Part shown: positions 1-58,216 of the stretch, piece after piece
Layout: each line of letters begins with the position of its first letter
Numbering within the stretch: the first letter of the stretch is position 1
From: a virus
Taxonomy: Duplodnaviria > Caudoviricetes
DNA: 58,216 nucleotides
IMG/VR virus record: IMGVR_UViG_3300043411_002890
Coordinates: 1-58,216 of that record
Reading direction: 5' to 3' (one strand)
Made by a program: the position numbers and the translations under genes
Notes under the pieces: generated by a model
The model's database searches: none
What the model saw: only the letters and a program-made list of their open reading frames with translations
What the model was told of the DNA's origin: nothing

Positions 1-556
1 AAAGATTGATGACACAATTTTTTAAAAATAAATCTGGATTTTCTTTTCTCCAATTTTCAAGCTGTTTACTTCTTTGTATCAAAATCTCTGGCCTACTAGA
101 TGTTTTTATAGCAGTTTTGGAAGCTAATTCTATATTATTTTCTTTAAATTTAGGATCTTTCCAAAGATTCGATAATAATTTTGATCTCCTTTTTCTTTCA
201 TTTTGATTATTTAATATGGTCTTAGAAACGTTAAGTTTCATTTTAGAAATTTTTTCTTCACACAAAGAAGGGTCTTCTCTTTTATACTTCGTGATCCAAT
301 TTTCTCTTCCTTTTTGAGCAGCGGATCTTTTTTCAAAAGAACTTGAAATTTTCCGTATTGGGTTTTTTTCATTTGGATGACTTGAATTATAATGATTTTT
401 TAATTCACTAAAATTAAGTTTGCATATATCACATTTTAAATAATCTTTTCCTTCAATTCCTGTAAGAACAATGCAATCTTTTTTATGTTTAACCTTTTTA
501 CAAAAGGTACACCGAGGAGCACGTTTTTCAGCTTTTTTTATTACTTTCTTATTCAT
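1..556 (-). CDS. Putative free-standing homing endonuclease, N-terminal part (zinc-finger DNA-binding region); runs off the left edge
   Basis: Not in the ORF track. ATG at 556 overlaps the dnaE-4 stop. My translation MNKKVIKKAEKRAPRCTFCKK...GIEGKDYLKCDICKLNFSELKNHYNSSH... is open to position 1, with CxxC and C2H2 motifs. It sits directly after a split-intein N-half; no nuclease domain is visible in the window. Confidence 0.6.
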   Translation of the reverse strand, partial: MNKKVIKKAEKRAPRCTFCKKVKHKKDCIVLTGIEGKDYLKCDICKLNFSELKNHYNSSHPNEKNPIRKISSSFEKRSAAQKGRENWITKYKREDPSLCEEKISKMKLNVSKTILNNQNERKRRSKLLSNLWKDPKFKENNIELASKTAIKTSSRPEILIQRSKQLENWRKENPDLFLKNCVINL

Positions 557-1811
557 TGACTATTTCTAGATTTTCCTTTATTATTTGTTTTATAGGCAAC
601 ATTCGTCCGTCTTTTACTCTAAATTTATGATCCATTGAGCATATTACTTCAGTTCCATTATCTAGTAAAAACCTAAAAACAGGTATTTTTCCATGATCAT
701 GAAGTTTTTTTACTTTTACAAAAATAGTTTGTTGTGTTTTTTCATCTCTTGATCTGACAAATTCACCTGGTTGAATATTTTTTATCATTTTAGTTGTTTT
801 ACGTATTCCATTTTTATTATATATTGGAATTTTAGTGTTTGATTTCAAACTTGCATTGAAAGAATACGCAACCAAAGCTTCCATTTTATCGAAGAATTCC
901 GAGGACTTACGTGGATCAAGGTTTGCAAAGGCTTTTGTTTTTTCAACAAATTCTTTTTTTAGTTTTTCTCTTTCTTTTGCTGCCTTCTCTTTGTTGTTGG
1001 TTTCTTTTTTTGTGAATGCTTTTCTAACAGAGTCGGTTTCATCCAGAGGCATCCCACAGAGTTTTGCATAGATCAACTGTAACTGTTCCTGGAATATTAA
1101 TAAACCACTTGTTGGTTTAAGAACATCTTCTAAAAGAGGGTGTTCGTATTGAATCTTGTCTGGGTTAGCACGATTATTAAGGAACAACTTATCAACTTTT
1201 AAGCCTAATGGTCCTGGGCGGTGAATGGACGTTGCAATTGCAATATCTCTAATTGAGACTGGCTTCATTTTTCTCATAAATTCTTGAGTATTTGGCTTAA
1301 CAAATTGAAATATTGAAAAGAAATTTCCGTTCCAAAAGACATGTTTATATACTTCAAGATCATCAAAGTTATTAACATCTGGTGATAGTGTTTTTTGAAA
1401 CCACTCATTTATCTGTTCAAAACTGGGATCTTTGATTCCGTGATGTTTTTTCAGGATCTTTCTCACCGTATTTTCAAACATTCTCAAGGTTCCTAATGCA
1501 AGGAAGTCAAACTTTAAGAATCCAAAATGTTCTAACATTCTAAAGTTTACTCCTTCTGTCCAAGGAGTTTGCAAACTCCTTTTTTCTCCTTTGCCGCCGA
1601 TTATCAGAGGCATATTCTGTTTTTCGATCGGTGAGTCCGTGAGCACCACGCCGCCAGCGTGACGCCCGCAATTTGAAATTAAACCTACATCCGTCAGGAT
1701 ATTAGGCTGTTCGTCAACAAATGCCCCAGGCGAGATATTATGGTGCAAGTCATAAACTTTACACGGCGTTTCTAACTTTTTTATTGAACTTATTTTTCTG
1801 TTTGTTACCAT
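549..1811 (-). CDS. dnaE: DNA polymerase III alpha subunit, fragment 4 (IntC 47 aa - extein 273 aa - IntN 100 aa)
   Basis: IntC ends VYDL...LISN; extein CGRHAGG...KFDFLALG...IHRPGPL...LIFQEQL...AYSFNA; IntN starts SLKSNTKI with block B SMDH. Confidence 0.93.
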   Translation of the reverse strand: MVTNRKISSIKKLETPCKVYDLHHNISPGAFVDEQPNILTDVGLISNCGRHAGGVVLTDSPIEKQNMPLIIGGKGEKRSLQTPWTEGVNFRMLEHFGFLKFDFLALGTLRMFENTVRKILKKHHGIKDPSFEQINEWFQKTLSPDVNNFDDLEVYKHVFWNGNFFSIFQFVKPNTQEFMRKMKPVSIRDIAIATSIHRPGPLGLKVDKLFLNNRANPDKIQYEHPLLEDVLKPTSGLLIFQEQLQLIYAKLCGMPLDETDSVRKAFTKKETNNKEKAAKEREKLKKEFVEKTKAFANLDPRKSSEFFDKMEALVAYSFNASLKSNTKIPIYNKNGIRKTTKMIKNIQPGEFVRSRDEKTQQTIFVKVKKLHDHGKIPVFRFLLDNGTEVICSMDHKFRVKDGRMLPIKQIIKENLEIVNE

Positions 1812-1826
1812 GTTCAGTGTCTTTTC

Positions 1827-2315
1827 TTAAACTAATCTGCAAGTGTTATTTGCTAAGGATACTTCATATGCTGTATCTGAGTTGGTGTCATCTATATTGA
1901 TATAAAGAATTTGATCTGTTTTCAATCTATTCGTGCTCAAATCAAAAACAATATTATTCATATAACGGACATTAGAAAAGTTGTCAAATGAAAACTTTGG
2001 AGTCAATTGTAAATCATCAACCATTAAAGAAGAAATATAAATTCGATTAGTTGTCAGTAATTTAAAATCTCTTCCGAAGTTCCTCCAAACTTCATCATTT
2101 TCATCAATTCCATTTTCAAAGAAAAATATTGGAAACGGCATAAAATCGTCTAGACAAATAAAAGTATTTAATTTTCTTACCCAAGAATCTTCTTTAATTT
2201 GTTTGATATAATCATCAAAAGACAATAGAAGAACATTTTTGTTTTTAATAATATACTCTTCTATAGCATAGAGAAGCTTAAAAAGCTCTTCTTGGTTTAG
2301 TTGAGTCATATCCAT
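1827..2315 (-). CDS. Hypothetical protein between dnaE fragments 3 and 4
   Basis: 162-aa ORF packed with neighbours; no nuclease motif recognised. Confidence 0.7.
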   Translation of the reverse strand: MDMTQLNQEELFKLLYAIEEYIIKNKNVLLLSFDDYIKQIKEDSWVRKLNTFICLDDFMPFPIFFFENGIDENDEVWRNFGRDFKLLTTNRIYISSLMVDDLQLTPKFSFDNFSNVRYMNNIVFDLSTNRLKTDQILYINIDDTNSDTAYEVSLANNTCRLV

Positions 2316-3496
2316 CCTATTAAGCTATCATCCTCGCATAGATCTTTTACTTGCTTCCAACCTTTGTCTGTTTGGACTAAGTGATCTTCAGTTAGTTTAA
2401 TGCTTTTACCATCTTTAAAAGTAATTTCATAGAGTTCTTTTTCGCCGTTTTCAACCTTGAAGAAATCAGCGTTAAATTTAATCTCCCCAGTTGTATCAAT
2501 ATAAGCAACCTTGTCTTTGTCTTCAGATATGTCTTTAAATTGTTTCCAACCGCTTTCAGTTAAGATTAATGTTTCTTCTGTAAAACAAGATTTTATTTGT
2601 TTAAACAAAATACGCAAACTTGATTCAAGTTGAGGATATTCTTCTAATAAAGCTTGAAAAGACGGAGAATTTTTTTCCGCACTCTCATAAGATAAAAACC
2701 ACACACCACGATCAAACCCATCCTGTTGTTTATCAGCATCAAGAGTCTCTTTTTCTATTTGTTGCGTTATAGGATTTATAATGTCAAATGGAATTTGATA
2801 AAGTCTTGCAAGGTCTTTTATCAAAGACTTAAGCTGCAACTGGTTATAGTTCGAAACAGGAAGCACAGATTCCTCGCCAAAATGCTCAGTTAATATTTTA
2901 ATTGCCTCTTCTCTGTCTGCACAATCACTATTGTGACTAACAATTTCAGAACCTTTTGAAGAATAAATAAGAAAATATGAATTTTCTACTGTTATATCGG
3001 TAACAGTGATTTTTTTTGTTTTTGGTAAAAATTTAACTATGTTATCTACAACTACATAAGATTGAGTTTTATTACCAAGAGGAGCTAATTCAATACCTTC
3101 TTTAAGATCTTGGACTTTAAGATCATTCCAATTTTTATTTGGAATTTTATGGTTACCAGTTGCAATAAAATATCCCATATCTTTAACTCGTACTTTATAC
3201 AAACATTCATTCTCTTTTAAAGCTCTTGTTTTCGAATACAATACACGTCGAGGGCAACCACACGAATCAATCACAAAATCCCCAGAATTTAATGAAGATA
3301 TTCTTTTTTTCCCATCAATACATTTTACTAATGTTGATGATAGCAAACAGTCTATATCAGGTAAAGAATTGTGAGTTAAATAAAACATTCCATTATGCTT
3401 GTCGCTAACGAAAAAAGTTTGGTCATTTTCAACTCCTATATCGATTAGTTTAATTGGGATCTCATGTTCTATTGTTTTTATTGTTTTTATCTTCAT
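2306..3496 (-). CDS. dnaE: DNA polymerase III alpha subunit, fragment 3 (IntC 43 aa - extein SLPDID - cis mini-intein 140 aa - extein 114 aa - IntN 93 aa)
   Basis: ...LTHN|SLPDID|CLLSSTLV...TGNH...VSHN|SDCADRE...LKSLIKDLAR...KQIKS|CFTEETLI...TEDH; splicing reconstitutes the PDIDSD catalytic motif. Confidence 0.93.
   Translation of the reverse strand: MKIKTIKTIEHEIPIKLIDIGVENDQTFFVSDKHNGMFYLTHNSLPDIDCLLSSTLVKCIDGKKRISSLNSGDFVIDSCGCPRRVLYSKTRALKENECLYKVRVKDMGYFIATGNHKIPNKNWNDLKVQDLKEGIELAPLGNKTQSYVVVDNIVKFLPKTKKITVTDITVENSYFLIYSSKGSEIVSHNSDCADREEAIKILTEHFGEESVLPVSNYNQLQLKSLIKDLARLYQIPFDIINPITQQIEKETLDADKQQDGFDRGVWFLSYESAEKNSPSFQALLEEYPQLESSLRILFKQIKSCFTEETLILTESGWKQFKDISEDKDKVAYIDTTGEIKFNADFFKVENGEKELYEITFKDGKSIKLTEDHLVQTDKGWKQVKDLCEDDSLIGWI
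2930..3349 (-). mobile_element. Cis mini-intein (140 aa) within the DnaE PDID|SD motif
   Basis: Cys1, block B TGNH, terminal HN followed by Ser. Confidence 0.88.
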
Positions 3497-4379
3497 ATTT
3501 GAAAACCAGCTCTTTTGTTTTTTTATAGTTTCTTTGTTCGAGATTTGGGATAATTTTCCAAATTTCTGCGAATTTTAAGCCTTGAATAAACTCTTTTTGA
3601 GTTATTGTTATAATATTAACATCTGAAGAAATAATGTCTTTTTTTGATAAATTTTTTGTCATCAAAATTTCAAAGTGTTTTCCTGTGTTTTCCACACCTT
3701 TTAATTCTATGAATAAACTTAATTCTGGTAAGAAAAAATCGGGCGTATATGCTCCATTTTCAGTTATAAATGTTTTTGTTTCATATTCATATTGAATATT
3801 AAAAAATTTAAGAAATCTAGCAAAATCAGCCTCAAGTGCGCTTTTAAAGTAAGTCTCAAATCCCAGATCAGTTCTATAACCTGTTCTTCCATTTAGATGA
3901 ATTTTAATCTTTCCATTAGATTGATCAATAAACTGACATTTTCTGCTGCAACGAACTATATGTCTATTCGATTTTTTATTTTGAAAGAATTTTTTACAGG
4001 TCACACATTCTTTTATTTCCCTATTGGAATTGTTAAAACAACTTCTAGAACAAAAAAAGCTGTTTATCCTACTTGGTTTTGTTTGATATATCTTAGTACA
4101 AAATAAACAATTTTTTGTTTTTAATTTTATTTGACTTTTATTTTTACAAGCTGTAGAGCAAAATAAACTATTTTTACATTTGTAAGAAATAAATTCTTGT
4201 TTACAAAATTTACAATTTTTGTTTATTTTGCCTTCTTTTTTCTTTTTATTATAATGTTCTTTACAATTTTTCGTACAAAATTGTTTTCTTAAACAGTTGT
4301 TGCTTCCACGTCTATTGTTTTCTGGTAGAATTATTGTAAACTCAGAATTACATTCTTTACAACATTTCAATAAACTCAT
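3462..4379 (-). CDS. Free-standing homing endonuclease: Cys-rich zinc-ribbon repeats plus C-terminal PD-(D/E)xK nuclease domain
   Basis: Repeated CxxC...(F)CSxxC units; FKSALEADFA...YEYE...YTPDFFLP...FIELKG; lies between IntN (dnaE-2) and IntC (dnaE-3) and overlaps both. Start 4379 preferred over 4397. Confidence 0.82.
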   Translation of the reverse strand: MSLLKCCKECNSEFTIILPENNRRGSNNCLRKQFCTKNCKEHYNKKKKEGKINKNCKFCKQEFISYKCKNSLFCSTACKNKSQIKLKTKNCLFCTKIYQTKPSRINSFFCSRSCFNNSNREIKECVTCKKFFQNKKSNRHIVRCSRKCQFIDQSNGKIKIHLNGRTGYRTDLGFETYFKSALEADFARFLKFFNIQYEYETKTFITENGAYTPDFFLPELSLFIELKGVENTGKHFEILMTKNLSKKDIISSDVNIITITQKEFIQGLKFAEIWKIIPNLEQRNYKKTKELVFKYEDKNNKNNRT

Positions 4380-4842
4380 CTGTGATTTCAATTTCATCTG
4401 CTCTTAATTCCTTTTTAATACCATCCCGAATAACGATCCATAAATGATTAGGACTACTTTTTAATGTAGTACCATTTTCAAGTTCAAAAACTAAAACTTT
4501 ATTATGATAGGATTCATGTTTGTGAATAACTGGTTTATAACTGTTTGTATGAGTATACACCATATCACCAACATTAATATTTTTTAATTGTTTGATCTCA
4601 TCTTTAGTTTTTATATAGGTATCTGGGTCCAAGCACATCTTCTTTTTACTTAAAAACCGTTCAAATAAAAGCCCATGTTTCACAGGATCTACTTGTGTTA
4701 TACCTGTTGCGTAACACACCAAAGAACCTGCGCCAGAGTTATGAACGGGTATTCCTTCTACGTTGTACGAAGACTTATTTTTGACTGACAAATCATACAC
4801 TTTGCCAGAGTAAGGTACTTCTTTTTTCGATTTTAGTTTCAT
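4357..4842 (-). CDS. dnaE: DNA polymerase III alpha subunit, fragment 2 (IntC 35 aa - extein 34 aa - IntN 92 aa)
   Basis: VYDLSV...VHN|SGAGSLVCYATGITQVDPVKHGLLFERFLSKKKM|CLDPDTYI...SPNH. Confidence 0.93.
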   Translation of the reverse strand: MKLKSKKEVPYSGKVYDLSVKNKSSYNVEGIPVHNSGAGSLVCYATGITQVDPVKHGLLFERFLSKKKMCLDPDTYIKTKDEIKQLKNINVGDMVYTHTNSYKPVIHKHESYHNKVLVFELENGTTLKSSPNHLWIVIRDGIKKELRADEIEITDEFIEML

Positions 4843-4849
4843 ATTTTCC

Positions 4850-5218
4850 TTATAGGAGCTTCAGATCTTTTGTTAGCGGGTCTATTTTTTCTGCGGCGTG
4901 CGGACCGACCGAGAGACAAGTTCTTGTAGGAACACCATTAAACTCAGTCAATCCCGAGTCGGTAATAAGATGTGTTGTTAAACCACTTGTTTTTGCCGCA
5001 TCGAACAAAGCAAGAAGTTCTGTTTCGCTCTCAACATAAACACAGATTTTTCTATGCCCAGAATCTAGCCATTCCTGTTCTTCTTGAGATAAAGCAAAAG
5101 AACCTTGTTTGTATTTTTCAATTAACCAAGCAGAACTTGCATGGGCTATTTGTGCAGCCAATTTACCTTTTCTTACATTAAGGTCTTTACGCCATACGAG
5201 TATTTGTTTTATTATCAT
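4850..5218 (-). CDS. pth2: Peptidyl-tRNA hydrolase, Pth2 family
   Basis: KQILVWRKDL...GKLAAQIAHA...KICV...ITDSGLTEF...T.TCLSVGP. Confidence 0.9.
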   Translation of the reverse strand: MIIKQILVWRKDLNVRKGKLAAQIAHASSAWLIEKYKQGSFALSQEEQEWLDSGHRKICVYVESETELLALFDAAKTSGLTTHLITDSGLTEFNGVPTRTCLSVGPHAAEKIDPLTKDLKLL

Positions 5219-5220
5219 TA

Positions 5221-5622
5221 CTAACTCCTAGTTTTTAGAACTAAATTTTTAGGTTTTTGGTTTGGACCAAAATCAGATACTATTTCAAACGATTCAACGT
5301 CATTGTCGCAAATTTTATGCGAAAGAAATAACCAATCTATTTTTTCTGTGTTAGCACAATACATTAGAACACGATTTCTTGATAAACATTGAATTGTTTT
5401 CGTAATCACACAGACATCATAATTTTGTCTATCAGTTAGAGTTTTAAAATGTATATATTTTAAATGAAAATTTGGATCTGATAAAGGAATCAAATGATCT
5501 GGAATTTTTTCATCTTTATAATTTTTTATAAAACTCTGAAAGACGTTAATTCTACTAGAATCTAGATAATCTATTTCAGATTTAAGTTTATTAATGATAG
5601 ACTGTTCATCTTCTTCTTTCAT
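5221..5622 (-). CDS. Hypothetical protein
   Basis: 133-aa ORF, ATGA overlap with thyA. Confidence 0.7.
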   Translation of the reverse strand: MKEEDEQSIINKLKSEIDYLDSSRINVFQSFIKNYKDEKIPDHLIPLSDPNFHLKYIHFKTLTDRQNYDVCVITKTIQCLSRNRVLMYCANTEKIDWLFLSHKICDNDVESFEIVSDFGPNQKPKNLVLKTRS

Positions 5623-6458
5623 ACTGCTATCTCTAGATCTGCTTTTAGTTTTTGGGGAGAGTTAAATCCTTCTATTGTAAAGTCTTCTAGTTTTATTTCA
5701 TAAAAACTTTTTGAATGATTTAGTTCAAGCACTGGGGATTTATCGAGTGGTTCTTTTAAGATTAGTTCGTTTGCCGCGTTTAAATGCCTGTCATAAATGT
5801 GCAAATTATGAACATAATGGCAAAATTTTCCTGGTTTATATCCGAGATCAGAACAAACCATAAGCAATAAAGCATAATACTGAGCTTTATTTATCCAATT
5901 GGCCATAATATAATCTGAACTTCTCTGAATTAACGTTAAGTCTAATATAAATTTCCCATCTAGTTTTCTGACATTCCAAATGGTTTCATAAGCGCAAGGA
6001 TGCAAACCATTTGTTTCCTGAAGATCAGACTCTTGATATAAATTCATTATATGTCTTCTACTAAAGGGATCTTGCTTCAAACTATGTAATAGTTTATTCA
6101 TTAAATCCCATTTTCTGACGGTTGCACCATAACGCTGACCAATTGTGCCGTTTCCAATATCCCATTCGTCCCACCAATTAATCCCAGTTTGCTTCGCCGC
6201 GTCGAGCGAGGCGGTCTGCTGTTGGTATATCCACATTACCTCTTTAATCCCAGTTTTAACTGCCGTTGGTCGCAAGGTTGTGAATGGAAATTCTCCATTT
6301 AATAAGTCATATTCTTCAAATATTTGGTTTATGAATATACTTTTTGCAGGTGTGCCGTCTTTATATTTTGGTCTTGGATTTTCGTCTTTATATCCTTTTG
6401 TTGTTAACTTATATAAGTTTTGTTTGTAGTATTGGTCAGCTTTATTCATTTTTTTCAT
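5619..6458 (-). CDS. thyA: Thymidylate synthase
   Basis: WWDEW...IGQRYG...SRRHI...LHPCAY...QRSSD...N...HNLHIYDRH. Confidence 0.95.
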   Translation of the reverse strand: MKKMNKADQYYKQNLYKLTTKGYKDENPRPKYKDGTPAKSIFINQIFEEYDLLNGEFPFTTLRPTAVKTGIKEVMWIYQQQTASLDAAKQTGINWWDEWDIGNGTIGQRYGATVRKWDLMNKLLHSLKQDPFSRRHIMNLYQESDLQETNGLHPCAYETIWNVRKLDGKFILDLTLIQRSSDYIMANWINKAQYYALLLMVCSDLGYKPGKFCHYVHNLHIYDRHLNAANELILKEPLDKSPVLELNHSKSFYEIKLEDFTIEGFNSPQKLKADLEIAV

Positions 6459-7105
6459 TCTTCCTTTTCTTCAAAATAGAAACCGTAAAGAGAATCACAG
6501 TCTATTTTCTTTGAATTTTTTAATAGTCCGAAACTTAACAATCTATGAGTTCCGTCAATTATTTTCATAGTTCCGTTTTTTGTTTTACAAACTACTATTC
6601 TATTTGTTGCAACCCAAATATTTTTAGAATTCAAAACATTGTGAGAAGACACTTTTGAGAGTTTTGGTAAAACTGTGTCATTTGCCGTAAGCCAAGAATT
6701 TAAGGAATCGACTCTTTTTTCTATATCGTTTATTGCATCAACAGACTTTTCTATATTATCTTTTGATTTTCTTACTATCGTAAAACCTTTTTTCTTTTTA
6801 ACAGACAGTTCGTAGCTATCCAAGAACTGTTCAAAACTTACAGAAGTATAACAAGACTCGTAACTTAATAACTCTTCAAAACTAAAATTGGCAATAACAA
6901 CAGAACTATCTTTAAGATAGTCAGAAATATATTGCCTCTTTGAATTGAAAATAACTTCTCTAAGTTTATTTTCTAAAGAAGAAGAAAAATCTGGTTTTAA
7001 TATTAAATCCTGATTCAATAATCTAATGTTGTTAGCCAATGCATGATCTCCATCAAGCATAGACCATATTAAAAACTCTTTGCTGGTTGCTAGTTTTACT
7101 TTCAT
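6455..7105 (-). CDS. Hypothetical protein with possible ParB/Srx-like domain
   Basis: IVVC...MKIIDGTHRL matches the ParB N-terminal DGxHR signature. Confidence 0.5.
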   Translation of the reverse strand: MKVKLATSKEFLIWSMLDGDHALANNIRLLNQDLILKPDFSSSLENKLREVIFNSKRQYISDYLKDSSVVIANFSFEELLSYESCYTSVSFEQFLDSYELSVKKKKGFTIVRKSKDNIEKSVDAINDIEKRVDSLNSWLTANDTVLPKLSKVSSHNVLNSKNIWVATNRIVVCKTKNGTMKIIDGTHRLLSFGLLKNSKKIDCDSLYGFYFEEKEE

Positions 7106-7410
7106 TTTATTATTAGTCCTGGGATGTCTGGGTATTCAAATATTTTATTTTTATCAAGAAGTTTGTACCATTTGATATTATACTTTCCCTTATCGTGGTC
7201 AAGAACAACATAGTCTTTTAGGTTTATTTTGGAATAGTAATGGCTTTCAAGATACCAATGTTTGGTTCCACTTGAATATTCACACGCTGGTCCACCTTCT
7301 CTATGATATTTACCATCTTTATACCATTCTTTTGTTCCACTTGAATATTCTGCAATACCAGTATAATTTTTTGGAATATCAAGACAAGATTTTACTTTTA
7401 TGGTTTTCAT
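7102..7410 (-). CDS. HREDGPA-repeat family protein, copy 1 (102 aa, 1 repeat)
   Basis: MKTIKVK start by homology with paralogs; HREGGPA; YPDIPGLIIK. Confidence 0.85.
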   Translation of the reverse strand: MKTIKVKSCLDIPKNYTGIAEYSSGTKEWYKDGKYHREGGPACEYSSGTKHWYLESHYYSKINLKDYVVLDHDKGKYNIKWYKLLDKNKIFEYPDIPGLIIK

Positions 7411-7784
7411 TTTTCTATTAGTCCTGGAATGTCTGGGCATTCAATTATTTTATCTTTGTTAAGGAGTTTGTACCACATAAGATTACATTTTCCTTCGTAG
7501 TAATCAAGGATAATATAATCATTTAGGTTTATATGGGAATAACATTCACTTTCAAGCCACCATTGTTTATATCCATTTGAAAATTCACATGCTGGGCCTT
7601 CTTCTCGATGCCGTTTTCCTTCTTTATACCATTCTTTTGTTCCACTTGGGTATTCAACCGCTGGTCCATCTTCTCGATGAAGTTTACCTTCTTTATACCA
7701 TTCTTTTGTTTCACTTAAAAAGTGAACAATCCCAGTGAAGTTTTCTGGAATTTCTGAAAGATCTTTTATTTTTATTGTTTTCAT
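7407..7784 (-). CDS. HREDGPA-repeat family protein, copy 2 (125 aa, 2 repeats)
   Basis: WYKEGKLHREDGPAVEY and WYKEGKRHREEGPACEF. Confidence 0.85.
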   Translation of the reverse strand: MKTIKIKDLSEIPENFTGIVHFLSETKEWYKEGKLHREDGPAVEYPSGTKEWYKEGKRHREEGPACEFSNGYKQWWLESECYSHINLNDYIILDYYEGKCNLMWYKLLNKDKIIECPDIPGLIEK

Positions 7785-7796
7785 TTTACCACGAAT

Positions 7797-8243
7797 TTAC
7801 TTTTCAATCAATCCTGGAATGTCTGGATATTCTACAATTTCATCTTTAGTAAGAATTTTATACCACACGATCTCATCTTCTCCTTTAAAATAGTCGAGAA
7901 TAATATAATCATTTGGGTTTATTTGTTTATAAAAGTTGCCTTCGAGATACCAATCTCTATCTTCATCTGCCCATTCACATGCTGGCCCATCTGCTCTATG
8001 AAGTTTTCCTTCTTTGTACCACTTCTTTTCTCCATCTGCATATTCAACTGCTGGCCCATCTGCTCTATGAAGTTTTCCTTCTTTGTACCATTTCTTTGTT
8101 CCATGTGAATTTTCAACTGCTGGCCCATCTTCTCTGTGAAGATTACCTTCTTTATACCAACGTTTTGCTCCATCTGAATCTTCAACAATGCCTGTGAAGT
8201 TTTTTGGAATTTCTGAAACAGATGTTACTTTTATAGTTTTCAT
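7797..8243 (-). CDS. HREDGPA-repeat family protein, copy 3 (148 aa, 3 repeats)
   Basis: Three WYKEGxLHRxDGPA units. Confidence 0.85.
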   Translation of the reverse strand: MKTIKVTSVSEIPKNFTGIVEDSDGAKRWYKEGNLHREDGPAVENSHGTKKWYKEGKLHRADGPAVEYADGEKKWYKEGKLHRADGPACEWADEDRDWYLEGNFYKQINPNDYIILDYFKGEDEIVWYKILTKDEIVEYPDIPGLIEK

Positions 8244-8617
8244 TTCTCAATCAGTCCTGGTATATCTGGGTATTCAAATATTTTATCTTCGCCAAGAAGT
8301 TTATACCACATAATCCCATATTTTCCCTCATATTCATCAAGAATAATTTGGTCTTTAAGAACTATTTGAGAATATCGTTCATTTTCAAGGTACCATCTTT
8401 TTGTTCCATCTGGCAATTCTTTTGCTGGACCATCTTCTCGATGCCACCACCCATTTTTATACCAAACCTTTGTTCCATCTGTATATTCAATTGCTGGTCC
8501 GTTTTCTCGATGACGTCTTCCGTCTTTATACCAAAATTTATCCCCATCGGGATATTCAACAATTCCAGTGAAATTTTCTGGTATCTCTTTCCATCTTTTT
8601 ACTTTTATAGTTTTCAT
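8240..8617 (-). CDS. HREDGPA-repeat family protein, copy 4 (125 aa, 2 repeats)
   Basis: HRENGPA, HREDGPA; YPDIPGLIEK. Confidence 0.85.
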   Translation of the reverse strand: MKTIKVKRWKEIPENFTGIVEYPDGDKFWYKDGRRHRENGPAIEYTDGTKVWYKNGWWHREDGPAKELPDGTKRWYLENERYSQIVLKDQIILDEYEGKYGIMWYKLLGEDKIFEYPDIPGLIEK

Positions 8618-8922
8618 TTAGTTATAAGTCCTGGTATATCTGGATATTCAAATATTTTATCTTCGCCAAGAATTCTGTGCCAAATGAGGTTATATTCCCC
8701 TTGATAGGAATCAAGAATAACGTTATCTCCTAGAAATATTTGTTTATAACAAACATTGTTTAGATACCATTCTTTATACCCATCTGCATATTCACACGCT
8801 GGGCCATCTTCCCGATGTTGATCGCCATTTTTAAGCCAAAATTTATTTCCACTTGGATATTCCACGAGCCCAGTATAGTTTTCTGGTATCTCTTTCCATC
8901 TTTTTACTTTTATAGTTTTCAT
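8614..8922 (-). CDS. HREDGPA-repeat family protein, copy 5 (102 aa, 1 repeat)
   Basis: HREDGPACEY; YPDIPGLITK. Confidence 0.85.
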   Translation of the reverse strand: MKTIKVKRWKEIPENYTGLVEYPSGNKFWLKNGDQHREDGPACEYADGYKEWYLNNVCYKQIFLGDNVILDSYQGEYNLIWHRILGEDKIFEYPDIPGLITK

Positions 8923-9260
8923 TTCTCAATCAGTCCTGGGATATCTGGGCATTCAAATATTTTATTCTTTCCAAGAATCCTATACCATATTAACCCATAC
9001 TTTCCCTCGTATTCATCAAGAATAATTTGATCTTTAAGAACTATTTGAAAATAAGAATCTCCTTCAAGATACCAATATTTTGTTCCATCTGGATATTCAA
9101 CGGCTGGTCCGTCTTCTCGATGACGTTTTCCTTCTTTATACCAATATTTTGTTCCATCTGCATATTCAATTGCTGGTCCATCTTCTCTATGAAGATTGTT
9201 GTTCTTATACCAGTGTCTTTCTTTGTTAGAAGAATGCCCAGAATAATCGTCTTTTTTCAT
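8919..9260 (-). CDS. HREDGPA-repeat family protein, copy 6 (113 aa, 2 repeats, different N-terminus)
   Basis: Two HREDGPA units; CPDIPGLIEK. Confidence 0.85.
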   Translation of the reverse strand: MKKDDYSGHSSNKERHWYKNNNLHREDGPAIEYADGTKYWYKEGKRHREDGPAVEYPDGTKYWYLEGDSYFQIVLKDQIILDEYEGKYGLIWYRILGKNKIFECPDIPGLIEK

Positions 9261-9266
9261 TTAGCT

Positions 9267-9806
9267 TTATCTTTTCAAGTGGTGAAATGTATAACTTATA
9301 GGTTCTTTTTTAAGATCTTCTTTAAAGAAGGATTTTTCATCGTAAACTTTATACGAAAGAAATTCTTGCCAACCCTCTTTTATTAAAAGATCTGAATTAA
9401 AACTAATTTTTGTGTCAAACTTCAAATTTAAAGTTGTTTGTCGTTTTGATTTGGTAATTTCCGAAAGAAATATTTCATTAGCAAGTGGTAAGAAGAAATC
9501 AAAAATACTTGTCCCACCTAAGATAAAAACCTTTTCCTCTAAAGATTTATGTTTCTCAACCCATTCTTCTGGTGATTTAAAGATCTCGATTCCCTCTTTT
9601 TGATCTAAAGTTGTTGATATAACAACATTTTTTCTATTTGGCAGAGGTTTTCCGATTGAATCAAAAGTCTTTCGTCCCATTAAAACTTGATGACCAGTTG
9701 TTATCATCTTAAACCTCTTTAGATCAGAAGGAAGAAACCAAGAAAGGGTATTATCGTTTCCGATATACCCTTCTTTCGTTGAAGCTACAATCAAAGCTAT
9801 ATTCAT
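9267..9806 (-). CDS. folA: Dihydrofolate reductase
   Basis: IGNDNTLSW.LPSDLKRFK..T.G..VLMGRKTFDSIGKPLPNRKNVVIS...FILGG. Confidence 0.95.
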   Translation of the reverse strand: MNIALIVASTKEGYIGNDNTLSWFLPSDLKRFKMITTGHQVLMGRKTFDSIGKPLPNRKNVVISTTLDQKEGIEIFKSPEEWVEKHKSLEEKVFILGGTSIFDFFLPLANEIFLSEITKSKRQTTLNLKFDTKISFNSDLLIKEGWQEFLSYKVYDEKSFFKEDLKKEPISYTFHHLKR

Positions 9807-9815
9807 AGCCTCATG

Positions 9816-11537
9816 TTACTTCTGGTTTTTTGTCGAGTCAAGTGTCAATCGTGCAATCACACTCATAACCATTACATTTCCTAGTGTCCACATTGCTGAA
9901 GATAGCCACCCAAGAGGAAATGCGTGCATTCCGCTTAGAAATGTACCCAACAAGAACGCTGCTGTTCCTATTGTAAATCCACCAATAGGTGCTCTAAGTT
10001 TTTTAGATGAATAGAATGTGGCTATTAGCACAAGAGGTAGAAAAGCACTTCCAAGAGGTAAGAATTGGTGAATAAAACTATTTGTATAGAGTGTTAGTTC
10101 ACCTGGGGGCACTGTTAGAAACTTGGGCAGCGTAAACGGAAGCCACATTGTAAGCAATGATAGGCCGAAAGCCGCATACATTGCAGGCAATACCCATTTT
10201 TTATGATCTTCGATCTTACCACCTTTTTTGGTTATTGCTCCCAAAACAGAGGCAAGAATAAGAATCAATGATAAACCACGCCAAAGTGTTTTCTTTGTTT
10301 CAATGCTGGAAACTGCATGTTTTGCGGACAAAACACCAGAGCCATAAAGTTCTGGGTTTCTATCTCCATGTTCAGGTCTTTGTGCTGAAGACCTTAGAAT
10401 TGACTCTACTGAATCAGGATTTGTTACGCCCATTGAAACAATCAAACCTGCAACTCCTGCAACATGCGGAGCTGCCATTGAAGTTCCCGACCATGCAACA
10501 AATTGCTCGCAGCCGTTTCGACCATTATCACAAATAGTTTGTTGTGGAATGTTAACTCCAGGAGCAGCAATCGCAATCTCTTGCCCACGAGAAGAAAAGT
10601 CTGCGATTGTATCGCCTGGGCCAATTGCACTAACTGCAAAAGCTCCTGGTTCATTTGCTGGGGATTCCACTCTATGTCCGTTGTTTCCTGCGGCACAGAT
10701 AACAACAGCTCCCTTATTTCTTGCATAAGCGACCGCTTCCGCCATAACACGGTTTCTTGGGCCGCCACCAAGAGAAAGATTGATAACATTTGCACCTTGA
10801 TCTGCCGCGAATCTGATTCCTTCCGCAACGTCTGCCAAAGTGCCAGAGCCACGAGCATCAAGAACTTTGACGGGAATGATTGTGGCGCAGTGAGCAATAC
10901 CAGCAAACCCGACTCCGTTATCTGTTGCCTGCGCAATTGTTCCAGCAACATGCGAACCGTGACCTTGGTCATCATTTGCATGATTGTTGTTTGAAACAAA
11001 GTTCCACCCTTCCACACAGTTTGTGGTATTCAAATCAGAAAGTCTCTGAAACCTTCCGTGAGTTTCACAGGCAACACCTGTATCAACAACCGCGATTCTA
11101 ACGCCTCTCCCGCATGTTTGATTCCATGCAGATTCAACTCCAATTCTTCTCAATCCCCATTGTTCAGAAAATCTTGGATCGTTTGGTGTACGAAACATTC
11201 GCATTTGATGGTTAGGCTCAGCACCTTGAACATTCGATTCATTTCTTAATGAAGAAATGATCTGTTCGCCGCGTGAATGTTCAGCTCTGAAAGTATAAAT
11301 TCTATCCTCACCAACCATTTGTGGAGTATTTGCCGTCAACGCAATCCCATATCTTCGAGATGTTTCTTGCACTGTTGATTCCGAAACAGAATCGGAAAAA
11401 TCAACAACGAATTCTTCTTGACCAGTATTTGTTTGCGATTCGTCATTGAATGTTGCATGCTGTGCTCTTGCGTTTGTTGACGCAAGAATAACAGATAGCA
11501 TCACCGATGTTGTTAGATAGGATCTTACGTTTCTCAT
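9816..11537 (-). CDS. Secreted/membrane-anchored subtilisin-family (S8) serine protease
   Basis: Signal-peptide-like N-terminus, propeptide, triad VVDTG / HGSHVAG / GTSMAAPHVAG, oxyanion AAGN, several C-terminal hydrophobic helices. Confidence 0.93.
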   Translation of the reverse strand: MRNVRSYLTTSVMLSVILASTNARAQHATFNDESQTNTGQEEFVVDFSDSVSESTVQETSRRYGIALTANTPQMVGEDRIYTFRAEHSRGEQIISSLRNESNVQGAEPNHQMRMFRTPNDPRFSEQWGLRRIGVESAWNQTCGRGVRIAVVDTGVACETHGRFQRLSDLNTTNCVEGWNFVSNNNHANDDQGHGSHVAGTIAQATDNGVGFAGIAHCATIIPVKVLDARGSGTLADVAEGIRFAADQGANVINLSLGGGPRNRVMAEAVAYARNKGAVVICAAGNNGHRVESPANEPGAFAVSAIGPGDTIADFSSRGQEIAIAAPGVNIPQQTICDNGRNGCEQFVAWSGTSMAAPHVAGVAGLIVSMGVTNPDSVESILRSSAQRPEHGDRNPELYGSGVLSAKHAVSSIETKKTLWRGLSLILILASVLGAITKKGGKIEDHKKWVLPAMYAAFGLSLLTMWLPFTLPKFLTVPPGELTLYTNSFIHQFLPLGSAFLPLVLIATFYSSKKLRAPIGGFTIGTAAFLLGTFLSGMHAFPLGWLSSAMWTLGNVMVMSVIARLTLDSTKNQK

Positions 11538-11597
11538 TTTTTTCCTTTGTTTCCTTTGTTTCCTGTTCTGGTTTCGTCTCTCGTGCCTTGGACTGAC

Positions 11598-11625
11598 ACT
11601 ATATGCACGCGCAGGCGGCTGTCAA
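11598..11625 (-). promoter_or_regulatory. sigma70-like promoter with GC-rich spacer, upstream of the S8 protease
   Basis: TTGACA-gccgcctgcgcgtgca(16)-TATAGT in an intergenic gap, followed by GGAAACAAA repeats and an AGGA RBS. Confidence 0.7.
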
Positions 11626-11632
11626 CGGCCGT

Positions 11633-12028
11633 CTATGGCATGTTTACGATTATACAAGGCGGCTCTAAAACTTTAAGGGATGTATATTTTTTGAATGCTG
11701 AAAACTGACTTTTTGTCATTAAAATAAACTCATAAACATATGCTACGTTATGCAAACGATCTGCATATTGAAAATAAAAAACATATAAAGATCTCTTTGA
11801 GATTACACTAAACTTAGTTCTAAGTTTTCTTGGAGACAAGAAACCCATGAGATTGATTACAATGCTGGTATCATTTTTTGTAATCAAGAAAAAATCTTCA
11901 ACAAGAGTTTTTTCGATTTTATCTAAAACAACTAAATTTAAACCAATTCGTTTTTTATTAATATTTCCCAGTTCGAAAGATGAAGAATCTATTAATTTAT
12001 CTATGATAAGTTTATTCTTCTTTTTCAT
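11633..12028 (-). CDS. Hypothetical protein, paralog family B
   Basis: GFLSPRKL...LEPPCIIVNM. Confidence 0.75.
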   Translation of the reverse strand: MKKKNKLIIDKLIDSSSFELGNINKKRIGLNLVVLDKIEKTLVEDFFLITKNDTSIVINLMGFLSPRKLRTKFSVISKRSLYVFYFQYADRLHNVAYVYEFILMTKSQFSAFKKYTSLKVLEPPCIIVNMP

Positions 12029-12479
12029 GACTCTCCATATTCAAAATTATTTTTGGTGGCTCTAAAACCTCAAGTCCACAAATTTTATGAAACTGGTTAA
12101 AATCTTTTTCAGATATAAAAAAATAATCAAAATCATTATGAATTTCAAATTCACGATTAGCCTTTAGACAAGAACCAATAAACTTTGACATAAATTGAAA
12201 TACTATAAGAGGTTTTCTTGATCGTATGCCAAAACATGTTTGAAGTTTTCGTGGAGAAAAAAATCCAACAGTATCTATGATTAAAGATGAATCAGTGACA
12301 ATTGATCCAAAGATAAGGTTGTAATTCTGTGCTTTATTTGTGTAAAACATTCCGACTGAAAAACGATTAGGTTGCAGAGGATAAGGATCAATATTAAAAC
12401 TAATATTATGTTTCTTAATAAGAAGATCAATATCTTGTTCGTGGCTTAATATATAAGCATTATTCTTTTTTGATTTCAT
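12012..12479 (-). CDS. Hypothetical protein, paralog family B
   Basis: GFFSPRKL...LEPPKIILNM. Confidence 0.75.
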   Translation of the reverse strand: MKSKKNNAYILSHEQDIDLLIKKHNISFNIDPYPLQPNRFSVGMFYTNKAQNYNLIFGSIVTDSSLIIDTVGFFSPRKLQTCFGIRSRKPLIVFQFMSKFIGSCLKANREFEIHNDFDYFFISEKDFNQFHKICGLEVLEPPKIILNMESHEKEE

Positions 12480-12883
12480 TTTAAATGAACTATTACATGA
12501 GGTATATCAATAATATACTTGAAATATGATTTTTGCCTATTAAACTGTTCGATTGTCATTAAACAATGACATTGACTTTTATCTTCTCTAATTAATAAAC
12601 AACTAACAAGAGGAGCAAAATTTCTTATTTTATAAGAATATCGATTTATTCTAATTCTTTTTCTTCTTCTTGAAATCTTCTTTGAAGATTTCTTCTTTCT
12701 AAAATATGAAGAAGATATATGAAGTTTAAGATATTTTTCCGATCTTATGAGGAAGATGACTTGTAATCCATAATTTAATATATCTGAAAATAGAAATTGT
12801 TCTTTTTCTTCTAACAAAGAAATCTGTTTTTCTTCATCAAGAACTTCAATATATGTATTCTGAATACATTTTTCACTTTTCAT
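12476..12883 (-). CDS. Hypothetical protein, probable family B
   Basis: Basic central patch; C-terminal IDIPHVIVHL. Confidence 0.65.
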   Translation of the reverse strand: MKSEKCIQNTYIEVLDEEKQISLLEEKEQFLFSDILNYGLQVIFLIRSEKYLKLHISSSYFRKKKSSKKISRRRKRIRINRYSYKIRNFAPLVSCLLIREDKSQCHCLMTIEQFNRQKSYFKYIIDIPHVIVHLK

Positions 12884-12885
12884 TT

Positions 12886-13122
12886 TTAGAGATTTTTTTC
12901 AAACTTATACATATTTTTTATATACGCATGAAAAAATTTGCCTTTTGATTCTGAAGATTTAAACTGTTCCCATGTATCTTCGGTAACACCCTTATATTCA
13001 TAAATTTTACCATTTGTTTTAAACGTTAATTTAAGTCTATGGTAAAGAGAATTGTATTCTGCATGGGTTATTAACTTACTTGATTCTGTATCTATTTGGT
13101 CTGTTGTTATTGAATCTATCAT
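12886..13122 (-). CDS. KTSC-domain protein
   Basis: SKLITHAEYN....LKLTFK.NG.IYEY.GV....W..F..SESKGKFFHAYIK. Confidence 0.88.
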   Translation of the reverse strand: MIDSITTDQIDTESSKLITHAEYNSLYHRLKLTFKTNGKIYEYKGVTEDTWEQFKSSESKGKFFHAYIKNMYKFEKNL

Positions 13123-13131
13123 TTTTTATCC

Positions 13132-13359
13132 TTAGTTTGTATTAACTATTACTTTTGGGAACTCTAGGAGTTTAATATTGAACTCTCTAAAATACGGAAT
13201 TAAATTTTGTAAATATGATTTCGTTATATACAATGGAGAGTTTATTTGATCATCAAAAGATATTAAATATTGTGTGTTTGGATCTATCTTATATAGTGAA
13301 AATTCACTAATAATTTGATATTTTGACCATAATCTTCTTGGCGAGATCTTTTCAATCAC
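13132..13359 (-). CDS. Family B paralog, apparently N-terminally truncated (possible pseudogene)
   Basis: ISPRRL...LEFPKVIVN; frame stays open upstream to a TGA near 13475, beside T/A homopolymers. Confidence 0.55.
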   Translation of the reverse strand: MIEKISPRRLWSKYQIISEFSLYKIDPNTQYLISFDDQINSPLYITKSYLQNLIPYFREFNIKLLEFPKVIVNTN

Positions 13360-13574
13360 AATAGATTGATTACAATCAAGGCGAATTAATTGTGAAGATA
13401 CTACTTGCTTCCTTGTCTCAATGAATTCACTTGTTAATTTTGATTGTTTATAAACAGTCTTTTTTCTAAAATTTCAAAAAATAAAGCATTTTTTTGTTTA
13501 AATATTCTATTTTTTTCTCAAACTCTCGAATAGTTTGGTCTATGTAAATTAATATTTAAATCCTTTCAAATAGG

Positions 13575-13608
13575 AAAGCCCTTGAAGGGTTTAATCTTCA
13601 AGGGCTTT
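13575..13608 (-). terminator. Hairpin, probable intrinsic terminator
   Basis: AAAGCCCTTGAAG-8 nt-CTTCAAGGGCTTT perfect 13-bp stem just downstream of the gene ending at 13627. Confidence 0.7.
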
Positions 13609-13626
13609 ATTTGGTTTAGATTCGAT

Positions 13627-14040
13627 TCAAACCCGTTTTGAGGCCATTGTCTTCACATATGAATGGAAGAATGTACCAGCGGATTTACGTCTACGCCACG
13701 ACATTGCCATCTCTTTTGAGAAACTCTCATAAAGATACCGATTTCCGTCTTTGAAAAAGACGGTCATGTTACCAGTTTGATGATTGGCTTTGTCATTGGC
13801 TACCCAACGAAAGCTCTTGATGAAAGATGAATCTTCAAATTTATGCTCAATCATAAATTGAGTATTTGAAGGTGTACGTTTTGTAACAGGTGTTGACTTA
13901 ACCTTTGTAGGTTTAGTTGTTACCCTTGTTGAATTTTTCTTTGTTGATTTTTTAGGAGCTGATGTTTTTGTCATTTTTCTTGTTGATTTTCCTGTCGAGT
14001 TACTCTTAGATGATCGTTTCGCGGTTTTTGTCTTTGTCAT
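13627..14040 (-). CDS. KTSC-domain protein with Lys/Thr/Ser-rich basic N-terminal tail
   Basis: MTKTKTAKRSSK...; DSSFIKSFRW...MTVFFKDGNRYLYE...SAGTFFHSYVK. Start moved to ATG 14040 because the longer track ORF runs through a promoter and the upstream gene. Confidence 0.82.
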   Translation of the reverse strand: MTKTKTAKRSSKSNSTGKSTRKMTKTSAPKKSTKKNSTRVTTKPTKVKSTPVTKRTPSNTQFMIEHKFEDSSFIKSFRWVANDKANHQTGNMTVFFKDGNRYLYESFSKEMAMSWRRRKSAGTFFHSYVKTMASKRV

Positions 14041-14047
14041 GCACCGT

Positions 14048-14075
14048 AGTATAAGAGCGCTGCGGGCACCGTCAA
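14048..14075 (-). promoter_or_regulatory. sigma70-like promoter with GC-rich spacer; probably gives a leaderless mRNA
   Basis: TTGACG-gtgcccgcagcgctct(16)-TATACT, 7 nt before ATG 14040. Confidence 0.7.
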
Positions 14076-14092
14076 GGGGCGGCGTGTCGTTT

Positions 14093-14326
14093 TCAGTCCT
14101 CGTTGTGCTTGAGTTTGTATTGAGCAAATAATTGCTGAACAATTCTTAACTCATCAAAAGTCAAACCAATACTATCTTGAGTGCCCATGATGTTAGCAAA
14201 ATAAACTTCAGAATACCTTTGTCTATCATATCCAAAATCATCGAACAAAACTACGGTTCTTGCTCTGATAACAAGACCATTTTTTTCTACCAAAGTTTCT
14301 TCACGAATTAGTTTTTGTTTCAACAT
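14093..14326 (-). CDS. Hypothetical protein
   Basis: 77-aa ORF in operon context. Confidence 0.6.
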   Translation of the reverse strand: MLKQKLIREETLVEKNGLVIRARTVVLFDDFGYDRQRYSEVYFANIMGTQDSIGLTFDELRIVQQLFAQYKLKHNED

Positions 14327-14654
14327 TTTCTATACTTTCACCCTTTTCAAGAATCATTTTGTTTTTTTCATCTAAAATTTGTTTAATACCTAAAAAAGAA
14401 TATCCATTTACATCAAGATAAGCATCTAATCTGCCTTCTTCTGGAGGAAGTAGGCTGCTATTTGCTATTCGACTTAGCTTATCAATTACTCTTATGATGA
14501 ACATTACGTCAGAATATTGTTCTTCGACAATTCCATCTGGGAAGAGGAGTTTTAGGTGCTCCGTTGTCTTATTAAAACTTCCGCCATAAGCGCGATTCTT
14601 TTTCTCCAAGAGTTCGGCTTGGGCGACTGCAATTTCATGAAATGTTTTCTTCAT
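14301..14654 (-). CDS. Nucleotide modification associated domain 1 (DUF1599-like) protein
   Basis: LLEKKNRAYGGSF...IRVIDKLSRI.N...DAYLDVNGYS. Confidence 0.7.
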   Translation of the reverse strand: MKKTFHEIAVAQAELLEKKNRAYGGSFNKTTEHLKLLFPDGIVEEQYSDVMFIIRVIDKLSRIANSSLLPPEEGRLDAYLDVNGYSFLGIKQILDEKNKMILEKGESIENVETKTNS

Positions 14655-14698
14655 GGAGAAGAGTTATAACATCTCAATTTTAAGAAGGCAATAGTCTT

Positions 14699-14965
14699 TT
14701 ATTTTTCAGTGGGAAGATTGATATACACAACAACTATAGTATATTTGCCGCGCATGGACTGCGAAGACTCAAGATAAGAAACAATAGCAATCTCAGCCTC
14801 TTCCCAAGATTCATACAATGGATCAGTTTTCCCAGATATTGTAACAGACTCGAAGTATTCGTTGACAATCCTAAACATCTTATGAGGCTTAAGTTTGAAA
14901 TCATGAGAGCTAATTCTTCTTGGAGATAAATCATTTCCAAGAAGAATATCTTTTTCGTTACTCAT
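14699..14965 (-). CDS. Hypothetical protein
   Basis: 88-aa ORF overlapping the upstream stop. Confidence 0.65.
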   Translation of the reverse strand: MSNEKDILLGNDLSPRRISSHDFKLKPHKMFRIVNEYFESVTISGKTDPLYESWEEAEIAIVSYLESSQSMRGKYTIVVVYINLPTEK

Positions 14966-15359
14966 TAAATTTCTTAAAATTAATTTTTATAGAAGGCATT
15001 CCCTTAATTAATTTTTTATTTTCCAAGAAATTTTGACAAGATGAGAAAACATAAAAATATTGTTTTGTATATTTGTTTTGATACATGATTGTTGGAAAAT
15101 AAAAATTGATTATATCTTTTTCATTCTTATATTTTCCCATATCATTTATTTTGTATTGTGTCTTAAAGAACAACCTTACCGCCCTTTTAGAAATGACTCT
15201 AATAGGTTCAAGTTCTTTTATTTCATCTTCTGTGAGAGATACAGCATTAAAATAACACTCTTCATCATATTCATCTTGAATGATCTCAAAAAACATGAAA
15301 TATGTTGTTATTTTGCCCACTGTTGTTATACAATTTTTTATTAGTTGTCTAGTGAGCAT
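14958..15359 (-). CDS. Hypothetical protein, distant family B-like
   Basis: GAGG RBS before ATG 15359; ISKRAV... C-terminal KGMPSIKINF. Confidence 0.65.
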   Translation of the reverse strand: MLTRQLIKNCITTVGKITTYFMFFEIIQDEYDEECYFNAVSLTEDEIKELEPIRVISKRAVRLFFKTQYKINDMGKYKNEKDIINFYFPTIMYQNKYTKQYFYVFSSCQNFLENKKLIKGMPSIKINFKKFNE

Positions 15360-15392
15360 TACCACCTCACTATTAACTACGATACAAATATT

Positions 15393-15707
15393 TTAGTCTT
15401 TTGGATTTGATCTCATTATCGATATTATGTGTCTAACAAGTTTTTCTGGCTCTTGAATTAGCCTTGGGTTTTCTTTTAAATTATGAGCTATTATTTGTAC
15501 TAACGAATCAACTTCAAAATATATATCAAGAGAAATTAAAGGAACCATAATTGTTACAAAAATATTTAAAAGTGTTTCCTGAGCTTCTGAATTGGAAGCT
15601 AAAACAAGATTGTTTAACTCATCAATTTTAGCGTTAAAAATTTCTGTATGATAATCAGTTAGATCATCATATAAACCTTCATTCTCTAAAGCTTTTTTAT
15701 CTATCAT
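15393..15707 (-). CDS. Hypothetical protein
   Basis: ATG 15707 (MIDKK); the longer track start lies inside the 46-bp IS stub. Confidence 0.7.
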   Translation of the reverse strand: MIDKKALENEGLYDDLTDYHTEIFNAKIDELNNLVLASNSEAQETLLNIFVTIMVPLISLDIYFEVDSLVQIIAHNLKENPRLIQEPEKLVRHIISIMRSNPKD

Positions 15708-15721
15708 TGTTTTTGACTTAT

Positions 15722-15767
15722 TTCTTGTGAGCAGAAAACTCACAGACTCGTCCTGTGAGTAGTTCAC
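15722..15767 (+). mobile_element. 46-bp palindromic non-autonomous IS200/IS605 derivative (left end fused to right-end tail)
   Basis: TTAT|TTCTTGTGAGCAGAAAACTCACAGACTCGTCCTGTGAG-TAGTTCAC; first 38 nt nearly identical to 57258 onward, last 8 nt identical to the end of the 49729-49927 element. Confidence 0.85.
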
Positions 15768-16099
15768 ATTGGTATAACGTTATCTTTTACTAAGATGATT
15801 ATCTCTTTTAACAATTCAGCATCAGTAAATTTTTTACCAGATAAAGAATCTACAAGTTTTAGTATTTCTGTTATCTCAGGAATATTACCAATGATTTTTA
15901 TGGTTGCAATAATTACATCTTTTGGCGTTTGAAAATCTATCTTTCTTTTCGTAACCCATGCTGAATATTTGAAATTATGAATTTTAAGACAGTTTTTACT
16001 GCAACAAGTTATCGTTGCAGACCTATCGAGAAAACGCTGTTCTTCAGATGGTATAAATAAAAAACCACAGTTAGCACAGAAAATTTGATAAAAAACCAT
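15764..16099 (-). CDS. Hypothetical protein with zinc-binding motifs
   Basis: CANCG...CCSKNC; its stop codon is supplied by the IS stub. Confidence 0.7.
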   Translation of the reverse strand: MVFYQIFCANCGFLFIPSEEQRFLDRSATITCCSKNCLKIHNFKYSAWVTKRKIDFQTPKDVIIATIKIIGNIPEITEILKLVDSLSGKKFTDAELLKEIIILVKDNVIPM

Positions 16100-16142
16100 G
16101 GTTTAATTCCCAATAATAACTACTCAAAAAATATTACTAAAA

Positions 16143-17957
16143 CTAAAATGCTACTTTTTCTAACTCATCATTTTCAATAAGTTCTTCAGCAGTAACCCAA
16201 CCTCGATTTTTTGTTAAAATCTTGTGGTCTTTAGTACATGACACAATGGTACCATCATCAAATTCAAGTTCCAAAATGTTTTCATCAATATCAAATTCCC
16301 ACAACTTCAAGACCTCTTGAACACTTCCATCGTGCGTATAGACCCAATCTCCCTCTTTAATATCTTTGATCATTTTTTTAGATTTGTGAAGCGGCATACA
16401 AACATTAGTGTTGGGAACAAAACAGCCTCTACCAGCACCCAGCAGCATTTTCTTTCCTATTAAAGCAAGACTTTGTGAGCATGTCAAGAAGTACCTTGGA
16501 AGGTTTAAGTGTCGTATTACGTCTAATTCTTCCATTGCTCGATCTATATATTTTTGGTCATTGAGTTTATTTTTTGCTTCAAGTCCTGCAATAGTAAGAT
16601 CAACAAGTTCATTAAAACTTATTTCATCTTCTGTTAACCCAGTTGCTTTAAGAGTATCGAGTTTTGATTGATCAATAAGTTTATTGAGACTTGGAAGTTT
16701 TGGGCTTTTATCAAAAGTTATTTTTTTATCAATTGCATCATGTGCGATATCATGCGTTCGCTCAATAGCATCACAAATTAATTCACTATACTCTTCTGGG
16801 TAAAATGACGGGAATTCAGAAACACAATATTTTTGATACGCTCCCCACATCTGATCCGCATTTTTTGGATACAGTTCATAATCTAATTCTTCAATCTGTT
16901 GCGGGATAATTGACGGGTCAATTTCTTTTAATTTCTCCGTTGTCATTTTAGACATTGTTTTGTAAATTATACGTTCTTTCCAATGATCAGGATTAGGGTA
17001 ATGACAATCCGCTGTTGCGACTAACTTGACTCCCATTTGTTTCGATAGTTCAATTAAATGATAGTTCAATATCTGTTGATATGGAAGCCTATTGAATTGA
17101 AGTTCTAAAAAGAAATTATCTTTTCCATGAAAAGAATCAACAAATCTCTCGGTTAACTCCTTAAGCTCTTTCTGAATTAGATCAAATTTATAATTTTTAA
17201 GTTTATCTATTGAATTTACATATTGATCTGAGTTTAAGTTTAGATCAATATAATGCTTTATCAGCACCTTATTATGCAAGTTTCCAAGACAAGCGCTTGT
17301 TCCGATAATGTTTCCATTAGTATTTGCTTTCAACATTTCAAAATCAATTCTTGGAAAGAAATAAAAACCATCCCGATATGAAAGAGAAGTCAGTTTAAAC
17401 AAACTGTTTAATCCAGTAGTGTTTTTTGCTAGTAATACCAAATGACTTCTGGTTCTTAACGGATTTGCTGATTTATATGACTTTGTTTCTTCTTCATTCT
17501 CAACAACGGTTGTTTCTTCATTGCCCTCTTTAGATTCTAAAATAACAACATTTTCAGTATGTTCATTCAACTCTTCAATCCGTTTTTCTTCTATTGGATC
17601 TGAAACAATAATAAGATTTTCATCTTTAGAAGATTTTTTAGTTGCCTTTTTTTGTTTTTTCAGCTCTTCTTTTTCATTTCCTATTTGTTTTCGCAGCTCT
17701 TCCCACTCTTTTATACTAGGAATGAAATATGCTTCGATTCCGTGGATTACTTTGAACGGTGAGCCACTTTTTTCGAGCCCCTCATAATATTTATATGAAT
17801 GTGAAAATGCATTCATGTTACCGTGATCGGTTATCGCGTGTGCGGTCAATCCGTTTTGTTCGGCAAACTTAAAATGATCTGGAGGTAATCCAATTGCATC
17901 ACCTATACTTCCGTTCGAGTGCGCGTGGAGATTTACATATTTTGTTGGTTTTTTCAT
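16143..17957 (-). CDS. dnaE: DNA polymerase III alpha subunit, fragment 1 (PHP domain extein 511 aa - IntN 93 aa)
   Basis: YVNLHAHS...AITDHG...GIEAY...HLVLLAKN...SACL...ATADCHY...GAGRG|CFVPNTNV...TKDH...GWVTAEEL. Confidence 0.95.
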   Translation of the reverse strand: MKKPTKYVNLHAHSNGSIGDAIGLPPDHFKFAEQNGLTAHAITDHGNMNAFSHSYKYYEGLEKSGSPFKVIHGIEAYFIPSIKEWEELRKQIGNEKEELKKQKKATKKSSKDENLIIVSDPIEEKRIEELNEHTENVVILESKEGNEETTVVENEEETKSYKSANPLRTRSHLVLLAKNTTGLNSLFKLTSLSYRDGFYFFPRIDFEMLKANTNGNIIGTSACLGNLHNKVLIKHYIDLNLNSDQYVNSIDKLKNYKFDLIQKELKELTERFVDSFHGKDNFFLELQFNRLPYQQILNYHLIELSKQMGVKLVATADCHYPNPDHWKERIIYKTMSKMTTEKLKEIDPSIIPQQIEELDYELYPKNADQMWGAYQKYCVSEFPSFYPEEYSELICDAIERTHDIAHDAIDKKITFDKSPKLPSLNKLIDQSKLDTLKATGLTEDEISFNELVDLTIAGLEAKNKLNDQKYIDRAMEELDVIRHLNLPRYFLTCSQSLALIGKKMLLGAGRGCFVPNTNVCMPLHKSKKMIKDIKEGDWVYTHDGSVQEVLKLWEFDIDENILELEFDDGTIVSCTKDHKILTKNRGWVTAEELIENDELEKVAF

Positions 17958-17962
17958 GATTT

Positions 17963-18232
17963 TTATGCCAGGATAAGCTGATCTGGGGAACTTACGCCGA
18001 TTTCTACGGTGTTCGTGTTTTTATTAAAAACAACATTGATATTGATATACCAATGTTGATTCAAAGGCTCTCTAGAACGATGAAAAAGCATTATATTAAT
18101 TAATTCTATCTGAATAAGATCTAACGTTTCGGTGGTTATTGGATAACCCGCGAATTTCGCATATATCTCTTTAGAATAATAACCTAGCAATTGCTCTAAA
18201 AATATCTTTGATATTATTATCTTATTTTCCAC
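17963..18232 (-). CDS. Hypothetical protein
   Basis: 89-aa ORF in operon context. Confidence 0.65.
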   Translation of the reverse strand: MENKIIISKIFLEQLLGYYSKEIYAKFAGYPITTETLDLIQIELINIMLFHRSREPLNQHWYININVVFNKNTNTVEIGVSSPDQLILA

Positions 18233-18626
18233 TGTTGATTTCCTTTACCATAGTTTTTAACTCATAAAAGTTTATTGGATTGTTCAATAATTTATTCTTT
18301 TCTCCTTCAGAGAATTGTTCAAAAACATCATCAGATATAATATGTGAATCGTAAAATCTTGCAATTTCAATATCAATCTTACGTAAGATTTTTACAGAAA
18401 ATATAAAATTTATTGATTTTCCATAGCCAGATTCGGAAAAATAAGATGTAAGCTCTCGCTCATCTAATTCAACCAAATCTTTCAGTCGAACATCCATAGA
18501 ATGTTCCATATTTAAAAATAAGCCTAAAAAAGTATTTATGGTGAATTTTCCATAAATCGGACTTTTATAGATAAAAGGTTTTTCTTTTATAGTTGTAAAA
18601 AATTTTCTATATATTTCATGTACCAT
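18222..18626 (-). CDS. Hypothetical protein
   Basis: 134-aa ORF with overlapping ends. Confidence 0.7.
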   Translation of the reverse strand: MVHEIYRKFFTTIKEKPFIYKSPIYGKFTINTFLGLFLNMEHSMDVRLKDLVELDERELTSYFSESGYGKSINFIFSVKILRKIDIEIARFYDSHIISDDVFEQFSEGEKNKLLNNPINFYELKTMVKEINSGK

Positions 18627-19347
18627 ATTGTTTAAACCTTAAAGGTTCGTCGTGGATCATAGTAGCAAGTCTTGTGTCAGAAAAAATATCAGTTAACTTT
18701 CTTGGCATTCCATTTAACAAACAATCGTTTTTAATCATTCTTAACCCATGTGAATAATCAACATAAGAAACAATATGATCAATAGCGTTTAAATTTTGAA
18801 TAACAGTACCATCAGAATTAAACCACCCATAAATCGCAACATTGTTTTTATATTTTGGATTTGCTAAAATATTTGTAAGAACAACATCTTTTTTATGACC
18901 TGCAATGAGATTGTCTTCTTTATGACCAAGTTGGATCATTTGTGATTTAATTTTATTTGAGTGATCTAAATAACATTTTGTGGAATCTCTATTAAATTTC
19001 TTTTCGACATTCTTGTAAAGTTCACCCCAAGCAACAGCACGGGGTTTTGTTATCGCTGCCGAATAAATCTGTCTAACCATTTTCGGTGTGGGTAAAATGT
19101 AGTCATTAGTACGCATGAACGCGCGCGGTGTCAAGGGCGACATTGGACAATGTATCCAACCAAAGTTATCTCCGAGAGAAAGATAATCATTCGAAACATA
19201 ATATTCCAATACATCTTGCCCTTGAGTTACTTTAACTGTTGAAAACCCAAAATTAATATTCAGTCCTGAAAATAAAAAAGACTCTATTTCTTTCTCTCTA
19301 TTGCGAGAGGTAGATAGAGTCTGAAAAATTTTGTGATTAGTATCCAT
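18616..19347 (-). CDS. Conserved-looking hypothetical protein, function unknown
   Basis: DYLSLG...LPTPKMV...LIAGHKKDVVL...VAIYGW...YVDYSHG resembles an uncharacterised bacterial domain. Confidence 0.75.
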   Translation of the reverse strand: MDTNHKIFQTLSTSRNREKEIESFLFSGLNINFGFSTVKVTQGQDVLEYYVSNDYLSLGDNFGWIHCPMSPLTPRAFMRTNDYILPTPKMVRQIYSAAITKPRAVAWGELYKNVEKKFNRDSTKCYLDHSNKIKSQMIQLGHKEDNLIAGHKKDVVLTNILANPKYKNNVAIYGWFNSDGTVIQNLNAIDHIVSYVDYSHGLRMIKNDCLLNGMPRKLTDIFSDTRLATMIHDEPLRFKQYGT

Positions 19348-19366
19348 TCAGCTAAATATAACTGAA

Positions 19367-21571
19367 TTAACCTTCACATGCTTTACATTCATCAATACTT
19401 CTAAAGTAAGGTTTTTCTTCTATTATGGTTTCAACTTGATCTATTGTACGTCTTTCATATCCGCGGCTTCCAGAATCACCTTTAAGTGGAGAAGATGTTC
19501 TACAGTAATATAAACTATTTAAACCTTCCTTCCAGGCTTGGACATGTATTTCATGAAAATATTTTGGATCAACATTTGACGGGAAAAAGATGTTAATCGA
19601 TTGCCCTTGATCTATCCACCGTTGCCTTTGTCCAGCTAATTTAATAATTGTGAATTGATTTATTTCTCTTGCGGTCGCAAAAACTTCTTTTTCATTTTGA
19701 GACAGAAAATCGAGATGCTGTACTGAACCTTGATTTGAAGTTATTGAATTCCAAACCTCTTCTGTGTTTTGTCCTTTTTCTTCTAAAAGTTTTAGAAGTT
19801 CTTGATTTTTTGTGATAAATGTTCCTTTGGCTGATTTTTTTGCAAAAACATTTGCGGTCCACGGTTCAATTGATGGAGAAACATTTCCTGATATTGTACT
19901 ATTTGAAACAGTTGGAGCAAGCGCTATTCTGTGTGTGTTTCTGACGCCATATCCCTTGCACCATTCGGGTTCGCCATACTCTTTTGCGAGATCCTTGGAA
20001 GCTCTAAGAGATTCCTTGTCCATTGTTCTAAAAATTTCTGCATTTAGCATAAATGTATCCATATGATCAAATGGTAAACGACGTTGCTGTAACAGTGAAT
20101 GAAAACCTAAAAGGCCCAAGCCAAGTGCTCTAGATTTTTCCGCAAATCTTACAGAACGTTCGAACCCATCTTTACCTTTAGCCTTATCAATAAATTCTTG
20201 CATAACACCATCAAGAAACCAAATTGATGTATAAATCAAATCAGAATTCTTCCATTCGTCATATTTTGCAGCATTTAAAGAAGACAAACAGCAAACAAAA
20301 GAATGGTCTTTATCTGTATGTAAAAAAATCTCAGTATTTCCAGTCATCAAACCATTTGCAAGTCCAAATTTACCAGTTGTTGGTAATTCAGGACAGAATA
20401 CAGGTTCCATTTTGTTTAGATCTTCTATCTTTACAATCCTATTCCACTCTTGAATATCTTTGGTTATAAACGAGACTGGTTCTATCAAATCGCCTATTTC
20501 TAACCCAGAAGTACGAACAACATTAAAAATGAAATTTGATTTTTCAATTTCATTTTTTGCAACAAACCATCGATGTTCTAAATTACAATCTACATAAGAG
20601 CCATCAGATATGTGTACACGATATAAAGAATCTACTCCCCTTTGTTTAAAAGATGAATTTTTAACCCAATTAATTCCATCCCAAACCTCAACAATTTTAT
20701 TACTTAATGAGTCAATTCTTTGTGGTCCTTCTTTTGTTAAGACTAAAGTATCCCCAGACACACAACATATATTTGAACCTTTAACATCTAAATTAAGATC
20801 TTTATAGATCTGTGGTCTGTTTTTTGCCACATTATCCGTAAAGAATATATAAGGCTCGCCAGTTTCATGTCTTGTTTTGAGAGTTTCAACCCAAAGCTCT
20901 CTAGCCTTTTTATCTTTTTTTACAAGAACTTTATCCATGAACTCATCTGAAATACAAAATCCGTGATGGGTGTTTAATGTTTGTCGATTAACATCCCCTT
21001 GTGGTTTGCGAATGTTTAAAAACTCTTCAGCATCTCCATGTTCAATTGACAAATAGGACGCGGAAGCTCCTCTTCTAACACCTCCCTGGGAAACTCCTAC
21101 TGTTGTAGAATCTTGAATTTTAAGAAATGGGACGACTCCATCTGATTTTCCATTTCCATTTGAAATTATACTTCCACGTTCTCTAACATCATTCCAATGC
21201 ATTCCAACGCCACCACCATGCTTACTTAGCAGTGCCAATTCCGTCATAGAATCCATTATTTCTTTAACGGAATCTCCAACATAAACAGAGAAACAACTAA
21301 TCGGTAAACCTCTCTCAGTTCCTATATTAGAACATACTGGAGATGCTGGGCATAACCAGCCTTTCCACATGTAATCAAAGAATTTTTCTTCTAATTCTGG
21401 TTTGTTTAACTTTGCGGCAACAGTTTTTGCGATTCTACCATACATGTCTCTAGGTTCTTCACCTTCGAGCAGATAGCCTCCCTTGAGTGTAGAATATCCT
21501 TCTATCGTTTGCCACTCTGGTACTAAACCTTTTTCTTTTAATTCTTCTATTGTTTGTTTTCTAGTTTCCAT
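19367..21571 (-). CDS. nrdA: Ribonucleotide reductase class I alpha subunit with mini-intein
   Basis: PISCF, GGGVG, QGGVRRGA, GEPY, GSNIC|intein|TEI, VCCLSSLN, IALAPTVS, SLYY, C-terminal CKACEG. Confidence 0.96.
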   Translation of the reverse strand: METRKQTIEELKEKGLVPEWQTIEGYSTLKGGYLLEGEEPRDMYGRIAKTVAAKLNKPELEEKFFDYMWKGWLCPASPVCSNIGTERGLPISCFSVYVGDSVKEIMDSMTELALLSKHGGGVGMHWNDVRERGSIISNGNGKSDGVVPFLKIQDSTTVGVSQGGVRRGASASYLSIEHGDAEEFLNIRKPQGDVNRQTLNTHHGFCISDEFMDKVLVKKDKKARELWVETLKTRHETGEPYIFFTDNVAKNRPQIYKDLNLDVKGSNICCVSGDTLVLTKEGPQRIDSLSNKIVEVWDGINWVKNSSFKQRGVDSLYRVHISDGSYVDCNLEHRWFVAKNEIEKSNFIFNVVRTSGLEIGDLIEPVSFITKDIQEWNRIVKIEDLNKMEPVFCPELPTTGKFGLANGLMTGNTEIFLHTDKDHSFVCCLSSLNAAKYDEWKNSDLIYTSIWFLDGVMQEFIDKAKGKDGFERSVRFAEKSRALGLGLLGFHSLLQQRRLPFDHMDTFMLNAEIFRTMDKESLRASKDLAKEYGEPEWCKGYGVRNTHRIALAPTVSNSTISGNVSPSIEPWTANVFAKKSAKGTFITKNQELLKLLEEKGQNTEEVWNSITSNQGSVQHLDFLSQNEKEVFATAREINQFTIIKLAGQRQRWIDQGQSINIFFPSNVDPKYFHEIHVQAWKEGLNSLYYCRTSSPLKGDSGSRGYERRTIDQVETIIEEKPYFRSIDECKACEG
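20336..20764 (-). mobile_element. Mini-intein (143 aa) immediately after the NrdA catalytic Cys
   Basis: CVSGDTLV...EHRW...VFCPEL...MTGN|T. Confidence 0.88.
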
Positions 21572-21583
21572 TTTTATTTTACC

Positions 21584-23521
21584 TTATTCGTCTCCCTCAA
21601 AGATCTTACTAAAATCAACAACACCTTTCCCATATGCTGTTTCACGATTTTGGAAAAAATCTGTTTGTGATACTCCTTGCGAAAGAGCATCAAACCAAGC
21701 CATTCGTTTTAAAGAATCTTGATCTATATTTTTCCAATTTGTTTTACATAAAACTTCGCCAAGCTTTACGTTTGCACGATTACGAACAAATTGTTTAATG
21801 TCATGCACAGTTATTCCTTCTATTTCACCATGTTCGAATACTTTGTCAATAAAAGCGTCTTCAAGCTTTATTGTTTCTCTTGCGGCTTCATAAATTCGTT
21901 GCTTAACATCGTCTGTCCAAATTTCTGGGAACTCTTTTACGAGGGTTCTAAATAGCCATGTGCCTGCCTGGGAATGCAGGGATTCATCTAAAATTGACCA
22001 ATTAATGATCTGTGAAAGACCCTTAAGCTTATTAAATCTTGAAAAGTTAAACAATATCGCAAAACTTGAAAATAAAGAAACGCCTTCAGTAAAAGCAGAG
22101 AATATTGCAAGAGAGACTGCTATTTCTTTTAAATCTTTCGTATTTGGATCAATATTCAATAATCTATCGATTTTAGCTTTGGCTGTTGGTTCTTGAAGAA
22201 ACGCATCATAATCTTTTAAATCTAAACTATCATTTAGATAGGCATATCCAATGGCATGAACAGTGTTCCCAGTAAACGCAATCTTACCATTTCTTCTAGA
22301 AATAATATTTTGAGTTGGAACAGAAACGCAATAAACCTTATCGTTATAATCTATTTCTGTTCTATATGGATATGTTTTTTCCACTTGGTTTGAAAAAGTT
22401 AAAACATAGCAAGTTTTGGCAGTTTTTGATGTTTTTCCATTTGGTAACATTACAGTTAACGACTTTTCTTTTATTCTATTAACGGATAAACTTACAGCTA
22501 TATTTCCTAATACCGAAACTGCTTGTACAAAATCAATTGCTTCTTTATTGGTATTATACCAGCTTCTACCATCGGAACCATCCCAAAACAAAACTTCTTC
22601 AACGAATTCTTTTGCTTTTTCAGTTGAAAATGTTTCTAAATTAAAATGACCAAAGTTTTTTACTTTTTCAATATCAACTAATTCTCCAACTGAGAAAGTA
22701 AAATTAACAAATCCGTCTTTTAATATTTTTTTAGAGTATGATAAGTTTAAGTCTGATAATAATAATTCTAAACGCTTTATCTTTCTTTCTTTCTTTAGTT
22801 TAAAGTCGACAGTTTTCCAGGAAGCTTTACTTTTTGGACATAAGCCTCGTAAGCAACTATCTGCTTGTAGCGCAATAAGTAGTCTTTCAAATGAAGTTAA
22901 AATTTTGCTTGACCCGACAGAAAAACCAGCATTTGGATAAAGAAAATTAGATCCCCACTTTCCTTCAAAAGATTTTTTCTTTTTCACTTTTTTACTAGAA
23001 GGATGAATCAAAATTAATTCATGATTTGGCGTGACACAAATATCGGTTGATGTCGATTTGTAAACATGCATTTTTCCATTATATGGATAGCTTACAACTC
23101 TTGAAGGATTGACAAATGTGATTTCTTTAGTGTTTATATCATATTGTGCAACAATATCTTTTATTGTTAACTCAGATACATTTTTCCATCCTAAAGATGT
23201 TAACAATTCCGTTTCTTTGTCAAAGCACTCAAATGCCCCGAATGTCGAAGCCATCATCTGAATTTCAGGGTGTGGAAACCATTTTGCGACTCTGGAAGCC
23301 CAGTAATCTTCCACAACTAATTCAGTTTGAATAAACCCTTTTAGTACACCAGCGATAACAGACCTTTCTGATTCTGTTAAATTAAGTTTCCAGTCTTGGA
23401 TATCACTACTCATTACGACCTCAAATGGAAGCCAATGACTTTGTTGTTGTTTAAGCCAAAAATCATATGCTTTTTCGTAATGAAAAGGTTTATAAGTTAT
23501 TCTTTTATCTATGATTGTCAT
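21584..23521 (-). CDS. nrdB: Ribonucleotide reductase class I beta subunit with intein
   Basis: HWLPFEV..SDIQDW...FE|intein|TVHAIGY...EGVSLFSSF...DESLH...DFF. Confidence 0.95.
   Translation of the reverse strand: MTIIDKRITYKPFHYEKAYDFWLKQQQSHWLPFEVVMSSDIQDWKLNLTESERSVIAGVLKGFIQTELVVEDYWASRVAKWFPHPEIQMMASTFGAFECFDKETELLTSLGWKNVSELTIKDIVAQYDINTKEITFVNPSRVVSYPYNGKMHVYKSTSTDICVTPNHELILIHPSSKKVKKKKSFEGKWGSNFLYPNAGFSVGSSKILTSFERLLIALQADSCLRGLCPKSKASWKTVDFKLKKERKIKRLELLLSDLNLSYSKKILKDGFVNFTFSVGELVDIEKVKNFGHFNLETFSTEKAKEFVEEVLFWDGSDGRSWYNTNKEAIDFVQAVSVLGNIAVSLSVNRIKEKSLTVMLPNGKTSKTAKTCYVLTFSNQVEKTYPYRTEIDYNDKVYCVSVPTQNIISRRNGKIAFTGNTVHAIGYAYLNDSLDLKDYDAFLQEPTAKAKIDRLLNIDPNTKDLKEIAVSLAIFSAFTEGVSLFSSFAILFNFSRFNKLKGLSQIINWSILDESLHSQAGTWLFRTLVKEFPEIWTDDVKQRIYEAARETIKLEDAFIDKVFEHGEIEGITVHDIKQFVRNRANVKLGEVLCKTNWKNIDQDSLKRMAWFDALSQGVSQTDFFQNRETAYGKGVVDFSKIFEGDE
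22265..23227 (-). mobile_element. Intein (321 aa) with LAGLIDADG-like endonuclease region, inside the NrdB ExxH iron-ligand motif
   Basis: CFDKETELLT...TPNH...LQADS...LFWDGS...VYCVSVP...FTGN|T. Confidence 0.88.
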
Positions 23522-23548
23522 TTCTTGTATAACCGTTCTTTTTAATTT

Positions 23549-24985
23549 TTATTCGTTGAAAACGTCTTTAATATCGTTATTCATTTCTTTAATTTGTTTT
23601 TGCTTATCTTTTAAGAAGTTCTTAAGTTCAGACTTTTTATTATTGTTTGTTGCTTGTTTAGCTATAAGATCTTTAGATGTGTTTTCAACACCCTCTGATT
23701 CTTCTAAAACAACAACAGTTGATTTAGCAGTATCCATTGAGATGTTGAACGTTCTATCTTTCACACCCATTCTATTTTTAGCAACATGTAAAGTGCCAAA
23801 ACCAGATTTTTGAAAAAGACCTAAAATAAAATCAGCTTCTGCCGCCTGTGCGTAAGACTCAGCAAGATTCGTTTCATCGACAACCCCAGTTTTAGTACCT
23901 TCTTTATTGGATTGCAATGCCGTCCAAACAGGAGATGCCATTTCTTTAGCTAATGCTCTTAGCTCTCTTATGATTAATTGTAGTTCAATTCTAGTATGCT
24001 CATGCTTCTCGGTGCTTCTAACGAGCGCTGCGTAGTCAACGATTATCAAATCAGGCTTGAGATTTTTGTAAGCCATTTTTTCAATAAACGATCTCAGTGT
24101 TCCGACCGTTGGAACACCAGACGGATATTCTTTAATAATCAATTTACCAAGAACACCTCGTGATTTAAGCTCTTCAATTTCAGATCTGACGATATCTTTA
24201 TTTTCATCCAGGTCAGAACAGTTTATTTTTGTTATATATGAATCATAACGTAATGCAACATATTCTTCTGGCATTTCCATTGTAAAATGGAAAACGGTTT
24301 TGCCTCTTAAAAGTCCTTCTGCTCCAAATTGAATCAATAAGTGTGATTTACCATGATTGGTTGGTGCAACGATAATACCTATCTCTTTTGGAGCCAAACC
24401 TCCATTTAGAATTATCTTCTGATCAATTTCTGGTATTCCTGTAGAAATTGGAACCCGAGCTTCTTTTGAATAACGTCTATCGAATTCTTCTGTGTAATCT
24501 AATCCTTGACTTTGGGTGATTCCAAAACTAGAAACTTCTTTTATTTTTTGAACAACTAAATCATAGTTTCCTTCGTCAACAAACGCTGTCGCTTCCAATA
24601 CTGTTTGATATGTCTTCTGTTTTTTGCACCAATCAAGAGATTTTTCTTTTGCATATTTCAAATCTCCAAGATGTTTATTAGCCTTCACTTCAGATAAAAA
24701 TGTTTCAACTCTTGACTTGAGAGAAATATCTCCACTAAAAGATTCATTTACCATTGATGACAATAAATCAGTTGATGGAAACTCTTTGTATTTTTGATAA
24801 TGTTTAACGTATAGTTTGGACAAGGCTTGAAGATGTAATGAATCATCATCAAAAAAATCTGGGGAGAATACTTCTAGGAAGCCTCCCGCCCATTCTTTAT
24901 CCACAATCATTGCTTGCATGATTCTTTCCTGCATAGCTTGGTTCCAGTTGTTAGTCGAAAAAGAGGCTTGAATTATTTCACTCAT
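23549..24985 (-). CDS. dnaB: Replicative DNA helicase, DnaB / T4 gp41-like
   Basis: Walker A APTNHGKS, FTMEM, LIIVDY, WTALQSN, AKNRMG. Confidence 0.9.
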   Translation of the reverse strand: MSEIIQASFSTNNWNQAMQERIMQAMIVDKEWAGGFLEVFSPDFFDDDSLHLQALSKLYVKHYQKYKEFPSTDLLSSMVNESFSGDISLKSRVETFLSEVKANKHLGDLKYAKEKSLDWCKKQKTYQTVLEATAFVDEGNYDLVVQKIKEVSSFGITQSQGLDYTEEFDRRYSKEARVPISTGIPEIDQKIILNGGLAPKEIGIIVAPTNHGKSHLLIQFGAEGLLRGKTVFHFTMEMPEEYVALRYDSYITKINCSDLDENKDIVRSEIEELKSRGVLGKLIIKEYPSGVPTVGTLRSFIEKMAYKNLKPDLIIVDYAALVRSTEKHEHTRIELQLIIRELRALAKEMASPVWTALQSNKEGTKTGVVDETNLAESYAQAAEADFILGLFQKSGFGTLHVAKNRMGVKDRTFNISMDTAKSTVVVLEESEGVENTSKDLIAKQATNNNKKSELKNFLKDKQKQIKEMNNDIKDVFNE

Positions 24986-25110
24986 GTTTTTTACTTATTT
25001 TTCCCTTTGTTTCATTTTCATTTAAACGTGCAAAAATACAGCTAAAACAGCCTTTTTATCTTTATAGGTCATGGGGTAAAGATAAAGAGTGTCCTAGCAA
25101 AAATTTTCTA

Positions 25111-26091
25111 TCAGCGTACTAATTTTTTTAGATCAGACAAAAAATAATCCCATTCTTGAGTCTGTTGAAGTTTTGCCGCAAACAAAATTTTAACAAACTC
25201 CATTTTTTTCAAAACATTATTTCTTTCTGAAAGTTGATTATCCACTTCCGCAATTTGTGACGCGGACAATACATTTGTTGATAAATGCATTAGTTTCCAA
25301 TTCTTCTCAATTATATCGAAACTTTCATGTAAAGTCTTCAATGCTTTTGTTGGTTTTTTAGTTTCATTGAATAATGAATTGGTCTTTTCTTTCAACCATT
25401 GAATGTCTTTCTCTGATTCTAAAAGCTCTGGGAACATCTTGTGCGCCGTTTTTTCTCCGATACCATCAATCCCAGGGATTGAATCAGAATTATCCCCAAT
25501 CATTGTTCTTAACAAGCAAACATTTTCTGGTAAAACTCCAAATTTTTCCTTAACAAACTCCTTGGAGATAAAATGTTTTTTCAACGGATCATAAATTTGA
25601 ATAGTATCATCTACTAAAAGTTGATAGAAATCTTTGTCGGCAGATAAAATAACCTTTTTCTTTGCAGCTTTTAATTTAGATGTGGCAATATACGCAATAA
25701 TATCATCACATTCTGTGTTTTCAACATATACTTGATATATTGGCAAACAATCTAATAAACTTATTAACAAGCTCAATTGCTTGGGTTTGTTATTATCATC
25801 AAAAAATGGATTTACTCTGCCGTCTTTACGGTATTGATTAAACTCTTTTATTTCTGATAGTTTATGACTTCCAGCTTTATAAGCTGGATCTATTGATTTT
25901 CTTCTTGGTGAAGGACCACCTTGTTCCCAAACAACGATTATTTCTTGTGGTTGAATTGTCTTATATGTATATTTTAAAGTATTAATAAATCCAATTACAC
26001 CACCAACAAGATCACCGCTTGCGGTGACAGATTGATTAGCAACAAAATTTCTCATAAAGTTATTAAATCCATCAACTATTAGTATTGACAT
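25111..26091 (-). CDS. 5'-3' exonuclease / flap endonuclease (Pol I N-terminal, T4 RNase H-like)
   Basis: ILIVDGFN...RRKSIDPAYKA...ECDDII...SADKDFYQL...GDNSDSIPGIDGIGEKTA. Confidence 0.92.
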   Translation of the reverse strand: MSILIVDGFNNFMRNFVANQSVTASGDLVGGVIGFINTLKYTYKTIQPQEIIVVWEQGGPSPRRKSIDPAYKAGSHKLSEIKEFNQYRKDGRVNPFFDDNNKPKQLSLLISLLDCLPIYQVYVENTECDDIIAYIATSKLKAAKKKVILSADKDFYQLLVDDTIQIYDPLKKHFISKEFVKEKFGVLPENVCLLRTMIGDNSDSIPGIDGIGEKTAHKMFPELLESEKDIQWLKEKTNSLFNETKKPTKALKTLHESFDIIEKNWKLMHLSTNVLSASQIAEVDNQLSERNNVLKKMEFVKILFAAKLQQTQEWDYFLSDLKKLVR

Positions 26092-26094
26092 TTT

Positions 26095-26568
26095 TTAATT
26101 TGAAACACTTTCTATTCCAAGGTCGGAATAAATTTCAGGAAATTGATCATTTTGCATATATCCTTTTGATCTAAGCCAGCAATAATAATAAAAAATAGCT
26201 TTAACAACGGTCTTTATAATCTCAGTTGGTATTTCAGAAACCTCTTTTTTAATAAAGTTATGATTAACTTTATTAATGGCGTCTATAAAAGGAAATGTTA
26301 TCGTTTGCTCATATTTTTTATAATCAATCTGATAAGATTGACACAATTCTTCAGATGTTGTTTTTTTGAAATCAACAAGAAATTTTTGAAATTCAGAAGT
26401 CATTTCAGGTGTAGTACCACAAAATCTAATATAGATCTTTTCACCTTGTGAACTCACGATATAAATTTGTGTACTATCCTCTATTAACAAGTCATGAGAT
26501 TTGAAATCTCCATTAGATTTACCATATACTAATATATCAAATTTTTTGATATAGTCTTCAACTATCAT
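26095..26568 (-). CDS. Hypothetical protein
   Basis: 157-aa ORF coupled to dut. Confidence 0.7.
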   Translation of the reverse strand: MIVEDYIKKFDILVYGKSNGDFKSHDLLIEDSTQIYIVSSQGEKIYIRFCGTTPEMTSEFQKFLVDFKKTTSEELCQSYQIDYKKYEQTITFPFIDAINKVNHNFIKKEVSEIPTEIIKTVVKAIFYYYCWLRSKGYMQNDQFPEIYSDLGIESVSN

Positions 26569-27050
26569 TATTTCATTCCTGTAGAACCAAATCCAGATTG
26601 TCCTCTGGATGTTTCTGTGACCGTCTCAGTCGTTGACAACAAAATTTCCGCAGAATTAGCCGCAACTCTATAAATTATCATTTGTGCTATTCTATCACCA
26701 ACATTAATTTTAAATGGAACCATGCTATTATTATTCATAATGCATTTAATTTCATTTCTATAAGAAAGATCAACTATTCCACCTGTTGGAACAATTCTTT
26801 TTAAGGCTAACCCAGACCTTCCTTCGATCTTAATAAAATAAGATTTGTCAAGATTATTAGAAAACTCAACATCTGCAAGAACTAATCCTGTTCCAACAGG
26901 TTTTGTTTCACCAGGCTCAAGCACAATTTCTTGACAAGAATAAAGATCAAAAGCAGCATCCCCTTCATGTGCTTTTGTTGGCAATTTAGCATTACTGTCA
27001 TTTAGTTTGAATTTGATATTCATCATAGTCCCCATATGATAAGATGCCAT
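26568..27050 (-). CDS. dut: dUTPase (trimeric type)
   Basis: DAAFDLY...GRSGLA...GIVDLSYR.EI...GDRIAQ...RGQSGFGSTG. Confidence 0.95.
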   Translation of the reverse strand: MASYHMGTMMNIKFKLNDSNAKLPTKAHEGDAAFDLYSCQEIVLEPGETKPVGTGLVLADVEFSNNLDKSYFIKIEGRSGLALKRIVPTGGIVDLSYRNEIKCIMNNNSMVPFKINVGDRIAQMIIYRVAANSAEILLSTTETVTETSRGQSGFGSTGMK

Positions 27051-27090
27051 TTTCGGGGCAGCAACCGATCAAACTAATATTCGTTATCCG

Positions 27091-28758
27091 TTAGTCGATT
27101 CCGTGCTCCGAGACAGCGCCAGTAACCGCAGAAAATTCATCCTTGTCATCCATTTTTAATATAAAAGCTCCATCACAAAGTGAGAGGATATATGGTTTAT
27201 ATTTTTCATTTGTGAATATTGATGGAAAATCTACTTTGTAGAATTTCTTTTCTTCCACAATCTCTCCTGTTTTAATGTTAATAAGCTCAAAGGTTTTCCA
27301 CGCACCAGAACCTGTAAGTTGACCAACAATCCCATCATCAAGAGCATATTTTGCTTTGTTTTTTATAAACTTGTCCGATTCACAAAATATTCTGAGGTCA
27401 TCAAAAAGAAGTTCTAGATCTGTTACGCCTTTACCATAAATGATTTGTATTTCAGCTTGTCTATAAGGTCTTGCAACTTTATTTTTAACTGTTCCAATTC
27501 TTATTTGGATTCCTCTGATGATTTCTTGTTTGTCAACCGTTTCTTTTATTTTTTGTGGAGTATAAACTCTTAATCTAACTGATGCAGCAAAAGGAATTGC
27601 CATACCTCCAGGGGTCGTCGTGTTATGGTTTATTTGACCTTCAGCTAAGTAACAATTAGTATCTTTTACAGAAAGATCTAAAACTTCAATTTCTTTATCA
27701 ATTTTTATCGCCTCTGGGTGATTTTTTAGTTCTACCCATTCATTATTAAATAATACTTTATGATTTGCCGTACCCTTTAATGTTCCAAGCTGGTAGTGAT
27801 TATCACTTTTTTCTTTTACAACAAGATCTGTTATCTTGCTCCAGCAAGATAGTTTTGTTTTCTCATCATAACTTTCAATTTCGATATTTTCATCCTCAAC
27901 ACATAACATGCCAGGGTTTGAAAAATCATTAAGGCCATATCTTTTAAAGAGATCTTCTATCGATAGCTCTTCTATTTCATTTTTAACTTTTACTTTTATT
28001 TTTGTTTCAGGCGCAACACAAGCATCACCATGTAGTATTCCAATCTTTTGTCTTGTTTGATTAAGAAGAATTAGTGTCACTCCCTTATCCTTCAATATCT
28101 GATTAACTTTCATAATACCTTTGCTAAGGGCTCTAGCTTTAATTCCAATTTGCTGCTGCTCGTAAGTCGCCTCTAGCTCTACTCTAGAAACGGAGGCCGC
28201 TACAGAGTCCCACACGATGATTATAGGCATAGCCTTGTCTTGATTCTTAACAGAAGTTATAATTTGTTCAATCAACTGAAAAGTATCTTCAATACATTGT
28301 TCTTGTACGAAAATTAATTCATCAATATTAACTCCTATAACCGCTAAGTTTTCTAGTGAGGTAGCATTTTCAGAATCAATATAGACTGCAATAGCGCCTT
28401 CTCTTTGAGCTTGCGCACAAATTGTTTGTGCTAAAGTAGATTTACCAGATGAAGGTTCTCCGAAGATCTCTATAATTCTACCTTCTGGTATTCCTCCTCC
28501 TCGCTTATTTGAAATAATATAATCTAATTTTACTGCCGATGTTGTATACCAGTTTTTGACATTAGTTGGTGCATCTTCATCTGTATTAAGATTGAATGCA
28601 ATGCGCTCTCCTTTTGTCTTATTAATTTCACGAGTTATGTTTGAAATTAAACTGGCTTTTTTAGCCGTCGAGTTTTCAGAACTCGAATCAGCAGAGAGAC
28701 TATTCTTTCCTGTGGAGTTTCCTAGGTCTTGTTTTAGTGTTTTCTTTATTGGTGCCAT
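27091..28758 (-). CDS. recA: RecA/UvsX recombinase with mini-intein
   Basis: GGIPEGRIIEIFGEPSSGKST, YIDSE, WDSVAA, NQTRQKIG..HGDA|intein|TTTPGG.A..F.ASVR, KNKVARP. Confidence 0.95.
   Translation of the reverse strand: MAPIKKTLKQDLGNSTGKNSLSADSSSENSTAKKASLISNITREINKTKGERIAFNLNTDEDAPTNVKNWYTTSAVKLDYIISNKRGGGIPEGRIIEIFGEPSSGKSTLAQTICAQAQREGAIAVYIDSENATSLENLAVIGVNIDELIFVQEQCIEDTFQLIEQIITSVKNQDKAMPIIIVWDSVAASVSRVELEATYEQQQIGIKARALSKGIMKVNQILKDKGVTLILLNQTRQKIGILHGDACVAPETKIKVKVKNEIEELSIEDLFKRYGLNDFSNPGMLCVEDENIEIESYDEKTKLSCWSKITDLVVKEKSDNHYQLGTLKGTANHKVLFNNEWVELKNHPEAIKIDKEIEVLDLSVKDTNCYLAEGQINHNTTTPGGMAIPFAASVRLRVYTPQKIKETVDKQEIIRGIQIRIGTVKNKVARPYRQAEIQIIYGKGVTDLELLFDDLRIFCESDKFIKNKAKYALDDGIVGQLTGSGAWKTFELINIKTGEIVEEKKFYKVDFPSIFTNEKYKPYILSLCDGAFILKMDDKDEFSAVTGAVSEHGID
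27622..28020 (-). mobile_element. Mini-intein (133 aa) in RecA
   Basis: CVAPETKI...TANH...VLDLSV...INHN|T. Confidence 0.9.
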
Positions 28759-28803
28759 TTTGAATATTTAAATAATAAGTCCGATTTTTATGAATACAAT
28801 GGT

Positions 28804-28839
28804 AAAAAAAAAGGCCAAGAATTTTTGTTCTCGGCCTTC
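28804..28839 (-). terminator. Intrinsic terminator after the SSB gene
   Basis: Minus strand AAGGCCGAGAA-caaaaa-TTCTTGGCCTT followed by a T run. Confidence 0.8.
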
Positions 28840-28861
28840 AAAATAGTCTAACTTATCGAGA

Positions 28862-29755
28862 TTAGTCTTTTTTTGCTTTTGCTTTCAAAGCGTTTAATTT
28901 AGCCAAAGCAGAAGCATTACTTAGTGAAACGGGTGACGTTTCTTGTTGTGGAGCCGATGAAAATTTCTCTTCTTTTTCTTCCTCTGATTCAATCACAATT
29001 TCTCCGATACGCTCCGCAGATTGTGGGGTTGCCCCGTTAGCCGCTAAGTCTTGTCTTTCAAGGAATCCGTCCAAAACCTTTCCTAAGTTTTCAGCAGATT
29101 TAACGAAACCTTTTTGAATCTCAATCATTTTTGGTGCAGATTCTAAAAGTGAATTTCGTTTTTCTTCTGTTGGGGCAAGAGGAGTTGGTTTCATTCTAAT
29201 TGAAAATGTATAGTTTCTAACTGGTTTTCCTTGCCAAAGTTTTGGTTTGCCGTTATTGTCTGTTTTTGGAGATACTATGACTTCAAAATCATGCCCTTCA
29301 AGAACATCAAAAACGTCTCTATCTTGAAAATCTTCAGCTTGAAGACAGCCATAGATAGCATCTCGAATATCTTTCGAGAACTCAAAAACTTGTACTCCAG
29401 CAGCTTCGTTTGTTCTATCAACTAACAGAGCGAAAAAAGACTCTCTCGCTTTTAAGTTTTTAGCGGTATTCCAATCATCTTTACGAATAAGATCAAATCT
29501 GTCTTTAACAGGATCTGGTAGATCAAATTGATATGGAGCTACGAAGCGTTTATTTTCTTCTAAGTTTCTATAGAAAAGAATTTCATAGAAAGGTTCATCT
29601 GTAAGATTATCACTTGGTTGAATAAACCTTACATTATATTTTTTTCCAATTTCTGGTCTCCAGGTTGGATAGGCAGGAACAAACTCTTTCTTTTGAAAGG
29701 GTTGTTTTGGTGCCATTTTATTTTTTATTGCTTGCAGATATTTTGGTTGTGCCAT
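28862..29755 (-). CDS. Single-stranded DNA-binding protein, T4 gp32-like
   Basis: W.P..GK.YNVRFI...PF...DPV...GVQVFEF...D..EGHDF; acidic C-terminal region; adjacent to recA. Confidence 0.7.
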   Translation of the reverse strand: MAQPKYLQAIKNKMAPKQPFQKKEFVPAYPTWRPEIGKKYNVRFIQPSDNLTDEPFYEILFYRNLEENKRFVAPYQFDLPDPVKDRFDLIRKDDWNTAKNLKARESFFALLVDRTNEAAGVQVFEFSKDIRDAIYGCLQAEDFQDRDVFDVLEGHDFEVIVSPKTDNNGKPKLWQGKPVRNYTFSIRMKPTPLAPTEEKRNSLLESAPKMIEIQKGFVKSAENLGKVLDGFLERQDLAANGATPQSAERIGEIVIESEEEKEEKFSSAPQQETSPVSLSNASALAKLNALKAKAKKD

Positions 29756-29877
29756 TTGTGTGTTCTTTCTTGTGTCAGCAATCTAGTCCTGGTATTTTTG
29801 GTCATCAATAGTAGAAAAAAATGACGGTGGTGGACTGTCGTTGCGACCTGTGTATAAGTAGTGTTTCGCGTGGAAAT

Positions 29878-30909
29878 TTACTCAGAAATGTGAGAAATTT
29901 TTGAGAAAAAATTAAAGTTTTTATAATCAAATTTTAGTATTTTTTCACTTCTGTTGAAGCTTGGTTTTGCATAAAATACTAAAGCATCGTGGATAACAAA
30001 AAAAGGAATTATGTCATTTTTATACGTTTTGAAAAAATCTGATAATAGTAATAAAGCAAGATCTGTCGCTGAACTTTGGATATAATAATTTATCAACATA
30101 TGCTCTTGAAATTCAGACTCTAAAGCTTGTTCTCTAGACAGTAAAGGTTTTCCAAACCAGTTATATAACTGACCATTTTCATATAGAGCAGAATTAAGTT
30201 TCTTTTTTAGATCATTTATTTCTGTTGAATTTAAAAATTCCTGAAGCTTCTCGGCCTCAGATTTATTAAGTTCTTGCACATGATTTATACTAGATCCGTA
30301 TAGTATTTTCAATACAGAAAGTTTCACGAAGTCTCGATCTATTGACTTAAGTGATAAATGATTTTTAATTGCAGTATAAATGTCATTATAATCCAAATCA
30401 GTAAACCCTAAAAGTTGAAACAATAAACTAGGCTCCAAAGCTCTAAAGTCTATAATAAAAAGATTTTTATCATTAAAAATGAATTTTCTATCTTCTTTTT
30501 TCAGAGTTAAAATTTGTGGACCAGCTTCTATACGCAGTCTTCCAGTTATAGATTTTAACCTATCATAAACTATAGATTCTGTTTTAGGTCTAAAACTATT
30601 AATAATATTAAAGTTTCTTTTGTCATTTACACTGGGATATTTCGAATGTAATATTTCTAGGTTTTCTAAATTCACATACTCATCACAATCTTGAAGATTG
30701 TCCAAAATATAGTTTGATACTTTGAAAGTATTTTCATAATACTGTTTGGTATTATTAAACGTTGACAGTGATTCAATTAAGTTTTTGAGGTTCGAGTTTT
30801 TGTTTAAAAATTCATCTATTTCGAAATCTGAATCTAAATTAAGAGATTCGATTAGAGAATTTAATCTCTGTGATTGTTCTGTTCTTAACAGAGATAAAAA
30901 TGTAGACAT
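29878..30909 (-). CDS. Minimal family A DNA polymerase (polymerase domain only)
   Basis: TGRL...GPQILTL, motif A IDFRALEP, motif B R...K....ILYG, NYYIQSSATD, motif C VIHDAL. Confidence 0.82.
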   Translation of the reverse strand: MSTFLSLLRTEQSQRLNSLIESLNLDSDFEIDEFLNKNSNLKNLIESLSTFNNTKQYYENTFKVSNYILDNLQDCDEYVNLENLEILHSKYPSVNDKRNFNIINSFRPKTESIVYDRLKSITGRLRIEAGPQILTLKKEDRKFIFNDKNLFIIDFRALEPSLLFQLLGFTDLDYNDIYTAIKNHLSLKSIDRDFVKLSVLKILYGSSINHVQELNKSEAEKLQEFLNSTEINDLKKKLNSALYENGQLYNWFGKPLLSREQALESEFQEHMLINYYIQSSATDLALLLLSDFFKTYKNDIIPFFVIHDALVFYAKPSFNRSEKILKFDYKNFNFFSKISHISE

Positions 30910-30912
30910 TGA

Positions 30913-31698
30913 TTATTTCTTTTTTGTTTTTAAGATAAGTTCTATTAGTTGTTTTAGACACTGGGGATATGTTGGTGAGTAATTTGGATTACTTGAAATA
31001 TTGTATAGTAGGCAATCATCTTCGAGATTTGCAAACTGCGACCCAGCAAGTAATGCCTTATACCAAAACCACATGTCTTCAGTTAAAGGAAGAAGATCTT
31101 CATACATTCCAATCTTATAAACTAAGTTTCGTCTATAAAGAACAGAAGCATTTCCGATTGGATTTAATCCATTTAAAAACCATTGCACACAACCATCGTG
31201 ATCAATTGGCCGTCTTTCAAGTTGAATATAATCTTTCTCTTCGCTATTTTTTATGCGGCCAACATATTGTGTACCTAAAATATCGATCTCTTTATTCTCT
31301 TCTAGAAAATCTATTTGTTTTTGCAGTTTAAGAGTATCAATCCAAACATCATCAGCATCTTGATTTGCTATATAGTCAAAATGACTTGATGTTCCTTGTT
31401 CGTTTGCGAACACTTTTTGTAATAAAAAGTTTCTTGTTGGGGTTGTTCCCTGAAATATATTTTGTTCTGATTTAACCAGATTAAACTGTTTTTCTGCTCT
31501 AAAAAAGAGATCTTTTGAGTTATAAAACTCAAAGAGTATATCTCCTGTTTTATCAGTTGAATTATTTAAAGTGACAAAAACAGTATTGTGAACATTATGT
31601 TTCAATTTTTGATTATAAATTGATTGTATACATTCAAGAATGTATTTTTCATCATTATAGGCAGGTATAACTGTTGCAATTTTTATTTCTTTATCCAT
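30913..31698 (-). CDS. Glycosyltransferase family 2
   Basis: VIPAYNDEKYI.ECI.SI..Q...NNSTDKT...DADD...EDMWFW. Confidence 0.9.
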   Translation of the reverse strand: MDKEIKIATVIPAYNDEKYILECIQSIYNQKLKHNVHNTVFVTLNNSTDKTGDILFEFYNSKDLFFRAEKQFNLVKSEQNIFQGTTPTRNFLLQKVFANEQGTSSHFDYIANQDADDVWIDTLKLQKQIDFLEENKEIDILGTQYVGRIKNSEEKDYIQLERRPIDHDGCVQWFLNGLNPIGNASVLYRRNLVYKIGMYEDLLPLTEDMWFWYKALLAGSQFANLEDDCLLYNISSNPNYSPTYPQCLKQLIELILKTKKK

Positions 31699-32678
31699 GG
31701 TGTGATATACCCAGGATGTGTAACTCCAACATTTTCAAACGTCAATGCATTTACAGAACTTCCGTCCCAAGGACTATGAAAAATCCAACCACCAGTTGAA
31801 GATTCTAATTTAGAAGAATATTCTCTAATCATCTCTTCTGTTATTTCTTTTTCATTTGGAAACATTGGATTATTTTCTAGATTGTCACCATAAAGACTAT
31901 TCCATGCAGTTGCCCAAAAATTTTTATAACTTCTTACTTTTCGTTCTATATCGAACCAAGAATAGTGATATATGCATGGAATATTTGAGTTTGTTACATG
32001 TTTTTTAAACCATAGTTCATAAACTTCAAGTGACGATTCTGAATATAAAGCTTCTTGCCTTAAAGGCATATTAAAATCGATATTTGGGAGATGTTGTTGT
32101 AAAGGTTCTAAAGTTGATACATTTATTAAATTACATCCATCTGTTCCAGGTTTTGCATACATTAAACCATTCTTAATATACGTTAAAGAACTTGGTAACC
32201 CATGTGTAATATGAGGTTTGTTTTTTGTTATTCTTTCTTTTGTTGGACCAATATCAATTCTAATTTTCTGGCCTCCCCAGAACTCAACAACTGGTAAATG
32301 TAAAATATCTAAATTTCCAGTATAGAAACTAAACAAAGTTTCCTTCCATTTTTTAATATCATTTTCATGTATTGTTTCATCAACATCAAATTGAACTAAA
32401 ACATCTCCTGTACAAACTGATCTAGATCTTGCTTTTGCAATACCATCATAAACACCATGATTTGGCGCACCCCAATCAATTTTAGAATCAAAACAAAGTT
32501 TGATTTTTTCATTCTTTGCGGCAATAGAAGAAAGTAATTCTCTTGTTCCATCATTTTTTCTTGATGAGTCAAAAATAACCAATTCATCAGCAATATCTGA
32601 AAATGAACTGATTGCGGCTTCGAATGGATAATTGTTGGTTAAACAATCTTTTGTTGTTGTATAGGCACTTACTTTCAC
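31683..32678 (-). CDS. Glycosyltransferase (GT-A fold, family 2-like)
   Basis: YPFEAAI.S...ADELVI.D...DGT...QFDVDE..HE...HYSW. Confidence 0.8.
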   Translation of the reverse strand: MKVSAYTTTKDCLTNNYPFEAAISSFSDIADELVIFDSSRKNDGTRELLSSIAAKNEKIKLCFDSKIDWGAPNHGVYDGIAKARSRSVCTGDVLVQFDVDETIHENDIKKWKETLFSFYTGNLDILHLPVVEFWGGQKIRIDIGPTKERITKNKPHITHGLPSSLTYIKNGLMYAKPGTDGCNLINVSTLEPLQQHLPNIDFNMPLRQEALYSESSLEVYELWFKKHVTNSNIPCIYHYSWFDIERKVRSYKNFWATAWNSLYGDNLENNPMFPNEKEITEEMIREYSSKLESSTGGWIFHSPWDGSSVNALTFENVGVTHPGYITPWIKK

Positions 32679-32694
32679 TTTTTTCTCCTTGAGA

Positions 32695-33594
32695 TCAACC
32701 TTTACAGTGTTCTGTTCCGTAATAAACGCAGAATCTACAATTATCTCTATTTTTAGTATAGAAATGTTTTCTTATGTTGATGAAAAATTTCTTAATAAGG
32801 TTTTCTGCCTCTTTAAGTTCTTTTTCACCAGATTCGATTGGAATATAAAGACATCTACTTGGATTTGATTTGGGAGTTTTTCTTCTTAAGACAACAAACC
32901 CACATTCAATTTGATCCAAAGGAACATTATTCTTAATAGAATAAAAATGTTTATAAAGTACTAGTTGCAAGTATTTTTTCGGATCTTTAGATTTACTCTT
33001 ATCCCAGAAATCAGAACTTGTTTTCCAGTCAATAATATACACTTTATCATTTGACTTAATAATGCCATCGACAAAACCCTTGAAAAAATATCCAGTTTCG
33101 TTTTCGATTGGTTCAAACATTTCATATTCTGCCGCAACATATTCCCAATCTCCGAAAGTTTTAGTCATAAACTCAGGGATTTGAGTTGCAATTGGTTCAA
33201 TTACTTCTTGCCACAGTTGAGGTTCTTCCGCAAGTTTTTCAGCTTTTGGAAGTTTGTTAAACAACTCGGTCAACTTAACACGTTGCTCTTCAAAATCTGG
33301 TAAGGCTCTTGTTTTCAGATATTCTTCTAATATATCATGTAATACTTGACCGAACTCAGTATTTTCATTTGGACCATCAAGAGCAATTTGTTCTATATAT
33401 TTTAACTTATGTTTGAATCTACATTCATACCAAGTTAGCAACTCTGAAAAGCTAATATAGTTTTTCTTTTTTTCCATAGGAAGAGTTGAAACGCTTCCTT
33501 CAAATATTTTTTTTAGAATAAAATCATCTGATGATGACGCATCTTGCTCAAAATATACTACTGGTAACGTTTTCTTTTTTGGTTCCACTGACAT
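32695..33594 (-). CDS. PD-(D/E)xK exonuclease, AddB/Cas4-like
   Basis: ISFSEL..W.EC...FG..LH..LE...GFVDG...IIDWKT...QL.LY...CRFC.Y....C. Confidence 0.88.
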   Translation of the reverse strand: MSVEPKKKTLPVVYFEQDASSSDDFILKKIFEGSVSTLPMEKKKNYISFSELLTWYECRFKHKLKYIEQIALDGPNENTEFGQVLHDILEEYLKTRALPDFEEQRVKLTELFNKLPKAEKLAEEPQLWQEVIEPIATQIPEFMTKTFGDWEYVAAEYEMFEPIENETGYFFKGFVDGIIKSNDKVYIIDWKTSSDFWDKSKSKDPKKYLQLVLYKHFYSIKNNVPLDQIECGFVVLRRKTPKSNPSRCLYIPIESGEKELKEAENLIKKFFINIRKHFYTKNRDNCRFCVYYGTEHCKG

Positions 33595-33641
33595 ATCACC
33601 ATGTTATGTCGCCGATTTTGTCTTGTCCATAGGCAATCAGA

Positions 33642-34748
33642 TTATCCGTATATGGATGAGTTATGCCTAACCCCAAACTCGACGTTTCTTTTGAATTCTT
33701 CAAGTGTTCTAGAATCTGTATAACTCATTGCTGATCGTAAGCCACCAGCAATATTTTCAATTATTTCTTTCACATTTCCTTTTACTTTAACTTCGACTTC
33801 TTTACCCTCAGGAGTGGCCAACATTACATTTGGATCATTTAATAAATCACTTTGCCTTTTCATAGATCCAAATGATGCCATACCTCTATATTTTACAATG
33901 CCTGAATTTGGCTTAATAGAATCTTTCAAAGTTTGGCTCATAGATAAACCAATATCACTGTAGTGGTGGTAATTTTTTTCTAACATTTCTATTTCTTTTT
34001 TTACAGATACCACTGGTGGTGTTTCTTGCGATCCAGCGAAAAAACTACCACTCATTACAAGCGTCGCACCCGCTCCAATTGCTTTTGCGAAATCACCAAT
34101 CTCTTTACAACCTCCATCTGCAATAACTGGAACTGATAAATCAGTTGATAAACACGTATCCATTACACATGAAAATGCTGGGGAATTGACTCCAGTTGTA
34201 TTTTTGGTGGTGCAGATACTTCCCGAGCCAATCAAAATTTTAACCGCATCTGCTCCCATATTTTGCAATGCTATTGCACCTTCTGGTGTTCCAACATTTC
34301 CTAGCACAATTTTATATTGTTTTCTATATGGATCTGTATTAAACCAATGCATCAATACTTCAACATGATGACACCATGCGTTTGCAATATCAACAATGAA
34401 ATATCTCGCGCCTGCAGCATATAATTTACTATGTCTTTCTTTATAGTCTTTTACTCCTAAACTACAGAAACACTCGCATCCTGCGTCTCTTACTTCTTTA
34501 AACTGCTCAACATTTTCTTCAATAGACATAAATCGATGAAGAGCTCCAATCGTACCAGCTTTATATGCAGCGATTGCCATTTCTTTCTCGCAAACAGTAT
34601 CCATGTTTGAAACAACAACAGGAATTTTTAGTTCCAATCCAAGAAAATTTACCGTTGTATCTGCTTCCATTCTTGACTTGAGAGATGACCTCCCAGGTTT
34701 AATATATACGTCTTGATATGTATATTTTGGCTTAGTATCTATTTTCAT
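33642..34748 (-). CDS. IMP dehydrogenase / GMP reductase family protein without CBS domains
   Basis: SNMDTV, GALHRF, GNVGT, GSGSICTT, IADGG, YRGMAS, EG, GGLRSAMSY; GuaB versus GuaC cannot be decided by eye. Confidence 0.9.
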   Translation of the reverse strand: MKIDTKPKYTYQDVYIKPGRSSLKSRMEADTTVNFLGLELKIPVVVSNMDTVCEKEMAIAAYKAGTIGALHRFMSIEENVEQFKEVRDAGCECFCSLGVKDYKERHSKLYAAGARYFIVDIANAWCHHVEVLMHWFNTDPYRKQYKIVLGNVGTPEGAIALQNMGADAVKILIGSGSICTTKNTTGVNSPAFSCVMDTCLSTDLSVPVIADGGCKEIGDFAKAIGAGATLVMSGSFFAGSQETPPVVSVKKEIEMLEKNYHHYSDIGLSMSQTLKDSIKPNSGIVKYRGMASFGSMKRQSDLLNDPNVMLATPEGKEVEVKVKGNVKEIIENIAGGLRSAMSYTDSRTLEEFKRNVEFGVRHNSSIYG

Positions 34749-34811
34749 TGCCCACACAACCTAACCACCCATTTTTAGCTGACAATGGGCATAGTTATTC
34801 AGACAAGTGCA

Positions 34812-35183
34812 ATGGATCTAACAGAAGAAAATAAAACAATAATAAAAGAATTTATTGAACACTGTAAGTTTGAGCTCCAAATTAATTCTAAATTTACCAT
34901 AAAAATAATAAAAAAAGGATTGAAAGACCCAACAGCGGGAACCTTCAACCCTTCAACAAATGTAATAACGGTATGCTGTAAAAATCGAGCCGTTGCTGAT
35001 TGTTTACGAACAATTGCACATGAAATGACTCACTTGAAACAATTAGAAGACCTAAACGGCAATTCATTTCCAGAAACAGATGAAGAATTACAGCCATATG
35101 AGAACGATGCAAACGTGTCAAGTGGAAAACTTGTACGCTATTGGGGAAGAACACACAGGGAAATTTATAATGATTTGAGATAG
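34812..35183 (+). CDS. Small HExxH metallopeptidase-like protein
   Basis: LRTIAHEMTH..Q...YENDAN; alternative start 34785. Confidence 0.75.
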   Translation: MDLTEENKTIIKEFIEHCKFELQINSKFTIKIIKKGLKDPTAGTFNPSTNVITVCCKNRAVADCLRTIAHEMTHLKQLEDLNGNSFPETDEELQPYENDANVSSGKLVRYWGRTHREIYNDLR

Positions 35184-35184
35184 A

Positions 35185-36111
35185 TCAAACTATTTTTTCC
35201 CAGAAAAATGCAGGTCTACTTTTAAGGTAAGTAACTATTTCTTCTCTTGTACCATTAAACCAAGCTTCATCTTTATGCTGAACATTTTTATTTAAAATCA
35301 AATCTAATCCAAGAAGTTTAGCTTCTATTGTAACCCTAGGGCAAGTATCTTTATCAGATGGTCTAAAACAAAATGTCTTATATTTTGCTAGTTCTACTAA
35401 AAACTCATAATAAGGTTTTTTTGGAAGATGTGCAAAGTTTTTTCCATCAAGTTTCAAAAAGGCTTCTGTTGATTCAATTCCTTTTATCCAAGTTGAACCT
35501 TCTTTTGATAAGATCGCAACTTCTTCTTTTTTTGGCTTATCAAGATTTGAGTTATAAATAAAATCTATTTTATTCAGAGAAAATTCGTCAAATACGGAAG
35601 ATAAAATAAAACTTTGTTTATCTGCTAATTCAGACAGTCTAGAAATTTGATGTTTCTTTTGAGCTTCACTCATCCAAAAAACAGCTTCTGCGCCTAAGAA
35701 CAATTTAAGAATCACTTCTTTTATATGTTCGTTTTTATAACAATCACATGCTTTTTTTGTTTGAATTAGATGTAATCCTTCCGATCTAAATCTGCAATAT
35801 TTATAATCGTATTCAATAATATAATACTTTACATTATGTTCTCTTAATGCAGACAAACCTTCAACTGAAGCTGAAACAAAATTTGTTAATATAAACGTTT
35901 TATCTTTATTTGCTTTTATTATTTCTTCTGTCAAAGAAGAGGCGTGCATCTTAAAAATATTATTAGGATTAGAAGATTGATTAATCAAAGCTTCGGTTGT
36001 TAATTCTGCCCCACCTTGAACTTCGTTTGCAAAAAAGTCTGAAACAAAAATAGTTTTAATAAACTTTGGTACATGAAACTCTACTGGTAGATTTGTAAAA
36101 ACATTTCTCAT
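35185..36111 (-). CDS. Putative glycosyltransferase (GT-B / family 1-like)
   Basis: FVSDFF....GGAELT...WIKG...P...DTCPRVTIEAKLLG. Confidence 0.7.
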   Translation of the reverse strand: MRNVFTNLPVEFHVPKFIKTIFVSDFFANEVQGGAELTTEALINQSSNPNNIFKMHASSLTEEIIKANKDKTFILTNFVSASVEGLSALREHNVKYYIIEYDYKYCRFRSEGLHLIQTKKACDCYKNEHIKEVILKLFLGAEAVFWMSEAQKKHQISRLSELADKQSFILSSVFDEFSLNKIDFIYNSNLDKPKKEEVAILSKEGSTWIKGIESTEAFLKLDGKNFAHLPKKPYYEFLVELAKYKTFCFRPSDKDTCPRVTIEAKLLGLDLILNKNVQHKDEAWFNGTREEIVTYLKSRPAFFWEKIV

Positions 36112-36158
36112 GATATATAATATTGGAACAAGATCTGGTGATCTGTAAATTACAGATA

Positions 36159-38288
36159 TTAATTTTTTACTTCTTCAGAAAGAGAAGGCTCATCAGTTGG
36201 TAAAGCATTCACCGCAGTTTCATCAACTTCATAAATCTCAAATTTCTGAATTCTCTCTTTTTCATCCAAACCAAACAATTCTCCATTTCGATAAAGAACA
36301 TCGAAATATTCCATATCAATATATTTGTTTATTAAACTAAATGGAACAGATGTTTTTGCTTCAAATTCAGAAGCCACGCGATCTTTCAATTTATACTTCT
36401 CATATATAACAATTTCCTCATTATCCAAATCAATAGAATCAAAAACGGCAGTTTTAAATCCTAATCCAATCACATCATGTTTTTTAAGATCATTTAACTT
36501 GCTGAGCACAGCTTCTTTATCGGTAAGCATTCCATCTTTCTTAGATGAAATTGTAAACTGATAATCCATATCAGCCTCAGCAAACAAAAGATGCCTCATT
36601 CCACCATATTTCTTATAGTGTAGTTTATGAAACTCTTTCTTTACTTCAATCTCTTTGACTTTTTTCAAGCCATTAGCTTCTGGGGAAGTTTTATTGGACA
36701 GCTTTTCATTATCGCTCATTTGATTTAGTCCTTCGGTTTGTGTTACACTGCACGGAATTGGTGAGTGCGCAAGCGTAACCACGCCCGACGTGTCAGACAA
36801 GCCCCCCGAGTCAATCAAATCGGAGATAGACATATTGAGGTCTCTAAAATTTAAGATCGGATTCTTCGGCTCTTTTATTTGAATCCCAAAATAATCTAGG
36901 ATCCTCTTATCAGTTGTATAATTTACTTTTTTAATCGTTCCTTTTATTTTTTTCGTAAACCCGATAAGCTTTTTTATCTCTTGACTAAAGAAAGAATTAA
37001 TAAGGTCAACCATTTCCTTCTTCGGACGTAATTCAAACCCGAAACCAGTTTTTCTGCGTTCTTTAGCACCTTTACCAACATATTTTACTCCAACATAAAG
37101 TCTTTTTTCAAGCTTTAAATCAAAGAAAACTTTAGCCCAGTTTTGAAAACTATTATTTATATAATTCCAAACAGGAATGTTTTCAAATACTTCATCAAAT
37201 ACTTTTTCTCTATACTCAATAAAATCAGTAACTCGTGTTCCAGTAAACGTCTCCGTTAATTCACGTTTTATCATACTTTTTTCTAAAAGAAAAATTTCTA
37301 GGTTAAAAAATAGACGACTTAAAAGGATCTCTTGAAACTCATTTGGAATGATTCCAATGTTTAAAAGTTTTCTTGCCCAAATGTTGGATGCTTCCTTAAG
37401 CGAAAACCCTTTATTTACATTTATTTTATCTTTAAGTTTATAGTTGTTAACTGACTTACAAACCTCTTCAAGTTCTTTGAGAGAAAAATTCTCATATTTC
37501 TCCATTCTTTTTCTGATTACCAATGCTTGTTCTTTAATATCATCTAAAGTTTTTGTTTTATCCTTTGCGAACAACATTAATTCTTTAAACAAAGTAGAAT
37601 TTCTTTGTCCAATAGGTATCTTTTTAGAATTTTCAATCGTAGACTTTACCACGAATCTAACTTCACTAGATTTTTTATCGTTTTTTGCTTTTGGTATTGT
37701 TTCGACTTCTAAAGTCTCTTCGTTAGAAATTTGAGTAAGTTCAGTTTTTACCCACTCTGGTAATTCAATTGGTTTAAGGCCATTCCAAGTATATTTTTTG
37801 CCACTCGAATGAACTGACCCTGGGGCGACTACATATCTTCCGTTTGAAATAATATCAAAGCCGCGATTTGAAGGTTTTATTTTTGATTTCACTTCAGAAA
37901 AGAAATAAAAATGAACCCCTTTGCCAGTTTCAACCTCGCAGGTATTAACTTGCCTTAATTTAGTGATTAACTCACTCTCTAGTTCGACATCATCGAAATC
38001 AATGACAATGAGAGGTTTTCCACTTATTTGATTAGAACTTTTGCCTGTTTTAATTCCAAAGTTATTTGACCCAAATAATCCTCTCATCCACATTTCAATC
38101 TCGGAGGGTTTTATTGATCTATCTTTTATTATATCTTTCTTTAACCATTTATCTACTGGGTGTTTGCCAACACTTCTACATAAGTTTGAACCACAGGTAC
38201 AAATGCCCGAACTTGTTATAGTATTAAGCAATACCATCTGGAAACCAAGTTCAAAGTACATTGTTTTATAAAAGTCAATCTCACTCAT
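36159..38288 (-). CDS. Bifunctional primase-polymerase domain protein with PriCT-like region; C-terminal 186 aa may be a separately initiated protein
   Basis: CTCG..C...GKHP...NFGIKTG...VIDFD...TGKGVHFYF...DI....YVVAPGSVH.SG..YTW; GQRNSTLF. Confidence 0.85.
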   Translation of the reverse strand: MSEIDFYKTMYFELGFQMVLLNTITSSGICTCGSNLCRSVGKHPVDKWLKKDIIKDRSIKPSEIEMWMRGLFGSNNFGIKTGKSSNQISGKPLIVIDFDDVELESELITKLRQVNTCEVETGKGVHFYFFSEVKSKIKPSNRGFDIISNGRYVVAPGSVHSSGKKYTWNGLKPIELPEWVKTELTQISNEETLEVETIPKAKNDKKSSEVRFVVKSTIENSKKIPIGQRNSTLFKELMLFAKDKTKTLDDIKEQALVIRKRMEKYENFSLKELEEVCKSVNNYKLKDKINVNKGFSLKEASNIWARKLLNIGIIPNEFQEILLSRLFFNLEIFLLEKSMIKRELTETFTGTRVTDFIEYREKVFDEVFENIPVWNYINNSFQNWAKVFFDLKLEKRLYVGVKYVGKGAKERRKTGFGFELRPKKEMVDLINSFFSQEIKKLIGFTKKIKGTIKKVNYTTDKRILDYFGIQIKEPKNPILNFRDLNMSISDLIDSGGLSDTSGVVTLAHSPIPCSVTQTEGLNQMSDNEKLSNKTSPEANGLKKVKEIEVKKEFHKLHYKKYGGMRHLLFAEADMDYQFTISSKKDGMLTDKEAVLSKLNDLKKHDVIGLGFKTAVFDSIDLDNEEIVIYEKYKLKDRVASEFEAKTSVPFSLINKYIDMEYFDVLYRNGELFGLDEKERIQKFEIYEVDETAVNALPTDEPSLSEEVKN
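36772..36800 (-). promoter_or_regulatory. Candidate intragenic sigma70-like promoter
   Basis: TTGTCT-gacacgtcgggcgtggt(17)-TACGCT in a GC-rich island; GAAGGA RBS and in-frame ATG 36719 downstream. Confidence 0.5.
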
Positions 38289-38467
38289 TTAGGGATAACT
38301 GAAATTAGTACTCATGAATACCAGAGTCAATTGGAAAAACTATTCACTCGAAGGTCTTCTTTCCAGCTTGCTCTTGGAAGGTAATCCCCCCCAGGCGCTC
38401 TCTCTTATCGTACTACACACAGGGGTCTATAGATACCACAAAACCAAGTACTTAGTGATAGTGTAAA

Positions 38468-39175
38468 ATGGTTGGACTTAAAAGTAAAAGTAGATTAAGA
38501 AGAACATATGGTTATGAACGCTATGAACCAAGACCAGAAACAATAACTTATAATGATGGGACAACTAAAATAATAGATCTTACTAAATTTAGCATTGATA
38601 GACAATATTATCTGCTTTCTGGTCCGATCCAATATAATAGTTCTTCTAGTTCCTCTATCTTACCAATTGGCGAATATGAAGAATTCACTTATGCATTTTC
38701 CTCTTTTACAACAGGTTCTTCAATTTCATTTTTAACACCTTTTACAATAAAACCTATTCTAACCGTAGAAATAAATGACTCGACGAATAATTTACAGAAT
38801 GTTTCTTTTTTCTTAAAAAATGTATCTGAAACATCTTTTAATGTTGAATTTTCATCTCAATTTAGCGGCTCTATAAAATATAGAGCAATTTACTCATCAA
38901 CCTATCCAGCAATCGTAGAAAGAACACCAGATCTACCTTTAAATTACTTTACAGCTTCAGCAGGGACTTCTTTAATCAACAACGAATCTTCTAAAACTAT
39001 TACATATGCAGCCCTTCCAGAAGCTCCTACTAGCTTATTTTACTCTTTGGAAGACACTGGTAATAATTTAAGTCAAGTGACATTAGAACTATCTGGTGGA
39101 ATCAATTCAACAACTTCAAATATTAACATTTCTAACAGCACAGTTTCAAACATTAATTTTATTGTTACTAAATAA
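38468..39175 (+). CDS. Putative virion structural / tail-associated protein
   Basis: Ser/Thr-rich, beta-strand-like; first gene of a plus-strand structural cluster. Confidence 0.55.
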   Translation: MVGLKSKSRLRRTYGYERYEPRPETITYNDGTTKIIDLTKFSIDRQYYLLSGPIQYNSSSSSSILPIGEYEEFTYAFSSFTTGSSISFLTPFTIKPILTVEINDSTNNLQNVSFFLKNVSETSFNVEFSSQFSGSIKYRAIYSSTYPAIVERTPDLPLNYFTASAGTSLINNESSKTITYAALPEAPTSLFYSLEDTGNNLSQVTLELSGGINSTTSNINISNSTVSNINFIVTK

Positions 39176-39207
39176 ACTAATTTATCTTATTTATCAATAG
39201 TAATAAA

Positions 39208-41349
39208 ATGGCAATTGATTTTAGGGCGAACCAAATAAGGGTAGAGAAAATAATTTCATCTGGATCAAGTATTTTAATATACCCTTCAGGTGCTGCTTCC
39301 GATTTAACAGGCACTATCAACGGAACAATATTTCCTCAAACTGGAATTGGTTCTGACGTTTTTCTGTTTGTTTCTGGTGGAGCTACTCGCGGAGGTAGTC
39401 AAAAGAACGTTTCTGCTTTTGGTGGTATTTTGGTTTCATCTGGTGCAATCTATGCACTTGCAGGATTATCTGGTTCACTTACTAAACTTACAGATGGAAC
39501 AAGTTATCTTATTGCCTCTGGTGGAGTTACGATTGTAACAAACTCAAATGGAAGTATAACAATAGGTTTTTCAGGCTCTACTGGTGGCTCTTCATTTGCT
39601 TTCACTTCAACATCAGTTGCTTTTTCTGGTTCAACTGGTTTAACAGGAACACCAGCTTTTTATTTTAATGATAATACAAACGCATTATATCTTTATGCTG
39701 ACCAAGTTTTGACTGCAAATAATGGTCTCCAATTATCTTACAATGGAATTATAAGACAAAATTCTAGTGATCAATCTATAAAACATAATTTATCTTTGAT
39801 TTCATCGGATGCTGGAGTTGTTTCTGGTGCTGGCGGTGATGTTTATGTAAATGGTGGAAATTCTGCATTTAGAGATGACTCTTCACCTTCAACTGGTGGA
39901 ACTGTTTATTTGAATGGTGGAAGTGGATCGGCAGTAATGAATACTGTAACCCAAAATGGCGGAGCAGGAGGAGGAATAAACATTTACCCAGGTAAAGGTG
40001 GAAACTCAACAGGAACAGCTCGTGGGGGTCTTGGTGGCTCAATATTGTTTTATGGTGCGGAAGGTGGAGCGAGTACAGGAAATTTGGGTGGAGATGGTTC
40101 GTCAATAACTTTATATGGTGGTAATGCTGGGTCTGGTGGTTCTGGTTCTGGAGTAGGTGGAAACATTGTATTAAAATCTGGAGATGGTGTGTTTTTAGAT
40201 CCATATTCCGACTCTGGTTATATTTCGATCGATATTGGGTATAGAAACGCTGCGAACTCCGCATCCAATGCGAATATTAGAATAGATGAAGCTAAACTGG
40301 CAAAAAACATATTGTTCGGTTTTAGTAATTTATCAACAAACACTGTTACCGATTCTTATTTTATTGTAAGTGGCAGTAGTACTAAAAAATCTCTTTTTAT
40401 AGGAGATATGGTGGTTTCTGGAACAGCTAAAATTCACAGTGGGATCTCAGCGTCTTTAACAAATTTGCCTGATGGCAGTTCGTATTTAATTGCTGGAAGT
40501 GGAATAACAGTTGCTTCTCAATCAAATGGATCAATTTTAATTTCTGCAAGTGGGAGTGGTAGCTCTTTACCAAGTGCATCAAATGGATCAGTTTTAGCTT
40601 ATTCATCTGATACATGGTCAGCGACAAATGTAGGCAGTTTAGGACAACCATTAATTTCTTCTGGTTCTGGAAAATCTTTATTCTCGAACAGTCTTGTTCC
40701 TTTACAACTTGGAACAAATGTTGCAATCCCTTCAGATTCGGCTTTGGCTTTGGGTTGGGCTTATAGATCAATAGTTGTTAGAGATTCTGGTAATACGAGT
40801 TGGTTAGATGTTTGGCGCGCAGACGGCTCAAGTTATTGGGTATATGGAACAACAAATGGAACCTACACAAATGGATTAATCTTAACCCTTCCATCAAGTG
40901 GTCAGTTTTTTCTTACTCGCGGTTCTAGCAATCATATAACGATTAATGGAAGCGGAATTTTGACATTAGGAACAACAACCCACTCCACCGTTTTGCGCGG
41001 TGGCGCATTAACAATAGGATTAACTGCTGTTGTTGCAACGTATCAGGGTGGGGCAAGAATACCAGAAGTTACAATAAGCGGAAATACAACCTTTGACACT
41101 TCAACCGAAATGGTATTTGTTGATACAATTTCAACAGTAGTAACTGGAACTCTTCCAGCAGGTGCTGGTGGAAGAATAATATCTGTTCAAAAAGTAACGG
41201 GGTCAAACAACTATGTTATCGCAGTTACAAGTCCAGACACAATAAGAGTTGCTGGTAGCGGAAGTGCGACGACATGGACAATAACTGATACCTTTAGGCA
41301 CAGTTTAGTATATCGTTCTTTTGGAACAGAGTGGGTAGCGGAGTATTGA
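39208..41349 (+). CDS. Glycine/serine-rich tail fibre-like protein
   Basis: GG-rich repeats (GGxGG...GGxI.L.GG); duplicated motif G(L/I)S.SLT.L.DG.SYLIA..G.T...SNGSI.I. Confidence 0.7.
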   Translation: MAIDFRANQIRVEKIISSGSSILIYPSGAASDLTGTINGTIFPQTGIGSDVFLFVSGGATRGGSQKNVSAFGGILVSSGAIYALAGLSGSLTKLTDGTSYLIASGGVTIVTNSNGSITIGFSGSTGGSSFAFTSTSVAFSGSTGLTGTPAFYFNDNTNALYLYADQVLTANNGLQLSYNGIIRQNSSDQSIKHNLSLISSDAGVVSGAGGDVYVNGGNSAFRDDSSPSTGGTVYLNGGSGSAVMNTVTQNGGAGGGINIYPGKGGNSTGTARGGLGGSILFYGAEGGASTGNLGGDGSSITLYGGNAGSGGSGSGVGGNIVLKSGDGVFLDPYSDSGYISIDIGYRNAANSASNANIRIDEAKLAKNILFGFSNLSTNTVTDSYFIVSGSSTKKSLFIGDMVVSGTAKIHSGISASLTNLPDGSSYLIAGSGITVASQSNGSILISASGSGSSLPSASNGSVLAYSSDTWSATNVGSLGQPLISSGSGKSLFSNSLVPLQLGTNVAIPSDSALALGWAYRSIVVRDSGNTSWLDVWRADGSSYWVYGTTNGTYTNGLILTLPSSGQFFLTRGSSNHITINGSGILTLGTTTHSTVLRGGALTIGLTAVVATYQGGARIPEVTISGNTTFDTSTEMVFVDTISTVVTGTLPAGAGGRIISVQKVTGSNNYVIAVTSPDTIRVAGSGSATTWTITDTFRHSLVYRSFGTEWVAEY

Positions 41350-41350
41350 A

Positions 41351-42784
41351 ATGCATTCATTTATTTCGAGTTATTTTCAAATAGATAATACACCAAAAGG
41401 CATCCCAGGTCTTAGACTTTGGTTGAGATCCGATGACTTAATTCAATCGGCGGGAACTGTTTCTCAGGTTAATGATAGATCAGGCAATGGTGAACACGCG
41501 GTCCAAACTAGTCCAGGCAACCAACCTTATTACTTTGCCAGCGGAGGATTTGGAAATTTCCCATATTGGGAAGGGTTCAGCGCACCATCTTCAGGAAGAT
41601 ATTTGCTTGCTGGAGCTAATGGGGATTTTGATTTTATGCACAATGGAACAGATTGGACATTGATTTATATTGCATCAGCTCCAACTTACAATAGTTGCCT
41701 AATAATGGGAACTCAACAAGCTTCCTCAATCAATGCAGGATTCTCTGTCTGGGAATACACTAGTCCAGGTGTTCAACTCTACATGGGAAACGATGTTACT
41801 ACAGTAATCTCAAAAACTCAAACAACTGGATTTAATTCGGGCTCTTGGAACACAGCGATCCTGAAATATACAGACTCTGCAACTCCAGCATTAAGCGGAG
41901 TTCTGAATACAACAATTGAGACTACAGCGAATAAAGCCGCAACTCCAACCACTTCTTCTTCAGGTAGAAAATTTGGTGTTGGAAGCGCTGGAACTGGACA
42001 GTTCTCATCAAACACAAAGTTTGCTGAGGTTATTGTTTACAATAGAACCCTTGGAAGCAAGGAAATTGCTTCTATTGAAAACTATTTTATGAATCGTTAT
42101 ATAAAAACACCAGCAGATTTGCCTGGACTTGCTGCTTGGTGGCAAGCTGATGACGTTGTTTTGTCGGGAAGTAAAATTACACAGTTCAATGATAAATCTG
42201 GCAATGGTAGGCACGCAACAAATAGCAATGCAACGTATCAAGTCACTCAGTCTGTTGATGCTGCATACAATGGTAAAATTGTTGCTATTACAAATGGAAG
42301 TTCTAACCAAGTTTACACTTCTCCATCTTTCACAGCTTCCCAGCCTTTGACAATATTTGCTGTTGGTAATGGCAATGGAACAGACTGGGAAACCTGGATT
42401 GACTCCGCAGATGTCAATAGAGTCATTTTCAGAAAAGATCCAACAAACTACTTTACTGTATATGGAGGAACAGCAAATGTTAATATTGCTTCTGTTAATG
42501 TAAAAACCAATCCTGGGATTGGTTGGACAGAATTTAATGGAGCTTCCTCTAAGGGAAATACTAATTCAAATACCGCCACAACGCTTTCCACCAGCCCAGG
42601 AACAAACTCCCTTACTCAGCCAATTTTATTGGCTGGCTGGAGTGGCCACTATCCGCTTGTTAATGGTGCAAAATTTGCAGCCTTACTTGTTTACAACAGA
42701 GCTTTAACCACAGCCGAAAGAACACGAGTTTTAAGATATCTGTCAGAATACTATGGCATCCCAGTTTCTGGGTTATCAGTTTAA
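41351..42784 (+). CDS. Virion protein with two tandem LamG/concanavalin-like domains (putative receptor binding)
   Basis: Repeated TP...PGL..W...DD......Q.ND.SGNG.HA...(E/A)..VYNR.L...E...(YF/YL)...Y. Confidence 0.75.
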   Translation: MHSFISSYFQIDNTPKGIPGLRLWLRSDDLIQSAGTVSQVNDRSGNGEHAVQTSPGNQPYYFASGGFGNFPYWEGFSAPSSGRYLLAGANGDFDFMHNGTDWTLIYIASAPTYNSCLIMGTQQASSINAGFSVWEYTSPGVQLYMGNDVTTVISKTQTTGFNSGSWNTAILKYTDSATPALSGVLNTTIETTANKAATPTTSSSGRKFGVGSAGTGQFSSNTKFAEVIVYNRTLGSKEIASIENYFMNRYIKTPADLPGLAAWWQADDVVLSGSKITQFNDKSGNGRHATNSNATYQVTQSVDAAYNGKIVAITNGSSNQVYTSPSFTASQPLTIFAVGNGNGTDWETWIDSADVNRVIFRKDPTNYFTVYGGTANVNIASVNVKTNPGIGWTEFNGASSKGNTNSNTATTLSTSPGTNSLTQPILLAGWSGHYPLVNGAKFAALLVYNRALTTAERTRVLRYLSEYYGIPVSGLSV

Positions 42785-45247
42785 TTATTCTGCATTCAGG
42801 ATATCATTTGCCAAGTTAGCAAACTTACTTCTTTCACCTTTTGTTAATGTAATGTGTCCAACAATATCATTACCTTTGAATTTTTCAATCGCCACAATTA
42901 AACCGTTAGTAAATTTATTCAAATAGGTGTTATCTATTTGGTTTTGATCACCGAGGAAGATTATTTTTGTTCCTTCTCCAACTCTTGTAAGAATTGTTTT
43001 CATTTCATGCATACTAAGGTTTTGCGCCTCATCCACGATAAAGATACAATTTGGTATAGATCTTCCTCTGATAAATGTCGTCGCTTCAACTTGAATTATT
43101 CCTCGTTCAAATAGATCTTTCATCATAAACGAATGTTTCAGGTTTTCACCTTTTTTACCTTTTGTTGCACCTTTTGCGACGGCGTCGTCAATGTTTTCAT
43201 TTAGAAGAAATTCTAAGTTGTCTTTGAATGGCGCAATCCAAGGAGCCATTTTTTCATCTGCTGTATTATGTGTTACGATAAAGTCATCTGTAACGTACAA
43301 GTGCTCTGGATTTTCTACTCTAATACATTGAACTTCTTTTATACCAACTTTTGTTATTGAACTAATTCCAATATCAGTATCACGAATGCTATTTGCTTTT
43401 TGTAAGTTAGTATTAAATAATTTAACAGTCTTTGGAACAAAAATCTTAAATTTATATTCAGTTATGTTGCTTGTAGGTTCTACTTTAATATATCCTCCAA
43501 GACCATAAACAAGTTCAGAAATACTAGATTTAAAGTTTTTTGATTTAGTAGAATATGCTAAATCTCCATTTTTATTTGTTTTGCCGCCAATATCTATTAT
43601 ACCTTGCAACAAAGCGATTCTCAGCTCGAATGATGAGTTGTAAAGATATTCATTTGGAATCAAGTCTGATAGATTTTTATTAGAGATCGTCGCAAATTTT
43701 TCTTCTTCTTTTATTTTTTCAGTTATTTTGATATTTTTGACATTTCTATTTATAGAAAATTTATCTGAAAGTAGAACTCCTAATGTATAACCAGGAAGAT
43801 TTGATTTTGAGGATAAATTAAATTTAACGGGCTCATTTTTTGGAATAAAGAAATTTGGAATAAATTTTCCATCTTTTTCTTTCATTAAGTTTTCTTTGAT
43901 TTGTTTTGTAGAAAGAACTTTTCCTTGTTTTCCAAATTTTAACTCATCTTGTGTTTTTGCATACCACAAGTGGTCTTCACAACATTCGGTGATTTGCCCA
44001 TTTACGGTTTCAACACGAAATACTTCTTTTTTACCTTTTGGATATACTCCGATAATTTTAGTTGGTTTTCCATCTCTAGAAATTACTTTGTCTCCAATTT
44101 TAAGACTTCCCATTGTAACCCAACCTTTTGGCGTTAGGACTTTAGCATCTAAAGGTTGTGGTCCTGGTAACATTCCGATATCTTTTCCAAGAGGCTGAAT
44201 ATTTCTTGTAATTAAAATCTTGTTATATTTTCTTTGAGAAAGGGTTAATTCAAGGGCAGCAGCCATCGAGATCAAGTTTTTACCACAACCAGATTTAGAA
44301 TTAACAGAGACAAAACTAATTTTATCATCTAGAAGTAGATCAAGCAAGAATGCCTGTTCAACGTTTTTGCTTTTAATATTCCAAGCATTAGCTTGAAATG
44401 GAACATATTTCAAAGGCTGACCTGGAGCAATGAATCTTCCCGCAATTTTCGCGTCGGTTTCAGTTGACTCAAAGACTATAAATTGGTTTATGTATAGACC
44501 TTTTTCTTCTTCTTCAGTTAAGATAATTTGATTTTTGTTTTGATAAAACTTATCCATTTCTTCTTTTGAAATAGAAAATGTTTTGACGCCAGAATAAAAT
44601 TCAGATTCAGACGCAGGCATATTAAGTGTTTTTACAAGCTCTTTTGAAAGCTTCTTATAGTCTTCGCAATCTATTCCTACTGAGATTGCTTTAATTCTTA
44701 AAAGCAGATCTCTCGTAACTAAAATAACTTTTTCTTTGCTGAATTTTTGTTTATATTCTAAACAAAATTGAATTATCTTATTGTCGCCTTTAGATCCATC
44801 TAATTCTGGAATAGTGATTAAAACATTTGATTCTAAATCTTTTTGATTTAGAATTTTCAATTGTCCTTTGTTTTTCCCTATAGAGATTCCTGTTTTTACT
44901 TTTTGGCTATTTTCTTTTACTAATTCAATAAGTTGTCTTGTTATTTCTCTTGCGTTTTTACCAATATCATCTTGTTTATCTTTAAATCTATCTAGTTCTT
45001 CCACTACTATTAATGGAAGAACTATATCGTTATTTTGAAACGATTTTAAACATTCCGCATCTGACAATAGAATATTTGTATCTAAAATAAAAGTTTTCTT
45101 GTCTTCCTTTGAAACTTTTTTAGATTTTTTTACGATTTGTTTATCCACTTTTATTCCTTTTGTTATATCTTGAAATGAAACTTGAACAACTTTAACTATC
45201 TTTAGTTGACTTCGTATTGAAGATAAATCCTCTTTTAATCTTGTCAA
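42785..45247 (-). CDS. phoH: PhoH-family protein (PIN + PhoH ATPase) with intein
   Basis: PIN ILDTNILL...EELD..K...DN.I...LVTRD..LRIKA; KSGCGKN; IGMLPG|intein|TADEKM.PW; IRGRS...DEAQN...TRVG...GD..QID. Confidence 0.93.
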   Translation of the reverse strand: MTRLKEDLSSIRSQLKIVKVVQVSFQDITKGIKVDKQIVKKSKKVSKEDKKTFILDTNILLSDAECLKSFQNNDIVLPLIVVEELDRFKDKQDDIGKNAREITRQLIELVKENSQKVKTGISIGKNKGQLKILNQKDLESNVLITIPELDGSKGDNKIIQFCLEYKQKFSKEKVILVTRDLLLRIKAISVGIDCEDYKKLSKELVKTLNMPASESEFYSGVKTFSISKEEMDKFYQNKNQIILTEEEEKGLYINQFIVFESTETDAKIAGRFIAPGQPLKYVPFQANAWNIKSKNVEQAFLLDLLLDDKISFVSVNSKSGCGKNLISMAAALELTLSQRKYNKILITRNIQPLGKDIGMLPGPQPLDAKVLTPKGWVTMGSLKIGDKVISRDGKPTKIIGVYPKGKKEVFRVETVNGQITECCEDHLWYAKTQDELKFGKQGKVLSTKQIKENLMKEKDGKFIPNFFIPKNEPVKFNLSSKSNLPGYTLGVLLSDKFSINRNVKNIKITEKIKEEEKFATISNKNLSDLIPNEYLYNSSFELRIALLQGIIDIGGKTNKNGDLAYSTKSKNFKSSISELVYGLGGYIKVEPTSNITEYKFKIFVPKTVKLFNTNLQKANSIRDTDIGISSITKVGIKEVQCIRVENPEHLYVTDDFIVTHNTADEKMAPWIAPFKDNLEFLLNENIDDAVAKGATKGKKGENLKHSFMMKDLFERGIIQVEATTFIRGRSIPNCIFIVDEAQNLSMHEMKTILTRVGEGTKIIFLGDQNQIDNTYLNKFTNGLIVAIEKFKGNDIVGHITLTKGERSKFANLANDILNAE
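43265..44161 (-). mobile_element. Class 3-type intein (299 aa) with degenerate LAGLIDADG region in PhoH
   Basis: Starts PQPLDAKVLTP; WCT triad EDHLW / VQCIRV / VTHN|T; LLQGIIDIGG. Confidence 0.85.
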
Positions 45248-45494
45248 GTTCTAATTTTCGTTCTTTTTGTAAAAGATGAATGGCTCTATAAAGGTATAGA
45301 CTAACTGTTCTTAATCTTGTAAGTTTTTTCCTTGCACGTCGGCCTGCGGAAAAAATTCCTTTGTTAATAAACTTGTCAAAATCTTTATTAATAAATCTTA
45401 GAAGAAGATCATATTCTTTTTTTAAAAGATATGGATTATCTTTTATTTCTTCTAAATTTGCAGGTTTATACTTCTCAGCTTTTTTCAATGGCAT
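45192..45494 (-). CDS. Small basic protein, histone H1-like Hc1-type
   Basis: DFDKFINKG..SAGRRARKKL..LR; start at ATG 45494. Confidence 0.6.
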   Translation of the reverse strand: MPLKKAEKYKPANLEEIKDNPYLLKKEYDLLLRFINKDFDKFINKGIFSAGRRARKKLTRLRTVSLYLYRAIHLLQKERKLELDKIKRGFIFNTKSTKDS

Positions 45495-45991
45495 TACTTC
45501 TTTAAGAAGGTTATTATTATACCTATAATTTGAATTGTAATACCACCAAATGCTATCCACATTAATTTAGAGAAGCTTTCGTGAAAATCAATAGCTTTTT
45601 TTGCTTTTTCTAATTCTTTACCACCACCAACTATTTTAAGCTGTTTTGTTATTTCATTTAATTCTTTTTGTTCGGTGGCTTTATCTTTATCTTTATCTTT
45701 TTCCTCTGTTAGTTTTAAACTTAATCGATTTATATCAGAATCTATTTTAAATATTTTAGGATAAACACCAGTTTCTGGGTCCATTAGTTTTGTAACCTGT
45801 TCAGACAACCCAGAGACTTTTACACTTACATTTTGATAGTCTGAACATAGTTTACTAACATCTTTCGATAGATCATCAGTCGATGCATTTAAATTAGAAA
45901 TTTCAGAGTTTAAATTTTCTAACTTGTCCAATCTGTTTACTATTTTTATTAACAGACCTAACTGTTCCTTCTCTGTTGCTGTAGTTGACAT
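45494..45991 (-). CDS. Coiled-coil protein with C-terminal transmembrane helix
   Basis: AAGGA RBS before ATG 45991; heptad-rich; LMWIAFGGITIQIIGIIITFL. Confidence 0.7.
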   Translation of the reverse strand: MSTTATEKEQLGLLIKIVNRLDKLENLNSEISNLNASTDDLSKDVSKLCSDYQNVSVKVSGLSEQVTKLMDPETGVYPKIFKIDSDINRLSLKLTEEKDKDKDKATEQKELNEITKQLKIVGGGKELEKAKKAIDFHESFSKLMWIAFGGITIQIIGIIITFLKK

Positions 45992-46028
45992 TTCTTGTTC
46001 CTTGGTTACAAAAATTACAAGATTAATT

Positions 46029-47408
46029 ATGTCAAATAACTCTCCAAAAAACACACTTGTTGAAAATAATATTTTTCAAGAAGCTGTAAAGAATCTAATA
46101 GATGAAAAATATAGTTTGATTCTGACACAATCTGCAGAGAAAAACTCGTTTATTCAAGAATTTGGACTTTTTGAGAGTTTAAGAACAACAAAATTTTTAT
46201 TTAATTACCTAACCAAAATTAATAAAAAAAACAATATTGAACGTGTTTTTATTGAACTTTTGTACAAAAGTCTTTTAGAAACTGAAAAAGCCGCCGCTGG
46301 GTCTAGTTTCTTTTCATTTTATTTCACATTAAATTTTCTTAAAATGCAAAATGAAGAAGTCGATAAATTTAATGAAATGCTATTAGCTTCATTGAAGAAA
46401 GACAGAGAGTATCTGCCTACCTCTAAAGAGTTTTTTGAATTTATTGATGAGTGGTTTTGCTATAAATCCTCTTGGTACAAAACCTTTTATAAAGAAATTT
46501 TTAATCTAACTGGCCTAAAAAGTTTTACAAGTATAAAACAAACAAATTCCACACAACTTATAATTGAAGTGAAAAACGGTTACAGGTTTAACGGTTTTAT
46601 ACCAAAACCGTTCATTAATAATATTACGAACACTGTAGAGCTTAGAGATTTAAAAATCATAACTGTAGACGGAATGATTGAAAAATCAAGTGAAATCTTT
46701 AATATTTTAAATTATTCGTGGGATACGAAAATTCCTGTTGTTATCGTTGCACAAAAATTTAGTGATGAAGTTTATAATGTTTTATTAACAAACAATTTAA
46801 AAAACAAACTTCAGGTATATCCATTTGAAATTGAGACAAGTGTTGATACCCTAAATCAAATAACAGATATTTCAGTTGTATCAGATACACTTCCTGTGTC
46901 TGTTTTAAGTGGAGAATCGTTAATAACAAAAAACACAGCAGAGCTGCCAAGTATTGAGGTATGCACCATAAAAGATGGTGAGTTAATTATTGAAAATAAA
47001 AAAACAAACAAGGCTGTTGAAAACCATATAAGACAATTAATCAAAAGAAAGCAAGAGAAGCAAGAAACCTATAAGGTTATTGAAATTAGTGATTACAATA
47101 GACTTTTTGATATGAGAATTGAAAGACTCTTAGGAAGTATTGTTGAAATACAAGTTCCAAAAACTTGGTCAAAAATGCAAAAAAATGAATTTATCTCATT
47201 CTTTGATGAAATTTTTAAACAGCTTAAACATTACAATGTTTACGGCACCATAAGTGAAGAGAGCAAACAAATATTAAACTCATTGCCTTTGCAAACAAAT
47301 CTTTTTAAAGAATCAGAGTTAACATATCAAATAATCCATGGACTTCGTAATGCAGTCAGTTTAACAAAATTAATTCAAAACTCAAACAGCCTTATTTTGG
47401 CTATTTAA
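46029..47408 (+). CDS. Divergent GroEL/Cpn60-like chaperonin
   Basis: IEVKNGYRF...IITVDG.I...EI..IL......PVVIVAQ....EV..VL.TN.L...LQV...DI..V resembles the GroEL apical domain; GDGTTT motif degenerate (AAAGSSF). Confidence 0.65.
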   Translation: MSNNSPKNTLVENNIFQEAVKNLIDEKYSLILTQSAEKNSFIQEFGLFESLRTTKFLFNYLTKINKKNNIERVFIELLYKSLLETEKAAAGSSFFSFYFTLNFLKMQNEEVDKFNEMLLASLKKDREYLPTSKEFFEFIDEWFCYKSSWYKTFYKEIFNLTGLKSFTSIKQTNSTQLIIEVKNGYRFNGFIPKPFINNITNTVELRDLKIITVDGMIEKSSEIFNILNYSWDTKIPVVIVAQKFSDEVYNVLLTNNLKNKLQVYPFEIETSVDTLNQITDISVVSDTLPVSVLSGESLITKNTAELPSIEVCTIKDGELIIENKKTNKAVENHIRQLIKRKQEKQETYKVIEISDYNRLFDMRIERLLGSIVEIQVPKTWSKMQKNEFISFFDEIFKQLKHYNVYGTISEESKQILNSLPLQTNLFKESELTYQIIHGLRNAVSLTKLIQNSNSLILAI

Positions 47409-48258
47409 TTTCTTCTTGTACTTTTTTACTTAGAGCTTCTGGTGTTTCATTTGCCATAAATGAATTTACAATTAACTGCTTGAGTTTCACTTGATTATCT
47501 GGAACTTGTCCTTTTTCTCCAAGCTGAGATACGAATTTATCATATAATTTATTTAATTCTGCTTGTGCTGAACGAAAACTTTGCTCTATTTCAGGTGCGG
47601 CTTTTCCTTGTGTGTCTTTAGGGTCTGCATTTGTCAAGGTTTTTGATACGGCCTCTGGATTCTGAACACTTCTAATTTGATTACTAACACCTTCTAGAGC
47701 AGCTTTAAGAGTTGATCTTGGGGTATTCATGAATTCTTGAATAAACTGTTCCGTGTTAAGATATGGAATATCTGAAACAAAGTTTGTATTTTTTGTAAGC
47801 GTTGCCAAGGCTTTTTTAAACCATGGTGAATTATCATTTTTAAGCGCCGCAACTATTTGTTGTTTAATTTCTTCCGCCTTTGGATTCGAGGATAAAATAG
47901 AATTATCATCTTGTGTTTTTGTTGGGTCAAAAAAGTCCCTCATCGCTGGTAATCTTGAAAGCGCCTTTAAGTCATTAGAAATAAAGTTCCATATTTTAGA
48001 ATAAAATGATATTATTTTCGCGATTATATCCCCAGATTTTTTAGGATTGGTTACGGCTTGATTTGCTTCGTTTTCTGCTTGGTTTAATGCTATCTTTAAA
48101 GAAGCAAAAGACGACATGCTAGAATTTATAACACCTGATAATTTTTCAATTTGATCAGCTAAAAGATTAATATTGTTTGCATCAATCGCTTCTAATATAA
48201 TATTTTCTTTTATTGTTTCTTTTAAAAGACTTTCGTTTATAAATTTAAGATTTGTCAT
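47401..48258 (-). CDS. Hypothetical protein
   Basis: Helical 285-aa ORF from ATG 48258, preceded by TACTTA. Confidence 0.75.
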   Translation of the reverse strand: MTNLKFINESLLKETIKENIILEAIDANNINLLADQIEKLSGVINSSMSSFASLKIALNQAENEANQAVTNPKKSGDIIAKIISFYSKIWNFISNDLKALSRLPAMRDFFDPTKTQDDNSILSSNPKAEEIKQQIVAALKNDNSPWFKKALATLTKNTNFVSDIPYLNTEQFIQEFMNTPRSTLKAALEGVSNQIRSVQNPEAVSKTLTNADPKDTQGKAAPEIEQSFRSAQAELNKLYDKFVSQLGEKGQVPDNQVKLKQLIVNSFMANETPEALSKKVQEEIK

Positions 48259-48280
48259 TACTATGTTAAGTAGTAAAAAA

Positions 48281-48937
48281 ATGTTACCATTGAATATAAA
48301 GAAGACGATTGTCAAATTAACTCCTGAAGAAAGTTCTGAAGTTAAACAACAGCTAGAAAATTTTGAAACCAAAGACGAAGTTGTGATTGAAAAAAAACTA
48401 ATAAATAAAGTACATCTTCCAGTTCTAAATCTTAATAGAAAAGAAGACTGGAAATCTGCTCCTTTATCAAAAAGAAAGCATTTAACCGATGAGGTTGCTG
48501 CAAAAGAGTGTATGTCAAACTGTTGCGGATATGAAGGACTTGCAGCGGGTTGTTGTCAGCTCGACCCAGAAAATCTTGAGCATGTTTTGGGGGCCGTAAC
48601 AAAAGAGGATATTAGCAGAATATTAAGAAAACTCAAAAAAGTAATGCCTGGAATTGAAAGGTCAGATATCGTTATCGACAAGGAAGAAGGAATGTTAATT
48701 GGTCGAACATTTTTTAATGGGCATGATGTTTTCAATCAAGACACTTCTTATCCAATGTTAAGATTTCAAGCATATGAAAACAGATTTATTTGTAAATTTT
48801 TAAATCCAAAAACCAAACGCTGTGGAATTTATGAATTTCGACCAGATATGTGTAAAAATTTTTTTTGTCAATATATTAAAAAGAACTTTCTTATAAGAAC
48901 AAAAGATAATCCAAACACGTATTCGAAAATAGCTTGA
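48281..48937 (+). CDS. YkgJ-like cysteine-cluster (Fe-S/Zn) protein
   Basis: C..NCC...GCC...CKFL.....CGIYEFRPDMC..F.C; start uncertain (48263 or 48281). Confidence 0.8.
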   Translation: MLPLNIKKTIVKLTPEESSEVKQQLENFETKDEVVIEKKLINKVHLPVLNLNRKEDWKSAPLSKRKHLTDEVAAKECMSNCCGYEGLAAGCCQLDPENLEHVLGAVTKEDISRILRKLKKVMPGIERSDIVIDKEEGMLIGRTFFNGHDVFNQDTSYPMLRFQAYENRFICKFLNPKTKRCGIYEFRPDMCKNFFCQYIKKNFLIRTKDNPNTYSKIA

Positions 48938-48962
48938 CAAACTAACAAAATGGATTCATAAT
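48934..48962 (+). promoter_or_regulatory. sigma70-like promoter
   Basis: TTGACA-17 nt-CATAAT, then GGAG RBS before ATG 48984. Confidence 0.7.
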
Positions 48963-48983
48963 AAGAACATTATGGAGCAATAG

Positions 48984-49550
48984 ATGTCAACCAGAAAACC
49001 AAGCCCTTTTGATGTTATTTATGAAGCTAAAGAAGATGTTATTCCAACTGCAAAACGTAAATGGCATCAACCAGACAAAGGCAAGGTTTCATATGAAGAG
49101 ATGGTAATGTGGATCAAATCAAAACTTGATTCTGATATTGATGATTTAGATCAATATCATTTGATTGTTGGAACAGATTCACAAAAACGATCTCATAAAA
49201 TTAGATTCGTTACTATAATAACATTATACAAAGAAGGAAAAGGAGGTATGTACTTCTATACAAGTCATCTTTTACCAAAGACTTTATTTGGTAAACATAA
49301 AAATGATAAATCAAGAATTTACCAAGAGGTCGATTACTCGATTGAAACAGCAAATGAACTGATGACAGTTTTAGGAGACTATCTAGTTCCTTCGGTACAC
49401 GTTGATGTATCACCAAAAGCAAAAAAAGAATATACATCTGATATTTCTGATAATCTTATTTCACTTGTAAGATCTTATGGATTCGAACCAGGAATAAAAC
49501 CATTTTCTTTTGCCGCATCAACGATAGCAAACAAACACAGCAAGAGTTAA
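48984..49550 (+). CDS. RNase H-like YkuK (DUF458) family protein
   Basis: LIVGTDSQ...FVT.I...GKGG...RI.QEV..S...VHVDV...IKP.SFAAS.IA.KH. Confidence 0.85.
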   Translation: MSTRKPSPFDVIYEAKEDVIPTAKRKWHQPDKGKVSYEEMVMWIKSKLDSDIDDLDQYHLIVGTDSQKRSHKIRFVTIITLYKEGKGGMYFYTSHLLPKTLFGKHKNDKSRIYQEVDYSIETANELMTVLGDYLVPSVHVDVSPKAKKEYTSDISDNLISLVRSYGFEPGIKPFSFAASTIANKHSKS

Positions 49551-49728
49551 AAGTCTATTTCGTAACTTCCTTCATAGAAACTTAAATCGAGTATTGCGAA
49601 ATCTCCATTTGCTTTGAAGCCAAAATTATTTAAATGCATATCGGTCAGAGATATTTTACAATTTGTTATATCAGTCAAAAACTGTTTAAATTTTGGTTTT
49701 GATAATAGGTATCTTAAGATATTTTTAT

Positions 49729-49927
49729 TTGTTGTGAGTAGAAAACTCACAGGCTCGTCCTGTGAGATGAATGCAAACAATTTAGTAAATTCAAACTTAT
49801 ACTATACTTATACAGGCATGGAGGGAATATAAAAGCAGGTGCAAACTTGGAAATTTCCGATGAAATGCTTAAAGTTTCGGGGTTTTCAACTTCGGAAGCT
49901 CACAACCTTGTGCTGTGAGTAGTTCAC
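49729..49927 (+). mobile_element. 199-bp non-autonomous IS200/IS605 derivative (left end + right end / omegaRNA scaffold, no ORF)
   Basis: After TTAT; first 83 nt match 57258-57340 with 5 mismatches; ends GAAG-CTCACA..TGTGAG-TAGTTCAC. Confidence 0.88.
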
Positions 49928-49947
49928 TGAATATATTAATAATGGAA
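49812..49947 (+). ncRNA. Putative TnpB omegaRNA (scaffold plus guide from flanking sequence)
   Basis: Right-end-derived region with a G.U-containing stem (GAAATTTCCGA / TCGGGGTTTTC), terminal hairpin and TCAC end; boundaries inferred. Confidence 0.5.
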
Positions 49948-50051
49948 ACCTCTTTATTCGTTACAAACCTGGATCGGGTCTCTGTTATTTTCTTCATGTT
50001 TCTGAAATAAATAGAAAACATTTTTCAAATAAAACGTATATTATTCAAGGT

Positions 50052-50450
50052 ATGAATAGAGAAGAAGCTAGAGCAAAATTGGACATGGAGATTGAAAAAT
50101 CTTTGTTTATATTTACAAATAAAATCAAAGAAAATATCTATGACTTTATTATGATGTCAGTTAAAAGAGATCAAGTTCTTAATCAGTCTATTGATGATAA
50201 GACACTAAAGACGATAATCAGTCTTGCTCAAACATGTGTTCAACAAGGAAAAGGTTTGTTTATTGATGAATTTAATGGACAGATCAAAAAAGCATTGGAT
50301 AATTATACAGGTGCCGAAAACCCTACTTTGATGGCATTAACAGAAATGCCAAAGAAAGAGATGTCAGTCCAAACAAATTTACCAGCTATCTCTCAACCTT
50401 TGCCACAAGTAACAAAACCAAAAGTTTCGTTCGTTTTACCACAAGATTAA
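50052..50450 (+). CDS. Hypothetical protein
   Basis: 132-aa ORF. Confidence 0.75.
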   Translation: MNREEARAKLDMEIEKSLFIFTNKIKENIYDFIMMSVKRDQVLNQSIDDKTLKTIISLAQTCVQQGKGLFIDEFNGQIKKALDNYTGAENPTLMALTEMPKKEMSVQTNLPAISQPLPQVTKPKVSFVLPQD

Positions 50451-50478
50451 TCTTAATTCTACTTATCTTTTACCTAAA

Positions 50479-50958
50479 ATGAGATCTTTCGTAAAACATT
50501 TAATAGAATGTAATTGTATATTGCCTCAATTCAAAGCGGCAATACCACCCGTATTTCATAAATTTATTGTATTTTCAGAGCTCAAGGAAAAAAGTGAACT
50601 ACTTCCCTCTTATGTGAAATGTAACAACTGTGGTGCAATTCATAGAGTTTATGAAGTCAATAAGTCAGAACTTACAAAAAATGAAAATACCAGAGGCGTT
50701 GTTTCATTTGATGAATTAAAATTAAGCTTACCAGAAAAAATTGTAATAATACTAGAAAAATACGAGTGCGATATAACAGTATGGCAAGAAATAATGTTTT
50801 TAATAGAAAATAAAATTTGGGGAAATGAAGTTGTATTGTCAAGAGAAACAGAAGAAACACAGCAAAAGAAAAGAACGTTGATAACGACACTATTAATTGC
50901 TGGGGAAACTTTGTTCAAAATAAATAAGAGAGAAAAAGAGACGGATAAAAATGGTTAA
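50479..50958 (+). CDS. Hypothetical zinc-ribbon protein
   Basis: ECNCILPQF...CNNCGAIH. Confidence 0.75.
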   Translation: MRSFVKHLIECNCILPQFKAAIPPVFHKFIVFSELKEKSELLPSYVKCNNCGAIHRVYEVNKSELTKNENTRGVVSFDELKLSLPEKIVIILEKYECDITVWQEIMFLIENKIWGNEVVLSRETEETQQKKRTLITTLLIAGETLFKINKREKETDKNG

Positions 50959-51262
50959 AATAGATACATTTGCTCCCACGGAAGATGCAGTTTTTGAAAA
51001 AGAAGATTTTACTACGGTAATTGATATATCTTCTCTTGAAACGAAACTTACAAAAGAACAAAAGGAAAAATGTTACGCTGTCGTTGTAGAAGTTGCAAAA
51101 TACCTGAAATCTGATAGAGAAAAATTATATATGATAGAACGGTTAATCATGGAGCTTGAGAACACAACAACTGCGGAGTTTATTATGAATGCTCTTAGGA
51201 GCACTAGAAAAACTCTAGTTGATAAAGAAATTAGTGTAACTAAAAAAGGTTTGGTATTATAA
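50951..51262 (+). CDS. Hypothetical protein
   Basis: 103-aa ORF overlapping neighbours. Confidence 0.7.
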   Translation: MVKIDTFAPTEDAVFEKEDFTTVIDISSLETKLTKEQKEKCYAVVVEVAKYLKSDREKLYMIERLIMELENTTTAEFIMNALRSTRKTLVDKEISVTKKGLVL

Positions 51263-51510
51263 TGTTAAAATACGAAACAAAGTTTAAAAAAGTCTTTAAA
51301 AGACGAGAAGATGGTTTATATCAAGAAATCATTCGGCATTTTATTGTTACAACCAATAAACTTAATGGGGAAGTTAAAACTCAGTTTGATAAAGAATTTT
51401 ACGGTAAAATATATAAAAAAGCAACTGTTGCAGATCATGGAGTCAACGGATACGAAGAATTTTTTGATGAGAATACAAATGAAACCATTTTTCTTGTTGC
51501 GATACAATAA
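51262..51510 (+). CDS. Hypothetical protein
   Basis: 82-aa ORF, TAATG coupling. Confidence 0.65.
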   Translation: MLKYETKFKKVFKRREDGLYQEIIRHFIVTTNKLNGEVKTQFDKEFYGKIYKKATVADHGVNGYEEFFDENTNETIFLVAIQ

Positions 51511-51518
51511 TATCCTTT

Positions 51519-52352
51519 ATGCCAATTAACAAATTGCCAACGTGGCTAGATCCAAACGCTGAAGTTACCCAGCATTCAAAACCTTCATGGTTTACTGCTT
51601 ATCAACGACCAATGTTTGATGCTATTTTTTATTTGTGGTGCGTTGATACATTTTATCACTGTGCTACCGAACAAGGTTACACATTATCCTATGATCAGTT
51701 AATTGAAATTGCCGCAAACGCTGCCGTTGAAACAGGACATGGCCAAAAGTGGAGCGGAAACAACTGGGGTGGTGTCAAAATAAACAGAACTTATGTTAGT
51801 GATTACAAAGAGAAACATGGAACCTCTCCTAAGTGGTATAAAGATGCTGGCCATGTTGCTGGTGGAGATCAGCCTGTTGTTTATTATGTTTATTTTGAAT
51901 CCCCACAAGACTATGCAACTTATTGGCTGCAAAAATTTGTTCCAATAGATTATTCAAAAGAAGAACAAATAGAAGAGACCAAGAGAACTAGATACTATAA
52001 AACAGCAAAAGCATTTTGGACAAATTCTACTTTTACAGATAAATCACAACATTGGTTTTATGAACTTTGTGTATCTGGTTATAAAGGAGAGGTTACAAAA
52101 AAAGATCCTGGGCCTAGTGTTGATACGCTTTTCAATTGTAAAAGTCGTGTAAAAACAATGTTATCTCAACTATTACTAGGTTTGTCTCCTGATAACGCTT
52201 GGGGAAATAAATCTAAAGAAAAGTGTAAAGAGTTTCAAACAGCACACGGATTATCTCCAAGTGGTATTCTTACTGATGAAACTTTTATTTTTATATTGAA
52301 TGATTATTTCACTTTAGCTGAATTTAGTAAATTTTTAAATCTTAAGTTTTAA
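51519..52352 (+). CDS. Putative peptidoglycan hydrolase (glucosaminidase/lysozyme-like) with C-terminal PG-binding domain
   Basis: A.AAVETGHG....NNWGGVK...F.S...GY; D..WG.KS.....EFQ..HGL...GI....T. Confidence 0.72.
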   Translation: MPINKLPTWLDPNAEVTQHSKPSWFTAYQRPMFDAIFYLWCVDTFYHCATEQGYTLSYDQLIEIAANAAVETGHGQKWSGNNWGGVKINRTYVSDYKEKHGTSPKWYKDAGHVAGGDQPVVYYVYFESPQDYATYWLQKFVPIDYSKEEQIEETKRTRYYKTAKAFWTNSTFTDKSQHWFYELCVSGYKGEVTKKDPGPSVDTLFNCKSRVKTMLSQLLLGLSPDNAWGNKSKEKCKEFQTAHGLSPSGILTDETFIFILNDYFTLAEFSKFLNLKF

Positions 52353-53146
52353 AAGGAAAATAGACCATCAATAGGTCTTTGAATCCATATTCCATTTTTA
52401 TACCCTTTTGATTTCAATAAACCAACAGTTTGTTTTCCTGGAATTCCATCACAATTTTCTATTCCAAGATCTTTTTGTCTTTGTTTCCATGCTGTGATAT
52501 CTTGACTAGATCCTACATCAAAACATTCATAACCTGCATCTTTTAGTGCAATAAAAATCTGCTCTCCTGGGTCTCCTCTGCCTCTGTCACGCGTCAAATT
52601 TACGTGACCAAGTAATCCGATAAAATTATTATTATCAATAACTCTTTGTATTTGAGTTAAAACTGGTTTACCAGCTTTCCAAGCAATTTGTCTTTGAATT
52701 CCTAATGCTGCGGTTAAAAAATCAACTAATAAAACAGTTTTTTTAAGCTCTTCTTCATAGAGATATCTAGTGCCATTTTTATTTTCTTGTATAATTTCAA
52801 TACCCAAAGAAGATGGATTAAACTGTCCTGCTTGCCAACTATAATGTTGAACTGGATCATTTTGACAAACAACTTCTCCATTAAGGTCAACAGTATAATC
52901 CCAACTTACTTGTCTTTCTGTGTTTACTTGATATCTTGCTAAAGCTTCATCAATCTTTGAATCTGGCCCAATTCCCTGTAATAATTGAGAGACAATTCCT
53001 TCATGAGTGTGAAGAATAATATTTTTTATAGATTTAATTCTTGGTGATTTATCGGTGATATATTTTACCCAAGAAATATTATCTTCCCAAGATTTCGTTT
53101 TAAGATCTGGAATTTCATATTTTTGCTTATTGATTATTATAGACAT
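52349..53146 (-). CDS. N-acetylmuramoyl-L-alanine amidase with PG-binding C-terminus
   Basis: IILHTHE...SWDYTVD..G...SWQAG..N..SLGIEI...GH......RGDPG; DGIPGKQT. Confidence 0.82.
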   Translation of the reverse strand: MSIIINKQKYEIPDLKTKSWEDNISWVKYITDKSPRIKSIKNIILHTHEGIVSQLLQGIGPDSKIDEALARYQVNTERQVSWDYTVDLNGEVVCQNDPVQHYSWQAGQFNPSSLGIEIIQENKNGTRYLYEEELKKTVLLVDFLTAALGIQRQIAWKAGKPVLTQIQRVIDNNNFIGLLGHVNLTRDRGRGDPGEQIFIALKDAGYECFDVGSSQDITAWKQRQKDLGIENCDGIPGKQTVGLLKSKGYKNGIWIQRPIDGLFSF

Positions 53147-53163
53147 TTAAAGTTAAATACTCG

Positions 53164-53469
53164 TTAATCAACTTCGATTAAACAATATTTATGAACCCAA
53201 AAAATTCTCGTATCATCAAGAATCCTAATATATTTCTTATCCGCTGAAATATCTAAAACAACTATCTCTTTATTTGGCATTATTTCAAATAGCTCATTAG
53301 CCATTTCAAAAAATCCATCTTCCCTTATGCAGCCATATAAGCCATTTTTATCAATTGTTTTATATGCTCTATTCATATCCACTTCAAATATTTTTTCCTT
53401 ATTATTTGTAAGTTGGCAAAATAGCTGCTTTTTATTTTCAGTCATATTCGAGTACACAGATTGTATCAT
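53164..53469 (-). CDS. Hypothetical protein
   Basis: 101-aa ORF. Confidence 0.65.
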   Translation of the reverse strand: MIQSVYSNMTENKKQLFCQLTNNKEKIFEVDMNRAYKTIDKNGLYGCIREDGFFEMANELFEIMPNKEIVVLDISADKKYIRILDDTRIFWVHKYCLIEVD

Positions 53470-53509
53470 TAAACAAAGTCCTTGTCTTGAAACGTATAAT
53501 ACTAAAGAT

Positions 53510-53980
53510 ATGGATCTATGTGAAATTTGTCAAAAAAAACGCTGTCAATGTGACAGTATTATTTCTGAAGAGACTGATAATTTTAAACTTTCAATTTCTT
53601 CACGAAAAAGAAAAACAAAAGTAAACCCTACATTATCTTTGTTTGAAAACACTAAAGAAACTGAAATGGCGTTCATTAAACGTCTATTGGCGGCAGCAAA
53701 GGCCAGGGCAGAGAAGAAAGGGATTGAATTCTCTCTAACAGAGAATGACGTAACAATACCAAGATATTGCCCAGTGTTAGGAATTCCAATTTATAGTTCT
53801 AAACTTAACTCTGACAATAGTCCTTCAATAGATCGCTTTAATAACAAGCTTGGATATATACCATCAAATATTACAATTATATCAACAAGAGCAAATAGAA
53901 TAAAGAACGATTCAAACTTTGAAGAAATAGAAAAACTATATCTTTTTCTTAAGGAAGAAACCTTAAAACGCCGCCCTTGA
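53510..53980 (+). CDS. HNH-type endonuclease
   Basis: AK.RA.KKGIEF.L...CPVLGIP...SPSIDR.....GY...N..IIS.RAN.IKN; start at ATG 53510 after TATAAT. Confidence 0.8.
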   Translation: MDLCEICQKKRCQCDSIISEETDNFKLSISSRKRKTKVNPTLSLFENTKETEMAFIKRLLAAAKARAEKKGIEFSLTENDVTIPRYCPVLGIPIYSSKLNSDNSPSIDRFNNKLGYIPSNITIISTRANRIKNDSNFEEIEKLYLFLKEETLKRRP

Positions 53981-54005
53981 CAACACCCGCGCGCGTGCGC
54001 ATGGT
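53977..54005 (+). promoter_or_regulatory. sigma70-like promoter with GC-rich spacer
   Basis: cgcccTTGACA-acacccgcgcgcgtgcg(17)-CATGGT, then AAGGA RBS before ATG 54032. Confidence 0.6.
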
Positions 54006-54031
54006 GAGCGTGTAGCGAAAGGACACACACT

Positions 54032-54583
54032 ATGAGTACCCTGAAAAAACTATCCGCCAAGTCTAAAGCTATTATGACGAAAACCTCAGTTCTTGATTTA
54101 ACTGAGGTTTCTAACATGGAAACACAAGAACTAGGTTCTAATGAATCTTTTGTTGTGTTGGATGATACAGAAGATTCTTTTCTTAGTGTTGCAGGAATAA
54201 AAGAATATAAAATTCTTACTTCAACTGGGATATGGCATTTGACAGAACCTACAGATTCTTCTTTTGCTATCATTTCCGATGAAAAGAGAATAAGTCAGTT
54301 GACTCGTGGACAAGTTAAACTTATCGCGGAAAATGGATTGCTAAAAATAGTTACAAAAACTAGTAAGCTTGAATCTCATATCTGTACTTCTCAAAATGAT
54401 ATTGACTCACTTTTTTGCAACCATTTTGAAGAAGTCATAAAGCTTGAAGATGTGGAAGATATGTTGTTAATATATACTAAATTTTGTGTAAAAACTATTA
54501 GTGGTGACTATGCTTTTCTTCTTCTTGAGAAAGCATGTTTTGAATTTGTAGAAGTAGAACCTCGTAATTCTTATCTTCGATAA
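54032..54583 (+). CDS. Hypothetical protein
   Basis: 183-aa ORF with its own promoter and RBS. Confidence 0.75.
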   Translation: MSTLKKLSAKSKAIMTKTSVLDLTEVSNMETQELGSNESFVVLDDTEDSFLSVAGIKEYKILTSTGIWHLTEPTDSSFAIISDEKRISQLTRGQVKLIAENGLLKIVTKTSKLESHICTSQNDIDSLFCNHFEEVIKLEDVEDMLLIYTKFCVKTISGDYAFLLLEKACFEFVEVEPRNSYLR

Positions 54584-54986
54584 TAAATTTTTCACCTATT
54601 ATCTTAGGTCTGTTTGTTTGATTGTTAACGATATAAACAAAGTCTGTAATGGGCACTATGGAAACATAGTGCTCTTTTTTTTTGCTGATTATAGTCAAAT
54701 AAAATATTGGAACTGTTACTACTCTTTTAGTTGTTAAAAACTCCGCTGTCCATAAAAATGCAATTTCTTTCTTTTTAAGTTCTTTGTTTTCATCAATTAA
54801 AAGATAAACTTTTGGATCTTCGAGACAAATAATTTTTTTAGTCTTGAAATATAATATATCACACTTTATGTCAAATAAACTTTGTTTAATTTTCAATATT
54901 TTAGCCATTAAACTATAAGTTTTTAAAGAATCAATAATATTGATAAAATCTTTAACTTCAAAGTCTTCAAGTTCAAATGTTAACAT
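54498..54986 (-). CDS. Hypothetical protein, paralog family C
   Basis: IICLEDP...TAEFLTT. Confidence 0.65.
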   Translation of the reverse strand: MLTFELEDFEVKDFINIIDSLKTYSLMAKILKIKQSLFDIKCDILYFKTKKIICLEDPKVYLLIDENKELKKKEIAFLWTAEFLTTKRVVTVPIFYLTIISKKKEHYVSIVPITDFVYIVNNQTNRPKIIGEKFIIEDKNYEVLLLQIQNMLSQEEEKHSHH

Positions 54987-55604
54987 CTAAAATATCTCTA
55001 CTACAGCGAATTGATTTAGTATTTCTTTTGTAAGAGAAGAAATGTTTTTATTTGGTCTTCTATCAACAACCAAATTATTTAAAGTTTCGAGACCAATGTC
55101 TTTTAAAGACAGCGGATAAATAAATCCTCCATCTTCTATCTGAAGATATGTTTCATAGTTAACAAAACTATCAAATTCTTCTTGTGAAAGGGAAGGGGGA
55201 TATATTTTCACGTTTACAGAATTATCTCCCCTTATTTCTGTTTCTTGTGAAACTTTTACGAGTTGTGTTACTAAACATGCAGTTCTAATATCTGTTGTCG
55301 TTAATACTTTATGTAGTATAGTGTATTCAATACAAATTTCTCCACAAAAATCAGTCTTTTCTTGTGAGGTAAAAACAAGTGCTGTACAACTTTCAAGACT
55401 TAAAACAACAACGCTTGAATCGCTAAAAACCAAATTTAGTTTTAAGCCTGAAAGATTTTCATATATTGTGTTTATTCGTTGTTTTAGATATTTTTCATAT
55501 ATTTCTTTTGCTAAAAGGTCTTTTGCTTTTGAAATTGTTAATTCAGAATTCATCACTTTAGCTTTAACTAAAAGGTTGAACGATGTTCTTAAAATTTTCT
55601 TCAA
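54987..55604 (-). CDS. Hypothetical protein, paralog family C
   Basis: SVVVLSLE...ICIEYTILH. Confidence 0.65.
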   Translation of the reverse strand: MKKILRTSFNLLVKAKVMNSELTISKAKDLLAKEIYEKYLKQRINTIYENLSGLKLNLVFSDSSVVVLSLESCTALVFTSQEKTDFCGEICIEYTILHKVLTTTDIRTACLVTQLVKVSQETEIRGDNSVNVKIYPPSLSQEEFDSFVNYETYLQIEDGGFIYPLSLKDIGLETLNNLVVDRRPNKNISSLTKEILNQFAVVEIF

Positions 55605-56034
55605 TTAATTGTAAGAGTTGTTTTATCTTTTGTGATGTTCCATAATAAGAGAAAGAATTGAAATTAAAACCATAAACATATTTCTCATCTGAGTTTTTAT
55701 GACTATCAATATAAATCACATAAGCAGACCTGGAAGAAATATCTGTTTTGGAAAGAAATTTTAATTCTATATAAATTGCGGTTCTATTTTTTAGTGGCCC
55801 TTTTGGTTTTATTGCCGCTGAATCTATAATTCTAAGTTCTAGTGAAAGAAAAATTAGGTCATGTAATTTTGTTGTAAAAAAACCATCGTTTAAAGATAAA
55901 CCGAAAACTGGCTGAATTGAATTTTCTTTCAATAAAGAAGATATAAGATCTTCCTGGGAAGATCTTATAAGATCAAAGCGATCACAAATCGCTTTTTTAA
56001 TTTCATCATTTGTTTCTGTTATTGGTTTTGGCAT
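55564..56034 (-). CDS. Hypothetical protein, paralog family C
   Basis: LIFLSLE...IYIELKFLS. Confidence 0.7.
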   Translation of the reverse strand: MPKPITETNDEIKKAICDRFDLIRSSQEDLISSLLKENSIQPVFGLSLNDGFFTTKLHDLIFLSLELRIIDSAAIKPKGPLKNRTAIYIELKFLSKTDISSRSAYVIYIDSHKNSDEKYVYGFNFNSFSYYGTSQKIKQLLQLIEENFKNIVQPFS

Positions 56035-56462
56035 TAGAATTTTTGACCTTCAATATTGAAAGGTTTCACAATATATTTTTTGAAGTCATAATGATCAATT
56101 ATATCATCAGTAAATGGAAAAGTATGATCAAAACTTAAATTACTGCCACCAAATCCATTTCCAGGAAAATTAAGCCATAGATTTGGTTTTGAGTGGCCTT
56201 TCATTTCAAGAATACAAAAAATTACTTGTATTAACTCTGCTTCAATTAAAACATCAATTGTTTTAATCCAAACAAATGTTTCGTCTGTTGGTTTCCATTC
56301 TGATGGATCAGATAAAACAACAAAAGATTTACCTTCATAAAGTATTTCCTCACCTTGAAGTTTTTGGATATAGCCATTTATTAAAGTTTCAATTTCTTTT
56401 GAAAATTCTACTTTATAAATTTTTTTGACTATTGATTCAAAATCATCCTGGCTTAAACCCAT
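56034..56462 (-). CDS. Hypothetical protein, probable family C
   Basis: SFVVLSDP...LIEAELI. Confidence 0.7.
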   Translation of the reverse strand: MGLSQDDFESIVKKIYKVEFSKEIETLINGYIQKLQGEEILYEGKSFVVLSDPSEWKPTDETFVWIKTIDVLIEAELIQVIFCILEMKGHSKPNLWLNFPGNGFGGSNLSFDHTFPFTDDIIDHYDFKKYIVKPFNIEGQKF

Positions 56463-56486
56463 TAATTTAATTTCTTATAAATTTAA

Positions 56487-56807
56487 CTATAAAACCAAAC
56501 AGTTTATTCTTGGTCTAGTCAAAGTTATATCATTAAATCTTTCTGTAAAACAGGAATCTACTAGGACAAGCTCACCAGACTTAGAAAAATAATAGTCTAA
56601 AAATACTGACCATTTCACAATAGCTGTGGATGAAAGCAGCTTGTACGAAATTTCAATATTTTTATGATCCAAATAAAATGTAATATCTGCGACTTCAGAA
56701 AGTAAAATATATTTATCTTGATAAGACGAAGCCCAAGCCTTAACTTCTTTCAAGAAGTTTTTAAACCCATTTGATGATAATATTGTTTCTTCTATTGATT
56801 TCTGCAT
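56487..56807 (-). CDS. Hypothetical protein, paralog family C
   Basis: YILLSE...IEISYKLLSS. Confidence 0.65.
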   Translation of the reverse strand: MQKSIEETILSSNGFKNFLKEVKAWASSYQDKYILLSEVADITFYLDHKNIEISYKLLSSTAIVKWSVFLDYYFSKSGELVLVDSCFTERFNDITLTRPRINCLVL

Positions 56808-57175
56808 GCAAGCCTTTGTGAGAACCTAAAATAGTCTTTGCAGATATTCAACAAATCATTTCCAATACACAACCTTGTACAGTTTGTAACTCGTATTTTT
56901 GAATACCAAGCAGATTTTGAGATAGAAAAGAAAACATGCCTTATTAATTTGATCTGATTAGCAGTTAAAAGTTTTAATTCAATAACAGCGTTTACACTGT
57001 TGTTTGAAATTTCATATCTAATTTCAGGGTCTTCTAAAATTATATATTCATAATAATGATTATGATAATTATTAATAATATATTCTGTATTGTTTTTTAG
57101 ATATTCTTCAAATACTGTTTCATGGTTTTTTAGATATTCTTTTATCTGGAGAAGTTTCTTTTCTGATGGTAACAC
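56792..57175 (-). CDS. Hypothetical protein, paralog family C
   Basis: YIILEDP...AVIELKLLTA. Confidence 0.65.
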   Translation of the reverse strand: MLPSEKKLLQIKEYLKNHETVFEEYLKNNTEYIINNYHNHYYEYIILEDPEIRYEISNNSVNAVIELKLLTANQIKLIRHVFFSISKSAWYSKIRVTNCTRLCIGNDLLNICKDYFRFSQRLACRNQ

Positions 57176-57257
57176 TTGAAATTTTTTTCTATCCTTCTTT
57201 AAGGAAGCTTGCTAGGTCATTAACTAATTCGATATCCGTTTTCTTTAACCAATTTAT

Positions 57258-58216
57258 TTCTTGTGAGCAGAAAACTCACAGGCTCGTCCTGTGAGATGAA
57301 TGCGAATAATTTAGCAAATTCAAACTTATACTATACTTATTAAGTAGTATAGAAATGCCCCTGCAAAATAAGACATACCAATTTAGGATCTATCCAAATG
57401 CAGAACAGCAACAGTTGCTCTCGAAAATGTTTGGATGCTCTCGTTTTGTTTGGAATTACTTTCTTAATAAAGAAAAAGAATATTTTCTCAATAACCAAGA
57501 AAAAGCTGAAGAAGAAAGAACAAAAAACTACCTTTCCTACTTCGATAATGCAAAAGCTTTAACACTGTTAAAACAAGAGCCAGAAACAAAGTTTCTAAAA
57601 GATGCAAACTCGCAAAGTTTGCAGGTGACACTCAAAAACTTAGATGTTGCTTATAAAAGATTCTTCAAAAAACAAAGTGGTTTTCCAAGGTTCAAAAAAA
57701 AACTTGGAAAACAATCTTTCTCCGTTCCTCAAAGCCTCTCAATTGAAAATGGAATGCTCCATATTCCTAAGTTTAAAACGGGAATCAAGATTAAACAACA
57801 CAGACCAATCAAAGGCAAGATCACAACTTCAACCATTACTAAAACATCAACCAATAAGTATTTTGTTTCTATTTCTGTAGAAGAAAATATCGAGCATTTG
57901 CCCAAAATGGCAAATTCGGTTGGAGTTGACCTTGGAATCAAGAGCTTCGCTTTTTTGTCCAATGGAGAAGAAGTAGCAAACCCAAAATACCTTGAAAAGC
58001 AAACAAAGCAACTAAAAAGGCAACAGCAGCATCTTTCAAGGAAAGAAAAAGGATCAAACAGCAGAAGTAAACAAAAGCTAAAAGTAGCTAAAATTCACGA
58101 AAGGATTACCAATCTCCGAAGAGATTTTCAACATAAGCTTTCATCGAAACTAATTCACGAAAACCAAGTGATTTGTATTGAGGATTTAAGCGTTAAAAAC
58201 ATGTTGAAAAACCATA
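57258..58216 (+). mobile_element. IS200/IS605-family element (tnpB directly after the left end), truncated by the right edge
   Basis: TTAT target, left-end hairpin CTCACAGG-ctcgt-CCTGTGAG, then tnpB; no tnpA in the window. Confidence 0.9.
57355..58216 (+). CDS. tnpB: RNA-guided endonuclease TnpB (partial)
   Basis: Not in the ORF track. My translation: MPLQNKTYQFRIYPN.EQ...FGCSRFVWN...SLQ..L.NL..AY.RFF....GFPRFKKK...VGVDLGIK...PKYL...KVAKIH..I.N.R.DF.HKLS..LI.ENQVICIEDL.VKNM. Confidence 0.95.
   Translation, partial: MPLQNKTYQFRIYPNAEQQQLLSKMFGCSRFVWNYFLNKEKEYFLNNQEKAEEERTKNYLSYFDNAKALTLLKQEPETKFLKDANSQSLQVTLKNLDVAYKRFFKKQSGFPRFKKKLGKQSFSVPQSLSIENGMLHIPKFKTGIKIKQHRPIKGKITTSTITKTSTNKYFVSISVEENIEHLPKMANSVGVDLGIKSFAFLSNGEEVANPKYLEKQTKQLKRQQQHLSRKEKGSNSRSKQKLKVAKIHERITNLRRDFQHKLSSKLIHENQVICIEDLSVKNMLKNH

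Follow-up and report, generated by a model that had tools for sequence, protein, structure and literature searches.

A candidate five-piece replicative DnaE polymerase with four split inteins and one contiguous intein in a large uncultivated phage

Organization of the dnaE locus

The 58-kb stretch of DNA analysed here (the window) in all likelihood belongs to an uncultivated tailed phage of some 360-390 kb in which dnaE is the only Pol III alpha gene. The four DnaE open reading frames claimed by the initial annotation were present on the (-) strand at 16143-17957 (ORF1), 4357-4842 (ORF2), 2306-3496 (ORF3) and 549-1811 (ORF4). The motif order it had read across them was borne out by the NCBIfam DnaE model NF004226, which they matched collinearly (1146 positions; ORF1 4-365, ORF2 364-399, ORF3 411-469, ORF4 505-752) and by BLASTP against the uninterrupted 1211-aa DnaE of the relative G003, which was tiled in order (ORF1 4-473, ORF2 474-512, ORF3 514-627, ORF4 609-895). 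Pfam DNA_pol3_alpha positions 3-66, 56-111, 111-170 and 205-260 were matched across the pieces, and no single ORF reached the cut-off of the full-length DnaE model because the gene is split. The domain order of DnaE was kept, with PHP, the palm with the PDxD aspartates and the fingers followed by an HhH domain (HHH_6) in the fifth piece of G001, the closest relative (89% identical in ORF4).

The extein pieces (Table 1) add up to the 938 aa given earlier (511+34+6+114+273), and the lengths reported for the N-halves (93/92/93/100 aa) and C-halves (35/43/47 aa) were exact. The quoted junctions GAGRG/SGAGS, KKKM/SLPDID/SD, KQIKS/CGRHAGG and FNA/ (slashes mark the joins) were all found in the ORF translations. 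PDID of the micro-extein SLPDID corresponds to residues 462-465 of Taq Pol III alpha in the 2hpi alignment, and its two aspartates are presumably the catalytic Asp residues of the polymerase.

Table 1. Predicted features of the dnaE locus in the window
Feature	Position	Strand	Basis
DnaE extein 1, 511 aa: PHP domain and palm start, ends GAGRG	16425..17957	-	Pfam PHP E 1.9e-25; NF004226 4-365; G003 4-473
IntN-a, 93 aa, CFVPNT start, block B TKDH	16146..16424	-	nearest solved: NrdJ-1 intein 8ubs, E 2.4e-7
IntC-a, 35 aa, VHN end, then S+1	4738..4842	-	NCBIfam intein_Cterm E 2.1e-4, above cut-off
DnaE extein 2, 34 aa, SGAGS...FLSKKKM	4636..4737	-	Pfam DNA_pol3_alpha 56-111, E 3e-13; G003 474-507
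IntN-b, 92 aa, CLDPDT start, block B SPNH	4360..4635	-	nearest solved: gp41-1 intein 6riz, E 1.6e-4
HE-b (P0006), free-standing nuclease gene, 311 aa	3462..4397	-	Cys-rich N-half and PD-(D/E)xK, T7 endonuclease I-like C-half
IntC-b, 43 aa, LTHN end, then S+1	3368..3496	-	ORF translation
Micro-extein SLPDID, 6 aa, with two palm aspartates	3350..3367	-	aligned to Taq Pol III alpha S460-D465 in 2hpi
Cis mini-intein c, contiguous, 140 aa, CLLSST...IVSHN, then S+1	2930..3349	-	P0003 residues 50-189
DnaE extein 3, 114 aa, SDCADREE...KQIKS	2588..2929	-	G003 514-627; NF004226 411-469
IntN-d, 93 aa, CFTEET start, block B TEDH	2309..2587	-	NCBIfam intein_Nterm E 2.7e-11, above cut-off
ORF-d (P0007), 162 aa, at homing-endonuclease position	1827..2315	-	family not recognisable
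IntC-d, 47 aa, LISN end, then C+1	1671..1811	-	ORF translation
DnaE extein 4, 273 aa: palm end and finger domain, ends YSFNA	852..1670	-	Pfam DNA_pol3_finger E 1.8e-29; NF004226 505-752
IntN-e, 100 aa, Ser start (SLKSNT), block B SMDH	552..851	-	related to cyanobacterial DnaE split intein
HE-e (P0005), free-standing nuclease gene, first 185 codons, truncated by window end	2..556	-	DUF559/Vsr-like via full-length homologue

Intein halves and their signatures

At least five polypeptides and four different split inteins had been proposed, and indeed an N-half was found at every junction, a C-half opened the next ORF and the catalytic residues were present. The four split inteins of the earlier title stand, and to them is added a contiguous 140-aa cis mini-intein in ORF3 which that title left unnamed. 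As this intein c closes the SLPDID/SD junction, the gene has five inteins, four of them split. The replicative DnaE of the phage was confirmed, at the level of its predicted proteins, to be encoded as five proteins (four in the window and a predicted fifth) with four split inteins and one ordinary intein, and as it lies in intein-bearing pieces the enzyme would have to be joined post-translationally.

Directly after the N-extein, inteins a to e carry C, C, C, C and S at position 1, and their translations read TKDH, SPNH, TGNH, TEDH and SMDH in the Thr/Ser-x-x-His stretch which we take to be intein block B. The C-termini in the window are VHN/S (a), THN/S (b), SHN/S (c) and ISN/C (d), and that of intein e, seen only in G001, is TSN/S. 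Profile cut-offs were exceeded by IntN-d (intein_Nterm, 44.3 vs 24.5 bits) and by IntC-a and IntC-b (intein_Cterm, 21.4 and 18.3 vs 15.6 bits), and ORF2 scored 35.8 bits on Pfam Intein_splicing against a cut-off of 35.8. IntN-a (23.8 bits) and IntN-e (17.8 bits) stayed below this last cut-off (35.8 bits), IntN-b was also below the profile cut-off, and intein c matched Pfam Hint_2 below cut-off (E 2.1e-4). The best PDB match of IntN-a, -b, -d and -e was a solved intein each time, including the three below profile cut-offs, with the Spl DnaX mini-intein 7cfv (E 1.1e-4) for IntN-d and the DnaE inteins 7qil and 2keq (Npu; E about 1e-8, aligned collinearly starting at position 1) for IntN-e.

Pairwise identity among the IntN halves of the window is 13-30%, while same-site alleles in relatives share 60-87%. 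Among individual halves, IntN-a agreed at 44/91 residues with the N part of locus L057's contiguous allele, IntC-a showed 77-80% identity to the G001 and G002 alleles, IntN-b 74% to that of G002 and IntN-e 87% to that of G001. The five inteins are, as judged from their sequences, mutually unrelated and each is conserved at its own site. The net charges of IntN and IntC are complementary in pair a (-9/+4); in intein d IntN carries -9 and the first 20 IntC residues +4, the polarity is reversed in intein e (IntN +10, IntC -8, the latter from G001) and pair b has little complementarity (-4/-1). Low identity and differing nearest relatives suggest that the pairs could be mutually orthogonal. Just six residues separate the two HINT domains of ORF3, and this close spacing could impede one of the reactions.

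Genes between the halves

The nuclease gene HE-b at site b matched PHROG endonuclease and Holliday-junction-resolvase families (E 1.3e-10 to 2.2e-6) and was 69% identical to the G002 copy, which itself matched Pfam Phage_endo_I below cut-off (E 1e-4). At site e a free-standing homing endonuclease gene probably lies between the halves: HE-e is 83% identical to P0008 of G001, for which Pfam DUF559 was not significant (E 0.054) and the nearest ESM Atlas clusters were viral DUF559/NUMOD3 proteins (score 0.94). ORF-d at site d had no match in Pfam, NCBIfam or PHROG and only close homologues (4 clusters at 83-100% identity), and G001 and G002 carry unrelated ORFs at its position. Between the halves of site a there is no endonuclease gene, and 11.3 kb with genes for thymidylate synthase, DHFR, PTH2, a subtilase and others separate them. 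Neighbouring ORFs, read from the first ATG, overlap by 41, 35, 10 and 8 nt or lie 15 nt apart.

Relatives and independent assemblies

All five intein sites are empty in G003, where DnaE is contiguous. Site e is empty in G002 (YSFNMSHAISY), site b in G001 (KKKAGLPDID), site c in G003 and P0023 (split in G001), and P0023 runs contiguously across sites b and c. Chance as an explanation of the junctions can be excluded, as in these alignments the empty sites place the junctions at exactly the same residues. Among 81 related loci, 31 had at least one split junction, and four split junctions were present only in the window and its closest relative. The ORF2 layout of IntC-a, 34 aa and IntN-b recurred in 7 protein clusters from several sources, including the window's own, at 53-79% identity (counted among 16 clusters with E <= 0.001, from 66 candidates). 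Contiguous alleles are known for inteins a (L057), b (L018, L019) and c (the window, L006), and the window's intein a is broken at a point where the L057 allele has a 6-residue loop. The related phage family also seems to hold a natural intein split between blocks F and G, with a C-half of 18 aa.

The fifth piece predicted beyond the left edge, an IntC followed by S-H, was found in G001, where the counterpart of the window's last ORF is immediately followed by a 37-aa C-half and S-H, and in two more metagenome contigs. The G001 piece covers G003 residues 893-1211 and bears the HhH domain. Together with an independent contig continuing 9.4 kb past the left end of the window, it points to a fifth piece in the window phage itself, outside the record.

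That contig comes from run X2 of another study, in which one contig matches window 1-7350 without gaps and with 9 substitutions, and a second one covers 9131-18100 with 2 substitutions. None of these substitutions falls in a start or stop codon of the pieces and no piece has an indel; every start and stop of this independent metagenome assembly is as in the window. Assembly error as the source of the breaks is excluded. Half or more of the words sampled from 549-4842 were contained in 14 runs, 13 of which belong to 6 studies other than the possible source study; the one RNA-labelled run is probably DNA. That the breaks arose artificially in assembly or sequencing, or that group I introns, frameshifting or read-through bridge them in the RNA, is extremely improbable, even though huge-phage genes are described as often broken by endonuclease-carrying group I introns (PMC12880540), as protein-level intein halves flank every break, the independent assemblies concur and three diverged genomes share the same stops and starts. 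No Rfam family was found across the whole window, which removes group I introns as an alternative.

The exteins had dN/dS of 0.03-0.19 with zero frame disruptions in the three diverged genomes and the intein parts 0.07-0.43 wherever dS was computable, values that are rough because dS was saturated in many comparisons. The inteins are under purifying selection. We also considered that homing endonucleases are destroying a dead dnaE gene while replication is done by the host polymerase or another enzyme. The record is 13% complete (CheckV), which leaves room for another polymerase elsewhere in the genome, and a Prim-Pol protein gene lies at 36159-38288. Against this, the exteins are constrained and their frames intact, the architecture is kept at 53 to 89% identity and identical ORFs occur in samples of several studies. 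Moreover, in G004, a relative with a complete genome (390,884 bp, terminal repeats, CheckV 100%), DnaE is encoded solely in fractured form (4 ORFs); PolB and any further Pol III alpha are absent, and the sole PolA-like candidate is a sub-threshold 343-aa ORF. We regard a dead gene as very unlikely.

Proposed assembly of the polymerase

Five unrelated inteins would have invaded the phage DnaE at five active-site motifs, and as four of them are split, DnaE would be expressed as five polypeptides: E1-IntNa; IntCa-E2-IntNb; IntCb-SLPDID-[cis intein c]-E3-IntNd; IntCd-E4-IntNe; and IntCe-E5, past the left edge. Each N-half would pair with its own C-half to complete the HINT fold, and class-1 splicing would proceed by an acyl shift at Cys1/Ser1, transesterification to the +1 Ser/Cys and cyclisation of the terminal Asn, with intein c splicing in cis. 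The predicted end product is a single DnaE of about 1291 aa. The gene breaks may be by-products of homing, with nuclease genes between the halves at b and e and the orphan ORF at d. At a the halves lie far apart. We consider it very probable that DnaE was invaded in this manner and that its five polypeptides are rejoined by four trans and one cis splicing reactions; trans-splicing, the non-crossing of pairs and the order of reactions are deduced from the predicted proteins.

Split-intein halves associate tightly prior to splicing, and they might serve here as non-covalent dimerisation modules only, the five pieces forming an active polymerase complex without peptide-bond formation. This has a precedent in phage Aeh1 NrdA, whose pieces, separated by a homing endonuclease, are described as coming together through interaction domains (PMC3045599). 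Inteins d and e have Ser instead of the penultimate His ahead of the terminal Asn, and spliced joining in the window phage is read from sequence. However, the residues needed for chemistry only (position-1 nucleophile, TxxH, terminal Asn and +1 nucleophile) are kept in all alleles although the inteins differ by 13-40% between genomes, and the junctions lie inside buried active-site motifs (GRG/S, PDID/SD, /RHAGG, FNx/SH) where a HINT insert of ~130 aa should not be tolerated. Dimerisation alone is judged very unlikely.

With joining by splicing as the preferred reading, the locus may represent a natural five-fragment assembly line in which four orthogonal split inteins of different lineages ligate an essential polymerase in fixed order, a view we hold with moderate confidence, including its cysteine-independent intein e and its allele series as a toolbox. 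The lineages would be NrdJ-1-like (a), gp41-1-like (b), DnaX-like (d) and Npu DnaE-like (e), and intein e would be a relative of the fast Npu DnaE intein with Ser1/Ser+1 and reversed charges, shifted by four residues in the same motif. If true, the contiguous and split alleles of the family at three sites and its F/G split would form an evolutionary series of intein splitting, and the same allele set would be a ready-made split-intein toolbox.

Comparison with known systems

Genes fractured by inteins were described by Dassa, London, Stoddard, Schueler-Furman and Pietrokovski in 2009 from phage-like environmental genomes, with both halves on one strand and a free-standing endonuclease gene between them (PMC2677866). 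As far as that account describes them, the three fractured DnaE loci each lie at a different site, none at the cyanobacterial one, and the DnaE-1 locus also holds the C-part of an additional intein (PMC2677866). The Vsr-like endonuclease family reported there is of the same kind as HE-e, and an endonuclease gene between the halves is seen at site b of the window but not at site a. The published loci show one split intein per short contig, whereas the window has four split and one contiguous intein in one gene of one genome; their endonucleases are given as GIY-YIG or Vsr-like, while HE-b is T7 endonuclease I-like PD-(D/E)xK; and they have a 27-51-nt hairpin spacer before the endonuclease ORF, where the window ORFs overlap by 8-41 nt or lie 15 nt apart (PMC2677866). 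The principle of a fractured DnaE has been known since that 2009 report (PMC2677866), and what is new is the multiplicity of splits in one gene; no report of as many split inteins in one gene was found in the literature.

The cyanobacterial DnaE split intein (Ssp, Npu) shares its host protein with the window, and site a resembles it in consisting of two genes far apart. Intein e is homologous and collinear to it over both halves (IntN E about 1e-8; G001 IntC-e vs 4lx3_B, E 1.4e-3) and of similar length (100+37 aa vs about 102+36 aa). It sits at YSFNA/SH (FNx/SH), four residues downstream of the cyanobacterial AEY/CFNK site, the native Npu exteins being AEYCFNK (PMC3759424). It further differs in its use of Ser1 and Ser+1 where the cyanobacterial intein has Cys at both positions, in its opposite charge polarity and in the endonuclease gene that stands between its adjacent halves.

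Trichodesmium erythraeum is cited in a review as having a split dnaE with multiple inteins (Liu and Yang 2003) and four inteins in one RNR gene (Liu et al. 2003) (PMC2874743). The window is similar to it in having several inteins per replication gene, including a DnaE both split and further intein-bearing. The Trichodesmium dnaE reportedly holds one split intein besides contiguous ones, giving two polypeptides as against the five of the window. Engineered sets of orthogonal split inteins are described by Pinto et al. 2020 as ligating three or more fragments in a set order; those sets were assembled by man from inteins of unrelated genes, whereas the set in the window appears to be a natural one acting on a single essential protein (PMC7090010).

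Fragmented DnaE and its fifth piece

The initial annotation had proposed that one DnaE (Pol III alpha) is built from at least five proteins through four different split inteins, a reading that is supported here, and the four ORFs on which it drew are all present, with their matches to profile NF004226 collinear in the expected order (4-365, 364-399, 411-469 and 505-752 of 1146). The same ORFs tile the uninterrupted 1211-aa DnaE of a related phage, G003, at residues 4-473, 474-512, 514-627 and 609-895. N-terminal intein halves (IntN) of 93, 92, 93 and 100 aa stand at the ORF ends, and C-terminal halves (IntC) of 35, 43 and 47 aa open the next three ORFs, all of them outside the DnaE alignment and as claimed, as is the extein sum of 938 aa. 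The observation of DnaE pieces with intein halves is thereby confirmed, and it is very probable that the DnaE product is assembled by protein splicing, as predicted. ORF3 holds in addition a contiguous mini-intein of 140 aa (intein c) between SLPDID and SDCADREE. Pieces 1 and 2 are separated by 11.3 kb of ordinary phage genes; elsewhere, adjacent ORFs share 8-41 nt or leave a gap of 15 nt. Judged from sequence, this one replicative polymerase would need five polypeptides and five splicing reactions, which would indicate the extent of fragmentation that an essential gene survives. Gene callers would list the fragments of such a polymerase under intein or hypothetical names, a warning for phage genomics; one relative of ORF2 is labelled "intein/homing endonuclease" by its source.

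Features of the window and of related loci, with insertion sites and nearest solved relatives of the DnaE inteins
Feature	Coordinates	Strand	Description or insertion site	Nearest solved relative (E)
ORF1	window 16143-17957	minus	DnaE piece	
ORF2	window 4357-4842	minus	DnaE piece	
ORF3	window 2306-3496	minus	DnaE piece	
ORF4	window 549-1811	minus	DnaE piece	
Intein a			between GRG and S	NrdJ-1 (2.4e-7)
Intein b			one side of SxPDID (Taq 460-465)	gp41-1 (1.6e-4)
Intein c			other side of SxPDID (Taq 460-465)	
Intein d			just before RHAGG	Spl DnaX (1.1e-4)
Intein e			FNKSH	cyanobacterial DnaE intein (~1e-8)
ORF-d	window 1827-2315		162 aa, between intein d halves	
ORF between intein d halves	L005:9550-10008		152 aa	
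ORF between intein d halves	L006:9565-9984		139 aa	
Intein-e region compared	window 2-851; L005:10960-11810		codon identity	
Site e with different N-half	L019:9962-12512		G004	
Late-split intein c	L005:8171-9559			
Late-split intein c	L046:7101-11773			
NrdA insert	window 20345-20764	minus	intein-like, within single ORF of 734 aa	
NrdB insert	window ~22300-23179	minus	intein-like, ~residues 115-408, within single ORF of 645 aa	
RecA insert	window 27622-27984	minus	intein-like, within single ORF of 555 aa	
PhoH insert	window 43970-44149	minus	intein-like, within single ORF of 820 aa	
Tandem ORFs	window 7102-9260		six small ORFs, 102-148 aa	

The window record stops inside HE-e, the free-standing ORF between the halves of intein e, and the fifth piece would lie beyond the record. 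A piece completing the junction FNA-SH had been predicted and is found, with the junction exactly so, in the closest relative, G001. There, ORF4 is 89% identical to that of the window, the homologue of the truncated HE-e is a 330-aa gene, and the 390-aa ORF directly after it begins with a 37-aa C-half ending in TSN followed by SHAISYS, contains an HhH domain and aligns to G003 residues 893-1211. Two further metagenome contigs (L099, L100) encode proteins 100% identical to those of G001. For the window phage's own fifth piece, the scan of metagenome contigs gave only this G001-like lineage and more distant loci; a contig of an independent assembly reaches 9.4 kb beyond the window's left end.

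We compared the stretch with contigs of other sequencing runs. Of the words sampled from positions 549-4842, half or more were present in each of 14 runs, 13 of which belong to six studies distinct from the possible source; the phage occurs in freshwater or wastewater samples. In run X2, one contig covers positions 1-7350 gap-free with 9 substitutions and another covers positions 9131-18100 with 2, none of them within start or stop codons of the DnaE pieces, and no indels were found in these pieces across the four runs compared. The layout of ORF2 (C-half, 34-aa extein, N-half) recurs in 7 protein clusters including that of the window, at 53-79% identity and from several sources. With independent contigs in agreement and this layout recurrent, the starts and stops of the pieces are not assembly artefacts. 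RNA elements, group I introns included, were considered as the cause of the breaks and rejected, since the window gave no match to any Rfam family; no tRNAs were detected in it either. All runs were represented by contigs, and X15, the only RNA-labelled run with a fair share of the stretch, is flagged "probably DNA".

Fractured genes are known, and the excerpted text of Dassa et al. 2009 (PMC2677866) describes among them three DnaE loci broken at different sites, one of which also carries the C-part of a further intein. A review (PMC2874743, in excerpt) refers to a dnaE of Trichodesmium that is split and has multiple inteins, and to a ribonucleotide reductase gene with four inteins. The full texts searched, a set with few subscription journals, describe no natural case of several split inteins in one gene, and we therefore count the window as the fractured-gene arrangement multiplied fourfold. 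What appears new here is this known arrangement, four times over in one essential gene; Table S1 and Figure S1 of Dassa et al. may list sites identical to a-e.

Insertion sites, predicted chemistry and probable orthogonality of the inteins

When the sequence is aligned with Taq Pol III alpha (2hpi), all five insertion sites lie in conserved active-site motifs. Such motifs are the usual location of inteins, and PDID holds two catalytic aspartates, which sit on the six-residue extein between two inteins. Residue 1 of the N-half is Cys in a, b, c and d and Ser in e, every N-half has a Thr/Ser-x-x-His block, and every C-half has a terminal Asn followed by Ser or Cys. Alleles of relatives retain these splicing residues although their intein sequences differ by 13-40%. 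The dN/dS ratios of the intein parts were 0.07-0.43 where dS was estimable versus 0.03-0.19 for the exteins, rough values with many dS saturated. Curated profile cut-offs were reached by IntN-d, IntC-a, IntC-b and the whole of ORF2 and missed by IntN-a, IntN-b and IntN-e, and the best PDB matches of IntN-a, IntN-b, IntN-d and IntN-e were all solved inteins.

Intein e resembles the Npu DnaE intein, with its IntN collinear from position 1 and the C-half of G001 matching the Npu C-half. The native Npu junction lies between AEY and CFNK (PMC3759424, in excerpt), whereas the phage intein sits four residues downstream, between YSFNA and SH, with Ser at both nucleophile positions. At the same site, G004 (a complete relative) and L018 have a different, Cys-first N-half of 88 aa after the extein FNQ and a C-half that is still e-type-like, so that the intein there may be replaced or hybrid.

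Identity between the inteins of the window is 13-30% for N-halves and 30-37% for C-halves, and 60-87% for same-site alleles in G001 and G002, another relative. The net charges of IntN and IntC are -9 and +4 in a, -4 and -1 in b, and -9 and 0 in d, where residues 1-20 of the C-half carry +4, and the polarity is reversed in e (IntN +10, G001 IntC -8). Cross-reaction between the pairs is therefore unlikely, as far as low identity, different nearest relatives and charges can predict it, and we infer orthogonality on these grounds. The four pairs are a candidate naturally co-evolved orthogonal set for protein engineering, including a Ser/Ser relative of Npu DnaE.

Free-standing ORFs between the intein halves

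HE-b (P0006), the ORF between the halves of intein b, combines a Cys-rich N-half with a nuclease C-half, with matches to PHROG endonucleases and resolvases (E 1.3e-10 to 2.2e-6) and 69% identity with the copy in G002. HE-e (P0005) is 83% identical to its G001 homologue P0008, which has a weak DUF559 match (E 0.054) and, as nearest Atlas clusters, viral DUF559/NUMOD3 proteins, a kind that corresponds to the family termed Vsr-like by Dassa et al. ORF-d (P0007) is without a family in Pfam, NCBIfam and PHROGs; it matched unnamed Atlas clusters only, gave a poor model (pLDDT 0.50) and has only close homologues (4 clusters among 28 candidates). The ORFs between the intein d halves of the window, L005 (the G001 locus) and L006 have no detectable mutual relation, and the flanking intein halves are 57-73% identical; the ORFs that occupy this place in G001 and G002 are unrelated to ORF-d. 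Of the residues identical between the window and G001, 83% in IntN-e (n=88) and 80% in HE-e (n=154) also have the same codon; the share is only 60% for extein 4 (n=255) and 48% for IntC-d (n=31). The cassette of intein e and endonuclease looks to have been shared more recently than the host gene, as is expected for homing.

Distribution of split sites among related loci

Pattern searches of viral contigs gave 288 matches, of which 242 encode relatives; the ORFs of the best 80 of these 242 and of the window were mapped onto G003 DnaE and tallied automatically (L027, L060 and L046 by eye). Four split junctions occurred in 2 of the 81 loci (window, L005), three in 4 (L006, L018, L019, L054), two in 7, one in 18 and none in 50, the loci being partly dependent (L018 equals L019 in ORFs and coordinates, likewise L039-L041) and some cut by contig ends. 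The surveyed loci have seven split sites, near G003 positions 196, 258, 473, 507, 513, 627 and 895. Two of them, in the PHP/N-terminal part, are unused in the window (near 196 in L054, L032, L046 and L051; near 258 in L035 and L038), and their C-halves end in HN before Cys. L054 combines three split sites, neither a nor e among them. A 107-aa insert near G003 position 1064 (L084, L089, L091) was rejected as an intein, as it is without intein termini. The DnaE of G004 is present only in fractured form, in four ORFs; in this complete genome PolB is absent and a PolA-like ORF appeared sub-threshold only.

Contiguous alleles were found for a in L057 (130 aa), for b in L018 and L019 (178 aa) and for c in the window and L006, and the window's intein a is broken where the L057 allele has a loop of six residues. 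Intein c of other relatives is split late, at an uncommon place between the last two splicing blocks, into an N-half of ~150-167 aa and a C-half of 18-20 aa, in 5 protein clusters (including P0021, P0022, P0024 and P0025) and L046. Complex prediction for a late-split pair of a relative scored 0.83 versus 0.07 for the best control, a mark that 58 of 80 solved complexes attained, as did 2 of 110 mismatched pairs; runs had at least 85% contact agreement and partner pLDDT of at least 59. The model supports pairing of the late-split halves, and the score possibly reflects likeness to solved inteins. This position is known as an engineered split site (S11) and is not known as a natural one. At three sites this phage family has both contiguous and split forms of an intein, which opens the long-standing question of how split inteins originate to direct test.

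The phage and its other inteins

The window is an entire IMG/VR virus record, linear, 58,216 bp, with ~31% G+C and a completeness of 13% (CheckV). The minus strand carries nearly every gene of the left 45 kb, and the gene content includes both ribonucleotide reductase subunits, DnaB-like helicase, RecA, Prim-Pol, PhoH, thymidylate synthase, DHFR and a subtilase. As the complete relative G004 has 390,884 bp with terminal repeats and a finger-domain piece 66% identical to that of the window, the window derives from a very large tailed phage. The best match of ORF4 in deposited phage genomes was below 31% identity (700 matching records), and a cultured relative is hence absent. The window has nine intein signals, five in DnaE and four elsewhere. 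The tandem ORFs at 7102-9260 have a metagenome contig depth ~10x that of their neighbours, many alternative joints and, in two of the six, weak below-cut-off DUF6745 matches; the run looks to be a variable array of paralogous genes.
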